Part shown: positions 1 to 64,000 of the stretch, in pieces
How the letters are laid out: the number at the start of each line of letters is the position of its first letter
How positions within the stretch are numbered: position 1 is the first letter of the stretch
Assembly (NCBI GenBank): GCA_029856365.1
Contig: JAHQWW010000008.1
Coordinates: 1-64,000 of the forward strand
DNA: 64,000 nucleotides
Reading direction: 5' to 3'
From: Candidatus Hodarchaeota archaeon
GTDB lineage: Archaea > Asgardarchaeota > Heimdallarchaeia > Hodarchaeales > Hodarchaeaceae
The notes under the pieces: model-generated
Database searches by the model: none
What the model was told of the DNA's origin: nothing
The model's input: only the letters and a program-made list of their open reading frames with translations
Position numbers and translations under genes: made by a program

Positions 1-359
1 CCCGCCTCTAATCCGAGATCAAAATCACCTTTGTAATTTTTCGAGAATTTGACACCCCAAGAGGCTAGTTCTTGGATACGATCAGGTGCAGAAGAAATAA
101 TTTGCCGAGCGACTATTGAATGGCAGAGGCCATCGCCCACTGTCATTGTATCCTGTAAGTGAGTGTCAAAAGAATCCTCTAATGAAAATACTGAAGCTAT
201 CCCTGCTTGAGCTAGCGCAGTAGCACAATCAGACAAAAAAGTCTTAGTTAAAACTACTACTTTCCCGAATCCAGCAACTTTGAGAGCAAGTGATAAGCCA
301 GCGATTCCAGAACCAATAATTAATACGTCACATTTCACTTCAGGATCTTCAATTTCCAA
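1..359 (-). CDS. nadB: L-aspartate oxidase, N-terminal part (runs off window start)
   Basis: Own translation from TTG at 359: LEIEDPEVKCDVLIIGSGIAGLSLAL...ATALAQAGIASVFSLEDSFDTHLQDTMTVGDGLC...DLGLEAG. FAD-binding GxGxxG and NadB-type AQxGIA/GDGLC motifs; GAGGT SD upstream. Confidence 0.85.
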   Translation of the reverse strand, partial: MEIEDPEVKCDVLIIGSGIAGLSLALKVAGFGKVVVLTKTFLSDCATALAQAGIASVFSLEDSFDTHLQDTMTVGDGLCHSIVARQIISSAPDRIQELASWGVKFSKNYKGDFDLGLEA

Positions 360-537
360 GAGAACCTCATCCTCTTAAGGAAAATAACAGTAACAAGGTA
401 AGAAATTAACACATATTCACATAAACTTTATATCGTTCTCATATCTTATAATAAATCGCTAAAACTGATGGTGAAAGCCAAGAAAGAGGAAGAAAAATAA
501 CACAAAACCTTTCTGGATACTTGTCGTTTCTAGGCTA

Positions 538-921
538 ATGATGATTTGGGGAGGAGTTGGGTACTGGACTGGTTCAGGAGCCATCGGAATAATTGGTAAT
601 TTCATTATTGACTATTTTCTAGTAACCAATCCAACCTTAGTCTGGTTCATCCGCTTTTTTGTATGGGGTTGTGCAATTTTTGGAGCTTTGGGTGGATTTT
701 CGGTAATTTTAAGTTCCATCTTCATCTATAGGGAGCATGTGACATCAAGTAAATTTATTGTAGGGTTAGGAGCAGGTGTGGGTTTGATTAGTTTTGTGTT
801 TCTGGTGATTATTGTAGCATTAATGGGATTATGGGCTATTCTAGGAGTATTATGGGTACTAAGTAAAAATATAGGCTGGATGGGGGTTGTACTTAGCATT
901 TTTAGCAGAATGAAAGTTTAA
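538..921 (+). CDS. hypothetical membrane protein (about 4 TM helices, Gly-rich)
   Basis: Hydrophobic ORF; start uncertain because the frame is open about 20 codons upstream. Confidence 0.6.
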   Translation: MMIWGGVGYWTGSGAIGIIGNFIIDYFLVTNPTLVWFIRFFVWGCAIFGALGGFSVILSSIFIYREHVTSSKFIVGLGAGVGLISFVFLVIIVALMGLWAILGVLWVLSKNIGWMGVVLSIFSRMKV

Positions 922-1242
922 TAATTGAGGAACCCATCATATAATCGCTCTAAATCCTTTAAGATTATCTAATTTATTTAAGGAGTCTATGAAGATCTGA
1001 TAAAGAGAAGGAAGAAGATAGAATACTAAATATGTTTTCTTTCAGTTTCTTTCACTATTAAAATTGCGACAATTGAGAATATAAAAACCACATATGTAAA
1101 ACCTGGTCAATAATTTCAGTAATATCGGCATCCATTTCCCCTAATGTTTAGGTACCGTCTTCACGACAATTAATAGATCATGGAATTTATCAGCAATTTC
1201 TGAGGAGAAGCTAAAACCACGAGAAAGGATATAGATATTAGT

Positions 1243-2718
1243 TTACGCTCTCTCACTAATTCCTGTTGTGTTCTCGGGTCTAGTACGCCTTTTAAACTCA
1301 TAAAACTTCTCTGATAATTCTTGTACTTGCTGAATAATCTCTTGAACGTTTAAAAACATAAATAGATAATCATTAATGAGAATTTTCCCGTTAGAAATCA
1401 CATATCGAATTTCATTACCATTTGCAGCCCAAATCAAATTTTCTACCACATTGTCTAAGCGTGTTGGGGTTAAATTAGGAGCAGAAAGATCAACAACTAT
1501 TATATCTGCTAGTTTCCCTGGTTCTAATGAACCCGTATTAAACCCTAAGATTTGAGCTGGAATTATAGTTATTCGTTCAAGAACATCCTGAGCGGTCATC
1601 AGAGAAGCATCTTGATGAAGAGCTTTTTGATATTGAGCTGCTACGCGAGCAGCGTTAATAATATTTTGATTATCGGCACTTCCAGATCCATCAGTCGAAA
1701 TTGCAAATTCAATCCCTCTTCTTTTGAATTCTTGTATGGGAGGCATACCTGAACCAAGAATAGTGTTTGCTAGAGGATTATGTACAACTTTAGTTTGAGT
1801 TTGGGCTAGAATCTGTAGATCATTGTGCGTAGTATGCACCTGATGAGCAATAAAAGTATTTTCATCGAAAAAGCTAATAGAATGTCCATATTCTACTGGT
1901 GTCATCCTGTATTTTTCTGTGAACCACCTTGTTGTGGCAGATTCTTCACTAGAATGAATATGAATTAAGGAATTGTGGTCTTGAGCCCATTTTTTTAGTA
2001 TTCTTAGAAGTTCTGGTCCATTTGAGAAAAATTGATCAGGTCCAGGAATAATCTTAATATCTACTGAATCTTTATACTTCTCATTTAATTTATCAAGTCT
2101 CTCTACAGCGATTATAGCTGGCTTATCTAGTATTCTTGGGTCATAATGTCGATCTTGTGACCCTACAGCGATCATGATTTTTGTTCCAGCCATTTGGTTT
2201 GCTTCAACTAGTTCATCTACGTGATATTTATTGAAATTGCAATGATGAACCAAAGCAGTAGTTATTCCATGCTGTAGGTCATCTATTCGGGCTTTAAGGT
2301 AAGTTATTAGATAAGGTGACTTGCCAAAATGCTTCGTCAAACTCTCTTCTTCAGAGTGTAAAAAACCTGTAAATAAATTCACTGCTGAATCGAGCCAGGT
2401 AGTTAGGGGAACATCTTTGGCAATTCCAATAATAGGTGATTCGTGATCGTGACCATGGGCTTTAACAAATCCTGGGAGTGCTACTCCATTTATTTGAGGA
2501 ACCTCCCTTTTTTTTATTTCACCTATTGTTGTCCCAATAATCTCAAGTTCTGATCCATACGTATCAATAATTTCCTGACCTCTTTGATCATCGAAGTGAC
2601 CAACTTCTTTAATATGCTGTCCTTCAGTGAGAATGAACCCATCTGTTATTCGAGTATCACGTCCTAATACATTGGAAAGAGGCAAGAGAAATTTAGTTCT
2701 AAGCAATTTATACTTCAT
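1243..2718 (-). CDS. amidohydrolase family protein (MTA/SAH- or guanine-deaminase-like)
   Basis: PGFVKAHGH (HxH), IHIHSSE, VHNPLAN, STDGSGS, GSLEPGKLADI motifs. Start moved to MKYKLL (2718). Confidence 0.85.
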   Translation of the reverse strand: MKYKLLRTKFLLPLSNVLGRDTRITDGFILTEGQHIKEVGHFDDQRGQEIIDTYGSELEIIGTTIGEIKKREVPQINGVALPGFVKAHGHDHESPIIGIAKDVPLTTWLDSAVNLFTGFLHSEEESLTKHFGKSPYLITYLKARIDDLQHGITTALVHHCNFNKYHVDELVEANQMAGTKIMIAVGSQDRHYDPRILDKPAIIAVERLDKLNEKYKDSVDIKIIPGPDQFFSNGPELLRILKKWAQDHNSLIHIHSSEESATTRWFTEKYRMTPVEYGHSISFFDENTFIAHQVHTTHNDLQILAQTQTKVVHNPLANTILGSGMPPIQEFKRRGIEFAISTDGSGSADNQNIINAARVAAQYQKALHQDASLMTAQDVLERITIIPAQILGFNTGSLEPGKLADIIVVDLSAPNLTPTRLDNVVENLIWAANGNEIRYVISNGKILINDYLFMFLNVQEIIQQVQELSEKFYEFKRRTRPENTTGISERA

Positions 2719-2802
2719 TTGTTCACAAACCTGAAACAAGGCTCGATTTATTAAGCGATGTATTTGTATTCTCTGACAATAAGAAAGGAAAAAATATTGA
2801 AA

Positions 2803-2821
2803 AAGTTTGAGCTCCAAACTT
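2803..2821. promoter_or_regulatory. perfect 7-bp inverted repeat in a divergent promoter (possible operator)
   Basis: AAGTTTG-agctc-CAAACTT between the divergent amidohydrolase and dihydropyrimidinase genes. Confidence 0.35.
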
Positions 2822-2883
2822 AGTAAACAAGTAGAAATCTTGAGATTACGAAGTTAATTAATTTTTCATTGGATGAATAAGAA

Positions 2884-4251
2884 TTGGATCTTATTATTAA
2901 GAATGGAACCCTTGTAGATAGCATTAGATGCTATCAGGCAAACTTAGCTATTGCAGAAGGAAAAATTAGGGCTATTTTCCTAGGTAATAAGAACTATAAA
3001 GCAGAAAAAGTTGTTGATGCTGAGAAAAAAATGGTTTTTCCTGGTTTAGTTGATTCTCATGTTCATTTTCAACTTCAAGATATGGGGAAAATCATCTCAA
3101 CTGACAACTTTGCTTCAGGAACAAAAGCTGCTGCCTGTGGAGGAGTGACGACTATAATTGATTTTGCTGATCAAATGCGAGGGGAGTCTCCTCTAAAAAG
3201 CTTTTATGAACGTAAAAAAGATGCAGATTCGCAGGTGGCTATCGACTATAGTCTACATGTCTCAAAGACTGACACCAAATTTCTAGATGAGATTCCGACT
3301 CTTATTTCCGAGGGAGTGACAAGCTTTAAATTTTTCACAACCTATAGCTGGCGAAATCTTGATCTTGATGATGCAGAATTATTAGTTTTGTTTCGTGAGG
3401 TTAAGAAATGTCGAGGAATGGTTATGGGCCATTGTGAAAATGATGACATGGTTATTCGCAACATAAATAGCCTTATTCAGGCAGGAAAAACTGATCCTAT
3501 TTTTCATGCCCATTCACGCCCTCATATTGCAGAGGAAGAAGCTATTCAACGAGTGCTACTTTTTACCAAAAAAACTGGTGTTAAGCTTCATCTAGCTCAT
3601 CTTACTACAAAAGAAGGAAGTGACCTATTATCCCAAGCTAAAAAACAGGGTTTGAATGTCACAGGGGAGACCTGTCCTCACTATTTACTTTTAAATGAGA
3701 GAGAGTACAAAGGTTCAGAAGGATATTTGAATCTGATGTCACCACCTCTTCGTCATGCCAAAGACCAACAAGCATTAATGAAACGAGTGCAAGATGGAAC
3801 AATTGATCAGATCATTACCGATCATTGTGAATTTTCACGTAAGAGTAAAGGAGATGGTAACTTCCCTTTTCATCAAGTTTTAAATGGAATTCCAGGAATC
3901 GAAACCTCCTTGCCCCTTATGCATGATTTTTTAATTAATAAGCAAAAATTAACTTACCCTCAACTAATATCTCTAATGTCAACTAAACCAGCTCAGATAT
4001 TTGGTCTTTATCCTCAAAAAGGGAGTTTGATGGTTGGAACAGATGCTGATCTTGTCATTTTTGATCCAAATGTTGAAAGAACAATCACTCCAGAAATACT
4101 TCATTATTCCATTGATTGGAACCCTTACAGTGGACTGAAGGTTGAAGGATGGCCCGTTATGACCATACTTCGCGGAAAAATTCTTTACGAAAAAGGAAAC
4201 TTTGTTGGGCCGCACAATAAAGGAAAATTTTTGAAATGTTCAATTAGATAG
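2884..4251 (+). CDS. hydA: dihydropyrimidinase/hydantoinase (cyclic amidohydrolase, HyuA-like)
   Basis: PGLVDSHVH, GTKAAACGGVTTIIDF, carbamylatable Lys in TSFKFF, HCEN, ETCPHYL, SPPLR, TDHC. Confidence 0.88.
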   Translation: MDLIIKNGTLVDSIRCYQANLAIAEGKIRAIFLGNKNYKAEKVVDAEKKMVFPGLVDSHVHFQLQDMGKIISTDNFASGTKAAACGGVTTIIDFADQMRGESPLKSFYERKKDADSQVAIDYSLHVSKTDTKFLDEIPTLISEGVTSFKFFTTYSWRNLDLDDAELLVLFREVKKCRGMVMGHCENDDMVIRNINSLIQAGKTDPIFHAHSRPHIAEEEAIQRVLLFTKKTGVKLHLAHLTTKEGSDLLSQAKKQGLNVTGETCPHYLLLNEREYKGSEGYLNLMSPPLRHAKDQQALMKRVQDGTIDQIITDHCEFSRKSKGDGNFPFHQVLNGIPGIETSLPLMHDFLINKQKLTYPQLISLMSTKPAQIFGLYPQKGSLMVGTDADLVIFDPNVERTITPEILHYSIDWNPYSGLKVEGWPVMTILRGKILYEKGNFVGPHNKGKFLKCSIR

Positions 4252-4395
4252 ATATCTGTCGCCAGTGTTAAGATCTTCTGATGTAATAATGGCCTGAATG
4301 GGATTTTAGTAGCCTAGAAATGCTTAATTTTATCAAAATAGAATCCTAGACTTGGTAAAAAATTAATGCTATTTCAATAAAAAAGGTATTTTGAG

Positions 4396-4557
4396 ATGAA
4401 ACATCCAAAACAATCACGAAATGACTTACGTACATGTCCAAATTGTAAAAAATCCTTTGCACTTTCTTATGCTAGAGCCTTCGGATGTAAAGGATGCTCA
4501 CAAAGTTATCTCACTTGCGGTTATGTGAAATGTCCTTTCTGTAGTCATGAATTTTGA
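4396..4557 (+). CDS. small Cys-rich zinc-finger protein (53 aa), not in the ORF track
   Basis: Own translation: MKHPKQSRNDLRTCPNCKKSFALSYARAFGCKGCSQSYLTCGYVKCPFCSHEF*. Three CxxC pairs plus an extra C and H. Confidence 0.75.
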   Translation: MKHPKQSRNDLRTCPNCKKSFALSYARAFGCKGCSQSYLTCGYVKCPFCSHEF

Positions 4558-4564
4558 AAATAAC

Positions 4565-5419
4565 TTAATCCAAATAAAGGGGGGAAATGATTGGTTCAGG
4601 ACGGTGCCACTCATAAATTACATTAGTAGAATGCTTCGTTTGAATCTGGTAATCTGGAAGAGCAGGATTAAATTCCTCAATCTTCAGTATAATATAATTG
4701 ATGTTATGATCTCCTAAGTTGTTCAATGCTACATCAATAGTAACCCAATCCATTTTGGGAGAATAAATCTCTCCCCAGGCATGTGCTTCAACCAATGTTC
4801 CTTGCTTCTGAATATAGTAACCGGTCAATCGTCTACTCGGGATTCCACGTTTTCGTGCTAATGTTATGAAAAGATCTGAAAATTCATCACAATCACCAAT
4901 TTCGGAGAGGTAAGCCTGATAAGCTCCTAATCTTTCTTCTTGAAATTCACAAACTTTAATTTTTGCTCTGATATATTGATAAGCCATTTGTACCCATAAA
5001 GAAAGATCATCTGTACCAAACCATTCATGATCAGACATATTAAAGATGGTCGATGACTTGATAGGCCAGTATTTAGAGCTTTCATTGTATTTTGATTTGA
5101 TAGTTGCAGGAATATCTGATATTTTTCCCCAATCATCTCCTAGGTTAATGAAAGAAGTTGTAGGAAAAATAGAGCTAATCCTATCCAAAGAAATTATCCC
5201 TTTAGTTTGAACTTTCTGCTGAAAAAGGAAAAAAGAATTGATTCCTTTTCTTTTTATTTTACACTGTGAAGGAAATTTATCAATACGCACAGATTGACGA
5301 TAATTAGGATAGTGAAAGAACTTCAAACGAATTGATGGTGAACCAGTCTTAGCCCGATATAACAGTTGCTCCTGATGATGGATTTTCCAACCTGAGATTT
5401 CATGAGACCCATCCATCAT
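4565..5419 (-). CDS. transglutaminase-like domain protein
   Basis: Catalytic triad pattern GDCDEFSDLF...GIPSR...HAWGE...WVTID. Confidence 0.85.
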   Translation of the reverse strand: MMDGSHEISGWKIHHQEQLLYRAKTGSPSIRLKFFHYPNYRQSVRIDKFPSQCKIKRKGINSFFLFQQKVQTKGIISLDRISSIFPTTSFINLGDDWGKISDIPATIKSKYNESSKYWPIKSSTIFNMSDHEWFGTDDLSLWVQMAYQYIRAKIKVCEFQEERLGAYQAYLSEIGDCDEFSDLFITLARKRGIPSRRLTGYYIQKQGTLVEAHAWGEIYSPKMDWVTIDVALNNLGDHNINYIILKIEEFNPALPDYQIQTKHSTNVIYEWHRPEPIISPLYLD

Positions 5420-5506
5420 AAATACCCTTTAATTGTCTCGATTGTGTTTTTGAATCAGAAAAGCTTTAAATAACTTCTTTATTCTCATACAAAGAGTTGT
5501 CTGAAC

Positions 5507-5977
5507 TTGGAAGACGTAATTCAGCGGAAAAACTCCCAAGGGGTCTATATATTAGTTTTTGAAATAGTCCATTCTCTTTTAATTGATATAAGGAGATTCA
5601 AATGGCTGTTGAAACCAGGATTTTATCTTTATTTCGGATCTGCTCTAGGAAAAACCTCAACTTCTTTAGAGAAACGGTTAGCTCGTCATTTTAACAACCA
5701 AAAGAAAATTTTTTGGCATATTGATTATATAACTTCCCAATCAGATGTTAAAATGATTAATGCATATTATACCACGAAAACTGGAATAACTGAATGTTCA
5801 GCTCTCCAGGGATTTGAACAAAACTTCCAAAATACAGAAATTATTTTAAAATTCGGTTCATCTGATTGCAAGACGAAATGTGGAGGCCATTTGGTATTCC
5901 TTTCAAACAATCGGGCTGTTTTGATTGATCTTGCCAATTATTTCAATTTAAGGGGGTGGTTCTTGCACAAGGATTAG
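5507..5977 (+). CDS. GIY-YIG (Uri) superfamily endonuclease, DUF123-like
   Basis: GVYIL...YLYFGSA...RLARH...WHIDY...FGSSDC...CGGHL. Confidence 0.85.
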   Translation: MEDVIQRKNSQGVYILVFEIVHSLLIDIRRFKWLLKPGFYLYFGSALGKTSTSLEKRLARHFNNQKKIFWHIDYITSQSDVKMINAYYTTKTGITECSALQGFEQNFQNTEIILKFGSSDCKTKCGGHLVFLSNNRAVLIDLANYFNLRGWFLHKD

Positions 5978-6202
5978 TTGGTTTGTTCCTTCCCATGTTC
6001 CTTAGGCTTATCTTCATTTCAATGAGTACAAAATCCCTGAGAGGATCTATAAAATTTCACATCATTTTTAAATCAACTTTCTTATTTTAAATTGGTATAA
6101 ATCTTAATCCCATTTTATGATAGTTTAGTCATTTTGTGAATCTAACTCCGCCAAAATTTAATAAATCCTGTATTCTACCAATCTCTAAAGAGAGGTATAA
6201 AA

Positions 6203-7006
6203 TTGCCTTGGCCTTTTAGAAAAAAAAAGAAGAAGAATTTACCTGAACCTCCTTCTTTCTCTAAACAAGAAGATTCACCTTTTTCAGAACCTCCAAAAGA
6301 ATTTCTCCCCCCTCCTTCCCGAGAGATATCGATCCACGAAAGGCCACCAATCCATAAGGTCCCCCCAATCCACGAAGGACCTCCGATTTATGAAGGACCA
6401 CCAAGACAATCACCTCCGACAGATGTTTCCAAGCCTTCAGGCCTCCCGCCACCTCCACCTTTCCCAGGAAAAAGTCCCTCACAACCATCTCTCAGCTCTG
6501 AACAACCCAGTAAAACTCCACTTTTTGATGATGAGATTACAGATGAAATTCATGCTGAATTACGACAAAGAGCTTTTGGATCAAGCATGAGAAAAGTTCC
6601 TGAAAGAAAAGCTGTATCTATATCGACTGAAGAGCTCGCAAAACAACGACTTCGAGCTTCAAAACAAGAATATATTGAAGCAGGTAATAAGCACCTTGAA
6701 TTAAACTTTTTTGATAATGCTGCAATTAATTACGCATGTGCCGTTCTCTGTGATTTAATAGTAGAAGGTTGGCAATCAGCTCGCCAAACAATGTTGAAAT
6801 TAACTTCTAGAATACCCTCCGCGGTTGTGGAGAAGAGCTTTTTTGATAATGTCCGACTTCTACTTGAAGCAATCCGTACGAAGAATTCCACCTTTTTGAC
6901 CCGTGCTGAACAGGCCATACAAAAGAATATGAAACATCTCTACCCAGAAGATGCGGCCATGGTAGAAAAAGCGATAAAAACAGCCAGAACTCACTTTGGA
7001 TATTGA
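6203..7006 (+). CDS. proline-rich protein with polybasic N-terminus, WH2-like motif and helical SNAP/TPR-like C-terminal domain
   Basis: RKKKKK, about 100 aa Pro-rich region including GLPPPPPFPG, EIHAELRQRAFGSSMRKV, then a helical domain. GAGGT SD before the TTG start. Confidence 0.8.
   Translation: MPWPFRKKKKKNLPEPPSFSKQEDSPFSEPPKEFLPPPSREISIHERPPIHKVPPIHEGPPIYEGPPRQSPPTDVSKPSGLPPPPPFPGKSPSQPSLSSEQPSKTPLFDDEITDEIHAELRQRAFGSSMRKVPERKAVSISTEELAKQRLRASKQEYIEAGNKHLELNFFDNAAINYACAVLCDLIVEGWQSARQTMLKLTSRIPSAVVEKSFFDNVRLLLEAIRTKNSTFLTRAEQAIQKNMKHLYPEDAAMVEKAIKTARTHFGY
6332..6403 (+). repeat. 4 x 18-bp coding tandem repeat (IHERPP IHKVPP IHEGPP IYEGPP)
   Basis: atccacgaaaggccacca / atccataaggtcccccca / atccacgaaggacctccg / atttatgaaggaccacca. 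Confidence 0.85.
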
Positions 7007-7020
7007 GCTTTGAAAAATCT

Positions 7021-7060
7021 TTCATTAATATACAAATTATTTCATTAATACACAGATTAT
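7021..7060. repeat. 2 x 20-bp imperfect tandem repeat, intergenic
   Basis: ttcattaatatacaaattat / ttcattaatacacagattat between convergent genes. Confidence 0.6.
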
Positions 7061-7178
7061 TATACCTCAATTTTCCAATATTAAGCATATGGTTTAAGTA
7101 TTAAACACAACACTTAATTTACTCTTCAATTAAAAAATTGGAACAGAAAAATAAATAGCTCAAGCTAATTCCTTGAAA

Positions 7179-8228
7179 TTATAAGCCTCCTATTGTTAAA
7201 GCCATGATGGCTTTTTGCACATGTAAGCGATTTTCTGCAACGTCATAAATGCATGATCTTGATCCTGAGGCGACCTCGTCAGTAACCTCATGCCCTCTAT
7301 CAATTGGCATAGGATGCGTGAAGATTGCATTGTCCGTTAACGCCATTTTCTTTGAATCACAAATCCAATCGGGGTATTTCAGAGCCTTCTCAATTTCTTG
7401 TTCCTTCAAAAATTCTCCGTACTGATAGGCTTGAGGACTCATCCAATGACGTGAATACACCACATGAGCTCCCTCGTAGCCTTTTGTAAGATGATTAGTT
7501 GTTTCAAAATGTGTATCGTTCTTATTGCAGTTCTCTTCTGTCCATTTCAGAATTTGAGAATCTAAATCAAACCCTTCAGGAGAAGCAACTGTAACATCCA
7601 TTCCATACCGGGAACCAATTAACATAGCCTCTTGAACAGAACACCAAGAACGAGCAAGAGCACCATGACCCCATGTAACAAGTAGCTTCTTCCCTTGTAA
7701 AGTTCGCCAATTAGGAGGATATTTGGTACCTTTACTGAACCATTCTGACCAACCCATGACATCTGCAAGTCCTTGACAGGGATGATATTTATCATGGGCC
7801 ATTGAAATGATAGGAATTGTTGCCCACTTAGTATATTCTCGAAGGAGATGATCTCCTTGGCCATATGCTCCAACTTTATCCTCAAGAATTCTAATTCCAA
7901 GACCATGGGCATAACGAGACATTACCTGGGCAGCATCTTCTACTGTTTCCCCCGCGGTCTTCTCAGTTTTAAGACGCATAGCTTTTGGTTCAAGAAATTG
8001 GGCATGTCCTCCAAGTTCTGTAGCAGCAACTTCAAAACTCTGTCTTGTTCGCACACTTGGATTATAAAAAAACATAAAGAATGTTTTATGTTGTAATAAA
8101 CTAGTGTAGTGAGGGGAAAACCGTTCCCGCTTCATTCTCCCTGCTAAATCTAGTACTAAGTCTAATTCATGTTTTTCCCAATCTTGGGTACAAATTAAAT
8201 CTCTTCCATATAAATCTGAAAATTCCAT
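7179..8228 (-). CDS. carbamoyltransferase, OTCase/AOTCase family, atypical
   Basis: SVRTRQSFE, HPCQGLAD, HPMPIDRG, AENRLH. Start moved to MEFSDL (8228) behind an AGGAGG SD. Confidence 0.85.
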   Translation of the reverse strand: MEFSDLYGRDLICTQDWEKHELDLVLDLAGRMKRERFSPHYTSLLQHKTFFMFFYNPSVRTRQSFEVAATELGGHAQFLEPKAMRLKTEKTAGETVEDAAQVMSRYAHGLGIRILEDKVGAYGQGDHLLREYTKWATIPIISMAHDKYHPCQGLADVMGWSEWFSKGTKYPPNWRTLQGKKLLVTWGHGALARSWCSVQEAMLIGSRYGMDVTVASPEGFDLDSQILKWTEENCNKNDTHFETTNHLTKGYEGAHVVYSRHWMSPQAYQYGEFLKEQEIEKALKYPDWICDSKKMALTDNAIFTHPMPIDRGHEVTDEVASGSRSCIYDVAENRLHVQKAIMALTIGGL

Positions 8229-8247
8229 CTTAAGTAGCCTCCTATTC

Positions 8248-9234
8248 TTACGGAATAATAGTGGTTCCTGCTTCTCCATCTAGAGCTGCTGCTGCAAGTT
8301 CAGGGGTGGTTATAACAACTTTTTTCCCTCCATCCTTTAAGAATCGAATTGCAGCTTTTAATTTAGGCCCCATCGATCCTTTTAACTTCTCTCCAAACGC
8401 TCCTTCTGCTAAATACTTTTCAACCTCTACCACAGTCATTCTGTCAATACCAGTCTGCTGTGATGTCTTATAATTCAAATAAACTTTATCTGTATCAGTC
8501 AATATAGCAAATGCTTCCGCTTTCGTATCAATTGCTAATCTCTCTCCAGCTAAATCTTTATCAATAACAGCTTCAACACCTGTAACTGTTCCATCGGGAT
8601 TTTTAATAACAGGGATACCTCCTCCGCCACTGGCAACTAAAATAAAACCAGCTTCTAATAAATCATTAACCTGATCCTTTTCATAAATTTCAATTGGATC
8701 TGGTGATGGGACAACTCGACGATACCCCCTTCCAGCATCTTCAATGATAGTAAAATCAGGATGTTCTTCTTTAATCCGATCAGCCTGTTCACTTGTGTAA
8801 AAAGGCCCGACAGGTTTTGTTGGATTTTGAAACGCTGGATCACCTTGGGACACAACTACTTGTGTAATAATCGTTGCAACTTTGATCTTTTTACTAGGAT
8901 CCAACCGACTAGGAGGACCCTCAGTCAGTAATAAATTTCCAAGGATATTCTGAATGAGATACCCGATCTGTCCTTGGGTCATGGCCACCGCGATATCGTC
9001 AGGCATAACAGGGCGATTATATGGCGAATGAGAACCAGCTTCCATTTGTAACATAAGGTTCCCCACCTGAGGGCCATTACCATGAGTTATCACAATTCTC
9101 CATTTTGGAATGACCTTCATTATTTGTCTTGTGGTTTCTGTGACATTTTCGATCTGTTCCTCTATTGTCCCTCTCTGTTTCCCCTTAATCATGGCATTTC
9201 CACCAAGTGCAATGACAACTAGTGGCTTAAGCAT
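8248..9234 (-). CDS. arcC: carbamate kinase
   Basis: VIALGGNA, ITHGNGPQVG, PTKPVGPFY, YRRVVPSP, GGGGIPV, EAVIDKD, GSMGPK. Confidence 0.95.
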   Translation of the reverse strand: MLKPLVVIALGGNAMIKGKQRGTIEEQIENVTETTRQIMKVIPKWRIVITHGNGPQVGNLMLQMEAGSHSPYNRPVMPDDIAVAMTQGQIGYLIQNILGNLLLTEGPPSRLDPSKKIKVATIITQVVVSQGDPAFQNPTKPVGPFYTSEQADRIKEEHPDFTIIEDAGRGYRRVVPSPDPIEIYEKDQVNDLLEAGFILVASGGGGIPVIKNPDGTVTGVEAVIDKDLAGERLAIDTKAEAFAILTDTDKVYLNYKTSQQTGIDRMTVVEVEKYLAEGAFGEKLKGSMGPKLKAAIRFLKDGGKKVVITTPELAAAALDGEAGTTIIP

Positions 9235-9756
9235 TTTGATTCCTCAATTTGATGTAGAAATACTAAATAATAATGAAATTGAAAAATATATTTTTTACTT
9301 TAGATATGATTAAAGAGAGTTTTATTAATAAAATCTCAGTTTCAATTGAAGCATTTTCTCAAAATATATATTAAGATCTCAACATACCCCCGATGTTGCT
9401 TATAATCCTTTGGAAAAACGTGAACATCCGTCACAAACTCTTCGACTTCTTCCTCGGTAATAACCTCTCTTAACTGATTTTTTCTCTCTGCAAATCACAA
9501 TATAATCAAAAATTCCTGTTGTTAAAGAAAAACCAATTAACAGTTTTAAAATTACAACCATATTTTGAACAACCGAGATCAGGGATAATCTCAAATTAGT
9601 AGTGATTTTTATAGAGAATTACATTTTTGATAATTAAGTTAAAAACCTTTAGAAAAAGAATATCCTAAAACTATAGGTATTTGTAAGGTTTTTAGATTCA
9701 TATAAATTAGGAATAAACTAATACCATACATAGTGGCTTCAATCGAGGAATGAATT

Positions 9757-10200
9757 ATGGATGAATTGTTAACCGAATATCCTGTGGTTATAGAACTACC
9801 TGTGTCTTGGGGAGACATGGACGCTCTTCAGCACGTAATTCATACTGTTTACTTCCGTTATTTCCTGAACGGTCGTGTTTCCTATTTAGAAAATCTAAAA
9901 GTTTTGAACTCAATGGAAGAAACTGGAGTGGGACTCATTCTAGCTTCAATCCAGTGTAGATTCAAGATACCTTTAACATATCCTGACAAGCTCTTTGTAG
10001 GCACCAAAGTTGAAACAATTTTCAAAGATCGAATATTAATCAAACAGGTGCTTATAAGTACCAAACATAGGAGAACAGCTGCAGAAGCAGAGGCCCTTCT
10101 TGTCGCATTTGACTACAAGAAAAACTGCAAAACAATTTTTCCTAAAGAGGTGGATCAAAAAATACAAGACCTAGAGAGCTTAAGACAACGAAATTCTTAA
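9757..10200 (+). CDS. acyl-CoA thioesterase (4HBT/YbgC hotdog fold)
   Basis: WGDMDALQHV..TVYFRYF...CRFKIPLTYPD. Confidence 0.85.
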   Translation: MDELLTEYPVVIELPVSWGDMDALQHVIHTVYFRYFLNGRVSYLENLKVLNSMEETGVGLILASIQCRFKIPLTYPDKLFVGTKVETIFKDRILIKQVLISTKHRRTAAEAEALLVAFDYKKNCKTIFPKEVDQKIQDLESLRQRNS

Positions 10201-10341
10201 AACATTATCTATCTTTATGTTCTGACTCAATCTCAGGTTTTGTTGTATAATTCAGTTGTTATCTTTTTGAAGTGAAACGTTTCATCGTGAGTCCGTCGTC
10301 TTTTGGTAGAGATGAGGAGGAAATCAATCTCAAAGTATACA

Positions 10342-10407
10342 TCAATGCATAATACACACCATGATTCCCTTTTAAGCACGTAACCTATTTTCAGCTTGAT
10401 CAAAAAT
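10342..10407 (-). repeat. degenerate copy of the last 66 bp of the carbamoyltransferase gene at 12740-13804
   Basis: 60/66 identical to 12740-12805. Encodes IFDQAENRLRA*KGIMVCIMH* versus IFDQAENRLHAQKGIMVCIMH*. Confidence 0.92.
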
Positions 10408-10529
10408 AGCTTATTCTAACGTGTGAAAATCTATGAGGGGTAACATCCGAAAGGTTATCGATAATCGTTATTGTATCCAGGGGGAGACCAGCACAAAGTC
10501 TAAATCTTATTTTTCGAGAAATGAAATAA

Positions 10530-10548
10530 TAGGATCTAACAGATCCTA
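10530..10548. promoter_or_regulatory. 8-bp inverted repeat upstream of the radical SAM gene
   Basis: TAGGATCT-aac-AGATCCTA. Confidence 0.35.
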
Positions 10549-10654
10549 GTAAAATTGTAAACAAAGGTCAGAACAGGTTTTTTTCTTTTTGCCTTAAGAA
10601 ACATATTTATCAAGAGTCAATAATTCTTTGGATCAAGATAGAGGTAAAATTATA

Positions 10655-12691
10655 ATGGGTCCTCAAAGAACCATCCTTTTACTTAATGCAAGCAATCTCA
10701 AGACTGCGTTGATGTATCCTTACGCTTTCGTGCAAGTTTCAGAGATTGCAGACAGGTTTAACATTCGGACTATCTGTAATGACATGTACGGGATTTCAGA
10801 AAACCAATGGGAGGTTTATCTTCAGAAGTTACTCAAAAAAGAACCCTTTGATATGATATTAATTACCTTGAGAAACACTGACTGTGTGGACGTAAATGAT
10901 TATCGGTACCATCCTAAAAACACTAATTACCACAAGTCTATTGTTTTTCAATCGCCTGAACAAAGGTCTTACTATCCAATCCAAGCTACGAAACTCTTAA
11001 TTCAAGTTCTTCGCAAACTAACTGATGTGCTTATTGTCATTGGAGGATATGCTTTTTCTGTTATGCCAGAAAGGCTGATGAATTACCTCAACCCTGATTA
11101 TGGCGTGATTGGAGGGCCTGACGCCTTTTTTGAACATTTTGAAGATGTTCTTGGTAGACAGAATTTAACTCAGATTGCTAACCTAATTTATTCTCAAGCA
11201 AAGACTCTCCAAAAGGGGCCTTCCCGGTTCTTTCCTCCTTCTTTCCGTCAAGAATATACAGACAAGATCATAAAAGACCGACAGGCATTCTATTCTAGGT
11301 TTTCAGGGGAAAATGTGGAGCTTAGCGTTTCCATAGAAGTGTCTCGGGGTTGCCCAATGAATTGTTCACCTTGCTCAGAACCCTTGGTTGAGGGGAGAAA
11401 GGTACAATACCGAGATTTAGACGTGATCGAAGATGAAATCAACTTTCTTAGGAAGTATCAGCTGAATCAACTGTTTTTCATATGTTCTGAAATTAATGCT
11501 GATGGTAATGAGTTTGTCATGAATCTTGCAGATCGGATAATTGAAATTAACGAAGAGAGGAAGGATTATGAGAAAGTATCTTGGTATGGGCTGCATCTTT
11601 TGACTCTCTCGGCTGATCAATTAAAACACATCAGAAAAGCGGGTTTTCGTGGAGATTTCAATCCACTCCCTGTTGTTTCTCTTGATGATCATAATCTTGC
11701 AGCAATTAAAGCTCCACTAAAGAGTGATGATATCATCAATTTTTTTACTCAAGCAAAAAAAGTGGTTAAAGAAGAGTTCAGACACATCGGGAAGAAATTT
11801 TTTTCCTTGGAGGAACGAATATTCAGAGCTCCCCAATCTTTGAACCCTGAGGATTTTATGAATTCTTGGAATATCTTTCTTGGCAACATTGAATCTACTT
11901 CTGAGACTATCCGTGTCACACTAAAACGTGCTGATGATGCTGGACTTAACCAACTCTTTGACTCTTGTTATGTTAATAAAGCGACAAGAATTTACGATTT
12001 TATACGACCAACGGAGGAAGTGTTAAAACATACTTGGTCGTTAATCAATGGGGTAATCAAAAATTCATACAATGAACTCTATCCCTCGTTTACATATCCT
12101 CCAGCTCTTTTACGTCACTTTGGGAGTGCGGAAACTTTAGATGAGTTCTTTGTTTTAGTTGGAGATACTTACCTCTCTCGAAAACATCTCTTCAAAAAAG
12201 ATTGGAATTGGTTTCTGGCTACTAATCTTGATCCTGGAACTTTCTTGTCTTGGTGGATTTCTGCAATTAAGTCTGAGCTAGCTTTCAATAGCCTTACTGC
12301 GATACCCGAGGTTCTGAAATTCCTTACTTTCCTGCGAAATAGTCCTTCAATAGGTAATATCAAACTACTTTTCAATCCAACACCAGGTAGAAAGAGCCTA
12401 ATAAATTTTGCAACCAATATAGCTATCCAGTTTGTCTTATTTTCCCAAGAAAAAAAACTTGTTCCAATCATGCAACGTCTTGGCTTACCTCCCCTTAAAA
12501 CTACTCTGAATCTTTCCCCCTATAAATTTGCGGTGAAACTCTTTGAACACTATTCAAACAAGGATGAATTGTTTTCTGTCGTAAATGATAGTTCATTCAA
12601 CGGTGCTCTCTTTAGCTTCTTTGTTGAATACTTGCTATATCTCAAGAACACTCCCCTCAGCGATGAATTTCAGATATTTTTTAGTCACTAG
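10655..12691 (+). CDS. B12-binding-domain radical SAM protein
   Basis: SRGCPMNCSPC (CxxxCxxC); N-terminal cobalamin-binding-like region (ITLRNTD, IVIGGYAFS, PDYGVIG). ATG at 10655 follows GAGGT. Confidence 0.8.
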   Translation: MGPQRTILLLNASNLKTALMYPYAFVQVSEIADRFNIRTICNDMYGISENQWEVYLQKLLKKEPFDMILITLRNTDCVDVNDYRYHPKNTNYHKSIVFQSPEQRSYYPIQATKLLIQVLRKLTDVLIVIGGYAFSVMPERLMNYLNPDYGVIGGPDAFFEHFEDVLGRQNLTQIANLIYSQAKTLQKGPSRFFPPSFRQEYTDKIIKDRQAFYSRFSGENVELSVSIEVSRGCPMNCSPCSEPLVEGRKVQYRDLDVIEDEINFLRKYQLNQLFFICSEINADGNEFVMNLADRIIEINEERKDYEKVSWYGLHLLTLSADQLKHIRKAGFRGDFNPLPVVSLDDHNLAAIKAPLKSDDIINFFTQAKKVVKEEFRHIGKKFFSLEERIFRAPQSLNPEDFMNSWNIFLGNIESTSETIRVTLKRADDAGLNQLFDSCYVNKATRIYDFIRPTEEVLKHTWSLINGVIKNSYNELYPSFTYPPALLRHFGSAETLDEFFVLVGDTYLSRKHLFKKDWNWFLATNLDPGTFLSWWISAIKSELAFNSLTAIPEVLKFLTFLRNSPSIGNIKLLFNPTPGRKSLINFATNIAIQFVLFSQEKKLVPIMQRLGLPPLKTTLNLSPYKFAVKLFEHYSNKDELFSVVNDSSFNGALFSFFVEYLLYLKNTPLSDEFQIFFSH

Positions 12692-12739
12692 AGTTTAGTT
12701 ATATACTAATTCAAAAAGATGAGAGAATTATACTTCCAT

Positions 12740-13804
12740 TTAGTGCATAATACATACCATGATTCCCTTTTGAGCATGTAACCTATTTTCAGCTTGATCA
12801 AAGATGATGGATCGTGGTCCGTCAGCAACTTCATCTTCCACTTCCATTCCTCGATCTTGTGGCAAACAATGCATGTAGTACCCTCGTCCCTTCTTGGTTA
12901 CATCCATTAATTCTACTGTTGTTTTCCATTGCTTGTATTTATTCATGATCTCTGGCATGATTTCAGGTTTAGCGGGTCTGACACCCTCAATTCCATGAGC
13001 CTCTAAAACCCCCCAGCTCTTGGGATAGACAAAATCTGCCTCTTCAAAAGCGGTTTTCATATCCCGTTCAATTTGAAATGTCCCTCCATAGAGGTCGCAA
13101 TGGTCTTCTACTTTTTTGATGATATTGGGATCAAGATCAAATTCTGGTGGACAAGCAAACGTTACATCCATACCAAACATAGAAGGCGCAAGTACTCCTG
13201 TTTGTGGTACTGCCATTGGTTTTTGACCTGCGGAATACGCCCAGCTCATAACAAATTTCTTTCCTTGCAATTTATTGAAATCATGACTGCATTTCTCATA
13301 AATGGTCATAATATCTGCCATTCCTTGACAGGGATGGTACACATCTGATTCCATATTAATGATAGGCTTTTTACTCCAATAAGCAAAGTTTTCTTGGATT
13401 TTCTGTCCTTTGCCATAGATCCAATTGCATTTATCCCCGTATATACGTATAGCAATGGCATCTCCCATCCTTGATAACACCCTGGAAACATCTGAGACGC
13501 GTTCAGTTTCATAAGCGATTTCATCACCAGGTAGAGCTGGTGTGTATATAGCCCCTGGCTGTAAGAAGTGCGCATGTCCTCCAAGTTGAGTCATTCCAGC
13601 TTCAAATGAATTTCGTGTTCGTAGGCTATCATTATAAAAGATCATAAATAAAGTACGGCCAGGTAATATATGGCGATGATCTTCATGTATAGTAAAACGC
13701 TTTTTGAGGTCCATTCCAACATTCAGGAATGTTTCGATTTCTTCACGTGTGAAATCAATCATAGTAAGAAAGTCTCGGCCTTTCAAATCTTCAGTTACTA
13801 CCAT
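12740..13804 (-). CDS. knotted carbamoyltransferase, YgeW-like
   Basis: SLRTR, HPCQ, MSWAYS..QKPMAVPQ, VYPKSW, YMHCLP. These match recalled YgeW motifs (WAYSPSYGKPLSVPQ, VYPKSW, HCLP) better than canonical ArgF. Confidence 0.8.
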   Translation of the reverse strand: MVVTEDLKGRDFLTMIDFTREEIETFLNVGMDLKKRFTIHEDHRHILPGRTLFMIFYNDSLRTRNSFEAGMTQLGGHAHFLQPGAIYTPALPGDEIAYETERVSDVSRVLSRMGDAIAIRIYGDKCNWIYGKGQKIQENFAYWSKKPIINMESDVYHPCQGMADIMTIYEKCSHDFNKLQGKKFVMSWAYSAGQKPMAVPQTGVLAPSMFGMDVTFACPPEFDLDPNIIKKVEDHCDLYGGTFQIERDMKTAFEEADFVYPKSWGVLEAHGIEGVRPAKPEIMPEIMNKYKQWKTTVELMDVTKKGRGYYMHCLPQDRGMEVEDEVADGPRSIIFDQAENRLHAQKGIMVCIMH

Positions 13805-13939
13805 TATTAATCAATCCTGACGTTTGGTTCAATATATTCTAAAAAAACATCACGTTAATACTTGTACTAAATCTTGTAAGCAAATTCTCCTACCCTCATA
13901 AAGCTTCAAATTTATTATTGAAAGAGATTTGATGTATAA

Positions 13940-14476
13940 TTTAAAGAAAGAGAACCAGATAATTTATCTCCTATAGAATCAACCTTTCTTGAAGAGTATT
14001 CAGTCATAAAATTAGAACGTGATAAACAAACATATCAAGCTCGTTATGAGTTAGAGGTTCGGTGTACTCCAGAAGAGGTTCAAGCCTTTTTGCCTGTGGA
14101 TAAAAATCAATTTGAGAGCTCAAAGATAAAAACAATCCTCTGACCGATTTTCACCAAGATTTTTCCTTTGGACATCAATTTTTGGACAATAAGTCATAGT
14201 AATGAATTGGTTGGTAGTATGTACGTCCAAATCGATAAATCGGGCAAATCAAATCACCGCTTGGGTTTCACAATTGACCCAGCTCATACTCAAATATTAA
14301 CTGAACCTATGCTATCTTTTTGTATTGATAAGATTCTTAAAAGTGGTCACACAAACCAAAATGTCCTAATCACAGTACGCAGTAATAGTGAGGTTCATAC
14401 TATTCTAAAATCTCGTGGTTTTATCGAAATAGAAACAAATCATATTTTAGACTTGAAGTTTAATCCTGATTTCTAA
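13940..14476 (+). pseudogene. 5'-truncated GNAT-like gene remnant with an internal TGA
   Basis: The frame of ORF 14168-14476 continues upstream through TGA at 14141-14143 (…YQARYELEVRCTPEEVQAFLPVDKNQFESSKIKTIL*PIFTKIF…); no start codon; GNAT-like C-terminal LKSRGF. Confidence 0.55.
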
Positions 14477-14500
14477 GTTACTAGGCTTTTCTATCTTTTT

Positions 14501-15304
14501 CTATGTATTCAATTCCCAGTCTTCTGAAGCACAACAAGAAGGAGAAGAAAAATATCCTTGAGAAACCTCCAACAATGAAGTTTCAGTTGTCCAAATTGCG
14601 TACCAATGATTTGTATCCCAGTTTGAGACTGTTAAAAGGATTTTCTTATCAACGATGAGGAAAAAGCAATTGCAATTAATTACTTGAAAATCGAATGGGA
14701 ATGGTTCAGTTGGGAGCTTTTGGCGAAAAAAACCAATTGATAAATCTGAGATCCTCTTCTGAGCTTGTTCAATAGATTTCTTAAGAGGATTAAACACCTC
14801 TTTATTCGGCATCATTAATGTTATGCTTGAAGTCGCATCATCGATCAACCGTTTAGCGTGGTTAAATATATTGGTTTTTCCCTTAATTATATAGGCAATT
14901 TTAGGTGATTCTTCATGATCCTGATAAATGGGAACTAATGATTCAATCAATTTATCGATAGAAGTCATCCTTTTCGTATATTCTGTTTTGAAAATTGTTC
15001 GTAAATTTTCCATTGCTTCAATAGGATGAATAGCGATGTACTTCTTTGGTAGCCCTTCTTGAAGGATGATTAATCCTTTTTTTTGTAGATTATCCATAGT
15101 CCGATATATTTTACTATCTGGGATTCCGGTTTTCTCAACCAATTTACTCGCAGTTGCAGATTCTAATGGTAATAATGCTATATATGCTCTTGCTTCATTC
15201 CTAGTAAGATTCAGTTCCATTAAATCATCAATTAATTGTTTTTCTGGTCGACTAAGCCTAAGTGTTGCCTCATTAAGGGATTTTGTCATAGTGCTTTCTT
15301 CCAT
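14501..15304 (-). CDS. TrmB-family transcriptional regulator with Cys-rich C-terminal domain
   Basis: LNLTRNEARAYIALL...IPDSKIYRTMDNLQKKGLI...PKKY wHTH; C-terminal CNC and CC. Confidence 0.88.
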   Translation of the reverse strand: MEESTMTKSLNEATLRLSRPEKQLIDDLMELNLTRNEARAYIALLPLESATASKLVEKTGIPDSKIYRTMDNLQKKGLIILQEGLPKKYIAIHPIEAMENLRTIFKTEYTKRMTSIDKLIESLVPIYQDHEESPKIAYIIKGKTNIFNHAKRLIDDATSSITLMMPNKEVFNPLKKSIEQAQKRISDLSIGFFRQKLPTEPFPFDFQVINCNCFFLIVDKKILLTVSNWDTNHWYAIWTTETSLLEVSQGYFSSPSCCASEDWELNT

Positions 15305-15375
15305 TCCTCTACTTACCCTTGGTAGGAGAAGTTTAAATATTTTATTCTTGAGGCACTAAATAGGTGCATTATGCA

Positions 15376-16146
15376 ATGAGTCAATTCAAGGAAGAAGTTA
15401 AAAAGAGCTATGCTAAAGCAATAAACAAACATACCCAATCAAGACTTGCTAAGCAATCTAGTTGCTGTTCTCCATCAGTAACATCAATTAAAAACGAAAA
15501 ACTATCACAAGGCGATTGTTGTCCTCCCTCAACATCAGAAATGAAAAAAGAGTCTACGATCCCCAGTTTCGGATGTGTAATCAACCTTGCACAGAAAGCC
15601 AATATTCAACAAGGTAATGTAGTTGTAGATTTGGGCAGTGGGGCTGGTTATGACCTTTTTCAAGCAGCAGATCTTGTAGGACGAGAAGGAAGAATAATTG
15701 GAGTTGATTTTACTCCCGATATGATCATTTCAGGAATGAAAAACGCGACAGAGAAAGGTTATACAAATGTAGATTTTAGGTTATCAGATATAGAGAATAT
15801 CGATATTTTACCTGATAACTTTGCTGATGTGATAATTAGTAATTGTGTGATAAACCTCACCATGGACAAAGGAGCTGTATTTAAAGAAGCTTTCAGAATT
15901 CTTAAACCTGGTGGGAGATTAGTGGATGCAGATATCATTGCTGTTAACCACTTACCACCTGAAATCACACAAGATCCAGAAGCATGGTGTTCTTGCCTTG
16001 GTGGAGCATTAACAAAAGAGGGATATATTGAAAAAATCGAACAAGCTGGCTTTAAAGAAGTTAATGTGACAATCTTTAATAATTTTGAATATTTGAACCA
16101 TCAATTTCAAAGTGGTATTATCGAAGTACAGAAACCATTGAATTGA
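15376..16146 (+). CDS. arsM: arsenite S-adenosylmethionine methyltransferase
   Basis: N-terminal CC pairs, SFGC, VVDLGSGAGYD, IISNCVINL, AWCSCLGGAL. Confidence 0.85.
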   Translation: MSQFKEEVKKSYAKAINKHTQSRLAKQSSCCSPSVTSIKNEKLSQGDCCPPSTSEMKKESTIPSFGCVINLAQKANIQQGNVVVDLGSGAGYDLFQAADLVGREGRIIGVDFTPDMIISGMKNATEKGYTNVDFRLSDIENIDILPDNFADVIISNCVINLTMDKGAVFKEAFRILKPGGRLVDADIIAVNHLPPEITQDPEAWCSCLGGALTKEGYIEKIEQAGFKEVNVTIFNNFEYLNHQFQSGIIEVQKPLN

Positions 16147-16386
16147 TTAATTCTTTAGTCACTTGGAAGCTCATTTTATTTTTAAAATATCACAGAAATA
16201 TTTCTTTTTTTCTTATTATTATAATCCATCTTACCTTATTGATCTTTTTTGCCACTTTCTATCCCTATAAATATTATAGTGTAATAAACGTCAACAAAAC
16301 TGTAAAAGTTCATATTCATCACCCTAGATTTTATAGCTCATTATTACTATTCAAATCAAAATATGTTTCTTTTATCTGGTGATTTC

Positions 16387-19300
16387 ATGAATATTTCCAC
16401 AATTAAGGATAAAGATAACTTTGAAGGTATAATCCGTCCGATTAATACAATTGTTGATTCAAAAAAATTAGTAGAATTTTTCAATGCAATTGATGATTTA
16501 TGGCCAGGGACATAGACTCAAGGAATCAAGTATGATGAAAAACGAGCACGAGAATTCATTGAAAAAAGGAAAGCTCTTGAATGGTTTGTTGCTTTCGATC
16601 CCCAAGATCGTTTAGTCGGTATCTGCTCTGTTCATAACCGCATGGAAGAACCTAATGTTTCATACATTGGTATTTTAGGTGCCCATCCTGAAGTATTAGG
16701 CAAAAAATATGGTAAACATCTACTCCTCACAGCAGTTGATTTTAGTGTAAAAAATGGGGATGTACGGCAAGATCTGCATACTTGGCCATCAAATATGAAA
16801 GCTGTACCCCTTTATAAGAAGATTGGCCTTCAATGGGTTCCCGAAACATCAGTATATATGCAGAATTACATTCCTGTTATTTTACAAAACTCCTTCTGTA
16901 AACCATTTTTTGATAAACATCCTGATTGGTACCTAAATCAGAAGCGTGAAATCACACAAGCGCCTGATGAGCAGACCTTAGGGTCTATGAAAGTTTTTTA
17001 TTATCGGTTTGAAAAAGAGGCAGATTTTCTTGAAGTTATTATTGATCGTTACAGCCGATCCATTACTAGTATTACCAGAAGAATGAACGATGAATTAATC
17101 GGAATAACTATGCAACAAAAAGATCATGATGTCTTTGCTGGAATTAAACAAAATACCTCTTTACTCATAAGGAATGAATCCAATAAAGAGCTATCTGTTA
17201 TTGTATCTATGGAGGGGTCTAAGGAAATCAGTGTAAAAGCAAGTCAAGAAATTCTAACAGTTCCCAAGGGAACTAAGATACTTGAAAATACCTATATTGT
17301 TGATGATATAACTTCTGATACTGATATCCAGAGAAAAACTCCCAGCATTAAAAGTCGAATTATTGTAGATGGAGAAGTTGTTACATTGGAAGCAGGTATG
17401 AGAGTTCGTCAGCTTATTGATATCAAGATATCAGATCAGGTTTGGTGGAGGCCTTCTGGTAAGCAAGATATACCAATACACATACAAAATAGGTCAGAGA
17501 AGACCATTGAAGGAGAATTATTATTCTGGTCAATTAATAAGATTGATATTCTCACTCCTATTATTCCTATTAGTCTTGATCAGGAAGAGAATGTTGGTGT
17601 CAATGTTCAACTAGAAATTCCCTTAAAGAATAATGATATTTTTACGACTATATATTGTCAGATTAAAATGAGGAACATTAAAAGTAGAGTATTTGAGCTC
17701 CCTATTTTCCTTTCTGATAACCCAGGATTATCTGCTGGTATACAACAAGACAAAAAGTCTGTAATCATCCAAAACCAATATATTCATGGTGTTATAAAAT
17801 TAGAGGGAGCTAGTGCTGATTTTCGTACTCCTGATGAAACTTTAATGGGAATAGGAGTTCGTACACTTGATTACGGACCTCCATTTGGTTTTAGCGAATT
17901 TAATCAGGCTGAATTCAGCCCAAAAATAATAGAAAAAGAAAATTCTATTCAGGTTAAACTTTCTAGGAGAGGAAATTCAAAGAGGGAGTTGATTTTTCAT
18001 CGAATTTTTGAATTGAAGGCAGGAGACCCCTATTTTGCAACATGGACGGAAGTACAAAACTTAGGAACTGTAGATGACCAAATTACTACGATTTTAGAGC
18101 CTCATTTCACCCATGGTATAAACATGCCTCTTGGTGAAACCTATTTTGTTTTTGATGACCAGCTTATTCATGGGCCTGCTTTTCTCTGGCCAGCTGGAAA
18201 AGGAGATTTACCTGAAGGAACTGAAAGGTATGAACCTTGGATTTGCATGCAGGTTGGAGATTTCAGTTACTATCATGTTTATGAGGTTCATGACACTAAA
18301 GCGGATCCTGGCCGTAGTAAATTATCATCTCTTGAAAAACAGATCCAAATCCCAGCTCTTTCCTCGTCTAGAGGGCCAAAGAGCTGGATTGGTTGTGGAG
18401 ATATAGATTGGAAGAGAGTTCGCGCATTAGCATATTATTTGAGTAAAAATCAAGTATTATCTCCAATTCAGCAAAAAATTAAACCTATATCATATCTTAA
18501 TATCGATGTTCCCAGAAACCAACTACTTATTGGGGGAAAAATATCAGTAATCCAGATTACTCTAAGATCAATTCGATTAATGCCTTTAAATGGTCGATTA
18601 ATCATTGAGACACCGAAAAGATGGACAATTACTCCTAATGAATTTGAAATCACTAATTTAAACTTAAATAATCCCCAAGAGTATAAATGCAAGCTAGAAT
18701 TGCCAAATAATGTTACCTTTGGAATTTACAAATTGCAATTTATCATACAGAGTCCTGAGAAAAGAGAAACTAATCATATTCGATTTTTAGTCTTTAATGA
18801 TTCCGAAAAACCTGAAATTCTTGATCTCCCACCGGAATCAAACAAGAATCTGGTCTTAGTAAGAAATAAAGTTCTTAAGATTAAAAGTTCAGCTGATTTT
18901 GCAGCTTGTCTTACTCAAATACAGTATAACGGAGAACCTTATTTACTTTCAAATTTTCCTAATTATTCTCCATCGATCTTTTTCTCGAAGGATCCTGGTG
19001 GGATGGTTAATTCTATTATTCTAGGTGAAAATGATGATTTGGACGAATCAAACTATACCAAAGAGAAATTTATAGCTAGGAAGATCCAATCAGATCACTG
19101 GTCAGGAGTTGAATATTCAGCAACAATCCATGAACAAAAGTCATTAAAGGGTTTGGTTATGAAAATCGCATATGAATTATTAGGAGGAGACTCAAGTTTA
19201 GTTCGGGTTCGAACAACGATTCATAATCCAACTTCAACAACATTTCGAGCCACATCATTTAGTTTATTAAGTCCAGGAATTGATGGAAGTATAGAGAACA

Positions 19301-19617
19301 TGGTTTCGAGATTTTCTATTGGCACTGAAACTCCTTTTCAATTTTCGAGAGCCAATCCCGGTCTTATAATTGGAGTCGGATCAGAGGATTTGACCTATTT
19401 AACATTGGAAAAAAATAATAACTCCGTTTCCCTTATTAAGATTTCTTCAAGATCTAAAATAATCCCTCTTGATGTAGGTAAGATGATCCTCGGAGCTGGT
19501 TTTGTTACATTTTGGTATTTAGAGCCCAACCAAACTGATGAAGTTTCCTACTTTATTTCCCTGAACAGCAAAGAGGAATTTCTAGAGGATTTATCCCACT
19601 TTTTTTGTGAATGCTAG
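16387..19617 (+). CDS. large GNAT N-acetyltransferase with C-terminal beta-rich domains; in-frame TAG at codon 43
   Basis: GGTGA SD + ATG 16387 in frame with ORF 16642. TAG at 16513-16515 in DDLWPGT*TQG. GNAT motifs HPEVLGKKYGKHLL and NMKAVPLYKKIG. Confidence 0.75.
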
Positions 19618-19627
19618 TGAAAAATAC

Positions 19628-20896
19628 TTAACTAACTTTAAGGTTATTATTCAATAGGGATTGAAGTTCAGAAATACGAGGAAAAATGGGAGGGGGGAGT
19701 GATATCTGCTGGAATAAGACTTTAGGATCTTTAAATCCGACACCAGTTATAGGTATGACTACTCGATCTGATCGATCAATCTCTCCCATTTCAACTAACA
19801 CTTCAAGACCAGCGATTCCTGCGGTCCCTGAAGGTTCACCGAAAATTCCTTCATATTGTGCTAACCATCGTTGGGTTCTGAGAATAGATTCCTCTGATAC
19901 AGCAACTGCGGTACCAGAACTATCATAAATGGCAGCTAAAGCAGAGTCAGCATCCCAAGGATGAGGATCAGCAAGCCCTCCTGCTACGGTATGGGGAGTT
20001 CTCTTCCAGTCTTGTAATTCTAATGGAGGAGAGTTCCTTTTCACTCCTTTAACAATTGGTGCACACTCCTCAGGTTGGACTGCAACATGATGAGGAACAG
20101 AAGATATGAAATCAAGCTTTTCAAATTCTTTGAATCCTCTATGAGTTCCTGCTAATAAACCTCCACTACCAGTAGCTAAAAGCACCCAATCAGGCGGCTC
20201 CCAATCAAATTGTTCACAGAGTTCAAAACCAAGACTTTTTGTGCCTTCAAATTGAAAAGGATTAAAGGGACCAAAAGAAGGGGAGGGTATCCATCCAAAT
20301 GCTTCATAAGACTTTTGGAAGAGTGTTACTGATGGATCTTGACCTTGCACTACCTCCTTAACCCTAATTACTGTAGCTCCTAAATATGCTAGTTGGGATA
20401 ATTTTCCTTCGGTCGCGTGTTCAGGTACAAAGACAACAACTTTTTTTCCCGCTCTCGCACCATAAGTCGCTAATGCTGCGGCCGCATTTCCAGATGAGGC
20501 GGCAGTTAAGACTTTGGCGTTTAATTCGACCCCTTTGGAAACCCCAATAGAAATCGGCCTATCTTTAAAGCTTCCTGAAGGATTCCCTGTTTCTACTTTA
20601 AAAAATAAATTTTTTAATCCAAATTTTTCTTTTCCCAAACGATGAGACAATAAGAGAGGCGTTCCTCCACCTCCAAGATCAACGATGTTTTTATAATTTC
20701 TTATAGGAAAAAATTCTCTATATCGCCAATGAGTGAATGGTCTTTGCTGTAACTTTTCCTTTGTAACTAAATCGTGTAATTCTTCATAATTGAAGTTTAT
20801 TCGTAAGCGGAACCCACAACCACACCTTTCAGTCAAAAATTGCTCTTCTAACACCGATTTGGCACACTTTGGACATATTAAATTAGGATCATACAC
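19628..20896 (-). CDS. thrC: threonine synthase-like PLP enzyme (fold type II)
   Basis: N-terminal CxxC…CxC, NPSGSFKDR (PLP Lys), SSGNAA, GSGGLL, EPSG, ITGVGFK. Confidence 0.8.
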   Translation of the reverse strand: MYDPNLICPKCAKSVLEEQFLTERCGCGFRLRINFNYEELHDLVTKEKLQQRPFTHWRYREFFPIRNYKNIVDLGGGGTPLLLSHRLGKEKFGLKNLFFKVETGNPSGSFKDRPISIGVSKGVELNAKVLTAASSGNAAAALATYGARAGKKVVVFVPEHATEGKLSQLAYLGATVIRVKEVVQGQDPSVTLFQKSYEAFGWIPSPSFGPFNPFQFEGTKSLGFELCEQFDWEPPDWVLLATGSGGLLAGTHRGFKEFEKLDFISSVPHHVAVQPEECAPIVKGVKRNSPPLELQDWKRTPHTVAGGLADPHPWDADSALAAIYDSSGTAVAVSEESILRTQRWLAQYEGIFGEPSGTAGIAGLEVLVEMGEIDRSDRVVIPITGVGFKDPKVLFQQISLPPPIFPRISELQSLLNNNLKVS

Positions 20897-20934
20897 AGTT
20901 AAAACCGCGCCATCTTAATAAAACTTGTTTTATC

Positions 20935-22290
20935 TTAAATTTGTCTCGCAATTCTGGGAGTGAGATCTAACCGCTCCCAAAGAGAGATTGCAGAATCCAT
21001 TGACTGTTGACTAACCATCGTTGCATCGAGAGAAGTATGAGTGCGGTTTTTTACGACAGTTTTCCCATTTACAATGACCCGTTTGATGTCTTTTCGTGAG
21101 AAAGAGCCATAAACAAGATGACTATAGACATTTCCTTCATGGATCGGTGTAGGTAAGGCGGACGCGTCTAATATTGTAAAATCTGCTGCTTTACCTTTAT
21201 CGATGGATCCAATCTGATCTCTCAATCCGATAGCTTGTGCTGCATTTATAGTAATCATTTGTACTACTTGAAGGGGAGTTGGAAGTTGACTAGGATTACG
21301 ATGGTTCAACTTATGCATGAGATAGGCAGTTCTCATATTTTCAATCGCATCATAGATAAAACCATCATTACCAACACCAATGTTTACCCCTTTCTGCAAC
21401 ATTTCAGGAAGTTTAGCTACCCCAACCGCGTTCAATTCATTACTTTTTGGATTATGAGCCACACTAGTACCTGTTTCAGCGATGAGGTCGATTTCGTGGC
21501 CGTTAATATGAACAGCATGAGCTAAGGCAGTTTTCGACCCGAGAAAACCTTCATCATAGAGTCGTTCAACTGTTCGTTTCCCATATTTCTCTAGGTTATG
21601 ATGAAGACCTATCAAACCTTCTGAAGTATGCATTGTTTTGAAAGAGTCAGTTTTCGCAGCATACTCAACAGTTTTGTGAATTAATTCATCTGATACTGTA
21701 AAGGATGCATGTAAACAGTAAATCCCATTAACCAGAGTTTTTTCAGGATCGTTATGTGAAATAAAACGAAGATTTTCCTCTAATCCTTTTACCCCTTCTT
21801 CATAACTACGACGTTCTGTGGCTTCAAAACAAATTACTCCACGAACACCAACATCTTGTGTAGCCTTTGAAATACGATCTAGTGACCCTTCAATGGAATT
21901 TGGACCTGAATAGGTATCTAAATAAGCAGTTACTCCATTTAAAGCTAATTCATAAACCGCATATAGTGCTGAAGTATAAGCATCGCCCAATGTAAGAGCC
22001 TCGTCCATTGTCCACCATATACGTTGCAAATTCTGTGTGAAATCAGTAGGAGGATCAATAAGAAGTGGAGCACCCCTTAATAGTGCTGAATAGAGATGAG
22101 TATGAGCACAAATAAAACCTGGAAACACAACTTGGTCTGAGCAATCAATAACTGTGTCAACATTATCAGTAATATCTTTTTCAACCTTAACTATCTGGCC
22201 ATCCTCCACCAAAACATTTCCTTGGGATATGACTTCATTATTTGCATTCATTGTCACAATTAATCCATTTTTGAGTAACAGACGTTCCAT
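20935..22290 (-). CDS. SsnA-like amidohydrolase
   Basis: PGFICAHTHLYSALLRG…DFTQNLQRIWWTMDEAL, LHASFTVSD, HNPKSNELNAVG. Start moved to MERLLL. Confidence 0.85.
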   Translation of the reverse strand: MERLLLKNGLIVTMNANNEVISQGNVLVEDGQIVKVEKDITDNVDTVIDCSDQVVFPGFICAHTHLYSALLRGAPLLIDPPTDFTQNLQRIWWTMDEALTLGDAYTSALYAVYELALNGVTAYLDTYSGPNSIEGSLDRISKATQDVGVRGVICFEATERRSYEEGVKGLEENLRFISHNDPEKTLVNGIYCLHASFTVSDELIHKTVEYAAKTDSFKTMHTSEGLIGLHHNLEKYGKRTVERLYDEGFLGSKTALAHAVHINGHEIDLIAETGTSVAHNPKSNELNAVGVAKLPEMLQKGVNIGVGNDGFIYDAIENMRTAYLMHKLNHRNPSQLPTPLQVVQMITINAAQAIGLRDQIGSIDKGKAADFTILDASALPTPIHEGNVYSHLVYGSFSRKDIKRVIVNGKTVVKNRTHTSLDATMVSQQSMDSAISLWERLDLTPRIARQI

Positions 22291-22429
22291 TATATTAACT
22301 CCAATATAGGATAAATGAAGAAGCAATTTCTTAAGGATTTTTTTTTTGTTTTCCTTTTTTACCCTAAGATAATTACTAATATGATAAAGTTTTAATTCTA
22401 TTGATGTTCATACGGAATATTGAGTTTCT

Positions 22430-24628
22430 TTGAATCAAATGAGGAACTTCCTTATGAATAATATAAAATACAATATTGTAATGTTTCTATTGATAACAGG
22501 ATTTTTATTACTAATCTTTAATACAAATATCGGGGTTAGGGACGACTCTAATCTTCGATTCAAGATTACAAATACTGCATCGCCCTTGTTATATACTCCG
22601 AAATTTGACACGCTGAACATCAAAGAGAAAATGACTCTCAGTCCGATGTTCACTCCTGATAATGCACTTGCTATTCATAAAGCATGGATTGATCTCGCGA
22701 ACAGCAGTATTGATGTACAGAATCAGTACATTACCCAATTTGATAACGGAGACTGGGATACTGATTCATCACCTATTGTACGAGCCCTTGTTGACGCCAA
22801 TAACAGCCGAGGAGTAAATGTACGAGTTCAGGTCAATGAAGATGGTGATAGTGATGATGTCACAAATTACTTGCAAAGTAAAGGAATCGAAGTCAGGTGG
22901 ATGGGATCCTCGTCTAATAATCCTGATGGAGAGTATCTATCAAGTACGCATAATAAACTAGTCATTATTGATAAAAAAGTGACTCTCCTTTCATCGATCA
23001 ACTTTGGAATAAATGCCTTTACCAACAATCGCGAAGCAGGAATGGCCATCCAAAATCCAGCTGTAGCTAATTATTTTACTTCAATTTTTGAGTCAGATTG
23101 GAAAGACGGTGAAGTTCCTCCAACATCCCTTATTAAATATTCATTGAAAAGAAATTCTTTAGTGATAGAATCGAATTCTAGAAAAAGAATTAGCTATACA
23201 AGCCCTACTGATATTCCGAAAGCCAATTTCACGGATATATACAATGTTACGCTATTTACAAATCCTGATAATGCAGACGAAGTAATTTTCCGCTATCTTA
23301 AAGAAGCAAAAACATCTATTTATGTATCAATGTATACGATCAGCCGTTCTGATTTCAATGAAACTTTAATCGATTTGAAACAAGCTAATCCTAGTATAGA
23401 TATTCAGGTTCTGATATCTAATCGAAGATTTGGTTCTTATGAAAATATTGATACAGCCTCAGCAGCAAGATCATTGGTTGAAAATTTAATCCCAGTCTAT
23501 AACTCTACCAAGGATCTGAATTATTATCATAACAAATATTGGATTATTGACGGAAATCATGTATTTGTTTATTCAGGCAATTGGAGTCCAAGAAGTGTTT
23601 CCAAATTGGATCCAGGTGACACTTACTTCTTATCTGGTGATGTTAATCGTGACATGGGGATTGCGGTACATGATGCCTCTGATATTGCTTCATTCTTTAA
23701 AGAAGAGGTTTGGGATGCAGACGTAGCTGTAGCAGACGCTTGGGAGTTACCAATTGGAATTAGACAAACAAGTTTCTCTAAAGCAGATGTCATTTCGGGA
23801 ACAGTTTCTTTTAATGGACAAATTACAGGTCTTGATGAGGCAATAGTCTCATATAGATGGGGAACTGAAGATTTTACCGAAGTACCCCTGAAAAAAGATA
23901 CTTTTTCAGTTCAATTAGATACACGAACAATCCCAAACGGTATCACAACCTTTGAGGTTAAAGCAGAAACCAATACCCAAACTTTCACTGATGAAGTGAC
24001 AGTAAACATTGTTAACTTCGCTTCTGATGAGAACTGGAGATTCCTCATAACAGAACTGTTACCTGATCCGTCAGCTGTGTCAGATGCAGAAGGGGAATAT
24101 ATTGAACTCACAAATAGTTTTCCATTTGATCTGTTAATTGAGGACTGGCAAATTGGAGACGATAAAAGCCTTTATACGTTTCCTTCGGATTACACTGTTG
24201 ACGAATATTCATCTATTGTGATTGCGAAAGATCTAGCTGGTTTTGAAAGTGCCTATGGAAAAACTGCTGATATAGAAATGGCCATTGCTCTGACAAATAC
24301 TGGTGATTTTGTACAACTCTTGGATCACAAAGAAAATTATTTTGATGTCGTTGCTTACGGTGATGCTACTACACCTGACGGATCAGAAGTATTAGAAGCT
24401 CCTGATGCTGGTGAAGCAATTCAAAGAACACCATTACACATTGACACCAATACTAAAGAGGACTTCAGTATTGGATCACCTGATCCAAAAGGGCCTGTTC
24501 CTCACGTTTCTTTGAATACTGAAGTACAGTTTTCAAATGATACATCAACAGAGGATACCCCGCTTTGTTGGGGTGTAATAATCATTACTCTTGTTCTTTT
24601 TCCCATTATCAGGAGGAGATCAAAGTAA
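22430..24628 (+). CDS. secreted phospholipase D-family protein with Ig-like and lamin-tail domains and a C-terminal membrane anchor
   Basis: Signal peptide; two HKD motifs (HNKLVIID, HNKYWIID); ITELLPDP…GEYIEL lamin-tail domain; TM + RRRSK tail. Confidence 0.85.
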   Translation: MNQMRNFLMNNIKYNIVMFLLITGFLLLIFNTNIGVRDDSNLRFKITNTASPLLYTPKFDTLNIKEKMTLSPMFTPDNALAIHKAWIDLANSSIDVQNQYITQFDNGDWDTDSSPIVRALVDANNSRGVNVRVQVNEDGDSDDVTNYLQSKGIEVRWMGSSSNNPDGEYLSSTHNKLVIIDKKVTLLSSINFGINAFTNNREAGMAIQNPAVANYFTSIFESDWKDGEVPPTSLIKYSLKRNSLVIESNSRKRISYTSPTDIPKANFTDIYNVTLFTNPDNADEVIFRYLKEAKTSIYVSMYTISRSDFNETLIDLKQANPSIDIQVLISNRRFGSYENIDTASAARSLVENLIPVYNSTKDLNYYHNKYWIIDGNHVFVYSGNWSPRSVSKLDPGDTYFLSGDVNRDMGIAVHDASDIASFFKEEVWDADVAVADAWELPIGIRQTSFSKADVISGTVSFNGQITGLDEAIVSYRWGTEDFTEVPLKKDTFSVQLDTRTIPNGITTFEVKAETNTQTFTDEVTVNIVNFASDENWRFLITELLPDPSAVSDAEGEYIELTNSFPFDLLIEDWQIGDDKSLYTFPSDYTVDEYSSIVIAKDLAGFESAYGKTADIEMAIALTNTGDFVQLLDHKENYFDVVAYGDATTPDGSEVLEAPDAGEAIQRTPLHIDTNTKEDFSIGSPDPKGPVPHVSLNTEVQFSNDTSTEDTPLCWGVIIITLVLFPIIRRRSK

Positions 24629-24864
24629 AACGGATCAAGTTCCGAATCCCGACATGGGATGAAGGCCGTAATTTCATGAAGGAAATAGCGAAGGAATTAA
24701 ACATCGAACCCGAAATTCGTGATGCTAGGCAGGTCATCAGTAGTGATTCGATTGAGATCCACTTCCATCCTGATGATCGTGGATTTTCTTTTATCACCTG
24801 TAAGCTTCATGATGAATCGTTTGAACCTATGCTTGAGAAGTACATAAGACGTTACAGTAAGTGA
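24625..24864 (+). CDS. hypothetical protein (about 79 aa), start codon unclear
   Basis: Protein-like frame KRIKFRIPTWDEG…; AGGAGG SD at 24611-24616 sits 8 nt before a GTA codon overlapping the PLD stop. Confidence 0.55.
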   Translation, partial: VKRIKFRIPTWDEGRNFMKEIAKELNIEPEIRDARQVISSDSIEIHFHPDDRGFSFITCKLHDESFEPMLEKYIRRYSK

Positions 24865-25262
24865 GTATATCAGGCTTGTTAATGAAATAATAGGAAAATC
24901 CACACCTTCCCATCCCACTTCAGATGCTAGCATTATTTTTCCATTTTTATTCAATAAAACTGATGTTTTTATTTCCATTATTTCTGCTAAACAAAAGTAT
25001 TCAAGTAAAGAAAGGAAATTTACTGTGTTCTTTCGACAAAAATATTTATGTCGATATTTTGTATTGAGTGACAATCCGATCGGTTTATGTGAATTCATGT
25101 TCTCAGAGCTATTATGACATATGCGCTAGCCAATATCTCGGGCATTGGAAGGGCGATAAAAAGAAATATTTATAAAGATGAGAAATTGCAGGTCACTTGT
25201 TCTGTTAAAAAGTAGATCAAAAGCAGAACGAACAAATTTTTTGGAGAAAAGGTGAAAAAAAA

Positions 25263-25466
25263 ATGGCAGGATTTGCATCTGCAAGAATTGAGAAAATAAT
25301 CCGTAACGCTGGAGCACGACGTGTCTCTGCAGACGCGATTGACAGACTCAATGAGATTGTAACTGATTATGGCACTAACATCGCCAAATACGCAGTTGAG
25401 ATTGCTCGTCACTCTGGTCGAAAAACGGTCAAAGAATCTGACATTAAATTGGCAGCAACCAAATAA
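25263..25466 (+). CDS. archaeal histone (HMf-type, tailless)
   Basis: ARIEKIIRNAGARRVSADA…AVEIARHSGRKTVKESDI; AGGTGA SD. Confidence 0.95.
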   Translation: MAGFASARIEKIIRNAGARRVSADAIDRLNEIVTDYGTNIAKYAVEIARHSGRKTVKESDIKLAATK

Positions 25467-25489
25467 GCTCCTTTTAAATGTCGATAAAC

Positions 25490-25511
25490 ATTCTCTTCTT
25501 TTCTTTTTTTT
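25490..25511 (+). terminator. pyrimidine/T-rich terminator after the histone gene
   Basis: ttctcttcttttcttttttt tract. Confidence 0.45.
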
Positions 25512-25706
25512 ACTTCCAAAGTTTACCATACTGTTTTTTCAGTGTAATTACAAATTTCTTCGTAATTAATTACGCTATTTCAGTCCGGTAACACGCAACA
25601 ACTAATTTAATATCAAACTAAACTGCATTAAATGAGCTTAAAATCCCCTAAAACTCCCTAAGTTAAAGAAAAAAGGGATAAAAGGGGATCAACGAGGTTT
25701 GTTACC

Positions 25707-27356
25707 ATGCAATTAGGTGGACAACCAGTAATTATACTCAAAGAAGGAACAGAGCGCTCACGCGGTCGAGACGCTCTACGAAACAACATCCAGGCCGCGA
25801 TAGCTGTCGCAGATTCAGTACGTAGTGCATTAGGCCCTAGAGGCCTTGACAAACTTTTAGTAGATTCACTAGGCGATGTAGTGATTACTAATGACGGCGC
25901 TACAATTCTAGATGAAATCGACGTCCAGCATCCAGCAGCTAAACTCCTTGTTCAGGTTGCCAAAACCCAAGACCAAGAAGTTGGTGATGGAACAACAACA
26001 TCTGTCATTGTCGCTGGTGAATTGCTAAAGCGGGCTGAAAAACTGCTTGATCGGAAGATCCATCCAACGGTGATAATTTCAGGCTTTAAACTAGCCTCTG
26101 ATAAATGCACTGAGATCTTACAAAGTATTGCCAACAAGATTGATCCAAATAATGAAGCCCATCTCAAAAACGTTGCCAGAACTTCCCTCAACTCTAAGGC
26201 CACAGGAGGAGCAAAAGATCTACTGGCAGAAATAGCTGTCAACGCTACCAAAGCCGTAATGGAAGAGGGGAAAGTGGACATTGATATGATTTCTATTATT
26301 CAAAAACAAGGTAAAGGCCTACATGATACCGAACTAGTTCAAGGAATTGTTATTGACAAAGAAGTTGTCAATACTAGAATGCCTTCTTCTGTAGAAACAG
26401 CTAAAATAGCTTTGATAGATCTAGCATTGGAGATAAAAAAAACCGAATTTGACGCAAAAATCCGTATTACTGACGCTTCTATGATGGATGCATTTCTAGA
26501 TCAGGAACAAGATATGATTAAAGAAATGGTTGATAAAATCCATGAATCAGGAGCAAATGTAATTCTTTGTCAAAAAGGAATTGATGATTTAGCTCAACAT
26601 TTTCTAGCTAAAGAGGGCATTTTAGCTGTGCGACGAGTCAAGAAATCTGACATGGAAAAGTTGTCCAAGGCCACAGGTGCACGGATTGTCACCAATATCA
26701 AAGATCTTTCATCAGAAGATCTAGGAGATGCTGGGTTTGTCGAAGAAGTTCAGATTGGTGACGAGAAACTTATTTACATCAAAGAATGCGCCAATCCCAA
26801 AAGTGTTTCTGTTGTTCTTCGCGGCGGGACTAAATATGTAACGGATGAAGGAGAACGGGCCTTACATGATGCACTTTGCGTTGTACGCGATGTTTTAGAA
26901 GATGGTTGGGCTGTTGCAGGAGCTGGTAGCCCTGAAATTGAATTGCATAAGAGTCTTAAAGAATACGCTGGTACAATTAAGGGACGTGAACAGATGGCTG
27001 TAGATGCTTTTGCTGACGCGGTAGAGATTATTCCAAGAACACTTGCCGAAAATGCTGGTCTAGATTCAATTGATGTGCTAGTCGAACTCAGAGCTGCTCA
27101 TGAAAAAGGGAATGCTAACATTGGAATAAATGTGGACACAGGTAAGAATGTTGATGCCTTTGAGGCTGGAATCATTGAGCCTCTTCGTGTTAAACGTCAA
27201 GCACTTAGATCTGCAAGGGAAGCAGCAGAATTAATTCTTAGAATTGACGATGTTATCGCTAGTAAAAGCTTAGGTGAAGGCCCAGGTGGAATGCCCCCAG
27301 GTGGAATGCCCCCAGGTGGAATGGGTGGTATGGGTGGTTATCCCCCCATGATGTAG
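25707..27356 (+). CDS. ths: thermosome (group II chaperonin) subunit 1
   Basis: [27 protein letters not shown]-rich tail. Confidence 0.96.
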
Positions 27357-27368
27357 GAGGAAATCAAA

Positions 27369-28997
27369 ATGACACTACAAGGTACTCCAGTATTCATTTT
27401 AAAAGAAGATACAGCACGAACTACAGGAAAAGATGCACTTAGCAGCAATATTACAGCTGCTCGTGTGATTTCTGAAGCAATTCGCTCTGCCCTCGGCCCC
27501 AAGGGTCGTGATAAGATGTTAGTGGATAATTTCGGAGATGTCGTGATCACTAACGATGGGGCGACTATTTTGAAAGAGATTGACATCGCTCACCCTATTG
27601 GTAAGATGATGGTGGAGCTCTCTAAGATTCAGGATCAAGAAGTCGGCGATGGAACCACTACTGTGGTCATTATAGCTGGAGAATTACTACAACATGCAGC
27701 AGAACTAATTTCCAGCGATAAAATTCATCCTACGATTCTTGTCGAAGGTTATCGAGTAGCTACAGAGAAAGCTGCTGAATACCTGAAGGAAATTGCAATG
27801 GATGTTCCTGCTGAAAATGATGCACTTCTAGTTCAACTTGTCAATACTACCATGGGATCTAAAATTGTCTCACGTTCTAGCAACCTATTAGCTAGAATTG
27901 TAATAGACGCTGTTAAAAGCATTGATCCTGGCACAGGTAAAATTGATATTGATGATATTAAGGTTGAAAAGAAAGAAGGCGAGGATATTGAATCCACAGT
28001 TCTTATAAAAGGTATCGTCTTAGACAAAGAAGTTGTGCATGCAGGAATGCCAAAGAAGTTGAAAAATCCCAAGATAGCATTAATCGCAGAAGCTTTTGAA
28101 GTTTCAAAGACGGAATTTGACTCTGAACTTAGTATTACAGATCCTTCCAAGATTCAAGAATTCTTAGATCGAGAAGCGGGTATGTTAAAAAAGATGGTAG
28201 ATAAGATTGTAGAATCTGGTGCTAATGTTGTAATTGCCCAAAAGGGTATTGACGATATTGCCCAACATCTTTTAGCCAAACAGAATATCATGGCCATTCG
28301 TCGTGTTAAAAAGTCAGATATGGAAAAATTAGCAAAGGCAACAGGTTCTAAAATCGTGAGTAATATTCCAGACCTTGCAACCGACGATCTCGGAACCGCG
28401 GGAAAAATATATGAAACCAAAGTTGGAGACGACGATATGGTTTTTGTGGAAGACTGTCCTTTAGCAAAGTCTGTTACAATCTTGATTCGTGGTGGAACAG
28501 AACTCGTAGTAGATGAAGCTGAACGATCTATTCATGATGCAATCTGTGTGGTTCGTAATGTATTAGAGGATAAAAAAATTGTTCCTGGTGGTGGTGCGCC
28601 AGAGGCTTATGTTAGCCGGAAGCTTCACAAGTTCTCTGAATCATTAGTTGGACGTGAACAACTTGCTGTTCAAGCTTTTGCTAATGCTTTGGAAGTTGTT
28701 CCCCGAACTCTCGCTGAAAATGCTGGATTGGATCCAATTGATATCATCGTAGCTCTTCGAACAGAACATGAAAGTGGGAATAATAAAGCAGGTATTGATG
28801 TCTTTCAAGGTAAAGTTCGCAATATGACCGACGTGATTGAACCCCTTCGTGTGAAAACTCATGCAATCACAGCAGCGAGTGAAAATGCTCAGATGATATT
28901 ACGTATCGACGATATCATTGCAGCAAAAGCATCTGAAGGCCCAGGTGGACCACCAGGAGGACCAGGTGGCGACATGGGCGGCGAAGATTTTGACTAA
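27369..28997 (+). CDS. ths: thermosome (group II chaperonin) subunit 2
   Basis: [25 protein letters not shown]; tandem paralog with its own AGGAGG SD. Confidence 0.96.
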   Translation: MTLQGTPVFILKEDTARTTGKDALSSNITAARVISEAIRSALGPKGRDKMLVDNFGDVVITNDGATILKEIDIAHPIGKMMVELSKIQDQEVGDGTTTVVIIAGELLQHAAELISSDKIHPTILVEGYRVATEKAAEYLKEIAMDVPAENDALLVQLVNTTMGSKIVSRSSNLLARIVIDAVKSIDPGTGKIDIDDIKVEKKEGEDIESTVLIKGIVLDKEVVHAGMPKKLKNPKIALIAEAFEVSKTEFDSELSITDPSKIQEFLDREAGMLKKMVDKIVESGANVVIAQKGIDDIAQHLLAKQNIMAIRRVKKSDMEKLAKATGSKIVSNIPDLATDDLGTAGKIYETKVGDDDMVFVEDCPLAKSVTILIRGGTELVVDEAERSIHDAICVVRNVLEDKKIVPGGGAPEAYVSRKLHKFSESLVGREQLAVQAFANALEVVPRTLAENAGLDPIDIIVALRTEHESGNNKAGIDVFQGKVRNMTDVIEPLRVKTHAITAASENAQMILRIDDIIAAKASEGPGGPPGGPGGDMGGEDFD

Positions 28998-29031
28998 TTT
29001 TCCCCCTCTTTTTTCCTTCTTTCTTTTTTTT
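28998..29031 (+). terminator. T-rich terminator after the thermosome operon
   Basis: ttttccccctcttttttccttctttctttttttt immediately after the stop codon. Confidence 0.55.
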
Positions 29032-29230
29032 AATAAAATTCCTTTTACATATAATCCGGTATGTTCAATTTTTCTAATTTCGCTTTTTTTGCTCTTTTCC
29101 TTTCAACAAATACAATTTACAACCCGAGGCGAAAAAATTCATATATCTCAGTTAAAACCTTCCCATCCTGACACTAGGGCATTTTCTACGCACAACGTTT
29201 TTTTGCATTAATAATCGAGCTGTTTATCTT

Positions 29231-29563
29231 TTGTCAAACGACAATATTGATCAAAAAATTCTCATTGGGCCTAAAATGCTCACCAGATTTGAGTATGCCC
29301 GAATTTTGGGAGCTCGTGCACTCCAGATCTCCATGGGAGCTCCAGTCCTGGTCGAATCAGATGATCCTTCTAAGATTGAGGGGCTTCAAAGAGATGAACA
29401 AGAACAAGGGGATCCCCTTTTAATTTCTGAGAGGGAAATAAAAAAAGGTCTTCTTCCTATCTTAGTTAGAAGAACTCTTCCGGATGGTAGATACCAAGAC
29501 ATTCCTCTTGCATATCTTTTGAAAGAAGCTGGCAGAAAACATGGAGAATTTCTTATTAAATAG
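29231..29563 (+). CDS. rpoK: DNA-directed RNA polymerase subunit K (Rpo6)
   Basis: [22 protein letters not shown]…[12 protein letters not shown]. Confidence 0.95.
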
Positions 29564-29708
29564 TTAGATTTCTAAAAATTATCTCTATCTAATCGATCTT
29601 AAACTATTTCTGTCAATGAATATCATTTAAATCTAAATCAGAACAAACATATTTTTTCTATTCTTCCTTAAAATAAAAGCTTTTTATTAGGGGATTGTTC
29701 ATGCAAAA

Positions 29709-30401
29709 ATGGAGGTTAAAGATATTTCTAAGCAGGATGACTATAAAGCACGATATAAGGCACTTGGTAAAAAGCTGAAACGAATCCAAGATGATACAAC
29801 TCAAGAGGTACAAGAACAGCTGGAAAAAGGAGTAGAATCAATATCTTCGACCAAGTACCTTCCTGAAGATTTAGCAACATATCTTCTTAGTTTAAAACGA
29901 GAAATTAGCTTACCTGTTTCTGTACTTCCGTCTTCTCTTTTCAATCGGCCAGTATTTTTTGGACGCGAAGATTTTTTCCATCGACTTGCGTCAGAATTAA
30001 TTTCTTTCGGTATTGCTTACCAAAGAGTCTATCTTCTACCCATTAAATTAAATCAGCTAGCAACTCTCTTCCACAAACACCGTCCCTGGTGGAAATGCGA
30101 CATTCAGGACATTGAGAAAGCTTTAGTCATTCTAAATAAACATAAAATCATCCGAAACACTCCTGATGGATTTTTATTTGAACCATTGTCAATGTCCTCT
30201 GATGTTAAGGACTTCTTAACCTTCATATCCAAAGGAATCAACAAGTTTGGAGAGATATCTTTAGTTTCTGCTCGGAAACTGGTACCTTGGAATAACGCGA
30301 AGATAGAAGCAATGGTAGAGTTATTATGTTCTAATGAAATTTGTTTTATAGATCGAAATAAAGAATTATTATTTTTTCCTGAGCTTAAAACAGGCTCGTG
30401 A
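29709..30401 (+). CDS. ESCRT-II Vps22/Vps36-like (EAP30 domain) protein
   Basis: N-terminal coil KARYKALGKKL; EDFFHRLASELI…IKLNQL…DIEKALVIL; second winged helix GEISL…W…VELL…CFID…FFP. Aligns by eye with SNF8/Vps22. Confidence 0.7.
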   Translation: MEVKDISKQDDYKARYKALGKKLKRIQDDTTQEVQEQLEKGVESISSTKYLPEDLATYLLSLKREISLPVSVLPSSLFNRPVFFGREDFFHRLASELISFGIAYQRVYLLPIKLNQLATLFHKHRPWWKCDIQDIEKALVILNKHKIIRNTPDGFLFEPLSMSSDVKDFLTFISKGINKFGEISLVSARKLVPWNNAKIEAMVELLCSNEICFIDRNKELLFFPELKTGS

Positions 30402-30405
30402 AGAT

Positions 30406-30726
30406 ATGTCTCTCTTTCCGTCACCTGAAATAAATGAATTCTTCGACAATCGACTAATAATTTCGATGATTATCATGCAACCTCAGCATCTTCCTTCTCT
30501 GAAAAAAATCTTGATCCAAATTTCAAGTAGCCCACCACTAATTTTTGATCCTCTTCAGGATCCCCAGCTGGAAATTAATGAGTTGAATAATAATGAATTC
30601 ATCGTTAATTGGGTAATCCAAAGGCCATTAGTAAGAACTGAAGTCACTCTTTCTATCCAGAGCGAGATAATTTCCGAGGAACACAGTCTTATAATTAATC
30701 CAGAGACTTACATTCAAACAGAATGA
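30406..30726 (+). CDS. hypothetical protein
   Basis: 106-aa ORF starting 4 nt after the Vps22-like gene. Confidence 0.55.
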   Translation: MSLFPSPEINEFFDNRLIISMIIMQPQHLPSLKKILIQISSSPPLIFDPLQDPQLEINELNNNEFIVNWVIQRPLVRTEVTLSIQSEIISEEHSLIINPETYIQTE

Positions 30727-30839
30727 ATACAGAGGAAACTTTTGGCAAAGTATTAAAAAATCAAACAATGAACCTCAGATTAAGAGTGATTGGCCATCTA
30801 CGTCCTCTAGAAAGAATATCATAAAGGATATTGAACAAT

Positions 30840-31055
30840 ATGGGAAAGGTTCGAACCTCTGCAGTTAAAATCATCTCCCGTCAAATTATTAAAGAATATG
30901 GAGAACACTTATCACCTGATTCCTTTGAACACAACAAAGATATTGTTTCTAAAGTTGCGGTTGTTCACTCGAAACGGTTTAGAAATAAGATAGCCGGGTA
31001 TGTAACCCATCAGATGAAGCTACAGAAGCTAAGAGAAGAGTCATACGAAGATTGA
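30840..31055 (+). CDS. rps17e: 30S ribosomal protein S17e
   Basis: MGKVRTSAVK…FEHNK…SKRFRNKIAGYVT. Confidence 0.95.
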   Translation: MGKVRTSAVKIISRQIIKEYGEHLSPDSFEHNKDIVSKVAVVHSKRFRNKIAGYVTHQMKLQKLREESYED

Positions 31056-31164
31056 ATAACCTCTTTTTGATAGATTTTTTTCTAAGTGAATAATATAAGT
31101 TCTAGCTAGTGATTGGATAAAGTCTTAAAGAAATGTAAAATGCTTACTTCGGATTTGGAATATT

Positions 31165-31893
31165 ATGGCTACTATCAAATCCGGTATTCCTGGATTAGAT
31201 ACTCTTTTTGAACCTAATGAATTCCCAAAAGGACGTCAAATTCTTGTTACTGGCCCTCCTGGTTCTGGAAAGACCGTTTTTGGACTTCAGTTCCTATTGA
31301 ATGGAGCTTTACATTACGGAGAACCTGGAATCTTTATAAGTTTTGACGATTTACCTCGTCACATTCGTGCTGATATGTTTTCATTTGGATGGAATATCCA
31401 GCAACTCGAAGAGTTCAATCCACCTTTAATCACTTTAGTTGATGGTTTTTCAGCACGAGTTGGATTAACTACTGATGAAAAATACACAATTCGCGCCAAT
31501 GTTGATAGTTTACTTCTAGTTTTAACAGAAATATTAGAGGATACTGGTGCCACTCGGGTTTGTATCGACTCTTTATCTACACTTTCAACTATTATTAAAG
31601 ACCCCGCACAAGTCCGAAAAGAAATTCTGACTATGGGAGCTATTTTAGGAGAGCAAGGGTGTACCACATTATTGACCGCTGAAACCTTAGCAATGGGGGT
31701 CGAAGAATATTCCTCCCAAGGACTTATCCGACTGAGTTACGATGAACTTTCAACTGGAGAATTTCGTCGGGCTATTCTCGTCCAAAAGATGCGTGGATTT
31801 GCCCATGAGTTCTCTTGGAAGGAATTTCGTATTACAGCTGATGGAATTAAGATTTTTCCCGATAGGACTATAGGACGTGGGCAATTCAAATGA
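31165..31893 (+). CDS. single-domain KaiC/RAD55-like ATPase
   Basis: SGIPGLD, GPPGSGKT, RVCIDSLS, VQKMRG. Confidence 0.9.
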   Translation: MATIKSGIPGLDTLFEPNEFPKGRQILVTGPPGSGKTVFGLQFLLNGALHYGEPGIFISFDDLPRHIRADMFSFGWNIQQLEEFNPPLITLVDGFSARVGLTTDEKYTIRANVDSLLLVLTEILEDTGATRVCIDSLSTLSTIIKDPAQVRKEILTMGAILGEQGCTTLLTAETLAMGVEEYSSQGLIRLSYDELSTGEFRRAILVQKMRGFAHEFSWKEFRITADGIKIFPDRTIGRGQFK

Positions 31894-32066
31894 CGACTGA
31901 TCTTCCCCCAGGGGTATTAGTTCAAATTAAACATATTAAGGAACGCTGTGGGCATTGTAACCAACCATTCACGATGGAAACTTATCTCGAACCCCTAACA
32001 GAACAACGCTCCTATCGCATCTTATGTAAAACCTGCAATTACACTGTTCCATTAGTTGATGACTAA
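31890..32066 (+). CDS. small zinc-ribbon protein (58 aa), not in the ORF track
   Basis: MTTDLPPGVLVQIKHIKERCGHCNQPF…ILCKTCNYTVPLVDD*. ATGA overlap with the upstream gene and TAATG overlap with the downstream gene. Confidence 0.75.
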   Translation: MTTDLPPGVLVQIKHIKERCGHCNQPFTMETYLEPLTEQRSYRILCKTCNYTVPLVDD

Positions 32067-32680
32067 TGAATGGAATTTTATTTGAAAAAATGCGATTTAC
32101 ATGTCAACAAAGTGGTCATTGCTGTTGTGATCCAAACATCATCGTTACATTAACTTATCGTGACCTTTTACGACTTTTCACTACTCTGTACTGTGATTTC
32201 AGGTTATTACTCCAAAAAATTTCTTTTTATACTTTAGATTCAACGACTTCCCCCATTCTTGAAAAACAAATGGTATTAGAAACCATCCTAACAAGTGATG
32301 GAAAAGTAATTCCTGGTTTAAAAAAACATTCCAAAAAGATATGTGTATTTTATTCCCGTCCAAGTTGTTCAATCTACTCATCCAGACCACTGGCTTGTAG
32401 AAACTATCCACTAGCCTTTGTGAAAGAGAAAGAACTTATTATGTCCACCTGGGTGAAAAATTCACCAAAGACATGCCCAGGTATAGGGAAAGGTTCTCCT
32501 CTGTCTCAAAAGAATATTGAACAGAGAGGAAAACGATTTTTCAAGGAGATTGAAAAACACAATCAAGTAGTGAGGGAATTGAATGTAGAAGCATCAAATA
32601 ATCGCCCTTTAACAGCTAGAGAAGCTCTATGGACTTTAATAATATATGGAGAGAGTGAATATCAACAAAGACAGAAATAA
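32066..32680 (+). CDS. YkgJ-family Cys-cluster (putative Fe-S/Zn) protein
   Basis: FTCQQSGHCC…CVFY…CSIYSSRPLACRNYP…CPGIG. Confidence 0.85.
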   Translation: MNGILFEKMRFTCQQSGHCCCDPNIIVTLTYRDLLRLFTTLYCDFRLLLQKISFYTLDSTTSPILEKQMVLETILTSDGKVIPGLKKHSKKICVFYSRPSCSIYSSRPLACRNYPLAFVKEKELIMSTWVKNSPKTCPGIGKGSPLSQKNIEQRGKRFFKEIEKHNQVVRELNVEASNNRPLTAREALWTLIIYGESEYQQRQK

Positions 32681-32872
32681 GCTATTATCCTGTTGTTATT
32701 CTTTGTCAATTCTTAATGAAATTATTTTTTGTCTGTTTGCTTAGTGCATAAAAGATATTGCTCTACATCAAGTAACATGAGATAAAATTAATAATCTGGT
32801 TTAATAGAAAACTTTAGTGATGTCAAAACAACTGGTTAACTCCATATCTGCTATAATGAGTTGAAATAATAA

Positions 32873-34519
32873 ATGAAAACTTTAGACAAGGTTACAAGAT
32901 GGGGAATAGGATCTAAACCAGTCCATGTTAGATTTACTAATGCACTCAAAGAATTCATTTTTGACATGTTAGGGATGGATTTACAAACAAAAAAGAAAAT
33001 ATATCCACAAAAACGTTCTTTAGATGAGTATTTCACCGAACCTCAACTTCCTGAAAAATTTATCATGAAATTGACACAAGAGCTTACTTCAGATCAAATT
33101 TCTAGTGATTTTCAAGACAGAGTCAAGAATTCAATTGGAAAATCATATCTAGAAATAATTCAAGCACGAATAGCTGATATTCCCTCTCTAGTTGAATTAG
33201 TAGTCTATCCCCGGACACATAATGAAGTTATCAAAGTTGTAAAAATCGCCAATGAATATAAAATCCCTATATCTCCTGTTGGAGGAGGAACTTCGATGAC
33301 ATTGGGAATACAAGCTCCCTCAGGTTCAATTGCTGTAAATCTATGTCAAATGAATCAAGTATTATTGATTAATAAAGATTCTCTATATATTACAACTCAA
33401 GTTGGTATATTAGGTCCAGAACTCGAAAGAATTTTAAATCACGAGAATCTAACTCTCGGTCACTTTCCTCAATCCTTCGTATATAGCTCTGTGGGAGGAT
33501 GGGTTGTTACACGAGGAGCAGGTCAGAATTCAACCCTTTATGGAAAGATCGAAGACATGATTATGGGATTTAAATTTGTAACAGGTATGGGAGAAACCTT
33601 AACCACTCGTAAAGCTCCTGCAAGAGCTACTGGTCCCGATTTAAATCAGATTATTGCTGGATCTGAAGGCGCTTTCGGTATACTTACTGAGATTACATTA
33701 AGAGTCTCAAAGTTACCTCAAAAAAGAAAAATGGCAAGTTTTTTCTTTCATAATTTTAAGGAAGGAATAACAGCTTTTAAGAATTTACTTCAGGATGGAT
33801 TCACTCCTGCTATTATACGTCTGTATAATACTGAAGAGACTTTCTCTAGCTTACGTAGTTCAGCATTAATGAAAGACCCTCCTAAGGAGTCATTTCTCAT
33901 TCGTACAGCATTAAAGTATGTCGAATTAAGAGGTTATTCTGAAAAAGCTCGATGTTTGGCTGTTGTGGTTTTTGAAGGGAATTCTGATTTAGTAAAAGTA
34001 ACTCGAAAAAAGACAATAGCTTATGCAAAGCAGGCTGGGGGAATTTCTCTTGGCTCAATTCCCACAAAATCATGGATAAAGTCTCGTTATGAATCTCCTT
34101 TTCTTCGTGATCCTATTATTGATCATGGAATACTTATAGAAACATTTGAAACAAGCACAACTTGGGAGAATATTGTACCTTTGTACAACGCTGTACAAAA
34201 GGTTCTTAAACCCGAGTGTCCCGTTCTCTGGGTACATGCGAGTCATTTTTATAAAAATGGGGCAAATTTATACTTCCATCTTTTTGCTCCTCAAGAATTA
34301 GGTAATGAAGTTGAACAATTTCTTCGGATTAAAAAGAAAATTATTGATACATTCCTTGAGAATGGAGGAACAGTAAGTCATCATCATGGTGTTGGTAGAA
34401 CTTTCTCTCAATGGCTTTCTCAAGAAATCGGAGTTGAAGGAATTAGAATATTGCAAGATATCAAGAAGAGTCTTGATCCAAATGGAATAATGAACCCTGG
34501 AGTCTTCGGGTTACAATAA
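32873..34519 (+). CDS. FAD-binding oxidoreductase, alkyl-dihydroxyacetonephosphate synthase-like
   Basis: GHFPQSF..SSVGGWV.TRGAGQ.ST.YGKIED, GSEGAFG, ETFETS, SHHHGVG, LDPNGIMNPG. Confidence 0.85.
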   Translation: MKTLDKVTRWGIGSKPVHVRFTNALKEFIFDMLGMDLQTKKKIYPQKRSLDEYFTEPQLPEKFIMKLTQELTSDQISSDFQDRVKNSIGKSYLEIIQARIADIPSLVELVVYPRTHNEVIKVVKIANEYKIPISPVGGGTSMTLGIQAPSGSIAVNLCQMNQVLLINKDSLYITTQVGILGPELERILNHENLTLGHFPQSFVYSSVGGWVVTRGAGQNSTLYGKIEDMIMGFKFVTGMGETLTTRKAPARATGPDLNQIIAGSEGAFGILTEITLRVSKLPQKRKMASFFFHNFKEGITAFKNLLQDGFTPAIIRLYNTEETFSSLRSSALMKDPPKESFLIRTALKYVELRGYSEKARCLAVVVFEGNSDLVKVTRKKTIAYAKQAGGISLGSIPTKSWIKSRYESPFLRDPIIDHGILIETFETSTTWENIVPLYNAVQKVLKPECPVLWVHASHFYKNGANLYFHLFAPQELGNEVEQFLRIKKKIIDTFLENGGTVSHHHGVGRTFSQWLSQEIGVEGIRILQDIKKSLDPNGIMNPGVFGLQ

Positions 34520-34528
34520 TTCCCCTCC

Positions 34529-36175
34529 TCAAGGTTTCCAAACTAAACTTTCTTTATATTTCGCGATTTCATCCCTCTTTTTATCAGAGGACCATTCAAG
34601 AATTTCAGCCATACGATTTACAATACTTTCAACACAATCTAAGCCCTGTTCATCAGAAAGCTGAAGCTGGGTTCGCCTGAACATGATATCATTTAATGTC
34701 ACTGCTTTCTCATGCTTTATATAATAATCAATTTCAGCAAGAATGTATGGGCGATTCTTTGAAATTCTTTCCCGCAATAGAGGATTTAATTCCACCTGTT
34801 CACATACTTGGGGATAATTTTTTCCATATCTAAGTAAATGCCTAGCTATGTCCTTAGAGAACTGATACCGAATTGTTAAATCTTCCATCGCAATGGTAGC
34901 CCAATTATCCCAATGTTTTCGTTTTATTGAGGCCCAACCATAAAGTGGAATCTTATCTGTCTGACATTTTCCCTTCTTACCCAGAAGTTCTACCAATTGA
35001 TCTACTAGTTCCTTCGCCATCGAACGAAAAGTAGTAAATTTTCCACCTGCAATAGCTAGAATATTTGGTTTTATTATAAAAATCTCGTGCTTTCGGGAAA
35101 CATCTGATTCTGATTTCGCGTTAGGTGACATAACTAAGGGACGTACCCCTGAATAGGCACTAATAATGTCCTCTTTCCGCAAAATACCTGGAAAAAGAAA
35201 ATTTGTGGCTTCAATCAAATATTCGATATCCTCTGTATTTACAGGAACATAATCATAATCTTCATCATAATCAGTATCAGTTGTTCCTATTAAATTATAT
35301 TTTCCAAATGGTAATATGAAAAATATTCGTCCATCCATTATTGGTAGACCTAGAGCAAAGTCTTCATGGCAAAATTGTTTTGTAATAATGTGTACCCCTT
35401 TTGTTGGCCGAACACGAGGAGTTATAGTTGGATCTATGGACTTAACAACTCTTTCAGTCCAATGACCACAAGCAAGAACAATAGAACGAGCTTTAATCTC
35501 AAATTTATTATTCTTCAATGTGTCTAAAGCTTGTACTTTTTCAATAACCCTCTTATTGTTCTCCTTTTCGAATGAAATTGCTTTACAATAATTAAGTACT
35601 ACTGCTCCGTACTGCTCTGCAGAGAGAATAACATCCAAAGTTAATCTTGCATCATCCATTTGACCATCTCCCCACAGCGCTACACCTTGAAAATTTTCTT
35701 CTCTCAATGGTGAGGGAAGTAGCGATCGTGCTTTCTCAGGAGTTAACATTTTATGAAATGTATGGTTTTTAAAACTTGCAAAAAAATCATACAACCAAAT
35801 AGCTATTCTTATTCTCGATTTAGGATATTTTGTGTCAGAATACATTGGAAGTAAAAATTTTATAGGGTAGGTAAGATGTGGAGCCATTTCTAACAATTTT
35901 TTTCTTTCAACTGAACCTTCTCGTACTAATCGAAATTCTCTTTGACCAAGATACCGTATACCCGCATGTACGATCTTTGATGACCCGCTGCTCGTTCCAA
36001 AACCAAAATCATTTTTTTCTATTAAAGCAACCGAGTAACCCCGCAAAACAGCATCACGTGCAATACCTGCTCCCGTTATTCCTCCCCCAATTACGAGTAT
36101 ATCAAACTCTTTGGCCTTCAATTTTTCAATTGTCTGTTCTCGATAATTTAGAAGGTCAATTTCTATACTATCCAT
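34529..36175 (-). CDS. glpD: FAD-dependent glycerol-3-phosphate dehydrogenase/oxidase
   Basis: IGGGITGAGIARDA..RG, GTSSGSSK, DDARL, GTTD, GVRPL, GGKFTT. Confidence 0.9.
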   Translation of the reverse strand: MDSIEIDLLNYREQTIEKLKAKEFDILVIGGGITGAGIARDAVLRGYSVALIEKNDFGFGTSSGSSKIVHAGIRYLGQREFRLVREGSVERKKLLEMAPHLTYPIKFLLPMYSDTKYPKSRIRIAIWLYDFFASFKNHTFHKMLTPEKARSLLPSPLREENFQGVALWGDGQMDDARLTLDVILSAEQYGAVVLNYCKAISFEKENNKRVIEKVQALDTLKNNKFEIKARSIVLACGHWTERVVKSIDPTITPRVRPTKGVHIITKQFCHEDFALGLPIMDGRIFFILPFGKYNLIGTTDTDYDEDYDYVPVNTEDIEYLIEATNFLFPGILRKEDIISAYSGVRPLVMSPNAKSESDVSRKHEIFIIKPNILAIAGGKFTTFRSMAKELVDQLVELLGKKGKCQTDKIPLYGWASIKRKHWDNWATIAMEDLTIRYQFSKDIARHLLRYGKNYPQVCEQVELNPLLRERISKNRPYILAEIDYYIKHEKAVTLNDIMFRRTQLQLSDEQGLDCVESIVNRMAEILEWSSDKKRDEIAKYKESLVWKP

Positions 36176-36193
36176 TTGAACTACCTTATTAAA

Positions 36194-36937
36194 TCAGATT
36201 TGAAAGAATTCCCGGGCATTTAAAGTTGTAACTTCATCAACCTCTTCAAATGTACTCTCTTTTAATGTTGCGATTTCCTCAATAGCATATCTCACGTTTG
36301 CGGGCTCATTCTTTTTACCTGGAATTGGACTAAGAAATGGTGTGTCAGTCTCAACAACAATGTATTCTAAGGGGATATTTTGAGCAATTCTACGGTGTAT
36401 TTTTCGATTTCGTACAGCAGTAGGGATTGAGATGAACCAACAAAGGTCAATTATTTTCTTTGCTTCTTCTAGGTTACCTGCAAAACAATGCATAAGAACT
36501 GGTACATCAGCATTATTTTCCAGAATCTCCAAGCATTCTTTTTCAGCTTTTCGTGAATGAATTACAAGCGGTTTTTGTCGTTCATTAGCCAATTGAATAA
36601 ACTTGATAAAGACTTCTTGTTGTTTTTTACGCCAATAAGAATCCTTTATCCAGTGATAATCCAAACCAACTTCCCCAATAGCTACCAATGAGGGGTAATC
36701 CCGAATTTTTTCATAAGCCTCCAGAAAATCTATTTTTTGTATATAGGATGCTGAAAAACCTAATGTTGTGTACACAAAGTGAGAGTTTTTCTTTTCGATA
36801 TATTTAGCAAATTCAATATGTCGTGGTTCAATCGCTGAATTCACTACTGCTTCAAGTCCTGCCAAACGGGCATTTTCTATAATTTTCTCGATGTCATTAA
36901 CAAAATCTGGTAAAATGTGAGCATGAGAATCAATCAT
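36194..36937 (-). CDS. tatD: TatD-family nuclease
   Basis: IDSHAH, IGEVGLD, IHSR, HCF, ETDTPF. Confidence 0.92.
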   Translation of the reverse strand: MIDSHAHILPDFVNDIEKIIENARLAGLEAVVNSAIEPRHIEFAKYIEKKNSHFVYTTLGFSASYIQKIDFLEAYEKIRDYPSLVAIGEVGLDYHWIKDSYWRKKQQEVFIKFIQLANERQKPLVIHSRKAEKECLEILENNADVPVLMHCFAGNLEEAKKIIDLCWFISIPTAVRNRKIHRRIAQNIPLEYIVVETDTPFLSPIPGKKNEPANVRYAIEEIATLKESTFEEVDEVTTLNAREFFQI

Positions 36938-37085
36938 ATGTAGTTACCAACTAAATCAAGATTATAACACATCAATTTGCAAGTTATTCATTTAATTTTT
37001 TTTCCTACTCTGGATTACTTAACAACCTTTTTTTTGGTACTCTAAATGGGTAAGTATTACTTCCTCATCGTGATTTGGAGTTGTT

Positions 37086-38273
37086 TTGATGAAAATTATT
37101 GATTTAGTCCATCAAAATGAAGAATTTCGGAAAGATAATCTGAATATGATTGTATCTGAAAATATACTGAGCCCTCAGGTGAAACAAGCTTTATCCCTCC
37201 AGCACTCCCGATATCATGCTTCCTTTTACGGAGGAACAGAAGTTTTCCAAAAAATATATTCCCAAACCCAAGAATTGGCCAACAATATTTTCCAATGCAG
37301 TCATTCAATAATTTCCCCCTTATCAGGGAATATGGCCGTTTTAGCCGTTATCTTGGCTTTAACAAAACCTGATGATAAAATTGCTATTTTACCTCTATCA
37401 TCTGGAGGATATCCGATTAATCTCGAATTTTTTGGTCGGAAAAGAGTAGATATCCCTTTCAGTTTTGAAAAATATAATATTGACTCATCTCCAACACTTA
37501 ACATACTTTCCCGAGAAAAACCAATACTTGTGTTTTTGGGATCCTCATTATTTCTTTTTCCCCATCCTGTTAAAGCAATTGCTGATACTGTACATAATTA
37601 TGGAGGAACTGTAGCATATGATGGGTCACATGTTTTAGGTCTTATCGCAGGTAAACAGTTTCAGGATCCTCTTGTCGAAGGAGCTGATTTACTTCTTGGT
37701 TCAACGCATAAATCGTTTCCAGGGCCTCAAGGAGGAATCATTCTATCAAATGAGCTTCACATTGAAAAATTAGAGGAAGTTATTGGTACAAATCCTCTCA
37801 GTGGTATTGTGTTAGTTGATAACATTCATAATTCACGTGTCGGTGCATTGGGAGTTGCACTCGAAGAGTTTCTAGAATACGGGAGAGAGTATGCCCACCA
37901 AGTAATTAAAAACTCCAAAGTTCTTGCGAATAGTTTAGATGCAAACAACATATCTCTTCAAGGTAAAGAAAAAGGATTTACACAGTCTCACCAAGTATTA
38001 ATGAAGATACGAGATTTTGATGAAGGAGCAAAATTAAGAAATCTCTTGATGGATTATCAAATTGTGACAGATGCAGGCATGCGTTTTGGAACCGCAGAGC
38101 TGACCCGTTTAGGATTTCATGAAAGAGAAATGAAAATTCTTGGTAATATTATCGGAAAAATCATTTACAGTCATCTTCAAACACAACCGCTTAAACCTTT
38201 GGAGATAGATACTATCAAGGAGGAAGTTAAAAAGCTCATTAACCTTATGAAAGAATCAAATCTTCTGGGATAA
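37086..38273 (+). CDS. glyA: serine hydroxymethyltransferase-like PLP enzyme (divergent)
   Basis: LNMIVSEN, YDGSHVLGLIAG, STHKSFPGPQGG, RFGTAELTRLG. Confidence 0.7.
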   Translation: MMKIIDLVHQNEEFRKDNLNMIVSENILSPQVKQALSLQHSRYHASFYGGTEVFQKIYSQTQELANNIFQCSHSIISPLSGNMAVLAVILALTKPDDKIAILPLSSGGYPINLEFFGRKRVDIPFSFEKYNIDSSPTLNILSREKPILVFLGSSLFLFPHPVKAIADTVHNYGGTVAYDGSHVLGLIAGKQFQDPLVEGADLLLGSTHKSFPGPQGGIILSNELHIEKLEEVIGTNPLSGIVLVDNIHNSRVGALGVALEEFLEYGREYAHQVIKNSKVLANSLDANNISLQGKEKGFTQSHQVLMKIRDFDEGAKLRNLLMDYQIVTDAGMRFGTAELTRLGFHEREMKILGNIIGKIIYSHLQTQPLKPLEIDTIKEEVKKLINLMKESNLLG

Positions 38274-38377
38274 AAACTCAAAAACTGTATTTCATTGTGG
38301 CAACATCAAAGAATAAAATCTTGACACTTCTCCAAACTGAATTTATTAACAGTAAATTCTCATGTGTGGCTATAAAA

Positions 38378-39388
38378 ATGGAAGAAGCAGAATTTCGTGA
38401 ACTTATCCAGCAATACGCTATGCAGGTACGCTTAGAGCAGGGGGAGGCAAGCTTAACGTCTGTTTTGAAACTAGTAATTACAGAAAATCCACAATTAAAG
38501 AATCAAGTTCGTTCATCTGTATCTATTGTGAAAGAAGAAATTGCCAAGATCAATGAGATGGCAGAAGATGACCTGGGAGATGTTACTGCTGAAATTGAAG
38601 CTGATGAATCCTCTGAATACGAGATGCTTGAGAATCTTGTAATACAAAAATTCACAGAAGACGAAAAATTAAAAGCCCAGATCAAAGCTTTAATCATCTA
38701 CGGATCTTATGCCAAACGTTTACATGTTGTTGGTGAGAGTGATATTAATTTTGTAGTTATTTTAAGTTCTGATTACTCCCAAACCGAGACGGAAGAAGCC
38801 ATTGAAAAGATTGGTCAAATTGCGGAAGAAATCGTCACACCTGAAGTAGCTCATATCTTTGATCTGATGATCTTGAAAGAAGATGATCTCACTCAACTAG
38901 AAAAATTTGGGCCTGATTTCAGTTTTATTCATGCATTATATGCAAAAGAAGGAGACGTCAAACTAGGCACAAACGTGTTCAATTCTTTAGATATCTCAGA
39001 GGAACAAGTTCATGAAGCAGCAAAATTACTAATTAGTGACGCAATTGTACAGTACGATGAAATTATTAATACTGCAAAAGAAGAGGGATTACCTGATGAT
39101 GAACTAGAATATCTTGTTAGCGCCTCGATTATTGATATTGCTTTTGCCCTATGTTGTTACAAAGTAGGTTTAAAAGCAGTAACGATGGACCTTGTCAAAC
39201 CTGATATCCATGAAGAAATCATTGAGGTTTGGGGGGAAAGAGGATTGTTTTCAGATTATTATGATATGCTGCAACAAGCTCATGCTTTTAAACTTGGAAT
39301 AAAGCTTCCAAACTCCCAAGATTTTCTACAAAAAAGCATTGACTTCATTAAAGAAGTGATTAAACACACTGGTCTAAAGCAAGAATAA
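38378..39388 (+). CDS. nucleotidyltransferase (Pol-beta fold) with an N-terminal domain resembling archaeal GluRS
   Basis: IIYGSYAK…ESDINFVV…FDLMIL. N-terminal RELIQQYAM…VLKLVITENPQLK…IVKEEIAKINEM. Start moved to ATG 38378. Confidence 0.7.
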   Translation: MEEAEFRELIQQYAMQVRLEQGEASLTSVLKLVITENPQLKNQVRSSVSIVKEEIAKINEMAEDDLGDVTAEIEADESSEYEMLENLVIQKFTEDEKLKAQIKALIIYGSYAKRLHVVGESDINFVVILSSDYSQTETEEAIEKIGQIAEEIVTPEVAHIFDLMILKEDDLTQLEKFGPDFSFIHALYAKEGDVKLGTNVFNSLDISEEQVHEAAKLLISDAIVQYDEIINTAKEEGLPDDELEYLVSASIIDIAFALCCYKVGLKAVTMDLVKPDIHEEIIEVWGERGLFSDYYDMLQQAHAFKLGIKLPNSQDFLQKSIDFIKEVIKHTGLKQE

Positions 39389-39405
39389 CCCTGAATGTTT
39401 ATCAG

Positions 39406-39993
39406 CTATAATATAAATTCCTTGAGGTACTTTTCTAAAAAAGAAAATTGTTCTTCATACTGCTGCAGTTGTTGAAGAGCATGCATTTTAAATCCTTGGA
39501 ATTGGTTCTTATCAAGCCACCGTTTTTTTCTATATTCGTTTGCTTGGTGAATCAGATCAATAAAATCTGATACTCTTGCTATATGATACTCTTCACTCTG
39601 CTGATCATTTAATATCCTTTCAAATGATTCTTTTAATGGGAGGGGAACCTTACCTAAGATGTTGTGAATCGCTCCCTCCTGCACTTTCTGCTGAAATTGT
39701 GCCAAGTGTTCTTTGTTGTATACAACATTATTAAAGCTTTTATCCATATCAAGACACTCTGATTCTGAAAGATCATGAACTAAGCCGATTAGTACGGCTT
39801 TCTCAATATCTAACGGATGTTTTCTTTTTGCCACACGAAAGGAATTCTCCAGAACACACAGGATGTAAGTGAGAAATGCAACAGACCACGAATGATCTGC
39901 AAGGGATTCAATTGAACTAAAAGGTACACCAGCCCTTACCCACCCCTGTCTCCGTAATCTTTTCATCAAAATTATGTTTTCATATAGTTTCAA
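39406..39993 (-). CDS. HD-domain hydrolase (YfbR/HDDC2-like 5'-deoxynucleotidase)
   Basis: KRLRRQGW…ESLADHSW…LVHDLSE. Confidence 0.85.
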   Translation of the reverse strand: MKLYENIILMKRLRRQGWVRAGVPFSSIESLADHSWSVAFLTYILCVLENSFRVAKRKHPLDIEKAVLIGLVHDLSESECLDMDKSFNNVVYNKEHLAQFQQKVQEGAIHNILGKVPLPLKESFERILNDQQSEEYHIARVSDFIDLIHQANEYRKKRWLDKNQFQGFKMHALQQLQQYEEQFSFLEKYLKEFIL

Positions 39994-40719
39994 AGGTTAC
40001 AATCACCTAGGCTCAGTAGGAATTAGTAAAACAAAAAACGAGTTTCTTTATTATGATTTTATCAGTTTTATTATCATATTTTCAATTATTAAGTGGCTCT
40101 AAATTATCTTTTAGCATGATTAATTAAGTGATTAGAAGAAATAATGCCCTTTCAAACAGATTAAACGAATTACCATTAGAAAGTCCTAATTCTCTTATAG
40201 CCTGTAAACATTAATTAAGGCCTTTATCCCAGTACTAATCGGAATCAATAATGACGAAAAAAATACAAAGCCAAAAGAAGAATAATGACCCAACCATTGA
40301 TGGTGATTCCTCCGAAATCAATGAAAAAACGATTAGTGAAGAAAAATACAAAGCTGACATTGAAATGAGAAGAAATAGGGATTTCTCTGTGAATATTTTC
40401 TTGTATTCTTATCCAATTCCTCTCAGATGCACAAAAAACACAATCTATCTCGGAAATTTGATACTAGAAAAAAAAATATGATCATTACCAATCCGAATTG
40501 TTAAATCACGTCAAGGGTATTGACCGACATTCTCAATCCACTACTCTGTGACACTAATAGGTGAAATGTTTAACTAGAAATTAAGAATAGGATCAATTGA
40601 CGTTAAAACAGTAATTTGAATCTATTTTTCTTATTGTGTTTTCTATAGAAGTTCTCTGAGTTCTAGGAACATCCCCCATTAAACGACAAAAATAAGAATT
40701 ATTAAAAAAAGCCTACTCA

Positions 40720-41010
40720 TCAAGCTTTGACATAAACTTTTAAACGACGATTGGAGACGGCTTTTTTCAGAATTTTCTTTTCTTCCAAATCTTCTAATAG
40801 TTGTTTCGCTGCAGAAACACGAATATCTCGCTTTGCAGCTATTTCCTGAGGCGTGACAACTACTGTTTTTCTTTTAGAATAATCCTCTTCTAATTCTTTG
40901 AGAATTTTTTCGTATTCATCACCAACCATCAAGGAACGTTCATAACTAGAATACTCGAATATTTTACCCCAACGACGTTTCTTACGAACTCTTTTTTCAG
41001 AAAGACCCAT
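40720..41010 (-). CDS. rps25e: 30S ribosomal protein S25e
   Basis: KKRRWGK…VVTPQEIA…IRVSAAKQLLEDL…VYVK. Confidence 0.85.
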   Translation of the reverse strand: MGLSEKRVRKKRRWGKIFEYSSYERSLMVGDEYEKILKELEEDYSKRKTVVVTPQEIAAKRDIRVSAAKQLLEDLEEKKILKKAVSNRRLKVYVKA

Positions 41011-41259
41011 TAATAGTTACTCCACAATATACAGGTTGATGTAAAACCTTTTAGGAGACGGTTTTACAGTAATTAAACTAATTTACGTTACCATGTACCA
41101 AGTTTTTATTCTTTTCGTGAAATTCTCTTCTTTAAGAAAACAAAATTAAATATTTTCTGCTATTTTATCGATTTATGAAAAACAGAAAACTCATAATTGC
41201 AATAAAATGAATTTTTACTAATTAAATATCTATTTTTTAGATAATAAAATGTTAATGAG

Positions 41260-42003
41260 ATGAGTATTTCAGTGAACAAAGCATTTGGGGACAGTTTGCT
41301 CGCATACTGGCGTGGTAATCTGGAAGCAAAGCATATCATAGAGCGGGATGATGGCTATAAACAAGAAGTGCTAATAGAATATCTTTTCAAGAAACACAGC
41401 GAATGACCTGAAGAGGAAGTTCGTTCACTTGAACATATTCCCTTGGGTTCAACTATTCTCGATGTGGGATGTGGTGTTGGAAGAATAGCAATTTATTTAC
41501 AAAAAAAAGGACATAAAGTTGTTGGTCTGGATTCATGCCCAACAGCAATTCAGATAGCGAAAGCTCGAGGATTACAATATACACTTCTAGGAAATGTCTG
41601 TGAATTAAAGAGCTCTCCAATCTTTTATACATTTGACACCATTTTAATGATGGGAAATAACTTCGGATTGTGCGGAGATATACCCAATACAGAAAGGTTA
41701 TTAAAAAGATTGAATTCTTTTCTTTCTCCAAATGGATTGTTGATTTTTTCTTGTCTTGACCCCCTCAATACTGACAATCCTTCCCATTTGGCCTATCATG
41801 AACAAAACTGTAAAAAAGGTAGACCCCCAGGACTCGTTCGTATTCGAATTCATTATCAAAATATTGTGGATAAATGGTGGGACCTTCTGTTTGTGAACGT
41901 TATTACTGTAAATAAAATTTTAGAAAACATAGGATACCAAAAAGTTTCCATCTATCAAAATATTTCTTCTCCTGTGTTTTATATTGTAGCTAAAAAACTG
42001 TAA
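41260..42003 (+). CDS. class I SAM-dependent methyltransferase with in-frame TGA at codon 49
   Basis: ATG 41260 in frame: …IIERDDGY…HSE*PEEE…ILDVGCGVGR. TGA at 41404-41406. Confidence 0.7.
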
Positions 42004-42152
42004 TAATGCTGAAACCTTGAATCATGAAGCTCCCTGTTTGTTGTCCCCCTACCCCCCTCATGTTCTCTCTTTAAAATCTCTTTGCATTTCCACTCAGAAA
42101 GAAGAAATTAATATGTTTCATCAGTAGGCTTAAACAATCACTAGCTTTTTTT

Positions 42153-43073
42153 TTAAATGTAAGCTGAGAACAATTTCATTAAGCCTTCAATAAGAAAACC
42201 AAGAATACCTAAAGTAATACACGCTTTCAACATCTTTTTAGCAGGAGTTGCATTTGTAATTATTTCTTCTTCTGTACGATTAAACAACAAATAACCGCAA
42301 TAAAAAATCACTATGTCAATGATCAACACGATTAAAACGAAAATTGGATTTGTGTAATAATTCCAAAGAATGGGTAAGGGATTAACAAATACTAACAACA
42401 GCAATATCAGAAATCCAAGATTTCGTGCGGGTTTAACCCCATACTTCAAAGCAACTGATTGGACATTCTTCAATTGATCGCCATGAACATCTTCGATATC
42501 TTTAATCACTTCTCTCCCCACAATTAATAAGAAAGCAAACAGAACTGGAAAAATCATTGTTTCAAAACTCCTTGTTAAAAATCCACCATAAATAAACGGG
42601 ATGGCAGTAAGAAGACCAATCATGATATTCCCCAAAAGACCTGATCGTTTAAAATAGATAGCATAAAGATAAAGGAGAACTCCCCCAACGAGAGCAATGA
42701 GGGATGCTTGAATTCTTAGCATAAAATGACTATATATATTAAAAAGAGGGACTACAACGCCAATAATAAAAAGAATGATTGAATATCCTTTAGCTTCACC
42801 TATTGTCATTAATCCTGAGGGGAGAGGACGATGAGGAGCATTAATCTTATCGATTTCAATATCGAAAACATCATTTATTGCATATCCTCCAATAGCAATC
42901 AATGATGTTGCTAAATAACCTAGTACAATTCCAGCAATTTGACTTTCGTCCAACGGTAATTTATTTTCTGTTACTGCGGCAATCGCACCTATTACAACTG
43001 CAAAACCCGATAAAAAAGAATTTAGAGGGCGACTAATTAAAAAGAGGGCTAATAGAAGACGTTTTATATTCAT
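42153..43073 (-). CDS. digeranylgeranylglyceryl-phosphate synthase (UbiA family)
   Basis: INDVFDIEIDKINAPHRPLPSG and REVIKDIEDVHGD; multiple TM helices. Confidence 0.88.
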   Translation of the reverse strand: MNIKRLLLALFLISRPLNSFLSGFAVVIGAIAAVTENKLPLDESQIAGIVLGYLATSLIAIGGYAINDVFDIEIDKINAPHRPLPSGLMTIGEAKGYSIILFIIGVVVPLFNIYSHFMLRIQASLIALVGGVLLYLYAIYFKRSGLLGNIMIGLLTAIPFIYGGFLTRSFETMIFPVLFAFLLIVGREVIKDIEDVHGDQLKNVQSVALKYGVKPARNLGFLILLLLVFVNPLPILWNYYTNPIFVLIVLIIDIVIFYCGYLLFNRTEEEIITNATPAKKMLKACITLGILGFLIEGLMKLFSAYI

Positions 43074-43401
43074 AAAGTACAGCTCGAGTCATTTTTCAGA
43101 CTTGTATGAACTCAATCTTATATTTTTTTAACCTTGTGTACTCTTCATGTAAGTTTTCTCCATGAACCGAGATAAAAATGTGAAATTTTGGTTTTTAGGT
43201 GACATTCAGAAGAACATTGAAGATATTTAAGCTGGTAAATAACCAGTAGAATAGGTGATAAAGATGTTTTACTATTGTATTTTGAATCATAAGTTTTTAA
43301 ATTTTTGAATTCTGTTTGAGGGACTTTCTAGAGGAAAACAAAAATTCATTATTATCTGTCTTTTTTTTAAAAAAATGAAGGTGAGAAATGGAGGAAGACT
43401 A

Positions 43402-44292
43402 CTACTCACTGTCTTCTTCTTTCTTTTTCTCTACAGGTAGTGATTTTACTCCATAAACACCTACTGGAGGTAGACCACTACCAGATCCTCCTTCAGTACT
43501 ACCTGAAAATCCTGCTATTGGGATATTCGCTGGAATCAACATGATAGTAGCGCCTCCTTCTGTAGCGGCCTCAAACAAAAGATTGATCCACCGGAGCTCC
43601 ATAGCAACTGGATTATCTATGTATTGGTTTGCTGCTTCAATCATACCTTTAGCAGCTTCCTTTTCGGCCTGAGAAAGAGTTATACGGGCCCTTCGCTCTC
43701 GTTCTGCTTCTGCCTGTCGTGATATAGCTTCTTGTAATCTACCTGGAACCACCACATCACGAATTTCAACAGACATGATCTTTATTCCCCAGTTCTCTGT
43801 TTTTTCGTCTACCAATTCTTGCATATGATGTGCTATTTTCTCTCGTTCTGCGAGTACCTCATCAAGTTCCACTTGTCCTGTTACTTCTCGTAAGGTTGTT
43901 TGAGCTACCCATTGGGTTGCGGATTGATATTGTTCGACTTCAAGGATTGTTTTTTCAACATCAATTACCCTGAAAAAGAGGACTGCATCAATCGAGACTG
44001 GGACATTATCCCTTGTCAAACTCTGTTCGGAGCGGAACGAATAGGTTTGAATCCGTGTTGAGATAATTGACGGGATTTTGTCTATCCCTGGTATTATCCA
44101 AAAGATTCCTGGCCCACGAAGCCCAGTATAGCGGCCGAGGCGTAAAACTGGTGCGCGCTCCCACTCTTTTACAACCCTTATTCCACTGAGGAGATAAATT
44201 AAAACTAGGATAAAGGCAATAATTACTATAATGCCTAGAAAAACTTCATCTATACCTTGCCCGAAAAAATTTAATAAACTCACTTCTATCAT
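43402..44292 (-). CDS. SPFH/band-7 (stomatin-like) protein
   Basis: LRLGR…GPG, TRDNVPV, AQTTLR, WGIKI.SVEI, QAEAERERRA. Confidence 0.92.
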   Translation of the reverse strand: MIEVSLLNFFGQGIDEVFLGIIVIIAFILVLIYLLSGIRVVKEWERAPVLRLGRYTGLRGPGIFWIIPGIDKIPSIISTRIQTYSFRSEQSLTRDNVPVSIDAVLFFRVIDVEKTILEVEQYQSATQWVAQTTLREVTGQVELDEVLAEREKIAHHMQELVDEKTENWGIKIMSVEIRDVVVPGRLQEAISRQAEAERERRARITLSQAEKEAAKGMIEAANQYIDNPVAMELRWINLLFEAATEGGATIMLIPANIPIAGFSGSTEGGSGSGLPPVGVYGVKSLPVEKKKEEDSE

Positions 44293-44457
44293 CCTTTTTG
44301 TTGTTTTTATGGAAAACTTCCTGAGTGAAGATAAAAGGAATTCTTATTTAAATTAATGGTAGTGGAACTTAATATAACCTTTCTATAAGTAATTTAAAAA
44401 TTTGTAACCTCCAAAAAAAAGGCAGGACGACAAATCTAGAATGAGGAAATTATTAAA

Positions 44458-44871
44458 ATGTCTTTTAATCAATTTACAGTTGAGTTCTCAATCATTGGAG
44501 AAGAGAGAGTTGGCCGTGCAACATTAATACAGCAATTATCTCCCAAAACTGTGGCATTAATTCGTTATCGGTTACGACAACCAATCCAATCGCGCGTTGT
44601 TGTTCGTAATGGGGAGGTTGCTATACCATTCAAAATCGGGCGAGCTGGGCCAGAGAAATCGAGGCGAGATGTAAAGCGAGGGGAAGTTGCCTACTGGCCT
44701 CAAAGCCAGACTCTTATCATTTTTCTTAAAGAAAAACAAGTTGATTATCCTGTGAACATCATTGGGTCAATAGATATTGGAAGTTTGAGATTTTTCGACC
44801 AACTTACTATTGGAAAATCCATCAAATTAGAAATGCTTAAACCAACGGTCGATGAAGAAGATTATCTTTGA
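44458..44871 (+). CDS. cyclophilin-like fold protein (DUF369/TM1367-like)
   Basis: SPKTV, GEVAYWPQ…YPVNIIG. Confidence 0.7.
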   Translation: MSFNQFTVEFSIIGEERVGRATLIQQLSPKTVALIRYRLRQPIQSRVVVRNGEVAIPFKIGRAGPEKSRRDVKRGEVAYWPQSQTLIIFLKEKQVDYPVNIIGSIDIGSLRFFDQLTIGKSIKLEMLKPTVDEEDYL

Positions 44872-44879
44872 TTACTAAC

Positions 44880-45611
44880 TTATTGTCCGAAAAACAACCT
44901 TTCTGCAAGTCGAATAGGAAGCCCTACACGCTGAATTTCCCGTGCAACTTCTCGTATATCATATTCTACCCGAATCCAATCAAGTCGCATGGCTGAATCC
45001 GGGTCAATTTCTATAATTCCTACTGAGGCTCTTGGATCGTTGTCTCGAGGTTGACCTACGGATCCTGGATTAAAAATGACTTTACCGTTTTTCTTACTCT
45101 GGTAAATGAATGGGATATGTGTATGTCCGATCACAAGTACATGATTCTCTCCGATCATATCTAGTAATTTATCCTTTCGTTCATTAGAATCTTCTGGATA
45201 GACATAGTCAGCCAAATAGTCTAGTGGGGAAGCATGAGTAAGGTAAATCTTGACACCACGTTCTTCGATTTTGAGATACTCATTTTTTGCTAGTATTGAT
45301 AGAAATGTCTTATTATATGTTGTTAACTCATCAAACGTCCAATGGACTGCTTGCACTGCCCATTTTTTAAATCCATCAGCATTTCCAGTTGCACAAGCGA
45401 CATCATGGTTACCAATCACACTGACAAATGACTCTGCAATTTTACACATTTCATTGGGATAAGGACCGTATCCTACGATATCTCCTAAACAAATAACATG
45501 ATCGATATTCTTTCCATAAACTTCTGAGATTTTATCGTGCACAGCATAATATGCGGGAAGATTACTATGGAGGTCAGCGATTATTAAGATTCGTAAAGTA
45601 CGGGTTCCCAT
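44880..45611 (-). CDS. metallophosphoesterase
   Basis: DLHSN, GDIVGYG, GNHD, HASP, GHTH, NPGSVGQPRD. Confidence 0.92.
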   Translation of the reverse strand: MGTRTLRILIIADLHSNLPAYYAVHDKISEVYGKNIDHVICLGDIVGYGPYPNEMCKIAESFVSVIGNHDVACATGNADGFKKWAVQAVHWTFDELTTYNKTFLSILAKNEYLKIEERGVKIYLTHASPLDYLADYVYPEDSNERKDKLLDMIGENHVLVIGHTHIPFIYQSKKNGKVIFNPGSVGQPRDNDPRASVGIIEIDPDSAMRLDWIRVEYDIREVAREIQRVGLPIRLAERLFFGQ

Positions 45612-45703
45612 ATAACACCAACAAATAATTTAGATATGAACCTATTTAATTCTAGTCCTATATTATTCCTTTATATAAAAAAGGAAAACAGGGGAGGAAC
45701 CGT

Positions 45704-46366
45704 TTAGTCTGTGATTAATATGTGAACTTCAACTTCCTTTTCAGTTAGAGGTTCTTTTTTCCCTAATGCTGAAGTCATAATTTCTAGAATTAATTTCTTT
45801 GCAGTTTCCACATCAAGACCGACTTTATATTGTTTTCGTAGAGCATCAATCACCCGTTCATTACCGCTACCTGCAGCATAGGCATTTACTGCAAAGAATG
45901 AACCACCATTATCAACAAAGAAAAGCTGTGCTTCATTATCCACTGAACTAAATCCAGCGAGAATTAATGCAGTACCAAAAGGCCTTAATCCACCTGCAAT
46001 AGTATGTCGAGCCATTAGATCACCTAATCGTGATGCCAACGCACGAACAGAAATCTTTTCACCATAAATGAGACGATGTTGCTGAGCAATAAGACGGGCT
46101 TGACCAATGAGAAGATTAGAATCTGTAGATAAGCCTGAAGCGACAACAAAAAGATTTTTATCGATTTCTTGAATCTTGTCTGGTCTGATGACAAGAGGAT
46201 CATAAAGTGTTTCACCAGCTAATAATATTGTCTTATCATCAAGTATCATACCGACAGCAGCAGCTCCTCTTTCCGAAGCTTTGCGGGCGTAAGAGAGTTG
46301 AACCAGTTCCCCATCAGGAGACCAAATAGCCGCACTTTTATCGTATGGAACACGAGAATCATACAT
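45704..46366 (-). CDS. psmA: 20S proteasome alpha subunit (divergent paralog)
   Basis: YDKSAAIWSPDGELVQLSYA, RPFGTALILAG, A.GSG. Confidence 0.88.
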   Translation of the reverse strand: MYDSRVPYDKSAAIWSPDGELVQLSYARKASERGAAAVGMILDDKTILLAGETLYDPLVIRPDKIQEIDKNLFVVASGLSTDSNLLIGQARLIAQQHRLIYGEKISVRALASRLGDLMARHTIAGGLRPFGTALILAGFSSVDNEAQLFFVDNGGSFFAVNAYAAGSGNERVIDALRKQYKVGLDVETAKKLILEIMTSALGKKEPLTEKEVEVHILITD

Positions 46367-46378
46367 TTATTGTTCACC

Positions 46379-47032
46379 TCATAAGTCTATATGAATTTCT
46401 TCTGCAACGTCCTCTTTAGTGCTGAAGATTAATCCATCAATGCCGTTTCCTGTAGCAATGTCACGACCAATCGCCATTTTCAACGCATTAATACCTAGGT
46501 CTTTTGCTTTAGCTTTTGTTAAATCTGGTTTCCATGAGGCCTCAAGAACACCCATTGCTAGAAGAGTACCAGACCCAATAGCTATATAATCCTCCTCTGC
46601 AAGGGATCCACTTGGATCAAGCACGTAAACATGAGACCCACGACGATCCACTCCTCCGACAAGGAGTTGCACCCACCACGGGGTATATCTTCTAAAACCC
46701 CCATGTATGATTGTAGCCAATAAACTTGCCGCAACTCTTATACTTGGTCGAAAATTGTTCTCTAATTCGTAGAGACGAAGTTCAGATTTCATTACGTCAA
46801 TCAAGGTTTGGGCGTCGGAGACTAAACCCGCAATACCCATACCTGTATATTCATTTAATTTATGCACTTTCTTTGCGCGTTTACTAGCAATGAAAGTTCC
46901 TGCTGATGCTCGTCGGTCAGCAACAAGTATCATTCCATCTACATATTTTAAAGCGAGACCTGTTGTACCTGTTACAAGTTGCATCTGATTTGGATTTCCA
47001 GTATTAAACATTGGATTAGTTGGAAAATTCAC
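46379..47032 (-). CDS. psmB: 20S proteasome beta subunit
   Basis: Propeptide, TG|TT autocleavage site, ADRRAS, K33 equivalent, GSG, RD.ATG. Confidence 0.92.
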   Translation of the reverse strand: MNFPTNPMFNTGNPNQMQLVTGTTGLALKYVDGMILVADRRASAGTFIASKRAKKVHKLNEYTGMGIAGLVSDAQTLIDVMKSELRLYELENNFRPSIRVAASLLATIIHGGFRRYTPWWVQLLVGGVDRRGSHVYVLDPSGSLAEEDYIAIGSGTLLAMGVLEASWKPDLTKAKAKDLGINALKMAIGRDIATGNGIDGLIFSTKEDVAEEIHIDL

Positions 47033-47273
47033 AGTAAATTTCTCCTTGTATTGAATTTTTCTTTTAATATTAAGTTTTTCTAACTTATTTAAGCTTATTT
47101 AGCTAGAATAATATATTGACTGACTTTTAATGGATATAACCAATCGGCTTTTTTTATATCCCCAAACTTTACATAATTGCATGAAAATTTTACAATTAAT
47201 AAAATTACATCAGTTTTTATATCATAACCTGAAATTTAGATGGAAAATAGGTAGGTTCAATAAATTTACTTGT

Positions 47274-50237
47274 TTAGAGTTCCAGTGAGAGTGCTGGTTT
47301 TCCAGGTTGAGCCCTAGGAGCTCTGTTTAATGGATCTTCGAAGTCATCGCTTTCAGCAATATAGACAGCAACAGGACATTTGAATACTGTCTCCATATAA
47401 TCTTTGTATCCTTTAACTGCTTCTAATTCTTTGTGAGATCCCAAGAAGTCTTGTCGGAATATTTTTACATCTCCACGAATACGTTGTAATTCTTTGGCTA
47501 GCGTATTCATTTTAGAGGAAAGCTCGGGCATTTTTTTAAATTTTCCCATTATTTTTCCTATATTAAATGCACCATCACCCACGATGTCTCGAGCAGCTGC
47601 GTATAATTCTCGTTTCCACTCTGGCGCAATATAGATAGAGATACTAGTAGGATTTGTTCTTTTTAACTCTATGATTGACTGGATATCCTCAATTAGATTA
47701 TTAATGAAAGACATCTGCCTATTTAATATGGTTCCTTCAGCTGGGACATCAATAGAGGGTATTAAACGTAGAGAACAGAACTCTGAATTACCAATTCGTT
47801 GGTTTAACTCTTCACAAATGTGAGGTATTACGGGACTTAGGACAACAATCCAAGGATCCATGATTAAACGTAAAGCAGCATGTTTTTCAGACGTTGGAAT
47901 CCCAATTGATGTTTTTTCATAGAACTCAACATCTCGCAACATTAAATGAAAACAATGTGAGACATAACCTCGCCCGTTAAATGCTTCAATTTGGTCAATG
48001 GCGTCCCTTAAATGTTGATGACATGTTGATACAAATGCTCGGGTCATGAAGGAAGCAGTTTTCAAGTCAACTTGTTCTGTAGGTGGATTGTTAATTATCG
48101 AGTTTGCAATAGTCCAAAACTTCCGTATCCTAGATACAAGGGTTATTACCCCTTCTTCTGTCCAATTTAATACAGTGTCTGCAGAACCAGCTGAAACTAA
48201 GTATAGACGAGTCACATCAACTGAATACTTTTTTGGTAGATGAGCGATTGGAATGACATTTCCAGCAGACTTAGACATTTTTTTCCCTTCACGGATTAAC
48301 ATTTCATTCAATGAGAAATTCTTCAACCAATGTTTTTCAGGAAATATTGCAGCATGATGGAAGATTGCGAACGATAAATGATTGCCTATGTGACCAATCG
48401 CGGTATGTCGTAGATCATTCGGGTACCAATATTCGAATTCTTCACGCATGCTCTCCAATAGTCTGGAATCAATGTCGGACTCTTGTGAGATTTTTTCGGC
48501 GTTACCTTTACCTAAAAAGATAAAATCGAATACTGCTGGGATTAAGTGATCAGAAGTAATTTCATTTTCATGAATTTGACGAATTATAGTGTAAAATGCC
48601 ATGTAAATTACACTGTCTGATAAAGACTCTATGATCCATCCTTGACCTTTTGTCAGAGGAAATTCTGTTCCTAAACCTCGTTTTCTAACACATGGTCGAC
48701 GATCTAACCAATTAAAGGTGCTTTCAAAAGAGCGACGATACTTCTCTGGAACAATAGTCATTTGGTTTAAAGCGCGCCAAGCAGTTGCTTTCCATTTTTT
48801 ATCGCCATAATTCAAGAAATATTGATCGGGGATAACTGCAACTATTATTTCGCCACCACATCTGCAAATTGCTTTCCGTGAAACTTCATAAAACGAACTA
48901 GCACGCCCCTCCGCCTTCAATGTCTCTGCAACTTTATCTTTGGCTTGTTCAACCCTCAAACCTATAAATTCCTCTGTATTTCCCATCATGATGCCATTAT
49001 AGAATTCAGTCGAATAAATCTCTTGGGTAGCAATTTCTAGTTTCTTGACATCATTTTGGTCTTTTATATCCATTCTTTCACAGATCTCAACAGCTGGAAA
49101 TTCACCGTATAAATCCAGAGAAATAAGAGCAATAGGCTTTATATCTTTAACTTTTTCAGCCAATCCTTCATATGGCTCAAGAGGAGAGGGATTTATCTGG
49201 ATGTCTCGTAGCGCAATATAATCATAAGGCGCATGTGCAGGTACAGAATATACAACGCCAGATGCATGGCTAGGATCAACAAATGTTGCTGGTAGGATTG
49301 GGAGAGGACGATCAGGGACTCGAGGGGCAAAAGCTTCCTGACCTATCAATTCAGATCCGGGAAATTCATCCAAGACTTTTATCTTATGATTCTGATATTG
49401 CAGCTTTTTTTCTGCTTCTGAAGAGACAATCCAAACTTCTCCATCAATTTCAATTCTTTTATAGATAGCAGTTGGATGTAACCAGATATTAGTGGCTCCA
49501 TATATTGTTTCAGGACGAAAAGTTGCAGCAACTAGATATTCTTTCTCTAAAGAAAATTTTAAGCCAACAAATTCCTGTACTTCAACTTTTTCAATATCAG
49601 CATCTTTGATGTCATCTTCACCAACCGCATTTTGACAATTCAAACACCATAAGATAGGAAATTCTCCTTTTACGATTAGATTTTTAGCGATGATATGACT
49701 ATACTGCCATTCAATGAACCTGTTGTATTCTGGATCCCCAGTAGTGAATTGTCGATGCGTATCTAGGGAATATCCCATGGCTTTAAAGTCGTTGATCATA
49801 TTTTTCGCAAAAAACATTGCTACATTCATGGGTTTTACAAAGGACTTTACTATTTCAGAGACTTTTTTGTCATCAGTTTCATAAATCTTAACGTAATCAG
49901 TATATTTTTCAACCTCTTTCTTATCTCCTGCTTCAATTTTTGCTGAAACAGACAGAACAGGTGTTCCAGTTATGTGGAAAGCCATTGGCCACAATGTATT
50001 ATAGCCTTGTTGACGCTTAAATCGAGTAAATAGATCTCCTAGCGTATATGTTCGAGTATGGCCGACATGGAGAGCTCCAGAAGCATATGGATAAGCAACT
50101 GTAACAAAATATTTTGTTTTTGATTTATCTACAATTGCTTGGAAAATATCCTTTTCATCCCATCGTTTCTGCCATTTTCGTTCTACAGATCGTAATGTTT
50201 CAAAGAATTCTTCTATAGATAGCTGCTGTTCACTCAC
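47274..50237 (-). CDS. leuS: leucine--tRNA ligase (archaeal type)
   Basis: YPYASGALHVGH, ATFRPET, SVPAHAPYD, KMSKS. Confidence 0.96.
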   Translation of the reverse strand: MSEQQLSIEEFFETLRSVERKWQKRWDEKDIFQAIVDKSKTKYFVTVAYPYASGALHVGHTRTYTLGDLFTRFKRQQGYNTLWPMAFHITGTPVLSVSAKIEAGDKKEVEKYTDYVKIYETDDKKVSEIVKSFVKPMNVAMFFAKNMINDFKAMGYSLDTHRQFTTGDPEYNRFIEWQYSHIIAKNLIVKGEFPILWCLNCQNAVGEDDIKDADIEKVEVQEFVGLKFSLEKEYLVAATFRPETIYGATNIWLHPTAIYKRIEIDGEVWIVSSEAEKKLQYQNHKIKVLDEFPGSELIGQEAFAPRVPDRPLPILPATFVDPSHASGVVYSVPAHAPYDYIALRDIQINPSPLEPYEGLAEKVKDIKPIALISLDLYGEFPAVEICERMDIKDQNDVKKLEIATQEIYSTEFYNGIMMGNTEEFIGLRVEQAKDKVAETLKAEGRASSFYEVSRKAICRCGGEIIVAVIPDQYFLNYGDKKWKATAWRALNQMTIVPEKYRRSFESTFNWLDRRPCVRKRGLGTEFPLTKGQGWIIESLSDSVIYMAFYTIIRQIHENEITSDHLIPAVFDFIFLGKGNAEKISQESDIDSRLLESMREEFEYWYPNDLRHTAIGHIGNHLSFAIFHHAAIFPEKHWLKNFSLNEMLIREGKKMSKSAGNVIPIAHLPKKYSVDVTRLYLVSAGSADTVLNWTEEGVITLVSRIRKFWTIANSIINNPPTEQVDLKTASFMTRAFVSTCHQHLRDAIDQIEAFNGRGYVSHCFHLMLRDVEFYEKTSIGIPTSEKHAALRLIMDPWIVVLSPVIPHICEELNQRIGNSEFCSLRLIPSIDVPAEGTILNRQMSFINNLIEDIQSIIELKRTNPTSISIYIAPEWKRELYAAARDIVGDGAFNIGKIMGKFKKMPELSSKMNTLAKELQRIRGDVKIFRQDFLGSHKELEAVKGYKDYMETVFKCPVAVYIAESDDFEDPLNRAPRAQPGKPALSLEL

Positions 50238-50584
50238 TGCATTTCACCATATTTCTCATACTTTCTAGTTCCATTCTTATCTGCTTCGCAGCACACAGGC
50301 TTCAAACCAGAAGAAATTGCTAAAAATTCTACTGAGGTTGACTGAAAACGTTCTCTGAAAAATTGAAATAAGACTTTATAGGGGGAGAACGTAATTCCTC
50401 ATTACCATTACCTCAACTCTGCACCCCTTTCTTGGTACTTATAAACATTTGGAATACGTCAATTGTAGTTTCCATTGGATGGGATTTTTGGTTTGATGTA
50501 ATACTAGTCACTCACCAAGTACATGAAGAGAGAATGAAAAAAGAAAAAACCAAAATGAAGATTGGAATCTTTTGTTAAAATCAC

Positions 50585-51217
50585 TTAGTTTGCTAATGAT
50601 GTAGGGGTATCATTAAAGTTCACTAAAATCTTACAATCCAAAAGAAATTGTTGAAGAATATGTAAGAATTTATTAATTGCTCCTTTTGACACGTTATAGG
50701 CCATTATTTCAATCTTTGAGGCAGTAATTGATGAAATAAGGATTTTAGAGTGATCTTCTGCATGAATCCATTCTAATCGCCCCTTTCCGTTTGTATAGTA
50801 ATGTCCTATGAATCGAAAATCACCAAAATATTTTCCAGCTAATTTACTAATAATACTCTTCACTGGAAAATCACGATCAGTTGAAAAAACAGTTAATTCC
50901 TGTTTGTTACTCGTGTTCAAATTAGAATAGTCTAAAAATAACTGTTGTTTATTATAATAATCACGAATCATCTCATAGGAATTATTGTCCAATCCATAAC
51001 CCCCATCTGGATAACGTTCAATCAATTGATCTTCTTGCAGTCGTTCCAGAGCGCGTGATAGTTTTTGTTGATGGACATCCTTTAAAATCCGACGAAGCCC
51101 ATTAAAACGGAATGTATAGTTTTTTTCTCGCAATGATAATTCGGAGAGGACATCTCTTTCGAGTTTTGATAGGTATTCAGGAATAATTTCATCCTCTTCT
51201 TGATTCAAATTCTCCAT
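50585..51217 (-). CDS. winged-helix domain protein
   Basis: FRFNGLRRILKDVHQQKLSRALERLQEDQLIER..DGGY. Confidence 0.65.
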   Translation of the reverse strand: MENLNQEEDEIIPEYLSKLERDVLSELSLREKNYTFRFNGLRRILKDVHQQKLSRALERLQEDQLIERYPDGGYGLDNNSYEMIRDYYNKQQLFLDYSNLNTSNKQELTVFSTDRDFPVKSIISKLAGKYFGDFRFIGHYYTNGKGRLEWIHAEDHSKILISSITASKIEIMAYNVSKGAINKFLHILQQFLLDCKILVNFNDTPTSLAN

Positions 51218-51309
51218 TTATTCAACGCTTCCTACAAGATCAATTTTACTAAAAATATAAAAAGATAAAGAAAATGGTAGACCAATATCATTGAATTGAA
51301 CAGGTCAGC

Positions 51310-51885
51310 CTAGTCAATCTTTACCCGAAACTTCTGTGAGGAGTTCTTAATCTTCTTGCCACGGATCTCAAGAACTCCATTATTAACAGAGCTTTTTATG
51401 CTATTCACTTCTATTTTCGAAGGTAATAAGATCGTCTGATTAAACTCGTTACTCTCTGACTTCCCTGTAAGAGTGATTTCTGTCCCTTCTTCATTAATAT
51501 CTATAGTCAGATTTTCTTTAGTAAATCCTGGCACTTCAACAATTAATTTCAAATGATTATTATCATCAATGAAATCCACAAACCTCTCCTCTGAGGTTAA
51601 AGTTGCTTGAAGACGTGGCTCAGAAAGACCTTTTAATGGGAGTTGTATTTTAGGAAGACCCTGTTTTTGCCGATAGTCGTTTAAATTTCCCCATTGGCGA
51701 AATTCAGGCTTATAATCTGTTTCAGGTCCAATACGGACAGAATATCCATAGGATATTGGTCCATCTTTTCGGTACTCAGAAGAACTAGCCCGCATGAGAG
51801 AATCAATCTCTTCTTCGAAGGAACGAAACATTTCACCGAAATTAAAATTCCAAATATCATCAAAATATCGTTTCTTGCGATTCAT
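51310..51885 (-). CDS. hsp20: small heat-shock protein Hsp20
   Basis: GPISYGYSVRIGP…WGN, EVPGFTKE, NNGVLEI; GGTGA SD before MNRKK. Confidence 0.9.
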   Translation of the reverse strand: MNRKKRYFDDIWNFNFGEMFRSFEEEIDSLMRASSSEYRKDGPISYGYSVRIGPETDYKPEFRQWGNLNDYRQKQGLPKIQLPLKGLSEPRLQATLTSEERFVDFIDDNNHLKLIVEVPGFTKENLTIDINEEGTEITLTGKSESNEFNQTILLPSKIEVNSIKSSVNNGVLEIRGKKIKNSSQKFRVKID

Positions 51886-52057
51886 ATCAATCACCTTGTT
51901 GATTATACTTTATATAAAAAAATTCACATTATGTTTATAAATTTTTTGTTATGGGATGGAAAATAATTTCGCACTTTATGGATGTTATAGGACATTTATA
52001 GCATTTTCTATCAAAATCAAATGGTGTGAATAAAAAAAGAATCTTAGATAAACTATT

Positions 52058-52936
52058 ATGGTTTATTACTCTCTTGGAGTATGTCAGCTATTGGTAGACT
52101 TTATTGCTGCTTTATTGATGGCAATTTTTCAAGGAATCATCGAGTGGCTTCCCATTAGTTCTGAAGGTCAATTATCGCTGTTATTTGTTAATTTTTATGA
52201 CATAGACGAACTAGAAGCTGTTACACTAGCCTTATTGTTGCATATCGGCACAATGATTTCCGTATTGTGGGTTTTTCGGTCTGATTTTAGAGAGATGGCC
52301 GATTTAAACGCGAAAATCACTGAGGTGACTTTGATAGCTACATTAGGAACAATAATTACAGCTGTCCCTATTGTACTCATCTTCAAAAACTATTGGGAAC
52401 AATGGACACATATTCTTTCAATCCCAGCAGATCTTCTTTTCACTATGATTGTTGGAATTCTTTTAGTCTTAACTGGATTAATTCTCACTAGCCAACCGGA
52501 ACAAGGTACACGAGAGCTAAAATCCGTTACACAAAAAGAAGCGCTCATCTTGGGCATGGCTCAAGGAATTGCGGCATTACCAGGTATTAGTCGAAGTGGG
52601 ATGACAATAACTGTATTATTGTTCGTTGGTTTAACTCAACGAGATGCCTTGCGTATAAGCTTTATCATCTCAGTTCCAGCAGTGTTAGGCGCCATGATAC
52701 TAGAATTCATTTTAAGTGGCTTCTCAATCCAACCTAATGCCCTCATTATAGGTACCATTATATTTCCTTATATATTATTGATTTTCACAATCTTCATAAC
52801 TGCTGTCATTGGAATAATCACAATGAGAAGTCTACTTCAATTGAAAACTTTACCATATGATAAATTTTGCATTATATTTGGCACTGGTACTATTCTCTTA
52901 GCAATTTTATTATTCATCATCTGGATAGTGTGTTAA
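52058..52936 (+). CDS. uppP: undecaprenyl-diphosphate phosphatase (BacA family)
   Basis: QGIIEWLPISSEG, LHIGT, QG.AALPGISRSG.T. Confidence 0.9.
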   Translation: MVYYSLGVCQLLVDFIAALLMAIFQGIIEWLPISSEGQLSLLFVNFYDIDELEAVTLALLLHIGTMISVLWVFRSDFREMADLNAKITEVTLIATLGTIITAVPIVLIFKNYWEQWTHILSIPADLLFTMIVGILLVLTGLILTSQPEQGTRELKSVTQKEALILGMAQGIAALPGISRSGMTITVLLFVGLTQRDALRISFIISVPAVLGAMILEFILSGFSIQPNALIIGTIIFPYILLIFTIFITAVIGIITMRSLLQLKTLPYDKFCIIFGTGTILLAILLFIIWIVC

Positions 52937-52937
52937 A

Positions 52938-54284
52938 ATGACATTAACCCCAACACATTTTAGTTTGCAGTCCATTTTATTTTGGACATTCATACCTACT
53001 TCTGAAAAAGAAAGATTTCAACAAAAAAAGTTGTATTTTTGGGCTGTAGTAGCTTTTTCAATCCTTCCCGATCTTGATATATTTATTGGGGTACATAGAG
53101 GCTTGTTTCATAGTATAGTTCTACCAATAATTTTGATAATTCTAGGAACAGTCATATACTATCATTATTCATCTTCAAGTAGTATAGAGAGAGAAGAAAA
53201 AATTATTACAAACAATAACGAAAAACGTAGCTTCATAGGCCGCTGTATATTGTATGCAGGAATCTTATGGCTGATTCATATCTTTCTTGACTTAGAAACT
53301 CCCTTAGCTATCTTTTATCCATTGTCTGATCGCCTTTATCAGTTTAATTTCGTAATTCTCTTCGATGTTATGCCTTGGTTAATATTTCCAGCCACAATCG
53401 CTGGTATAGGTTTTGAAATCTCTGGAATATCATATTTAAGAGGTCTAACAACATACTTTGTGAATTTACCACCTTCAATTCGGGAAGAAATATGGGGTCA
53501 TAAACCTGTGGCCTTCTATATTAATGATTTCTTTATCCATGTGATTTTATTTGTGATATTTTTAGTGTATGTAGCTCGCCCCATGGCACCGACAGTCAAT
53601 TTAAACCGTTTGACTGAATGGCGAGAAAAGATCCGATTTGATGGACCTATCTTAACATTTAGTACAATAATGCTAGTTATGGGACTTGTTATTGGCCCAA
53701 TGATTGGAACACAGACTGTTGATACAGATTATATTAGAGGTTCTTTTCAAGTATCACCAACTACTTTTTCTCCAACTATAGCAATTAAGTTTGAAACCAC
53801 GAATTATTTACTCCAACCCAACACAGTGTTCTCTATAGAGAGTACATTAATTACAGGTTCTGATAGTAATCCTTTCGACCAAGTATTATTGTTAACAACT
53901 CAAGAATATTATAAGAACTTCTCCACTGGTGTCTCACAATTATTTAAACAGTATCCATTCAACACAAGTGAAAACATTTTCACTTTTGAAACCAATTACC
54001 AGTCTTTACTTTCAGATCTCATCATTTATCCTTTGGCTATGAATTTAACAAATCTCAACGAAACTAGTTTACACACTCAGTTATCTAGTGGGTCTTTTAT
54101 GGTTGTAGGAGTGATTGAACATTGGGATTCGACACAAATCCTAAATGGTACTCACTTATCTGAGAACACCAAATTGGAAGTTACAATAACATCCAGTCGT
54201 TTCACTCTTATGGTTTTTGGAACAGCTTCAATTATTATCGGACTGGCTTCTATAATTATTTCAGTTAGGGTTAAAAAGAGATAA
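52938..54284 (+). CDS. membrane metal-dependent hydrolase (YdjM-like) with extracellular domain
   Basis: PTH, LPDLD, HRGLFHS, HIFLD; TM segments and a C-terminal anchor. Confidence 0.75.
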   Translation: MTLTPTHFSLQSILFWTFIPTSEKERFQQKKLYFWAVVAFSILPDLDIFIGVHRGLFHSIVLPIILIILGTVIYYHYSSSSSIEREEKIITNNNEKRSFIGRCILYAGILWLIHIFLDLETPLAIFYPLSDRLYQFNFVILFDVMPWLIFPATIAGIGFEISGISYLRGLTTYFVNLPPSIREEIWGHKPVAFYINDFFIHVILFVIFLVYVARPMAPTVNLNRLTEWREKIRFDGPILTFSTIMLVMGLVIGPMIGTQTVDTDYIRGSFQVSPTTFSPTIAIKFETTNYLLQPNTVFSIESTLITGSDSNPFDQVLLLTTQEYYKNFSTGVSQLFKQYPFNTSENIFTFETNYQSLLSDLIIYPLAMNLTNLNETSLHTQLSSGSFMVVGVIEHWDSTQILNGTHLSENTKLEVTITSSRFTLMVFGTASIIIGLASIIISVRVKKR

Positions 54285-54412
54285 TTTTTGAAACATTCAG
54301 TTATCTGATTTGACATTTAATTCCTTTAATCCTCGATCTAATGATATCTAATCCAAATTTCAAACGTAAAAAAGTCTATAATCGAAAATATTTTAATCAG
54401 GAGACGATTATT

Positions 54413-54601
54413 ATGCCTTCATATCGTTGTCAAAATTGTGGAACCGTTGTTTCACCAATTCCTAAGCATTGCGGAAAAGAGATGGTGATTGGAGAAATAG
54501 ATGGTATACCAAGCTTAATTTGTTCTGTGGGAGGAGAATCTTGTCATCATGAACCTCTTCCAAAGTGTTGTTCAATGCCTGGTTATACTAGATGGATCTG
54601 A
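54413..54601 (+). CDS. small Cys/His metal-binding protein (desulforedoxin-like duplication, 62 aa)
   Basis: MPSYRCQNCG…PKHCGKEM…LIC…SC…LPKCC; GGAG SD before ATG 54413. Confidence 0.7.
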   Translation: MPSYRCQNCGTVVSPIPKHCGKEMVIGEIDGIPSLICSVGGESCHHEPLPKCCSMPGYTRWI

Positions 54602-54624
54602 AAAAGTCAATTCTCCATCCTAAT

Positions 54625-55839
54625 TTATTTGACAATCAAATTCAAGAAGCGCATAAATGGAGCTATCAGAAAAACCCTCCAAGGTACGATACAATGTACA
54701 ACACTATTGATATCTGATGAACTTAAGCGATTCATATACCATTGTACACGTCTGTCTCCACCCCCCGAGATTATGTCAAAGAATTGACGTAATTTATAGG
54801 CGCTTTTAAACATCTTCAACATTTGAACTTGCCATTTTGACTGATAATCAGATAACGGAACTTTTTCTCTGAAAAAACGTATAATAGAGCTTGCTGCAAT
54901 TGAACCTGCTACCATTGACGGAGGGATTCCTCCACCAACGCTAGATACAACTTGACATGCTGCATCACCAACCAGCAAAGTTTTTGTTTTTAATTCAACA
55001 GTTTCTTGAAAGGGGAGACCTACAGGAACGATACCTGCAATCGTTTGTCCTATGTGAGCATTCTTAAGAATTTGACTTGCAATAGGATGAATATTAATCA
55101 GATTAGACAATGCTTTGGAAACATTCATGTCATTTTTTAGCATAGGAAGGCGTACTCCAGCACCAACATTTGCAGTGTTCCGACTCTTGGGAATGATCCA
55201 AGCGTAAGCTCCAGGTGCATATTTCTCACCAAAAAACATCTTTACATCAGTTGAGTCATACTCGTTTTCTATCTCAGTCATTAAATGTTGTTTTACAATG
55301 ACAAAATGCTTATCGGGTCTTTTGTTTGCCAGTCCTGTCCATTTGGCTATACGAGAGCTAACTCCATCTGCTCCAACGATAATTTGTGGTGTAATTTGTA
55401 TAGATCTACCATTCTCCCGAACAACTGTGACCATATTATTTGTCATATCAACAGCGCAGGCAGAGGTCCAAACTTCAGCTCCATATTCTTTTCCTACTTC
55501 AATTAAATGGGCATTCCAGTTTCCACGATGAAGAGTATATCCCTGAAAAGGAGTTCTAATGACCTTTCTTTCTGGAGAAAAGAAGGAAATAGAGTGGGTA
55601 TATGTACTGATAAATTGCTTATTAAATGTGAAAAATGCTTGAGCATTAGGGACATCAGGCATCAAAGTAGCCATTTCTTCGGGAGCTGGCATAAACTCGC
55701 CACATTGAACAGGAAATCCAAGTTCTTGCCTATGATCAATGGCTAAAATTGAGATTTCTGAACCAGCAATTTGAGCCAACTTTGATAGAACTGTTGCACC
55801 TGCAGGTCCTAAACCTACAATAAGAACGTCCACATCCAT
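54625..55839 (-). CDS. geranylgeranyl reductase family flavoprotein
   Basis: DVLIVGLGPAG, PVQCGE, GADG, YAWIIPK, GDAA…GGGI. Start moved to MDVDVL. Confidence 0.88.
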   Translation of the reverse strand: MDVDVLIVGLGPAGATVLSKLAQIAGSEISILAIDHRQELGFPVQCGEFMPAPEEMATLMPDVPNAQAFFTFNKQFISTYTHSISFFSPERKVIRTPFQGYTLHRGNWNAHLIEVGKEYGAEVWTSACAVDMTNNMVTVVRENGRSIQITPQIIVGADGVSSRIAKWTGLANKRPDKHFVIVKQHLMTEIENEYDSTDVKMFFGEKYAPGAYAWIIPKSRNTANVGAGVRLPMLKNDMNVSKALSNLINIHPIASQILKNAHIGQTIAGIVPVGLPFQETVELKTKTLLVGDAACQVVSSVGGGIPPSMVAGSIAASSIIRFFREKVPLSDYQSKWQVQMLKMFKSAYKLRQFFDIISGGGDRRVQWYMNRLSSSDINSVVHCIVPWRVFLIAPFMRFLNLIVK

Positions 55840-55903
55840 AAGATGACAACTCAAATTGCGAAAAGCTAATAAGAATCGACAATTTAACTGAAAGGGTTTT
55901 TGT

Positions 55904-57454
55904 TCAAGGTGATAATAGATTTTCAGCTGCAGAAAGGGCAAATTCAAGGAAGGGCCCAGGAAGTATACCAATAACTATTATGAGAAGAACTGAAATGCCA
56001 ATACTAAGCTGATATGATAATGGAATAGTAAAGGGAGTAACTCTTTCCACGGGAATGACTGCAACATCATCTCGTTCTTCTAAAGGTGTGTCAATTATCA
56101 TTAGCTTGATTACACGAATATAGTAGAAGATTGAGATGGCACTATTAATGATTCCAATTATAGCTAACCATATGAGGTTTGCATAAATCGCTGCAAAAAA
56201 TAATAATATTTTGGAAACGAATCCAGCTAACGGAGGAACACCCAAAAGGCTCAACAATGCAATTGTTAAACCAAAAGTTAACCATGGGTGTTTTTTTCGT
56301 AAACCTACATAATCTTCGATCTTCTCACTATGAATAGAAAATGCAATCACAATCACTGCTGTGAAAGCGACGATTTTCATCAGTGCATGAGTGAGAATAT
56401 GCATTTCAGCAGCAGCGATAGAAAATTCTGCAACTGAAAAGTTAAGATTACCAATGACCGAAGAGATTGGGCTGCTGGTTACCGCAGCTAATGCAATGAG
56501 GATGTAACCTGCGTGGGCAATGCTAGAATAAGCCAACATCCGTTTAATATTCTCTTGGACTAAAGCTACAACGTTTCCTAAAGTCATAGTGAGGATTGCT
56601 AGTAGTGCAAACAAGTAACCCCAAATAATATCTATTTCAGTCAGACCAGCAACTATTATACGGAACACAGCCACAAATCCTAAAGCTTTGGACCCTGCTG
56701 CCAAAAAGGTTGTTATGGTTGTAGGTGTTCCTTGATATACATCAACTGCCCATGCATGAAATGGGACAGCAGCTATTTTGTATCCGAAACCAACCAACAA
56801 GAACATCAGTGCAAGAAGATGAAATGGGGAATAACTTTTAGTATCTGCAAAAGAAGTAATAACTCCATCAATACTCGTTGTACCAGCAATCCCATAAACT
56901 AATGAAATACCAAAGAGTATGAAGGCTGAAGACATAGCACCAATAAGAAATAATTTCAAAGCACTCTCACTGGTTTCAGCTCGGGTTTTTTGAAAAGCTG
57001 CTAGAGTATATACAGGGATACTTCCCAATTCCCATGCAACAAACAGGACTAATAGATCATTTGCAGCAGCAACCAATAACATCCCTATTGTTGCAAATAC
57101 TAAAAGTATATAGTATATTCCTACATTCCTTTCGGAATTCATATAATCAATACTCGATGTTGAGACTAATAATAACACAATTAGAAAAATAATGGCGAAA
57201 AATCGGGAGAAATTATCAATAACAAAAAGACCTGTTGTCCTTGAAAGGTCAAAGAGGTCAGCTGCATTCCCAAATACATAAGTGATGCCACTATCTATTC
57301 CGATAATTATGCAATATAAAGAGAGAAGACCTCCTATTATGGTAACAGGAGCAAAAATTCTGTGATCCATATCAAAAGCTTCTAGAATTATACAAATGAT
57401 GATAGTTCCAATTAATGATAGAAAAGGAAGAAATGTAGTCAGGAAATCACTCAT
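55904..57454 (-). CDS. nuoN: complex I-like subunit N
   Basis: ESALKLF, KIAAVPFHAWAVDVYQG, KRMLAYSSIAHAGY. Confidence 0.93.
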   Translation of the reverse strand: MSDFLTTFLPFLSLIGTIIICIILEAFDMDHRIFAPVTIIGGLLSLYCIIIGIDSGITYVFGNAADLFDLSRTTGLFVIDNFSRFFAIIFLIVLLLVSTSSIDYMNSERNVGIYYILLVFATIGMLLVAAANDLLVLFVAWELGSIPVYTLAAFQKTRAETSESALKLFLIGAMSSAFILFGISLVYGIAGTTSIDGVITSFADTKSYSPFHLLALMFLLVGFGYKIAAVPFHAWAVDVYQGTPTTITTFLAAGSKALGFVAVFRIIVAGLTEIDIIWGYLFALLAILTMTLGNVVALVQENIKRMLAYSSIAHAGYILIALAAVTSSPISSVIGNLNFSVAEFSIAAAEMHILTHALMKIVAFTAVIVIAFSIHSEKIEDYVGLRKKHPWLTFGLTIALLSLLGVPPLAGFVSKILLFFAAIYANLIWLAIIGIINSAISIFYYIRVIKLMIIDTPLEERDDVAVIPVERVTPFTIPLSYQLSIGISVLLIIVIGILPGPFLEFALSAAENLLSP

Positions 57455-57491
57455 GGATTCGATTCACCTTGAATTCTTCATTTTTCATTGA

Positions 57492-59009
57492 TTATAGAGG
57501 CCAACTAGCAGTTGCCATTAGATCCAATAAGAGTGCTGGTAATATTCCAAGGAGTAATGTAAAGAAACATAGGAACCCAAAGACGGCATATTGAGACCAG
57601 TGTGATATATCATGTACATATTCCAATTCAGGATTTACATCACCAAATACTGTCCTTTGTAACATCCATAGATAGTATGCTGCTGTAAAAATAATTCCGA
57701 GAACTCCAATTAAAGCTAATCCTCTACCAAATTCACCCCAATTGAATAAAGCAACGAAAGCAAGCAATTCAGACCAAAATCCAGCTAATCCTGGTAACCC
57801 AGCACTAGCAAACGATCCATAGACCATAACCCCCGCGGTCACAGGCATATTCTTTGCTATTCCTTTAAGTTTAGGAATATCTCGGGTGTGAGCAGCATGT
57901 CCAATAGTACCAGCAACAAAGAACATTAGGGGAGAGATAATTCCATGTGCAATTTGCATGTACATTGCACCAGCGAATCCTATAGGGGATTGAGTAGCAC
58001 ATCCAAGAAGAATAATTCCCATATGGCCAACTGATGAATAAGCAACAAGACTTTTCATATCAACTTGGCGAAGAGCAACCCAAGAACCATATAATAGCGA
58101 AACCAATCCAATAATTGCGACCAACCAGGCAAACTCCGAAAGGGCATCAGGTAAAAACCAACCACCCATTCTTAATAAGCCATAACCACCCATTTTCAAG
58201 AGTAGCCCAGCTAGAATCATTGAACCTGGTGTAGGGGCTTCAACGTGAGCTAAAGGCAACCAAGTATGGAAAGGAACACTAGGTACTTTCACTATAAATC
58301 CAAATAATAATGCTAGAAAGATCAGGAGAACAAATGGACCAGTTCCGAATTGATCAGCCATGCTAGCTAATTCAGTAAATGAAAAAGTACCAATTCCTGT
58401 AAGAGTATATTTGGATGACTCTAACCAAAGACCTACAATTCCTAAAATCATGACTAAAGACGCAACATGTGTATAGATAAAGAAGTAGATTGCTGCATAT
58501 TCTTTTTTAGGACCACCCCATATTCCGATTAGGAAAAACATCGGAACCAAGACCAATTCCCAAGCAACATAAAATATAACAAAATCTATTGCAAGAAATG
58601 TTCCAATGAGGCCTGTCTCAAGAAGCATTATCATTGCATAATATGCAGGTTCTCTCTCATGAATTTCTTTGAATGAAGCAAGGACTGCTACCAAAAATAT
58701 GAATCCACTTAATAAGACCAAAGGTAGGCTTAATCCATCAACTCCGAGTGAATAACTCATTCCAATTGCTTCAATCCAAGGAATTTCTTCTATTAAATCC
58801 CAACGACCGGTAGGAGGTTGTTCATACATCATCAAGGCCATAATTGCTAATACCATGACAACAACACTAATAACAAGTGCAAACCACTTTGAAAGCTCAT
58901 TACGAACACGACCTACTAGCCATGTCGGAAATGCTGCCAAAATTGGCAGTAAGAAGATCAGAGATAGTATTCCGATATTAAGATCACCAAAACTTAATTG
59001 TGTCAACAT
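57492..59009 (-). CDS. nuoM: complex I-like subunit M
   Basis: LGVDGLS, WELVLVPM, HTWLPLAHVEAP, LLKMGGYG. Confidence 0.93.
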   Translation of the reverse strand: MLTQLSFGDLNIGILSLIFLLPILAAFPTWLVGRVRNELSKWFALVISVVVMVLAIMALMMYEQPPTGRWDLIEEIPWIEAIGMSYSLGVDGLSLPLVLLSGFIFLVAVLASFKEIHEREPAYYAMIMLLETGLIGTFLAIDFVIFYVAWELVLVPMFFLIGIWGGPKKEYAAIYFFIYTHVASLVMILGIVGLWLESSKYTLTGIGTFSFTELASMADQFGTGPFVLLIFLALLFGFIVKVPSVPFHTWLPLAHVEAPTPGSMILAGLLLKMGGYGLLRMGGWFLPDALSEFAWLVAIIGLVSLLYGSWVALRQVDMKSLVAYSSVGHMGIILLGCATQSPIGFAGAMYMQIAHGIISPLMFFVAGTIGHAAHTRDIPKLKGIAKNMPVTAGVMVYGSFASAGLPGLAGFWSELLAFVALFNWGEFGRGLALIGVLGIIFTAAYYLWMLQRTVFGDVNPELEYVHDISHWSQYAVFGFLCFFTLLLGILPALLLDLMATASWPL

Positions 59010-59043
59010 TTGTCTTCAACCTTTATTCTTATTATTCCTTCTT

Positions 59044-61284
59044 TTAGAGAGGTACCACCCCTGCTACAATAATCGCAACAACGATGAGAAAAATCGCTCC
59101 CAAGAGGGTATATAGAGCGTAATTTTCAACTACTCCCGTCTGTATTCGACGTAAATAACCCCCTGTTTTCATAACTCCTTTAGCTGAATTTCGAATAATA
59201 CCATGATCAATTACCCGTTCATCTGTGGTTTTAGCTAAACTACATAGAGCTAAGGAAGCTCGTGCAGTCAATCGAACCAACCCATCAACAACATGGTCAT
59301 CACACCATTTGGAAAGTCCACAAAGTTCATATCCCCCCCAACCAACAAGTCTAACAGCACCATCGAAGACGTTTTGTTCTATCCAATTCATTGCGGCGCA
59401 ATATTTAGCATCTACAAAATAAACCAGTGCTAAGTAGAGATCATCGATATAATACCCTTTTTCTAGAATCCGTTGAATGCCTCTACCAAGTATTGTTGAC
59501 TTTATTTTTCGAGTAATGGAACGAAAACCACCCTGTAGCACCGCGATACTATCAGGATCTGCCACTTCAATATTGAATGATGGTTCTCCCTTAGGAAAGC
59601 TAACTTTCGCATCAGCTCGGGGGTAATAAATCAGATAGGCCAATAGGATTCCAAGAACTGCTAAGACTATAGAAGATATTCCAACAATCCAATCAAAGTC
59701 TAATGCATGTTCATGAGGTTGTAACCAGTGAACAAGATGATGTTCAAAAGAAAGATCTGGAAGGAAAAGCCCTATTGTGAAATAACCTGCAAGCACTAAA
59801 GAAACAATAGCCAAAATCCACAAAGGAATCGTCATCCAATGATCAGATTCGTGGACATGATGACCTGGAAGACGATTTGTTCCTGGAAACACCACAAACC
59901 ATAATCTAAAAATATAAAAAGCCGTTAAAAATGCAGTAATAATAGATGATAACCAAACTAACGCAATTAGTTGTTCATGTAGTGTTGAAAGACCAGAATA
60001 ATGAAGAGCATGTAAAATTATTGCATCTTTACTGAAAAAACCATTACCAATTCCAGCGAGAGAGAGTGAACCAATTAACATTACTTTCCATGTATGAGGC
60101 ATTTTTTCTTGTAATCCTCCCATTTCTCTAATATCCTGACTTCCAGATCCATGAATAACAGAACCCGCGGACAAAAACAATAAAGCTTTGAAAATCCCAT
60201 GGTTAATAATATGGAAAACCGCCACAGCCATTCCACCAACACCCAAACCAATTGTCATATAGCCTAATTGGCTGATTGTAGAATAAGCTAGTATCCCCTT
60301 AATATCTGTCTTTACTAACGCAATAGTTCCAGATAAAATAGCAGTTATACCTCCAATTAATGCAACCACCAATAAAGCTTCCTTACTTGCATATTCAAAC
60401 ACAAAATAACTGCGGGCTACCAAGAATATCCCAGCTTTCACCATGGTTGCAGAATGAATTAAGCAGCTAACAGTGGTTGGTCCTGCCATGGCATCTGGTA
60501 GCCAAACATGGAGTGGAAATTGAGCAGATTTCCCTATAGCACCCCCAAAGATTAAGAGAGCGATCATTATAAATAACATGGGATCTATATTAAGAGTTCC
60601 TGCTTCTAGCATATGACGGATTTCGAGAAAATCGAATGTAGGATGATTTACAGCAAGAGTCTCTAAATAAAGAAGAATAATGCCAACAAATAGAAATACA
60701 TCTCCTACTTTTGTTGTTAGAAAAGCTTTCTTTGCTGCTGATGCAGGATGAGGTTGTCCTTCTGGAACAACATCTTTATCGTAAAAATAACCAATCAACA
60801 GATATGAGCAAACACCCATGATTTCCCAGAATAGAAATAATTGAATCATATTTGGTGAAAAAACTAAGCCCAACATTGCTGCAGCAAATAAGTTAATCTC
60901 TGCATAATAACGTGGCGACCCATCATGCGCCATATAACTACGACTATAAATAGCAACCAGAAATGAGACCAAAGCGACCATTAAACTAACTACAGCAGAT
61001 AATGGATCCAATAAAATTCCAAAATCTAGAGATACATCACCAATGCGAATCCATTCCATCAAAATTAATGATTCCTCGATATGTTCTTCCGCGAAGAGTC
61101 GAAGCAAGACTTCCCCTGAAACGATAATAGTTAATATAAAACTAACGCCCAATGCAATGAGGGCAAAAATATTCCCATGAGCTTTTTTGTCCACAAATTT
61201 ACCAAAGAAAATGGTTATGAATGCAAAAATGATGGGAATAATGGGAATGAGATAAGCAAAACCACCAAAGACTAATTCCGACAT
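59044..61284 (-). CDS. nuoL: complex I-like subunit L
   Basis: FWEIMGVCSYLLIG, GKSAQFPLHVWLPDAMAGPT, LAYSTISQLG. Confidence 0.94.
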   Translation of the reverse strand: MSELVFGGFAYLIPIIPIIFAFITIFFGKFVDKKAHGNIFALIALGVSFILTIIVSGEVLLRLFAEEHIEESLILMEWIRIGDVSLDFGILLDPLSAVVSLMVALVSFLVAIYSRSYMAHDGSPRYYAEINLFAAAMLGLVFSPNMIQLFLFWEIMGVCSYLLIGYFYDKDVVPEGQPHPASAAKKAFLTTKVGDVFLFVGIILLYLETLAVNHPTFDFLEIRHMLEAGTLNIDPMLFIMIALLIFGGAIGKSAQFPLHVWLPDAMAGPTTVSCLIHSATMVKAGIFLVARSYFVFEYASKEALLVVALIGGITAILSGTIALVKTDIKGILAYSTISQLGYMTIGLGVGGMAVAVFHIINHGIFKALLFLSAGSVIHGSGSQDIREMGGLQEKMPHTWKVMLIGSLSLAGIGNGFFSKDAIILHALHYSGLSTLHEQLIALVWLSSIITAFLTAFYIFRLWFVVFPGTNRLPGHHVHESDHWMTIPLWILAIVSLVLAGYFTIGLFLPDLSFEHHLVHWLQPHEHALDFDWIVGISSIVLAVLGILLAYLIYYPRADAKVSFPKGEPSFNIEVADPDSIAVLQGGFRSITRKIKSTILGRGIQRILEKGYYIDDLYLALVYFVDAKYCAAMNWIEQNVFDGAVRLVGWGGYELCGLSKWCDDHVVDGLVRLTARASLALCSLAKTTDERVIDHGIIRNSAKGVMKTGGYLRRIQTGVVENYALYTLLGAIFLIVVAIIVAGVVPL

Positions 61285-61299
61285 GAGTAATTCTTCCTT

Positions 61300-61614
61300 C
61301 TAACCTTTGAGTTTAACAAAATCTGTAGCATCTATTGTCCCATGGGTTCGAAAAATCGATAGGATGATCCCCAGGCCGACTGCGGCTTCAGCTGCTGCTA
61401 AAGCAATACTGATAATAACACCCACATGTCCAGTAACAAAAGTAAGATCATTATACAGTGCAAAAATTGCAAAATTGATATTAGCAGAATTTATCATGAT
61501 TTCAATTGATATCAGCATTCGTACTGCTGATTGAGACTTAATGAATCCTGCAAAGCCAATTAAAAACAAAATAAGGGCAATTCCAACAAATACCCAAGCA
61601 TCTAAGTCAGTCAT
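61300..61614 (-). CDS. nuoK: complex I-like subunit K
   Basis: LISIEIMINSANINF…AAAEAAVGL. Confidence 0.92.
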   Translation of the reverse strand: MTDLDAWVFVGIALILFLIGFAGFIKSQSAVRMLISIEIMINSANINFAIFALYNDLTFVTGHVGVIISIALAAAEAAVGLGIILSIFRTHGTIDATDFVKLKG

Positions 61615-62168
61615 ATGTCTTCAACCTCTTTTTTTACTAGATAAACACTACCAAGCATTGCTGCAAGTAAAAGGAATCCTAGCACTAATATTGTCCCTCC
61701 ATGAACCGTGAATAACATCTTGGCCATGTCTCTTATTAAATCTATTTCACTAGGCTTGTTGGTCAGGTCAGGTTTTTGCCAAAAAATGCTACTGACTCGT
61801 GAAAGTACATAAAGCGCAATAAGGAGTAAAATGAAGCTCCCTGCAAAACTTAATCGCCAATCTAATAATTTCAAATCTTTTTGTTCCTCAAACATTGCTT
61901 CTTTTCCAGAAAGGGAAATTGCAAAAACAAATAAAACGGTGATTCCTCCAGCATATACAATCATCTGAATAACTAAGAGAAGAGATGACTCAGCATAGAG
62001 TAAAAAGATCATAGCAACACCTAACAGGGTGAATACAAGCCATAGTACAGCATGGTAGACACTTTTAACTGTAACAGCTAGGAATGCTGACCCTATTGTA
62101 TATCCAATCAATATAAAGAAAAAAAATAATTCTAGAGTTTGAAATAACTCCGTAGGAATTAAAGCCAT
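61611..62168 (-). CDS. nuoJ: complex I-like subunit J
   Basis: HAVLWL…QMIVYAGGITVLFVF. Confidence 0.9.
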   Translation of the reverse strand: MALIPTELFQTLELFFFFILIGYTIGSAFLAVTVKSVYHAVLWLVFTLLGVAMIFLLYAESSLLLVIQMIVYAGGITVLFVFAISLSGKEAMFEEQKDLKLLDWRLSFAGSFILLLIALYVLSRVSSIFWQKPDLTNKPSEIDLIRDMAKMLFTVHGGTILVLGFLLLAAMLGSVYLVKKEVEDI

Positions 62169-62170
62169 TT

Positions 62171-62797
62171 TTAATCATCCAGTTCCTTATTCTCAGAAGT
62201 TAAAAATTCCTCAATTGATTTACCATATGTTTCAACATACTTTTGCTGTTGCTGTTCATACTCTTTTGGATAATACAATTTATAAACATCGTATAAATCA
62301 AAATAAGTGTAATATAAATCTTCCTTTTTTGAGGTAGCCCCATCAAATCCAGCTGAATGATATAAGGCATCATATCTGCATGCTTCGACACAAAAACCAC
62401 AATACATACATCGCCCAATAAAGATTTGAGGAGATTCTAATGGCCGTTTCTTTTCCCAATGAGGAGGTTGAGGATCAAGTAACTTCATTTCTATACATTT
62501 ATTGGGACAAGCTCTTTCACAGGCCTTACAACCAGTACAATTCATAAGATTTAAGGCTATTAATCCACGAAAATTAGGTGAAATATGTGGTGTGTGATTG
62601 AAAACGTCCGAAAGAGATAGATCTCTATCTAAGACAGTTTGTCCTTTTTTAGCGAGCTCTTTTGGAAAATAAATGGTATTCTTGTTTCTACGATCGCCAT
62701 CAGGTATTGTAATTGGTTTTTTTAAGAAAATATGTCGGAAGATGTAAGCCAATGGACGAGTAATTAAAATATTTGGAATATAACGGAAATTTACCAT
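62171..62797 (-). CDS. nuoI: complex I-like subunit I (2x[4Fe-4S])
   Basis: CTGCKACERACP and CMYCGFCVEAC. Confidence 0.92.
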   Translation of the reverse strand: MVNFRYIPNILITRPLAYIFRHIFLKKPITIPDGDRRNKNTIYFPKELAKKGQTVLDRDLSLSDVFNHTPHISPNFRGLIALNLMNCTGCKACERACPNKCIEMKLLDPQPPHWEKKRPLESPQIFIGRCMYCGFCVEACRYDALYHSAGFDGATSKKEDLYYTYFDLYDVYKLYYPKEYEQQQQKYVETYGKSIEEFLTSENKELDD

Positions 62798-63964
62798 TTA
62801 AGGAACCACTCCGAAGAATTGGGGATAGTACAGCATAATTAATACAATATAGATTATATTTAAAATTGCTAGAGGAATTAGTCCCTTCCATCCAATGTCT
62901 AGTAACTGGTCTGGTCTTACCCTTGGTAATGAAGCACGTACCCAGATATACAAGAAGATAAATATCCACAGTTTCACTAAAATAATTAAAAACGCAAGAA
63001 GGTGAATTGTCTCAATTTCGTGCTTAAAGAGATTAAAGGGTAAATAAGGTCCTCCCCAGAAGAGAAATACTCCTATAAACGCACCAATCAAGAGGATGAA
63101 ATATTCAGTCGCCATGGACATCATATATCGAAAACCAGTAAGTTCAGTTCGCCAACCCATAACTAATTCTGCTTCAGCTTCAGGAATATCAAAGGGGACT
63201 CTCTCTGTTTCTGCTGTTAGTGCAGCCATGAAAATAATAAATCCTATAGGCATTAGAATAGCAAAAGGAAGAAGCAGAGTTGCTTGTTGTTTAGCAATTT
63301 CAACAAATGAAAAAGAATTGGTTACCAATACAACTGATGCAATAGAAAGCATCAATGGAATCTCGTAACTAATCATTTGAACTGCTGATCGAAATCCTCC
63401 TATGAGAGAGTATTTATTGTTTGAAGACCATCCTGTAATAAGAACACCAACAGGATATAAAGAAAAAAGAGCAAATATAAGTAAGAAACCTACAGCAGGA
63501 TCTGCAATTACCAAGGTTGCACCTAAAGGTAACAATGCCCCTAGTATGAATGGCGGAGCTACAACAAAAGCAAAAAATCCAACATTAAAAGGAAATTTAT
63601 CTGCTTTTTCAGGTACAATATCTTCCTTAGAGAAAAATTTCAGGAACTCGGCAATGTTCTGTAATAATCCAAATTTCCATGTTCTACCGAAGAAATGCCC
63701 ATAGTTGAAATCAATAAAGACTGGGCCGCGTGCAGTCCATGCCCTACCTGATGATATCTTCCTTTCTAACCAGATTAACAAAATTGTATTGACAATTAGA
63801 AATACGAGGATAGTTGTCATTTCCAATGAATCAATTACAAATGACCTTATTGGGCCTATGTGCTCAGGAGGAACTAATGGTTCAATTAAAAGAGGTATGA
63901 TCCCTGGCCACCATTCCCAGCCATCTAAAAGCCAATCATACAAACCATAACCCATAATCTTCAC
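62798..63964 (-). CDS. nuoH: complex I-like subunit H
   Basis: ERK, GLLQ…KED, SNNKYSLIGG.R, SYEIP, PFDIPEAEAEL. Confidence 0.93.
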   Translation of the reverse strand: MKIMGYGLYDWLLDGWEWWPGIIPLLIEPLVPPEHIGPIRSFVIDSLEMTTILVFLIVNTILLIWLERKISSGRAWTARGPVFIDFNYGHFFGRTWKFGLLQNIAEFLKFFSKEDIVPEKADKFPFNVGFFAFVVAPPFILGALLPLGATLVIADPAVGFLLIFALFSLYPVGVLITGWSSNNKYSLIGGFRSAVQMISYEIPLMLSIASVVLVTNSFSFVEIAKQQATLLLPFAILMPIGFIIFMAALTAETERVPFDIPEAEAELVMGWRTELTGFRYMMSMATEYFILLIGAFIGVFLFWGGPYLPFNLFKHEIETIHLLAFLIILVKLWIFIFLYIWVRASLPRVRPDQLLDIGWKGLIPLAILNIIYIVLIMLYYPQFFGVVP

Positions 63965-64000
63965 CTATCGATCGATTTCTCCCATACAAAGGTCTATGCT
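63965..64000 (-). CDS. nuoD: C-terminus of complex I-like subunit D (partial, runs off window)
   Basis: Own translation: SIDLCMGEIDR*. Confidence 0.8.
   Translation of the reverse strand, partial: SIDLCMGEIDR

Follow-up and report, generated by a model that had tools for sequence, protein, structure and literature searches.

A first-pass annotation of a 64-kb stretch of DNA from a Candidatus Hodarchaeota archaeon (hereafter the window) had described seven genes as an archaeal counterpart of the anaerobic purine-ring degradation cluster of bacteria. Open reading frames together with Pfam and NCBIfam profile scores bore out the coordinates and types of all seven, and a repeat search identified an insertion among them:

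1243-2817, minus strand: AH1, an amidohydrolase of the deaminase/chlorohydrolase type (Pfam Amidohydro_1)
2884-4251, plus strand: D-hydantoinase/dihydropyrimidinase, a HyuA-like cyclic amidohydrolase (TIGR02033)
7179-8279, minus strand: CTase-A, a carbamoyltransferase (OTCace_N + OTCace)
8248-9234, minus strand: CK, a carbamate kinase (TIGR00746)
10346-12805, no strand: insertion between CTase-B and CK, with a 62-nt direct repeat
12740-13804, minus strand: CTase-B, a carbamoyltransferase (OTCace_N + OTCace)
19628-20896, minus strand: ThrC-like fold-type-II PLP enzyme (PALP protein, threonine-synthase-like)
20935-22326, minus strand: SsnA-like amidohydrolase (best NCBIfam model SsnA)

The term cluster holds in that these gene types are co-located over 21 kb, but they do not form one operon. 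Genes encoding transglutaminase-like, DUF123, thioesterase, B12-radical-SAM, TrmB, methyltransferase and 991-aa proteins are interspersed among the catabolic genes, and tight linkage is limited to three pairs: CK with CTase-A, the SsnA-like with the ThrC-like gene, and AH1 with the divergently oriented hydantoinase gene. Two copies of the 62-nt repeat (10346-10407 and 12744-12805, 94% identical) flank the B12-radical-SAM gene (10628-12691). This insertion separates CTase-B from CK and is not a member of the pathway; in genome G021, CTase-B, CK and CTase-A are contiguous in that order, with no radical-SAM or thioesterase gene between CTase-B and CK.

Neither carbamoyltransferase reached an NCBIfam cut-off. 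The best model for both CTase-A and CTase-B was that of N-acetylornithine carbamoyltransferase (AOTC; 233 and 263, respectively; cut-off 288), and their scores against the YgeW model were 102 and 150 (cut-off 453). In a tree built without AOTC sequences, so that motifs, HMM scores and gene context are the basis for the relationship to AOTC, the CTase-A family (43 rows, SH-aLRT 93) and the CTase-B family (80 rows, SH-aLRT 99) each formed a clade of their own, in keeping with the earlier description of the two enzymes as non-canonical. Two identities were ruled out by these clades. The enzymes are not canonical ornithine carbamoyltransferases (OTCs), a bona fide OTC being encoded on contig C36 (TIGR00658, 421 > 281), and they are not YgeW orthologues, as E. 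coli YgeW grouped with the enzyme type found in G038 of sister family f3 (SH-aLRT 97), apart from the CTase-B clade. Databases name both proteins OTC or AOTC, and label the widespread CTase-B family AOTC.

The nearest solved structure to both enzymes is the AOTC of Xanthomonas campestris (3kzc/3kzk, approximately 182-190 bits), and the AlphaFold model of CTase-A (pLDDT 86.7) was closest to 3kzk (TM 0.86-0.90). The YgeW-type motifs reported for CTase-B (SWAYS..QKPMAVPQ, VYPKSW and HCLP) are present and likewise occur in E. coli YgeW, but the Xanthomonas AOTC, too, has K-S-W and HCLP, and it shares HPCQ with both enzymes. That enzyme has WTYHPKPLNTAVAN and HCLPLRR, whereas CTase-B has WAYS..KP.AVPQ and HCLP.DRG. 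In addition, A and B differ from AOTC in falling below its model cut-off, in lacking an arginine-biosynthesis context and in adjoining a catabolic carbamate kinase. Across the CTase-B family the motifs read WAYS..KP.AVPQ, YPK[AS]W and HCLP[AQC]DRG, and judged from these motifs the substrate-pocket signature is YgeW-like. CTase-A, which likely starts at Met18 (8228), has an intact carbamoyl-phosphate site (S-x-R-T-R, HPCQ and D-R), with R-x-W in place of K-x-W and H-[PCV]-M-P in place of HCLP. Both families thus keep all carbamoyl-phosphate-binding motifs; their second-substrate motifs differ from each other and are invariant within each family.

The carbamate kinase scored above its model cut-off (TIGR00746, 360.4 > 358.25), is 40% identical to E. 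coli YqeA and has a 3' end that abuts or overlaps the CTase-A gene. It is predicted to use carbamoyl phosphate and ADP to make ATP. The same energy logic, in which ureido phosphorolysis yields carbamoyl phosphate and then ATP, operates in the arginine deiminase (ADI) pathway, which consists of ADI, a catabolic OTC and carbamate kinase. The window differs in having no ADI and in that neither A nor B is an OTC. The first-pass annotation had cited the missing ADI as evidence against a plain ADI pathway; the 64-kb window indeed lacks one, but elsewhere in the genome are the canonical OTC and two short ADI-like genes, which may share its CK. It is conceivable, although we consider it quite unlikely, that the genes are unrelated neighbours, with CK and the transferases serving citrulline, acyl-ornithine or polyamine metabolism by an ADI-like route, the hydantoinase pyrimidine turnover, the SsnA-like enzyme and AH1 nucleoside deamination, and the ThrC-like enzyme threonine synthesis. 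Such a reading would fit the unrelated genes interspersed on both strands, the database names of A and B, the potential sharing of CK and the retention of CK in two related genomes, G001 and G016, that lack A and B.

Comparison of gene neighbourhoods across species argues against it, as the same gene types are tightly clustered in distant archaea and bacteria. In 79 species from many phyla, the neighbours of B-family genes to a distance of 8 kb included CTase-A (45 species), CK (41), CysK-like (22), ThrC-like (15), Xdh (14) and SsnA (14); hydantoinase homologues were near B-family genes in 8 of the 79. CK occurs once per genome, and finding it this close in 41 of the 79 species is far beyond chance. 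For the 80 B-family loci fetched, the surroundings held no ArgB, ArgC or ArgH gene. At least 11-13 phyla have the B/A/CK module, accompanied by SsnA, Xdh, YgfK or UacX, hydantoinase, ThrC-like and CysK-like PLP enzymes (for example, bacterial loci L069, L078, L084 and L101, Desulfurococcaceae locus L085 and Asgard loci L065, L070 and L105). The co-location is conserved far outside the circle of close relatives, in other Asgard archaea, Desulfurococcaceae, Bathyarchaeia and many bacterial phyla. In some Bipolaricaulota loci a distant M20 hydrolase separates B from A, and an ATCase-type paralogue adjoins a YgeW-type gene in G040.

The SsnA-like protein scored below the SsnA cut-off (372 < 444; runner-up family, 246) and grouped with E. 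coli SsnA in a clade of 17 rows (SH-aLRT 99), where its archaeal sub-branch (99) has the bona fide SsnA group as its sister (93). As first proposed, it is SsnA-like: it stands apart from AH1 and from paralogues on contigs C43, C124 and C154, the first of which is an MTA/SAH-type deaminase. The hydantoinase passed the D-hydantoinase/dihydropyrimidinase equivalog model (TIGR02033, 430.5 > 393.25) and shares 36.7% identity with E. coli HyuA across 460 aa; allantoinase models stayed under their cut-offs (283-292), and its homologues adjoin SsnA in G038 and G028. AH1 scored far under every NCBIfam cut-off. Database gene models begin about 26 codons downstream (498 aa), and translation probably starts near 2739. 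From its sequence, AH1 is a deaminase-type amidohydrolase of an uncharacterised family of about 490 aa, with homologues of 58-62% identity in Eremiobacterota, Riflebacteria and other Heimdallarchaeia. Its pairing with hydantoinase was seen in Hodarchaeales only; outside this order the occasional neighbours are a CDA-fold deaminase (11 of 80 loci), Xdh (7), CysK-like (6-7) and ThrC-like (5) genes. Its membership in the pathway is uncertain.

The ThrC-like protein scored below the cut-off of the threonine synthase model (NF006050, 291 < 303), and a housekeeping ThrC is encoded on contig C131 (524 > 303). This separate copy, like the separate MTA-type deaminase, argues further against unrelated neighbours. 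ThrC-like genes recur beside SsnA and carbamoyltransferases (G038, L065, L070, L085, L092, L069, L078 and L101). YgeX was not found in the source genome or the genus, and we consider the ThrC-like enzyme, a threonine synthase paralogue, a candidate replacement for it. A CysK-like PLP enzyme is encoded on contig C102.

Elsewhere in the source genome (83.6% complete), we found the YgeY-family hydrolase (486 > 321) and Xdh that the first-pass annotation had suggested seeking, the latter as several sets, as well as MocA and a YqeB-like gene. YgfK, also sought, was not found: searches of this genome and of five others of the genus that are near-complete, the closed G009 among them, detected no YgfK/UacX-type reductase, with PF01180 returning only PyrD and TIGR03315 only GltD-like parts. 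The Xdh, YgeY and CysK-like genes are carried on other contigs and show no visible link to the window genes. Nine luciferase-like genes are also present. In G001 (94% complete) and G016 (90%), of the same genus, the PLD, MTase, TrmB, CK, DUF123, TGase and 991-aa genes are retained together, and orthologues of all six catabolic genes (AH1, hydantoinase, CTase-A, CTase-B, ThrC-like and SsnA-like) are absent; only the housekeeping ThrC remains. This joint absence probably reflects a single event affecting closely placed genes, and such shared presence or absence on a retained backbone argues against unrelated neighbours. In the sister family f3 (G038, G028 and G024), a compact cluster contains MocA, Se-XDH (TIGR03311, 894 > 830), YgeY (630 > 321), a YgeW-type carbamoyltransferase, hydantoinase, SsnA, UacX-like, ThrC-like and Xdh small subunit genes.

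Considering these results together, we think it reasonably likely that the six genes, dispersed over 21 kb, and CK jointly serve to break down purine-derived ureides and to conserve energy via carbamoyl phosphate. The earlier proposal that the archaeon ferments purines or related ureides by a variant pathway with two carbamoyl transfers is supported, and none of the three outcomes named as contradicting it was seen. Gene identities, clade structure, conserved neighbourhoods and joint presence and absence are established by these comparisons; substrates, step order, activity of both transferases and ATP yield are inferred, as follows. The SsnA-like enzyme would open the six-membered ring of a reduced dioxopurine, and the hydantoinase would open the resulting ureido-hydantoin to give 2,3-diureidopropanoate. 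CTase-B, with its YgeW-like pocket, and then CTase-A would each split off a single ureido group by phosphorolysis, and CK would convert each carbamoyl phosphate to ATP, yielding up to two ATP per ring versus one in E. coli. The ThrC-like enzyme, possibly with the CysK-like enzyme, would convert the remaining diaminopropionate to pyruvate and ammonia. Either urate or some other ureide is the putative substrate, because no YgfK/UacX-type reductase or YgeX was found in the genus and because A and B are not YgeW orthologues; the scheme leaves the enzymes producing the reduced ring in this genus unaccounted for. We counted against the purine scheme the below-cut-off score of the SsnA-like protein and its archaeal side branch, the AOTC structure nearest to A and B, the unlinked Xdh, YgeY and CysK-like genes, the probable origin of the joint absence in one event and the incompleteness of the genome.

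It is very unlikely, in our view, that only one transferase acts on a pathway intermediate while the other has a regulatory or structural role (as a member of a mixed trimer, for instance) or serves a different substrate branch, with one ATP per ring. The YgeY-family hydrolase, kept in the source genome and all five same-genus genomes tested, and the M20 hydrolase of Bipolaricaulota loci are in line with this possibility, but the YgeY gene is unlinked and persists in G001 without A or B, and both families keep every carbamoyl-phosphate-binding motif and their own invariant second-site residues.

The chemistry of the reductive urate (2,8-dioxopurine) pathway is established in E. coli and Clostridium (bioRxiv 10.1101/2025.04.24.650524, 10.1101/2025.05.19.654654; PMC12990295). 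The cluster of E. coli and Clostridium sporogenes comprises xdhD-ygfM/xdhAC, ygfK, ssnA, hyuA, ygeW, yqeA and ygeY, together with ygeX. The archaeon has in common with it an SsnA-clade amidohydrolase, a HyuA-type hydantoinase, a carbamoyltransferase with a carbamate kinase for gaining ATP out of a ureido group and, in its genome, Xdh-family enzymes as well as a YgeY-family hydrolase. It differs in its archaeal host, in having two carbamoyltransferases from non-YgeW clades and a ThrC-like (and CysK-like) PLP enzyme where YgeX stands, in having no detected YgfK, and in that its genes are spread across several contigs and interrupted by unrelated ones. The UacX variant of Clostridioides difficile and the F420 variant of Chloroflexota indicate that the reductase and ureido-cleaving steps are exchangeable (bioRxiv 10.1101/2025.05.19.654654). 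A UacX-type reductase adjoins SsnA-like genes in G038, L085 and L065, and CTase-A is 73-79% identical to Anaerolineae proteins, a likeness to the Chloroflexota variant. In C. difficile, UacY, the hydrolase partner of UacX, replaces YgeW and the kinase and no ATP is made at this step; the archaeon shows the opposite, a second phosphorolytic enzyme.

A ureide substrate that needs no dearomatising reductase is a further possibility, which we regard as doubtful. Allantoin or allantoate (a diureido acid), environmental hydantoin or dihydropyrimidine-derived N-carbamoyl amino acids would be the source; the hydantoinase would open the ring, both transferases would phosphorolyse ureido groups for CK to make ATP, and the SsnA-like enzyme and AH1 would be accessory ring-opening or deaminating enzymes. 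Rubrobacter xylanophilus offers a precedent: Rxyl_2847, a ureidoglycine carbamoyltransferase (pseudo-ATCase) adjoining a carbamate kinase, is proposed to cleave allantoate, a diureido purine catabolite, with phosphate (PMC4016543), although it is ATCase-derived (motif HPLA) and A and B are AOTC/OTC-like. That no YgfK/UacX was found in the genus and that the hydantoinase passes a generic model also suit this substrate. Across phyla, however, the B/A/CK module accompanies SsnA, Xdh and either YgfK or UacX, all of which mark the reductive urate route; allantoinase models stay below their cut-offs; the conserved SsnA-like and ThrC-like pair would be left without a role; and the nine luciferase-like genes allow for a non-homologous reductase such as has been proposed in Chloroflexota.

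The purine-derived ureide set that we favour was not found described in archaea in the literature; the comparative study of the pathway (bioRxiv 10.1101/2025.05.19.654654), which counted any PF00185 protein as YgeW, does not mention them. On this reading, a gut-bacterial pathway solved in 2025 would have an archaeal variant in this gene set, one that is so far unstudied.

The window belongs to a 4.24-Mb genome (83.6% complete) whose host is assigned to Hodarchaeales, an order of the Heimdall-group Asgard archaea, by the names on near-identical database proteins. The open reading frames and families in the window match the gene types and positions described in the first-pass annotation, which had read them as an archaeal purine-degradation cluster:

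1243-2817, minus strand: AH1, a deaminase-type amidohydrolase (open reading frame and family search)
2884-4251, plus strand: D-hydantoinase/dihydropyrimidinase (equivalog cut-off passed)
7179-8279, minus strand: carbamoyltransferase CTase-A (below every family cut-off)
8248-9234, minus strand: carbamate kinase (cut-off passed)
12740-13804, minus strand: carbamoyltransferase CTase-B (below every family cut-off)
19628-20896, minus strand: threonine-synthase-like (ThrC-like) PLP enzyme (family search)
20935-22326, minus strand: SsnA-like amidohydrolase (SsnA is the top model, yet the score is under the SsnA cut-off)

This set is a loose collection and not an operon, because unrelated genes (encoding transglutaminase-like, DUF123, proline-rich, thioesterase, B12-radical-SAM, TrmB, methyltransferase and 991-aa proteins) sit between the genes listed above. 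In G021, a genome of the same genus, the genes for CTase-B, the kinase and CTase-A adjoin in that order on a single strand. The window carries a 62-nt direct repeat (copies at 10346-10407 and 12744-12805, 94% identical) on either side of the B12-radical-SAM gene at 10628-12691, and one of the copies serves as the actual 3' end of CTase-B. Given this bracketing and the contiguous order in G021, the B12-radical-SAM gene looks to have been inserted at the 3' end of CTase-B, splitting a module of the two transferases and the kinase. Small open reading frames at 538, 14168, 24697 and 25170 had no Pfam match, and a promoter and terminator scan of the window gave results at chance level with a sigma-70 model, which is not applicable to archaea.

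Within the genus, CTase-A and CTase-B are both present in 16 of 21 genomes, and the SsnA-like gene is likewise found in 16 of 21. Two genomes, G001 (94% complete) and G016 (90%), keep PLD, methyltransferase, TrmB, a diverged carbamate kinase, DUF123, transglutaminase-like and the 991-aa gene in one neighbourhood; neither has an orthologue of AH1, the hydantoinase, CTase-A, CTase-B, the ThrC-like paralogue or the SsnA-like gene. This joint absence is probably one evolutionary event. The comparison still shows the six missing genes behaving together, as one unit, on a backbone common to these genomes.

The first-pass annotation had noted, in the carbamoyltransferase at 12740, motifs of the type of YgeW, a protein of the Escherichia coli urate pathway. 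Those motifs are present, but neither transferase belongs to the YgeW family by score or tree. Against the YgeW-type models NF005538 and TIGR03316 (cut-offs 453 and 500), CTase-B scored 150 and 142, and CTase-A 102 and 100. Against the N-acetylornithine carbamoyltransferase (AOTC) model NF003384 (cut-off 288), the scores were 263 for CTase-B and 233 for CTase-A. A tree of 135 sequences resolved three carbamoyltransferase clades: a B-type clade of 80 rows (SH-aLRT 99), a separate A-type clade of 43 rows (SH-aLRT 93), and a third type, that of G038, G040 and L107 and found in sister family f3, which E. coli YgeW joins (SH-aLRT 97). Comparisons with the AOTC, SOTC, PTC and UGTCase families lie outside this tree and use HMM and PDB scores and motifs.

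The carbamoyl-phosphate site (S-x-R-T-R, H-P-x-Q, D-R) is intact in both families, which differ in their second-substrate motifs. The YgeW signature (WAYS..KP..VPQ, YPKSW, H[AVC]LP.DRG) was found in CTase-B only, and the corresponding motifs WAYS..KP.AVPQ, YPK[AS]W and HCLP.DRG are invariant across the B family. These substrate motifs are shared with the YgeW type and not with AOTC, whereas the HPCQ of CTase-B departs from the HP[TMF]Q that Barba et al. (PMC4016543) give for the YgeW type. Across the A family the motifs R-x-W and H[PCV]MP are invariant, and they fit no family in Table 1 of the same paper. The nearest solved structure for both proteins is Xanthomonas AOTC, with YgeW only a distant relative. 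An AlphaFold model of CTase-A (pLDDT 86.7) superposed best on AOTC and not on ATCase; the model of CTase-B was poor (pLDDT 74, with the carbamoyl-phosphate domain under 50). We also considered derivation of CTase-A from ATCase, and rejected it on HMM scores and a fold search that put the A family with AOTC and ornithine carbamoyltransferase (OTC). Since the genome encodes a bona fide OTC on contig C36, CTase-A and CTase-B are extra copies. CTase-A shares 73-79% identity with Anaerolineae (Chloroflexota) proteins, far closer than CTase-B or the kinase is to any bacterial protein, which suggests a recent transfer of the CTase-A gene between domains.

We searched for the B family in one genome per species, which returned at least 593 genes; we fetched 80 loci and recovered the B gene in 79. 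The B family occurs in 44 of 150 sampled genomes of the host's phylum, concentrated in three families.

Neighbours within 8 kb of the B-family gene in 79 loci, counted with tblastn; the counts are lower bounds, with many loci ending at contig ends.
A-type carbamoyltransferase: 45 loci, 13 phyla
Carbamate kinase: 41 loci, 11 phyla
CysK-like PLP protein of about 490 aa: 22 loci, 8 phyla
ThrC-like PLP protein: 15 loci, 6 phyla
Molybdenum subunit of the xanthine dehydrogenase (Xdh) family: 14 loci, 5 phyla
SsnA: 14 loci, 8 phyla
Hydantoinase: 8 loci, 6 phyla
YgfK: 5 loci, 3 phyla
UacX-like reductase: 5 loci, 4 phyla

The co-location proposed in the first-pass annotation thus extends well beyond close relatives, with the A-type transferase, kinase, SsnA, Xdh, PLP enzymes and hydantoinase each near the B gene in 5-13 phyla. 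Two loci hold a near-whole set: L069 (YqeC, Xdh, SsnA, B, A, carbamate kinase, CysK-like, ThrC-like, XdhC, XdhB and YgfK) and L085, from Desulfurococcaceae (A, B, carbamate kinase, SsnA-like, UacX-like and ThrC-like). To see whether CTase-A might stand in for YgeY, we looked for a good YgeY homologue in the 79 loci and found it in only two, one with an A-type gene and one without. ArgB, ArgC and ArgH were found near none of the 80 fetched loci. These data assign the A and B families, which databases routinely label OTC or AOTC, to a catabolic module shared with carbamate kinase. An apparent 389-aa conserved neighbour in 20 loci was discarded as an ORF-calling artefact, being an antisense frame over the carbamoyltransferase in high-GC bacterial genomes (for example, L036:2530-3699). 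In three loci from Promethearchaeota and Hermodarchaeota (L065, L070 and L105), an AOR-family (tungsten-type) oxidoreductase, a small Fe-S protein and a UacX-like reductase lie by two amidohydrolases, B, A and ThrC-like genes; this oxidoreductase could be an alternative first redox step.

Among the remaining enzymes of the window, the hydantoinase passed TIGR02033 (430.5 > 393.25), a model that does not tell HyuA from pyrimidine-pathway enzymes, and is 36.7% identical to HyuA. Carbamate kinase passed both TIGR00746 (360.4 > 358.25) and NF009007 (342 > 266). The SsnA-like protein fell under the SsnA cut-offs (NF005540, 372 < 444; TIGR03314, 345 < 455.5), with SsnA its best family by 126 bits. 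In a tree, it shared a 17-row clade with E. coli SsnA (SH-aLRT 99), on an archaeal sub-branch. Paralogues on C43, C124 and C154 fell outside this clade, as did AH1 and GuaD; the C43 protein is of the MTA/5'-deoxyadenosine-deaminase type. The grouping with E. coli SsnA bears out the SsnA-like identity given to the gene at 20935. The ThrC-like protein scored under the threonine synthase cut-offs (NF006050, 291 < 303; TIGR00260, 166.8 < 167.1), and a housekeeping threonine synthase is encoded on C131 (524 bits versus 291 for the window copy). AH1 represents a well-conserved family of about 490 aa. Outside Hodarchaeales it has no strongly conserved neighbour and only sometimes adjoins a CDA-fold deaminase, Xdh, or ThrC-like or CysK-like PLP enzymes.

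The first-pass annotation had noted that equivalents of YgeY, YgfK and Xdh were missing from the window; YgeY-family and Xdh-family genes were found elsewhere in the genome. A YgeY-family hydrolase is encoded on C21 (486 > 321). It lies tail to tail with, and 9 bases from, a class-III aminotransferase of the diaminobutyrate/GABA type (C21:1098-3685), which may provide a route for a diamino or beta-amino acid product. C50, C66 and C160 together carry four Xdh-family sets, with no link to the window; the best matches XdhD at 38.7% identity, although XdhA is its highest-scoring HMM (616 < 780, from a truncated fragment). C50 also carries MocA and a YqeB-like gene. YgfM was not found in the genome, nor was any homologue of YgeX at E < 1e-5. 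A YgfK- or UacX-type reductase was found neither here nor in five near-complete same-genus genomes, including the closed G009; only PyrD and GltD-like proteins were detected. The genome has nine unassigned luciferase-like genes, and Li et al. proposed an F420-type reductase of the luciferase-like kind for Chloroflexota (bioRxiv 10.1101/2025.05.19.654654). A 491-aa CysK-like PLP protein (C102:11684-13159), 68% identical to one in the G038 cluster described below, matched no curated family; its gene stands apart from pathway genes and adjoins HisRS and glycogen synthase.

Arginine-related genes comprise the canonical OTC, two ADI-like proteins of 308-310 aa and an arginase-like gene (C36, C199 and C117). 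E. coli queries found no ArgB, ArgC or ArgH in the genome, and no agmatine deiminase was found. The C36 OTC may have a catabolic role and draw on the carbamate kinase of the window, which may thus also serve a citrulline route; such an added role would explain why the kinase is retained in G001.

In the E. coli and Clostridium pathway, SsnA acts on the reduced purine ring and HyuA on the hydantoin, each opening its substrate; YgeW phosphorolyses one ureido group of 2,3-diureidopropanoate, with YqeA making ATP; the other ureido group is removed hydrolytically by YgeY, and YgeX forms pyruvate (bioRxiv 10.1101/2025.04.24.650524, 10.1101/2025.05.19.654654; PMC12990295). On our reading, CTase-B would carry out the YgeW step, removing one ureido group of diureidopropanoate with phosphate, and CTase-A would remove the second likewise; ThrC-like and CysK-like enzymes would replace YgeX, and the yield would be two ATP per ring. 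We advance, tentatively and at well short of even confidence, a higher-yield reductive purine pathway run by Hodarchaeales and by many other archaea and anaerobic bacteria, in which CTase-B would take the 3-ureido group and CTase-A the 2-ureido group, with the ThrC-like and CysK-like enzymes finishing the carbon skeleton. Because no source of the reduced ring was identified in this genus, a live rival is that the substrate is a ureide whose use is independent of a reductase, such as allantoate.

Closed genomes of sister family f3 in the same class (G038 and G028) carry a compact cluster (L023, G038:C1:3162000-3181999; also L024 and L026) of MocA, a selenium-dependent XDH, YgeY, a YgeW-type transferase, hydantoinase, SsnA, UacX-like and ThrC-like proteins and an Xdh small subunit, with the XDH and YgeY both above cut-offs. 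This cluster represents another archaeal version of the pathway, distinct from that of the window. In G040, the gene for a protein that passes the ATCase model (L025:3062-4018; 262 > 237) lies immediately upstream of those for a YgeW-type transferase and a carbamate kinase. This protein may be a pseudo-ATCase that fills the role of second transferase; the arrangement would then have arisen by convergence.

The steps of anaerobic urate breakdown were worked out as late as 2025, and a commentary describes the pathway as confined to bacteria (PMC12990295). The papers that solved it covered bacteria only and counted any PF00185 protein as YgeW (bioRxiv 10.1101/2025.05.19.654654). Our literature search found no paper on an archaeal or twin-transferase version. 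The present analysis places a putative variant of the pathway in Asgard archaea, within the order considered nearest to eukaryotes. Should both transferases act in the proposed way, a purine ring would yield twice the ATP, which matters for energy-starved sediment anaerobes. A paper on cultured Hodarchaeales reads their Xdh as a source of antioxidant urate (bioRxiv 10.1101/2025.02.26.640444), and our reading offers an alternative that can be tested now that cultured strains exist. If this reading is true, the Hodarchaeales Xdh, tied in print to antioxidant urate and oxygen tolerance, would have its role in purine fermentation, and this in the nearest relatives that eukaryotes are known to have.

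What the first reader, a model, noticed from the sequence alone, without database searches (positions are those of the whole stretch)
6203..6601. Polybasic - polyproline - WH2-like architecture: candidate archaeal WASP/VASP-like actin regulator
Seen: N-terminal WPFRKKKKK; about 100 aa of Pro-rich disordered sequence with FLPPP and GLPPPPPFPG; then an amphipathic helix followed by an LKKV-type motif (DEIHAELRQRAFGSSMRKV). Known: WH2 motifs are an amphipathic helix plus L-K/R-K/R-V/T; the spacing here equals the recalled Cordon-bleu type (LMEAIHSSGGREKLRKV). Eukaryotic nucleation/elongation factors place WH2 after profilin-binding polyproline and a lipid-binding basic patch. Asgard archaea encode actin and profilin, and polyproline binding has been reported for a Heimdallarchaeal profilin. 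Inference: a membrane-associated factor that hands profilin-actin to filaments, a missing upstream component of the Asgard actin system. The WH2 match is short and made by eye.
Basis: partly seen in the sequence, partly recalled or inferred. Interest (0 to 1): 0.82.

Follow-up and report, generated by a model that had tools for sequence, protein, structure and literature searches.

The report
Asgard proline-arm protein with SNAP-like domain
This gene encodes an unnamed protein found only in Asgard archaea: a floppy basic, proline-rich arm, a short conserved helix that resembles an actin-binding WH2 motif, and a folded SNAP-like adaptor domain; actin binding is plausible but untested.

Summary
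Positions 6203-6601 are the first 133 codons of a real 267-codon gene (6203-7006, + strand). They encode a polybasic start, a 31% proline disordered arm, and an amphipathic helix followed by MRKV.

The gene belongs to an unannotated, Asgard-only family. It was found in 88 of 250 sampled genomes, and Hodarchaeales carry two paralogues.

The ancient conserved core is the helix motif plus a C-terminal six-helix SNAP/TPR-like domain. The basic and proline arm is lineage-specific.

Family-wide, the motif reads hydrophobic-hydrophobic-x-E-L ... G ... L-x-K-(V/A/T). Some lineages carry near-canonical WH2 strings such as AILSGGGLKRV and NQLKKV. AlphaFold does not dock the helix onto its own domain. 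The genome has actin and profilin.

Against this, the curated WH2 model never matches. The motif is always tethered to the SNAP-like domain. No neighbouring gene is actin-related.

Verdict: a new modular adaptor. WH2-like actin binding is a fair candidate at about 25% and is unproven.

The scan noted this family before in other genomes, without follow-up.

The parts
6203..7006 (+). Whole gene: 267 codons plus stop, TTG start
   Evidence: ORF list and translation. There are 54 homologues at E<=1e-3 that begin with the same MPxPF...K5 N-terminus, which supports the start codon. GAGAGG lies 7-12 nt upstream of the TTG (reading it as a ribosome-binding site is inference).
6203..6238 (+). Polybasic N-terminus, residues 1-12 ((M)PWPF-RKKKKK-N)
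   Evidence: K8 and K9 are invariant; P2, F5 and K7 are >=90% conserved in 32 sequences. A basic cluster is also present in most distant members. It is absent from the Cys-rich/TPR-headed forms. Binding to lipid or RNA is inference.
6239..6259 (+). LPxPPS(F) motif, residues 13-19
   Evidence: P14, P16 and P17 are invariant and L13 is >=90% conserved. The motif recurs directly after the basic cluster in distant members, e.g. LPEPPS, LPPPP, LPQPPS.
6236..6514 (+). Disordered proline-rich arm, residues 12-104 (31% Pro), including three to four PPI(H/Y)(E/K)(G/V) repeats at residues 47-68 (6341-6406)
   Evidence: pLDDT is 44-64 with no secondary structure. Length and repeat number vary by insertions and deletions among homologues, and a GPPR unit recurs. 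TRF finds no tandem repeat at DNA level.
6443..6469 (+). LPPPPPFPG, residues 81-89, the only run of five prolines
   Evidence: L81 and P85 are >=90% conserved. The second paralogue has (R)PPFPE at the matching place. It is one of only 4 ORFs in the genome with five or more consecutive prolines.
6521..6601 (+). Conserved helix-Gly-L-x-K motif, residues 107-133 (LFDDEITDEIHAELRQRAFGSSMRKVP): the 'WH2-like' element
   Evidence: The helix spans 110-122 at pLDDT 64-74 and is not confidently docked on the domain in either model. E119 is invariant in 56/56. Positions 116, 120, 125 and 129 are always hydrophobic, K131 is present in 42/56, and P133 in 40/56. The helix is amphipathic.
6626..7003 (+). 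C-terminal six-helix SNAP/TPR-like domain, residues 142-267
   Evidence: pLDDT is 92-98. The best structural matches are the C-terminal halves of Sec17/alpha-SNAP (Z 13.2, rmsd 3.0, 114 residues) and gamma-SNAP (Z 11.8), then TRC35/Get4; MIT domains match the first three helices at Z 7-8.7. The nearest ESM Atlas structure cluster and the nearest language-model clusters carry Pfam SNAP. hhalign links the family profile at 83% probability (E 9e-6) to an Asgard protein that passes the Pfam SNAP cut-off.
5507..5977 (+). Upstream DUF123 gene, a conserved neighbour of this paralogue only
   Evidence: Pfam DUF123 at 74.6 bits. The same gene precedes the orthologue in L003, L004, L005 and in 8 of 12 same-genus loci. 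No functional link is shown.

Best explanation
The gene encodes a modular adaptor restricted to Asgard archaea. Its ancient working unit is a short exposed helix-Gly-L-x-K motif held about 20 residues in front of a folded six-helix SNAP/TPR-like domain. I think these two most likely act together as one two-part binding site for a still unidentified partner. SNAP, TPR and MIT-type domains typically grip helices or extended peptides. In Hodarchaeales and some other lineages, a floppy N-terminal arm was added. Its polybasic patch would place the protein on an acidic surface, either membrane lipid or RNA. Its proline motifs (LPxPPS, PPFP, GPPR repeats) would recruit proline-binding proteins. Shown: the parts, their conservation, the fold, and the distribution. 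Inferred: every binding step and the partner.
For: The gene and family are real: 54 homologues, then 40 clusters at 50% identity among 1.84 billion proteins. The family was found in 88 of 250 sampled Asgard genomes and 26 of 63 genera. The motif and domain co-occur at nearly fixed spacing in every member. The N-terminal part differs between lineages: a basic/proline arm in some, a Cys-rich plus TPR-like head in others. The domain is modelled with high confidence (pLDDT 92-98) and the motif helix is not docked (pLDDT 64-74) in two models with different alignments. SNAP likeness is supported by structure, by Atlas structure and language-model neighbours, and by a profile-profile link to an Asgard Pfam-SNAP protein. 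The invariant E119 next to the hydrophobic face points to a specific polar contact.
Against: No partner is identified. Fold matches for helical repeats at Z about 13 can reflect only a common arrangement (note). Pfam SNAP does not match this protein directly. That the motif and domain bind one partner together is inferred only from their constant linkage. Gene neighbourhoods give no coherent functional hint.
Confidence: 0.4

Rival explanations
1. [quoted passage not shown] The upstream proline run brings in profilin-actin and the polybasic patch holds the protein at the membrane. That would make it an archaeal WASP/VASP-like actin assembly factor.
For: The family consensus follows the WH2 order: hydrophobic pair, hydrophobic at +4, Gly, then L-basic-basic-V/A/T. 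Some lineages carry strings with exact WH2 spacing (AELKAAILSGGGLKRVE, ELKASILGGVKLRKAE) or a canonical LKKV after the helix (FLEELLLKVPNAKNQLKKVTK). Others have LLSELEGGGFTKKLTKV and MLKEVKEMGFTEGLKKL. The motif is disordered and undocked in the models, as WH2 motifs are. The genome has actin and profilin. WH2-like LKKT-type motifs that contact actin are already solved in Asgard gelsolins, including variants LVDV and LKHV (PMC9433394). A Heimdall profilin binds a VASP proline peptide weakly, with Kd 0.3-3.3 mM (PMC8410842).
Against: Pfam WH2 matches none of 56 segments or 7 full-length members, even at E<=10. In a whole-genome search it reports three unrelated places and not this gene. A profile of the motif finds no WH2 protein among PDB sequences; instead it hits the generic helix-Gly-hydrophobic turn of PPR repeats. 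In this protein the position equivalent to the key WH2 Ile is Arg123 (sequence). The loose pattern is common, with 110 hits in the genome. An invariant Glu in the helix is not a WH2 feature (my knowledge). The motif never occurs apart from the SNAP-like domain. In the Cys-rich/TPR-headed forms it looks by eye like the end of a longer helical region, which was not modelled. No actin, profilin or gelsolin gene lies beside any homologue examined. The GPPR repeats have only two prolines each.
Confidence: 0.25
2. The helix is not a docking motif for another protein. It would be the last remnant of the N-terminal TPR sheet of a full SNAP-like solenoid. It either packs on its own C-terminal domain as a cap or autoinhibitory lid, or simply serves as a structured linker.
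For: In other Asgard families the same motif follows a Cys-rich plus TPR-like helical head and seems continuous with its last helix. The spacing to the domain is nearly constant. The ELxxxGF pattern is a generic helix C-cap shared with PPR and UBA helices. MIT-like three-helix units, which bind amphipathic helices, match the first half of the domain.
Against: Two AlphaFold2 runs give the helix only pLDDT 64-74 and leave about 20 unstructured residues before the domain. No structural match to SNAP or Get4 extends over residues 110-122. The L-x-K-(V/A/T)-P stretch after the helix is conserved although it is modelled as coil.
Confidence: 0.2
3. The protein works in ribosome biogenesis or RNA handling. 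The polybasic N-terminus would bind RNA and the TPR-like domain would bind a biogenesis factor.
For: The second, apparently older paralogue lies next to an RsmB/F (Nop2-like) methyltransferase gene. In the six loci with called genes it is divergently transcribed from an RsmB/F-Nip7 (UPF0113) operon that often includes CYTH. The adjacency is seen in this genome (L029) and in same-genus loci L045 and L048-L050. It is also seen in an Odin-labelled genome, three further metagenome records (one of them same-genus by its actin) and several other families. One locus sits among ribosomal protein genes.
Against: Divergent neighbours need not be co-functional. The window's own paralogue has left that neighbourhood. 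No RNA-binding domain was found. Several lineages lack the basic N-terminus.
Confidence: 0.08

Closest known systems
WH2 domain (Pfam PF02205; WASP/WAVE/WIP/MIM, thymosin beta-4, Spire, Cordon-bleu)
   Same: A short, disordered element: an amphipathic helix with conserved hydrophobics, a Gly, then an L-basic-basic-V/T-like stretch, often downstream of proline-rich sequence. Some family members match the canonical spacing exactly.
   Different: The curated model does not match. The helix carries an invariant Glu. In this protein Arg sits where WH2 has its key Ile. Spacing between Gly and Leu varies by 0-3 residues across the family. The motif is never found apart from one particular folded domain. 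Actin binding is untested.
Ena/VASP (EVH1, proline-rich region, EVH2 with G-actin site, F-actin site and coiled coil) and WASP/N-WASP (WH1, basic region, GBD, proline-rich region, WH2, C, A)
   Same: The order basic patch, proline-rich region, WH2-like helix, then a helical C-terminal part echoes the basic/proline/WH2 order of N-WASP and the proline/G-actin-site/helical-end order of VASP (my knowledge of those families).
   Different: Pfam finds no EVH1/WH1, GBD, central/acidic Arp2/3-binding region or tetramerising coiled coil. The C-terminal part is a SNAP/TPR-like domain instead. The basic/proline arm is missing from many family members.
alpha/gamma-SNAP, Sec17 (Pfam PF14938)
   Same: The C-terminal six helices superpose on the C-terminal half of Sec17 and gamma-SNAP (Z 13.2 and 11.8). 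Atlas neighbours carry Pfam SNAP. A profile-profile link exists to an Asgard protein that passes the SNAP cut-off.
   Different: Only about half a SNAP is present in this protein, with no N-terminal TPR sheet. Pfam SNAP does not match it directly. No link to SNARE-like proteins or to an NSF/Cdc48-type ATPase was tested.
WH2-like LKKT-type linker motifs of Asgard two-domain gelsolins (PMC9433394)
   Same: These are Asgard proteins with an L-x-x-V/T tetrapeptide (LRRV, LKHV, LVDV) that contacts actin in crystal structures. This shows that such relaxed motifs can be functional in this phylum.
   Different: There the motif is the linker after a gelsolin domain, which supplies the main actin contact. 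Here there is no gelsolin domain.
MIT domains (Vps4, spartin, calpain-7, LIP5)
   Same: Helices 1-3 (residues about 142-210) superpose on MIT domains at Z 7-8.7, including the archaeal Vps4 MIT domain bound to an ESCRT-III peptide. MIT domains bind amphipathic or proline-rich peptides.
   Different: The scores are in the range common to any three-helix TPR-like unit. The whole domain fits SNAP better. There is no sequence match.

Membership tests
WH2 domain (PF02205) | Match to the curated family model at or above 23.1 bits | tested here: not met
   No hit for P0001 at E<=0.1. No hit at E<=10 for 31 C-terminal halves, 56 motif segments or 7 further full-length members. In the whole-genome search the model reports three other places (19.5, 12.1 and 12.0 bits) and not this gene. 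HMMER filters can drop weak hits to so short a model.
WH2 domain (PF02205) | Two- to three-turn amphipathic helix with conserved hydrophobic residues | tested here: met
   Helix 110-122. Moment 0.52, in the top 3.7% of shuffles. Positions 116 and 120 are hydrophobic in 56/56, and 117 is L/F/I/V/M/Y in 24 of 25 distant members.
WH2 domain (PF02205) | LKKV/LKKT-type tetrapeptide a few residues after the helix | tested here: inconclusive
   L/M/I at 129 in 56/56, K at 131 in 42/56, A/V/T at 132 in most, and position 130 variable. Other lineages have canonical LKKV, LKRV or LRKA. The second paralogue has L-x-x-V-P without basic residues.
WH2 domain (PF02205) | Unstructured on its own, not part of a fold | tested here: met
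   pLDDT is 64-74 for the helix and 62-68 for the following linker in two AlphaFold2 runs. No structural match covers it.
WH2 domain (PF02205) | Binds G-actin in the cleft between subdomains 1 and 3 | not testable with these tools
No other route was tried.
Ena/VASP and WASP families | EVH1/WH1 domain, GBD, central-acidic Arp2/3-binding region or tetramerising coiled coil | tested here: not met
   No Pfam family at E<=0.1 on the whole protein. The C-terminal part folds as a six-helix TPR-like domain, not a coiled coil.
SNAP (PF14938) | Match to the curated family model | tested here: not met
   No SNAP hit for P0001 or 31 homologues at E<=10. Indirect link only: the family profile hits an Asgard ORF (L069) at E 2.1e-5. 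That ORF passes Pfam SNAP at 25.8 bits. hhalign gives 83% probability, E 9e-6.
SNAP (PF14938) | SNAP fold: N-terminal TPR-like sheet of nine helices plus C-terminal helical bundle | tested here: inconclusive
   Only the C-terminal half is present and matches (Sec17 172-286, Z 13.2, rmsd 3.0, 114 residues; gamma-SNAP Z 11.8). In this protein the N-terminal sheet is replaced by a disordered arm. Z near 13 is borderline for helical repeats, per the tool's note.
MIT domain (PF04212) | Three-helix bundle that binds ESCRT-III MIM peptides | tested here: inconclusive
   Residues 142-210 match several MIT structures at Z 6.8-8.7. There is no sequence match, and peptide binding was not tested.

The most novel reading that the evidence does not exclude
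The helix-Gly-L-x-K-V element is a genuine, divergent WH2-type G-actin-binding motif conserved across several Asgard classes. It is permanently coupled to a SNAP-like trafficking-type adaptor domain. In Hodarchaeales it is extended by a profilin-recruiting polyproline arm and a lipid-binding polybasic patch. That would make it the first archaeal WASP/VASP-like actin assembly factor, and one that physically links actin to a membrane-traffic adaptor fold.
Probability: 0.2. Interest if true: 0.9.

Novelty: new variant of a known kind. Interest (0 to 1): 0.55.

Why it matters
Profilins and gelsolin/cofilin-type proteins are the Asgard actin regulators named in the papers I read (PMC9433394, PMC8410842, PMC12050087). 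To my knowledge no nucleation or elongation factor has been shown for them. How their filaments are started and aimed at membranes is open. This family offers a concrete peptide of about 30 residues that can be tested against Asgard actin. Independently of actin, it adds an Asgard-only protein with a SNAP-like domain to the list of candidate eukaryote-type trafficking parts. If the motif does not bind actin, the family is still a clean case of a conserved short docking motif tethered to a peptide-binding fold in archaea. Finding its partner would say what that SNAP-like domain does before SNAREs and NSF existed in their modern form.

Tried and rejected
- **Complex prediction.** The job paired actin (alignment A4) with the motif segment (alignment A3). 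It was returned NOT FOLDED because the actin chain looks eukaryotic, and it was counted. This is no evidence either way, and I tried no other route.
- **Pfam on the whole protein, halves and segments.** No significant family appeared. The weak UBA, GET4 and PPR-type hits reflect a generic helix-Gly-hydrophobic turn.
- **PDB sequence search with domain and motif profiles.** Nothing meaningful came up.
- **Foldseek against PDB.** No match at E<=0.001 for either model. The SNAP likeness rests on VIA-align, the Atlas and hhalign.
- **WH2 model on the records holding the most WH2-like members.** Those records are not held, so the search could not run.
- **Best WH2-model hit in the genome** (C190, 19.5 bits). 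It lies in a 733-residue coiled-coil protein and looks spurious.
- **Tandem-repeat search.** It found no DNA-level repeat under the PPIHEG repeats.
- **Considered by eye and rejected on spacing:**
  - MIM1 motif. The Leu-Arg-Leu spacing does not fit.
  - RPEL motif. There is no Arg-Pro before the invariant Glu-Leu.
  - Metal site at C179/C183. These positions are small residues (A/S/G/T) in distant members.
I could not check the recalled Cordon-bleu sequence.

Full report
**Observation.** The region 6203-6601 is the 5' half of one ORF, 6203..7006 on the + strand (267 codons, TTG start). All quoted strings are present.
- Residues 1-11 are (M)PWPF-RKKKKK.
- Residues 12-104 are 31% proline. They contain FLPPP, three to four PPI(H/Y)(E/K)(G/V) units and GLPPPPPFPG.
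- Residues 114-132 read DEIHAELRQRAFGSSMRKV.

AlphaFold2 gives no structure for residues 1-105 and predicts a helix at 110-122. That helix is amphipathic, with moment 0.52 in the top 3.7% of shuffles.

Taken alone the 'WH2' pattern is weak evidence. [LM][KR][KR][VT] occurs 286 times and a loose helix-plus-LKKV pattern 110 times in this genome's ORFs. Only 4 ORFs have five or more consecutive prolines, and the combination of both features occurs only here.

**The gene is real and belongs to an unnamed family.**
- A word-indexed search found 54 homologues. All named ones are hypothetical proteins of Heimdall-, Hod- or Promethearchaeota-labelled genomes.
- A profile search of 1.84 billion representatives found 40 clusters.
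- In 250 genomes sampled across the phylum, 88 have a match, covering 26 of 63 genera. That includes all 16 other genomes of the window's genus, most with two copies, and 51 of 59 genomes of one large family in another class. None of the sampled sister families of the same class had a match.
- The window's genome has a second copy, cut off by the end of contig C82.
- No Pfam, NCBI-style name or paper describing the family was found.

**Anatomy and conservation**. Conservation is bimodal.
- *The arm.* The proline-rich arm is full of insertions and deletions. It keeps three islands: the basic cluster, LPxPPS directly after it (P14, P16, P17 invariant), and LPPPPPF, which is PPFPE in the other paralogue.
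- *The motif.* E119 is invariant in 56 of 56 sequences. Positions 116, 120, 125 and 129 are always hydrophobic. K131 is kept in 42 of 56, position 132 is A/V/T in most, and P133 is kept in 40 of 56.
- *The domain.* The C-terminal 125 residues are the best conserved part.
- *Other lineages.* They have no basic/proline arm at all. A Cys-rich segment and further TPR-like helices precede the same motif and domain.

So the universal core is motif plus domain, about 20 residues apart. The polybasic-polyproline arm is a lineage-specific addition.

**Is the motif a WH2?**

For:
- The family consensus (hydrophobic pair, x, E, L, three to six residues, G, hydrophobic, zero to three residues, L, x, K, V/A/T) follows the WH2 order.
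- Several lineages are closer to textbook WH2 than the window's protein:
  - AELKAAILSGGGLKRVE and ELKASILGGVKLRKAE have the canonical I-x-x-G-x-x-L-K-K-V spacing.
  - FLEELLLKVPNAKNQLKKVTK has a canonical LKKV.
  - LLSELEGGGFTKKLTKV and MLKEVKEMGFTEGLKKL.
- Two AlphaFold2 runs with different alignments leave the helix undocked, at pLDDT 64-74.
- The genome encodes actin (441.8 bits) and a profilin (26.4 bits).
- Relaxed L-x-x-V/T motifs contact actin in solved Asgard gelsolin complexes (PMC9433394).
- A Heimdall profilin binds a VASP proline peptide weakly (PMC8410842).

Against:
- The curated WH2 model never matches. That covers the whole protein, 31 halves, 56 segments and 7 more full-length members.
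- In the whole genome it reports three unrelated places instead of this gene.
- A profile of the motif finds no WH2 protein in the PDB. It finds the generic helix-Gly-hydrophobic turn of PPR repeats.
- In this protein Arg123 sits where WH2 has its key Ile.
- The invariant Glu is not a WH2 trait (my knowledge).
- The motif is never separated from the SNAP-like domain.
- No homologue examined lies beside an actin-related gene.

The decisive in-silico test was not possible.

**The C-terminal domain.**
- Residues 142-263 form six helices at pLDDT 92-98.
- An exhaustive structural comparison ranks the C-terminal halves of Sec17/alpha-SNAP (Z 13.2, rmsd 3.0 over 114 residues) and gamma-SNAP (Z 11.8) first. 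TRC35/Get4 follow. MIT domains fit the first three helices at Z 7-8.7.
- The tool warns that such values are borderline for helical repeats.
- Independent leads agree. The nearest ESM Atlas structure cluster and the nearest language-model clusters carry Pfam SNAP.
- The family profile also hits an Asgard ORF (L069) that itself passes the Pfam SNAP cut-off. hhalign gives 83% probability, E 9e-6.
- I read it as a distant SNAP/TPR-clan domain corresponding to half a SNAP.

**Gene context.**
- The window's paralogue always follows a DUF123 gene. It lies inside a conserved block of amidohydrolases, a transglutaminase-like gene, a carbamoyltransferase and a carbamate-kinase-like gene.
- The other paralogue lies next to an RsmB/F (Nop2-like) methyltransferase gene; in the loci with called genes it is divergently transcribed from a CYTH-RsmB/F-Nip7 operon. 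That adjacency recurs in an Odin-labelled genome, three further metagenome records (one of them same-genus by its actin) and other families. In the window's genus an Arf-like GTPase gene converges on it.
- This looks like the ancestral location. It gives a weak hint towards ribosome biogenesis and none towards actin.

**Most likely mechanism.**
- *Best reading (0.4).* A modular adaptor in which the exposed motif and the SNAP-like domain form one two-part binding unit for an unidentified partner. The basic patch and proline motifs add localisation and recruitment in some lineages.
- *WH2-type actin binding (0.25).* This is the best named alternative.
- *Structural or autoinhibitory helix (0.2).*
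- *RNA or ribosome role (0.08).*

All binding steps are inferred.

**Known relatives and novelty.** By the tests above the protein is not a member of the WH2, WASP or VASP families. It may still work like a WH2. The domain is a new, distant branch of a known fold class. The combination of parts is new. The scan noted this same family in three other genomes without follow-up (e1-5454947, e1-5541972, e1-5541980). The scan also holds many other 'polyproline plus WH2-like' notes on a different Asgard family, so the general idea is not unique to this locus.

Noticed in passing
G000 contig C82:19529-19855 (locus L029:1303-1629, + strand): A second paralogue of the family in the same genome, cut off by the contig end after 109 residues (MSPPNQSTKKK..LPQPPS..RPPFPE..ILNELREGEFGSFLQQVPE). 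It is divergent from a CYTH gene and an RsmB/F methyltransferase gene.
   Followed up: partly
Loci L030, L032, L033, L034, L045, L048-L050, L052, L061, L062, L064: The family's apparently ancestral copy is repeatedly found next to an RsmB/F (Nop2-like) gene. In the loci with called genes this is a CYTH-RsmB/F-Nip7 (UPF0113) operon transcribed divergently. The pattern holds across distant Asgard lineages. In the window's genus an Arf-like small GTPase gene converges on it 8 bp away.
   Followed up: partly
G000 contig C9:25137-25805 (+ strand, outside the window): An ORF of about 217 residues with a helical N-terminal part, a run of nine prolines followed by TTLTKKL, and a C-terminal helix (SLKMELMKELKKKF). 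It may belong to the pan-Asgard 'coiled coil, polyproline, end helix' family that other reports of this scan describe. It is a better polyproline candidate for profilin than the gene studied here.
   Followed up: no
L069:1216-2475 (+), genome G060 contig C75: An Asgard 420-residue protein whose N-terminal part passes the Pfam SNAP cut-off (25.8 bits). Its C-terminal half looks Ig-like or DUF11-like. It is the bridge between this family and SNAP.
   Followed up: partly
L070:1523-2938 (-), L071:1246-2403 (-), L052, L061: Long forms of the family in another Asgard class. A four-Cys segment and extra TPR-like helices replace the basic/proline arm, and the motif reads AELKA(A/S)IL(S/G)GxxL(K/R)(K/R)(V/A), the closest to canonical WH2 spacing seen. 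In L070 and L071 they abut the RsmB/F-like gene.
   Followed up: partly
window 1243-5419 and 7179-9234: The gene sits inside a conserved block: two amidohydrolases, a transglutaminase-like gene, an atypical aspartate/ornithine carbamoyltransferase-family gene and an amino-acid (carbamate) kinase-family gene. Another reader of the scan noted the block as a possible ring-catabolism set (e1-5552911).
   Followed up: no
G000 contig C190:1308-3509 (L065:400-2601): The best hit of the Pfam WH2 model in this genome (19.5 bits, below the cut-off) falls in a 733-residue protein with a long coiled coil. It looks like a chance match to a basic helix.
   Followed up: partly
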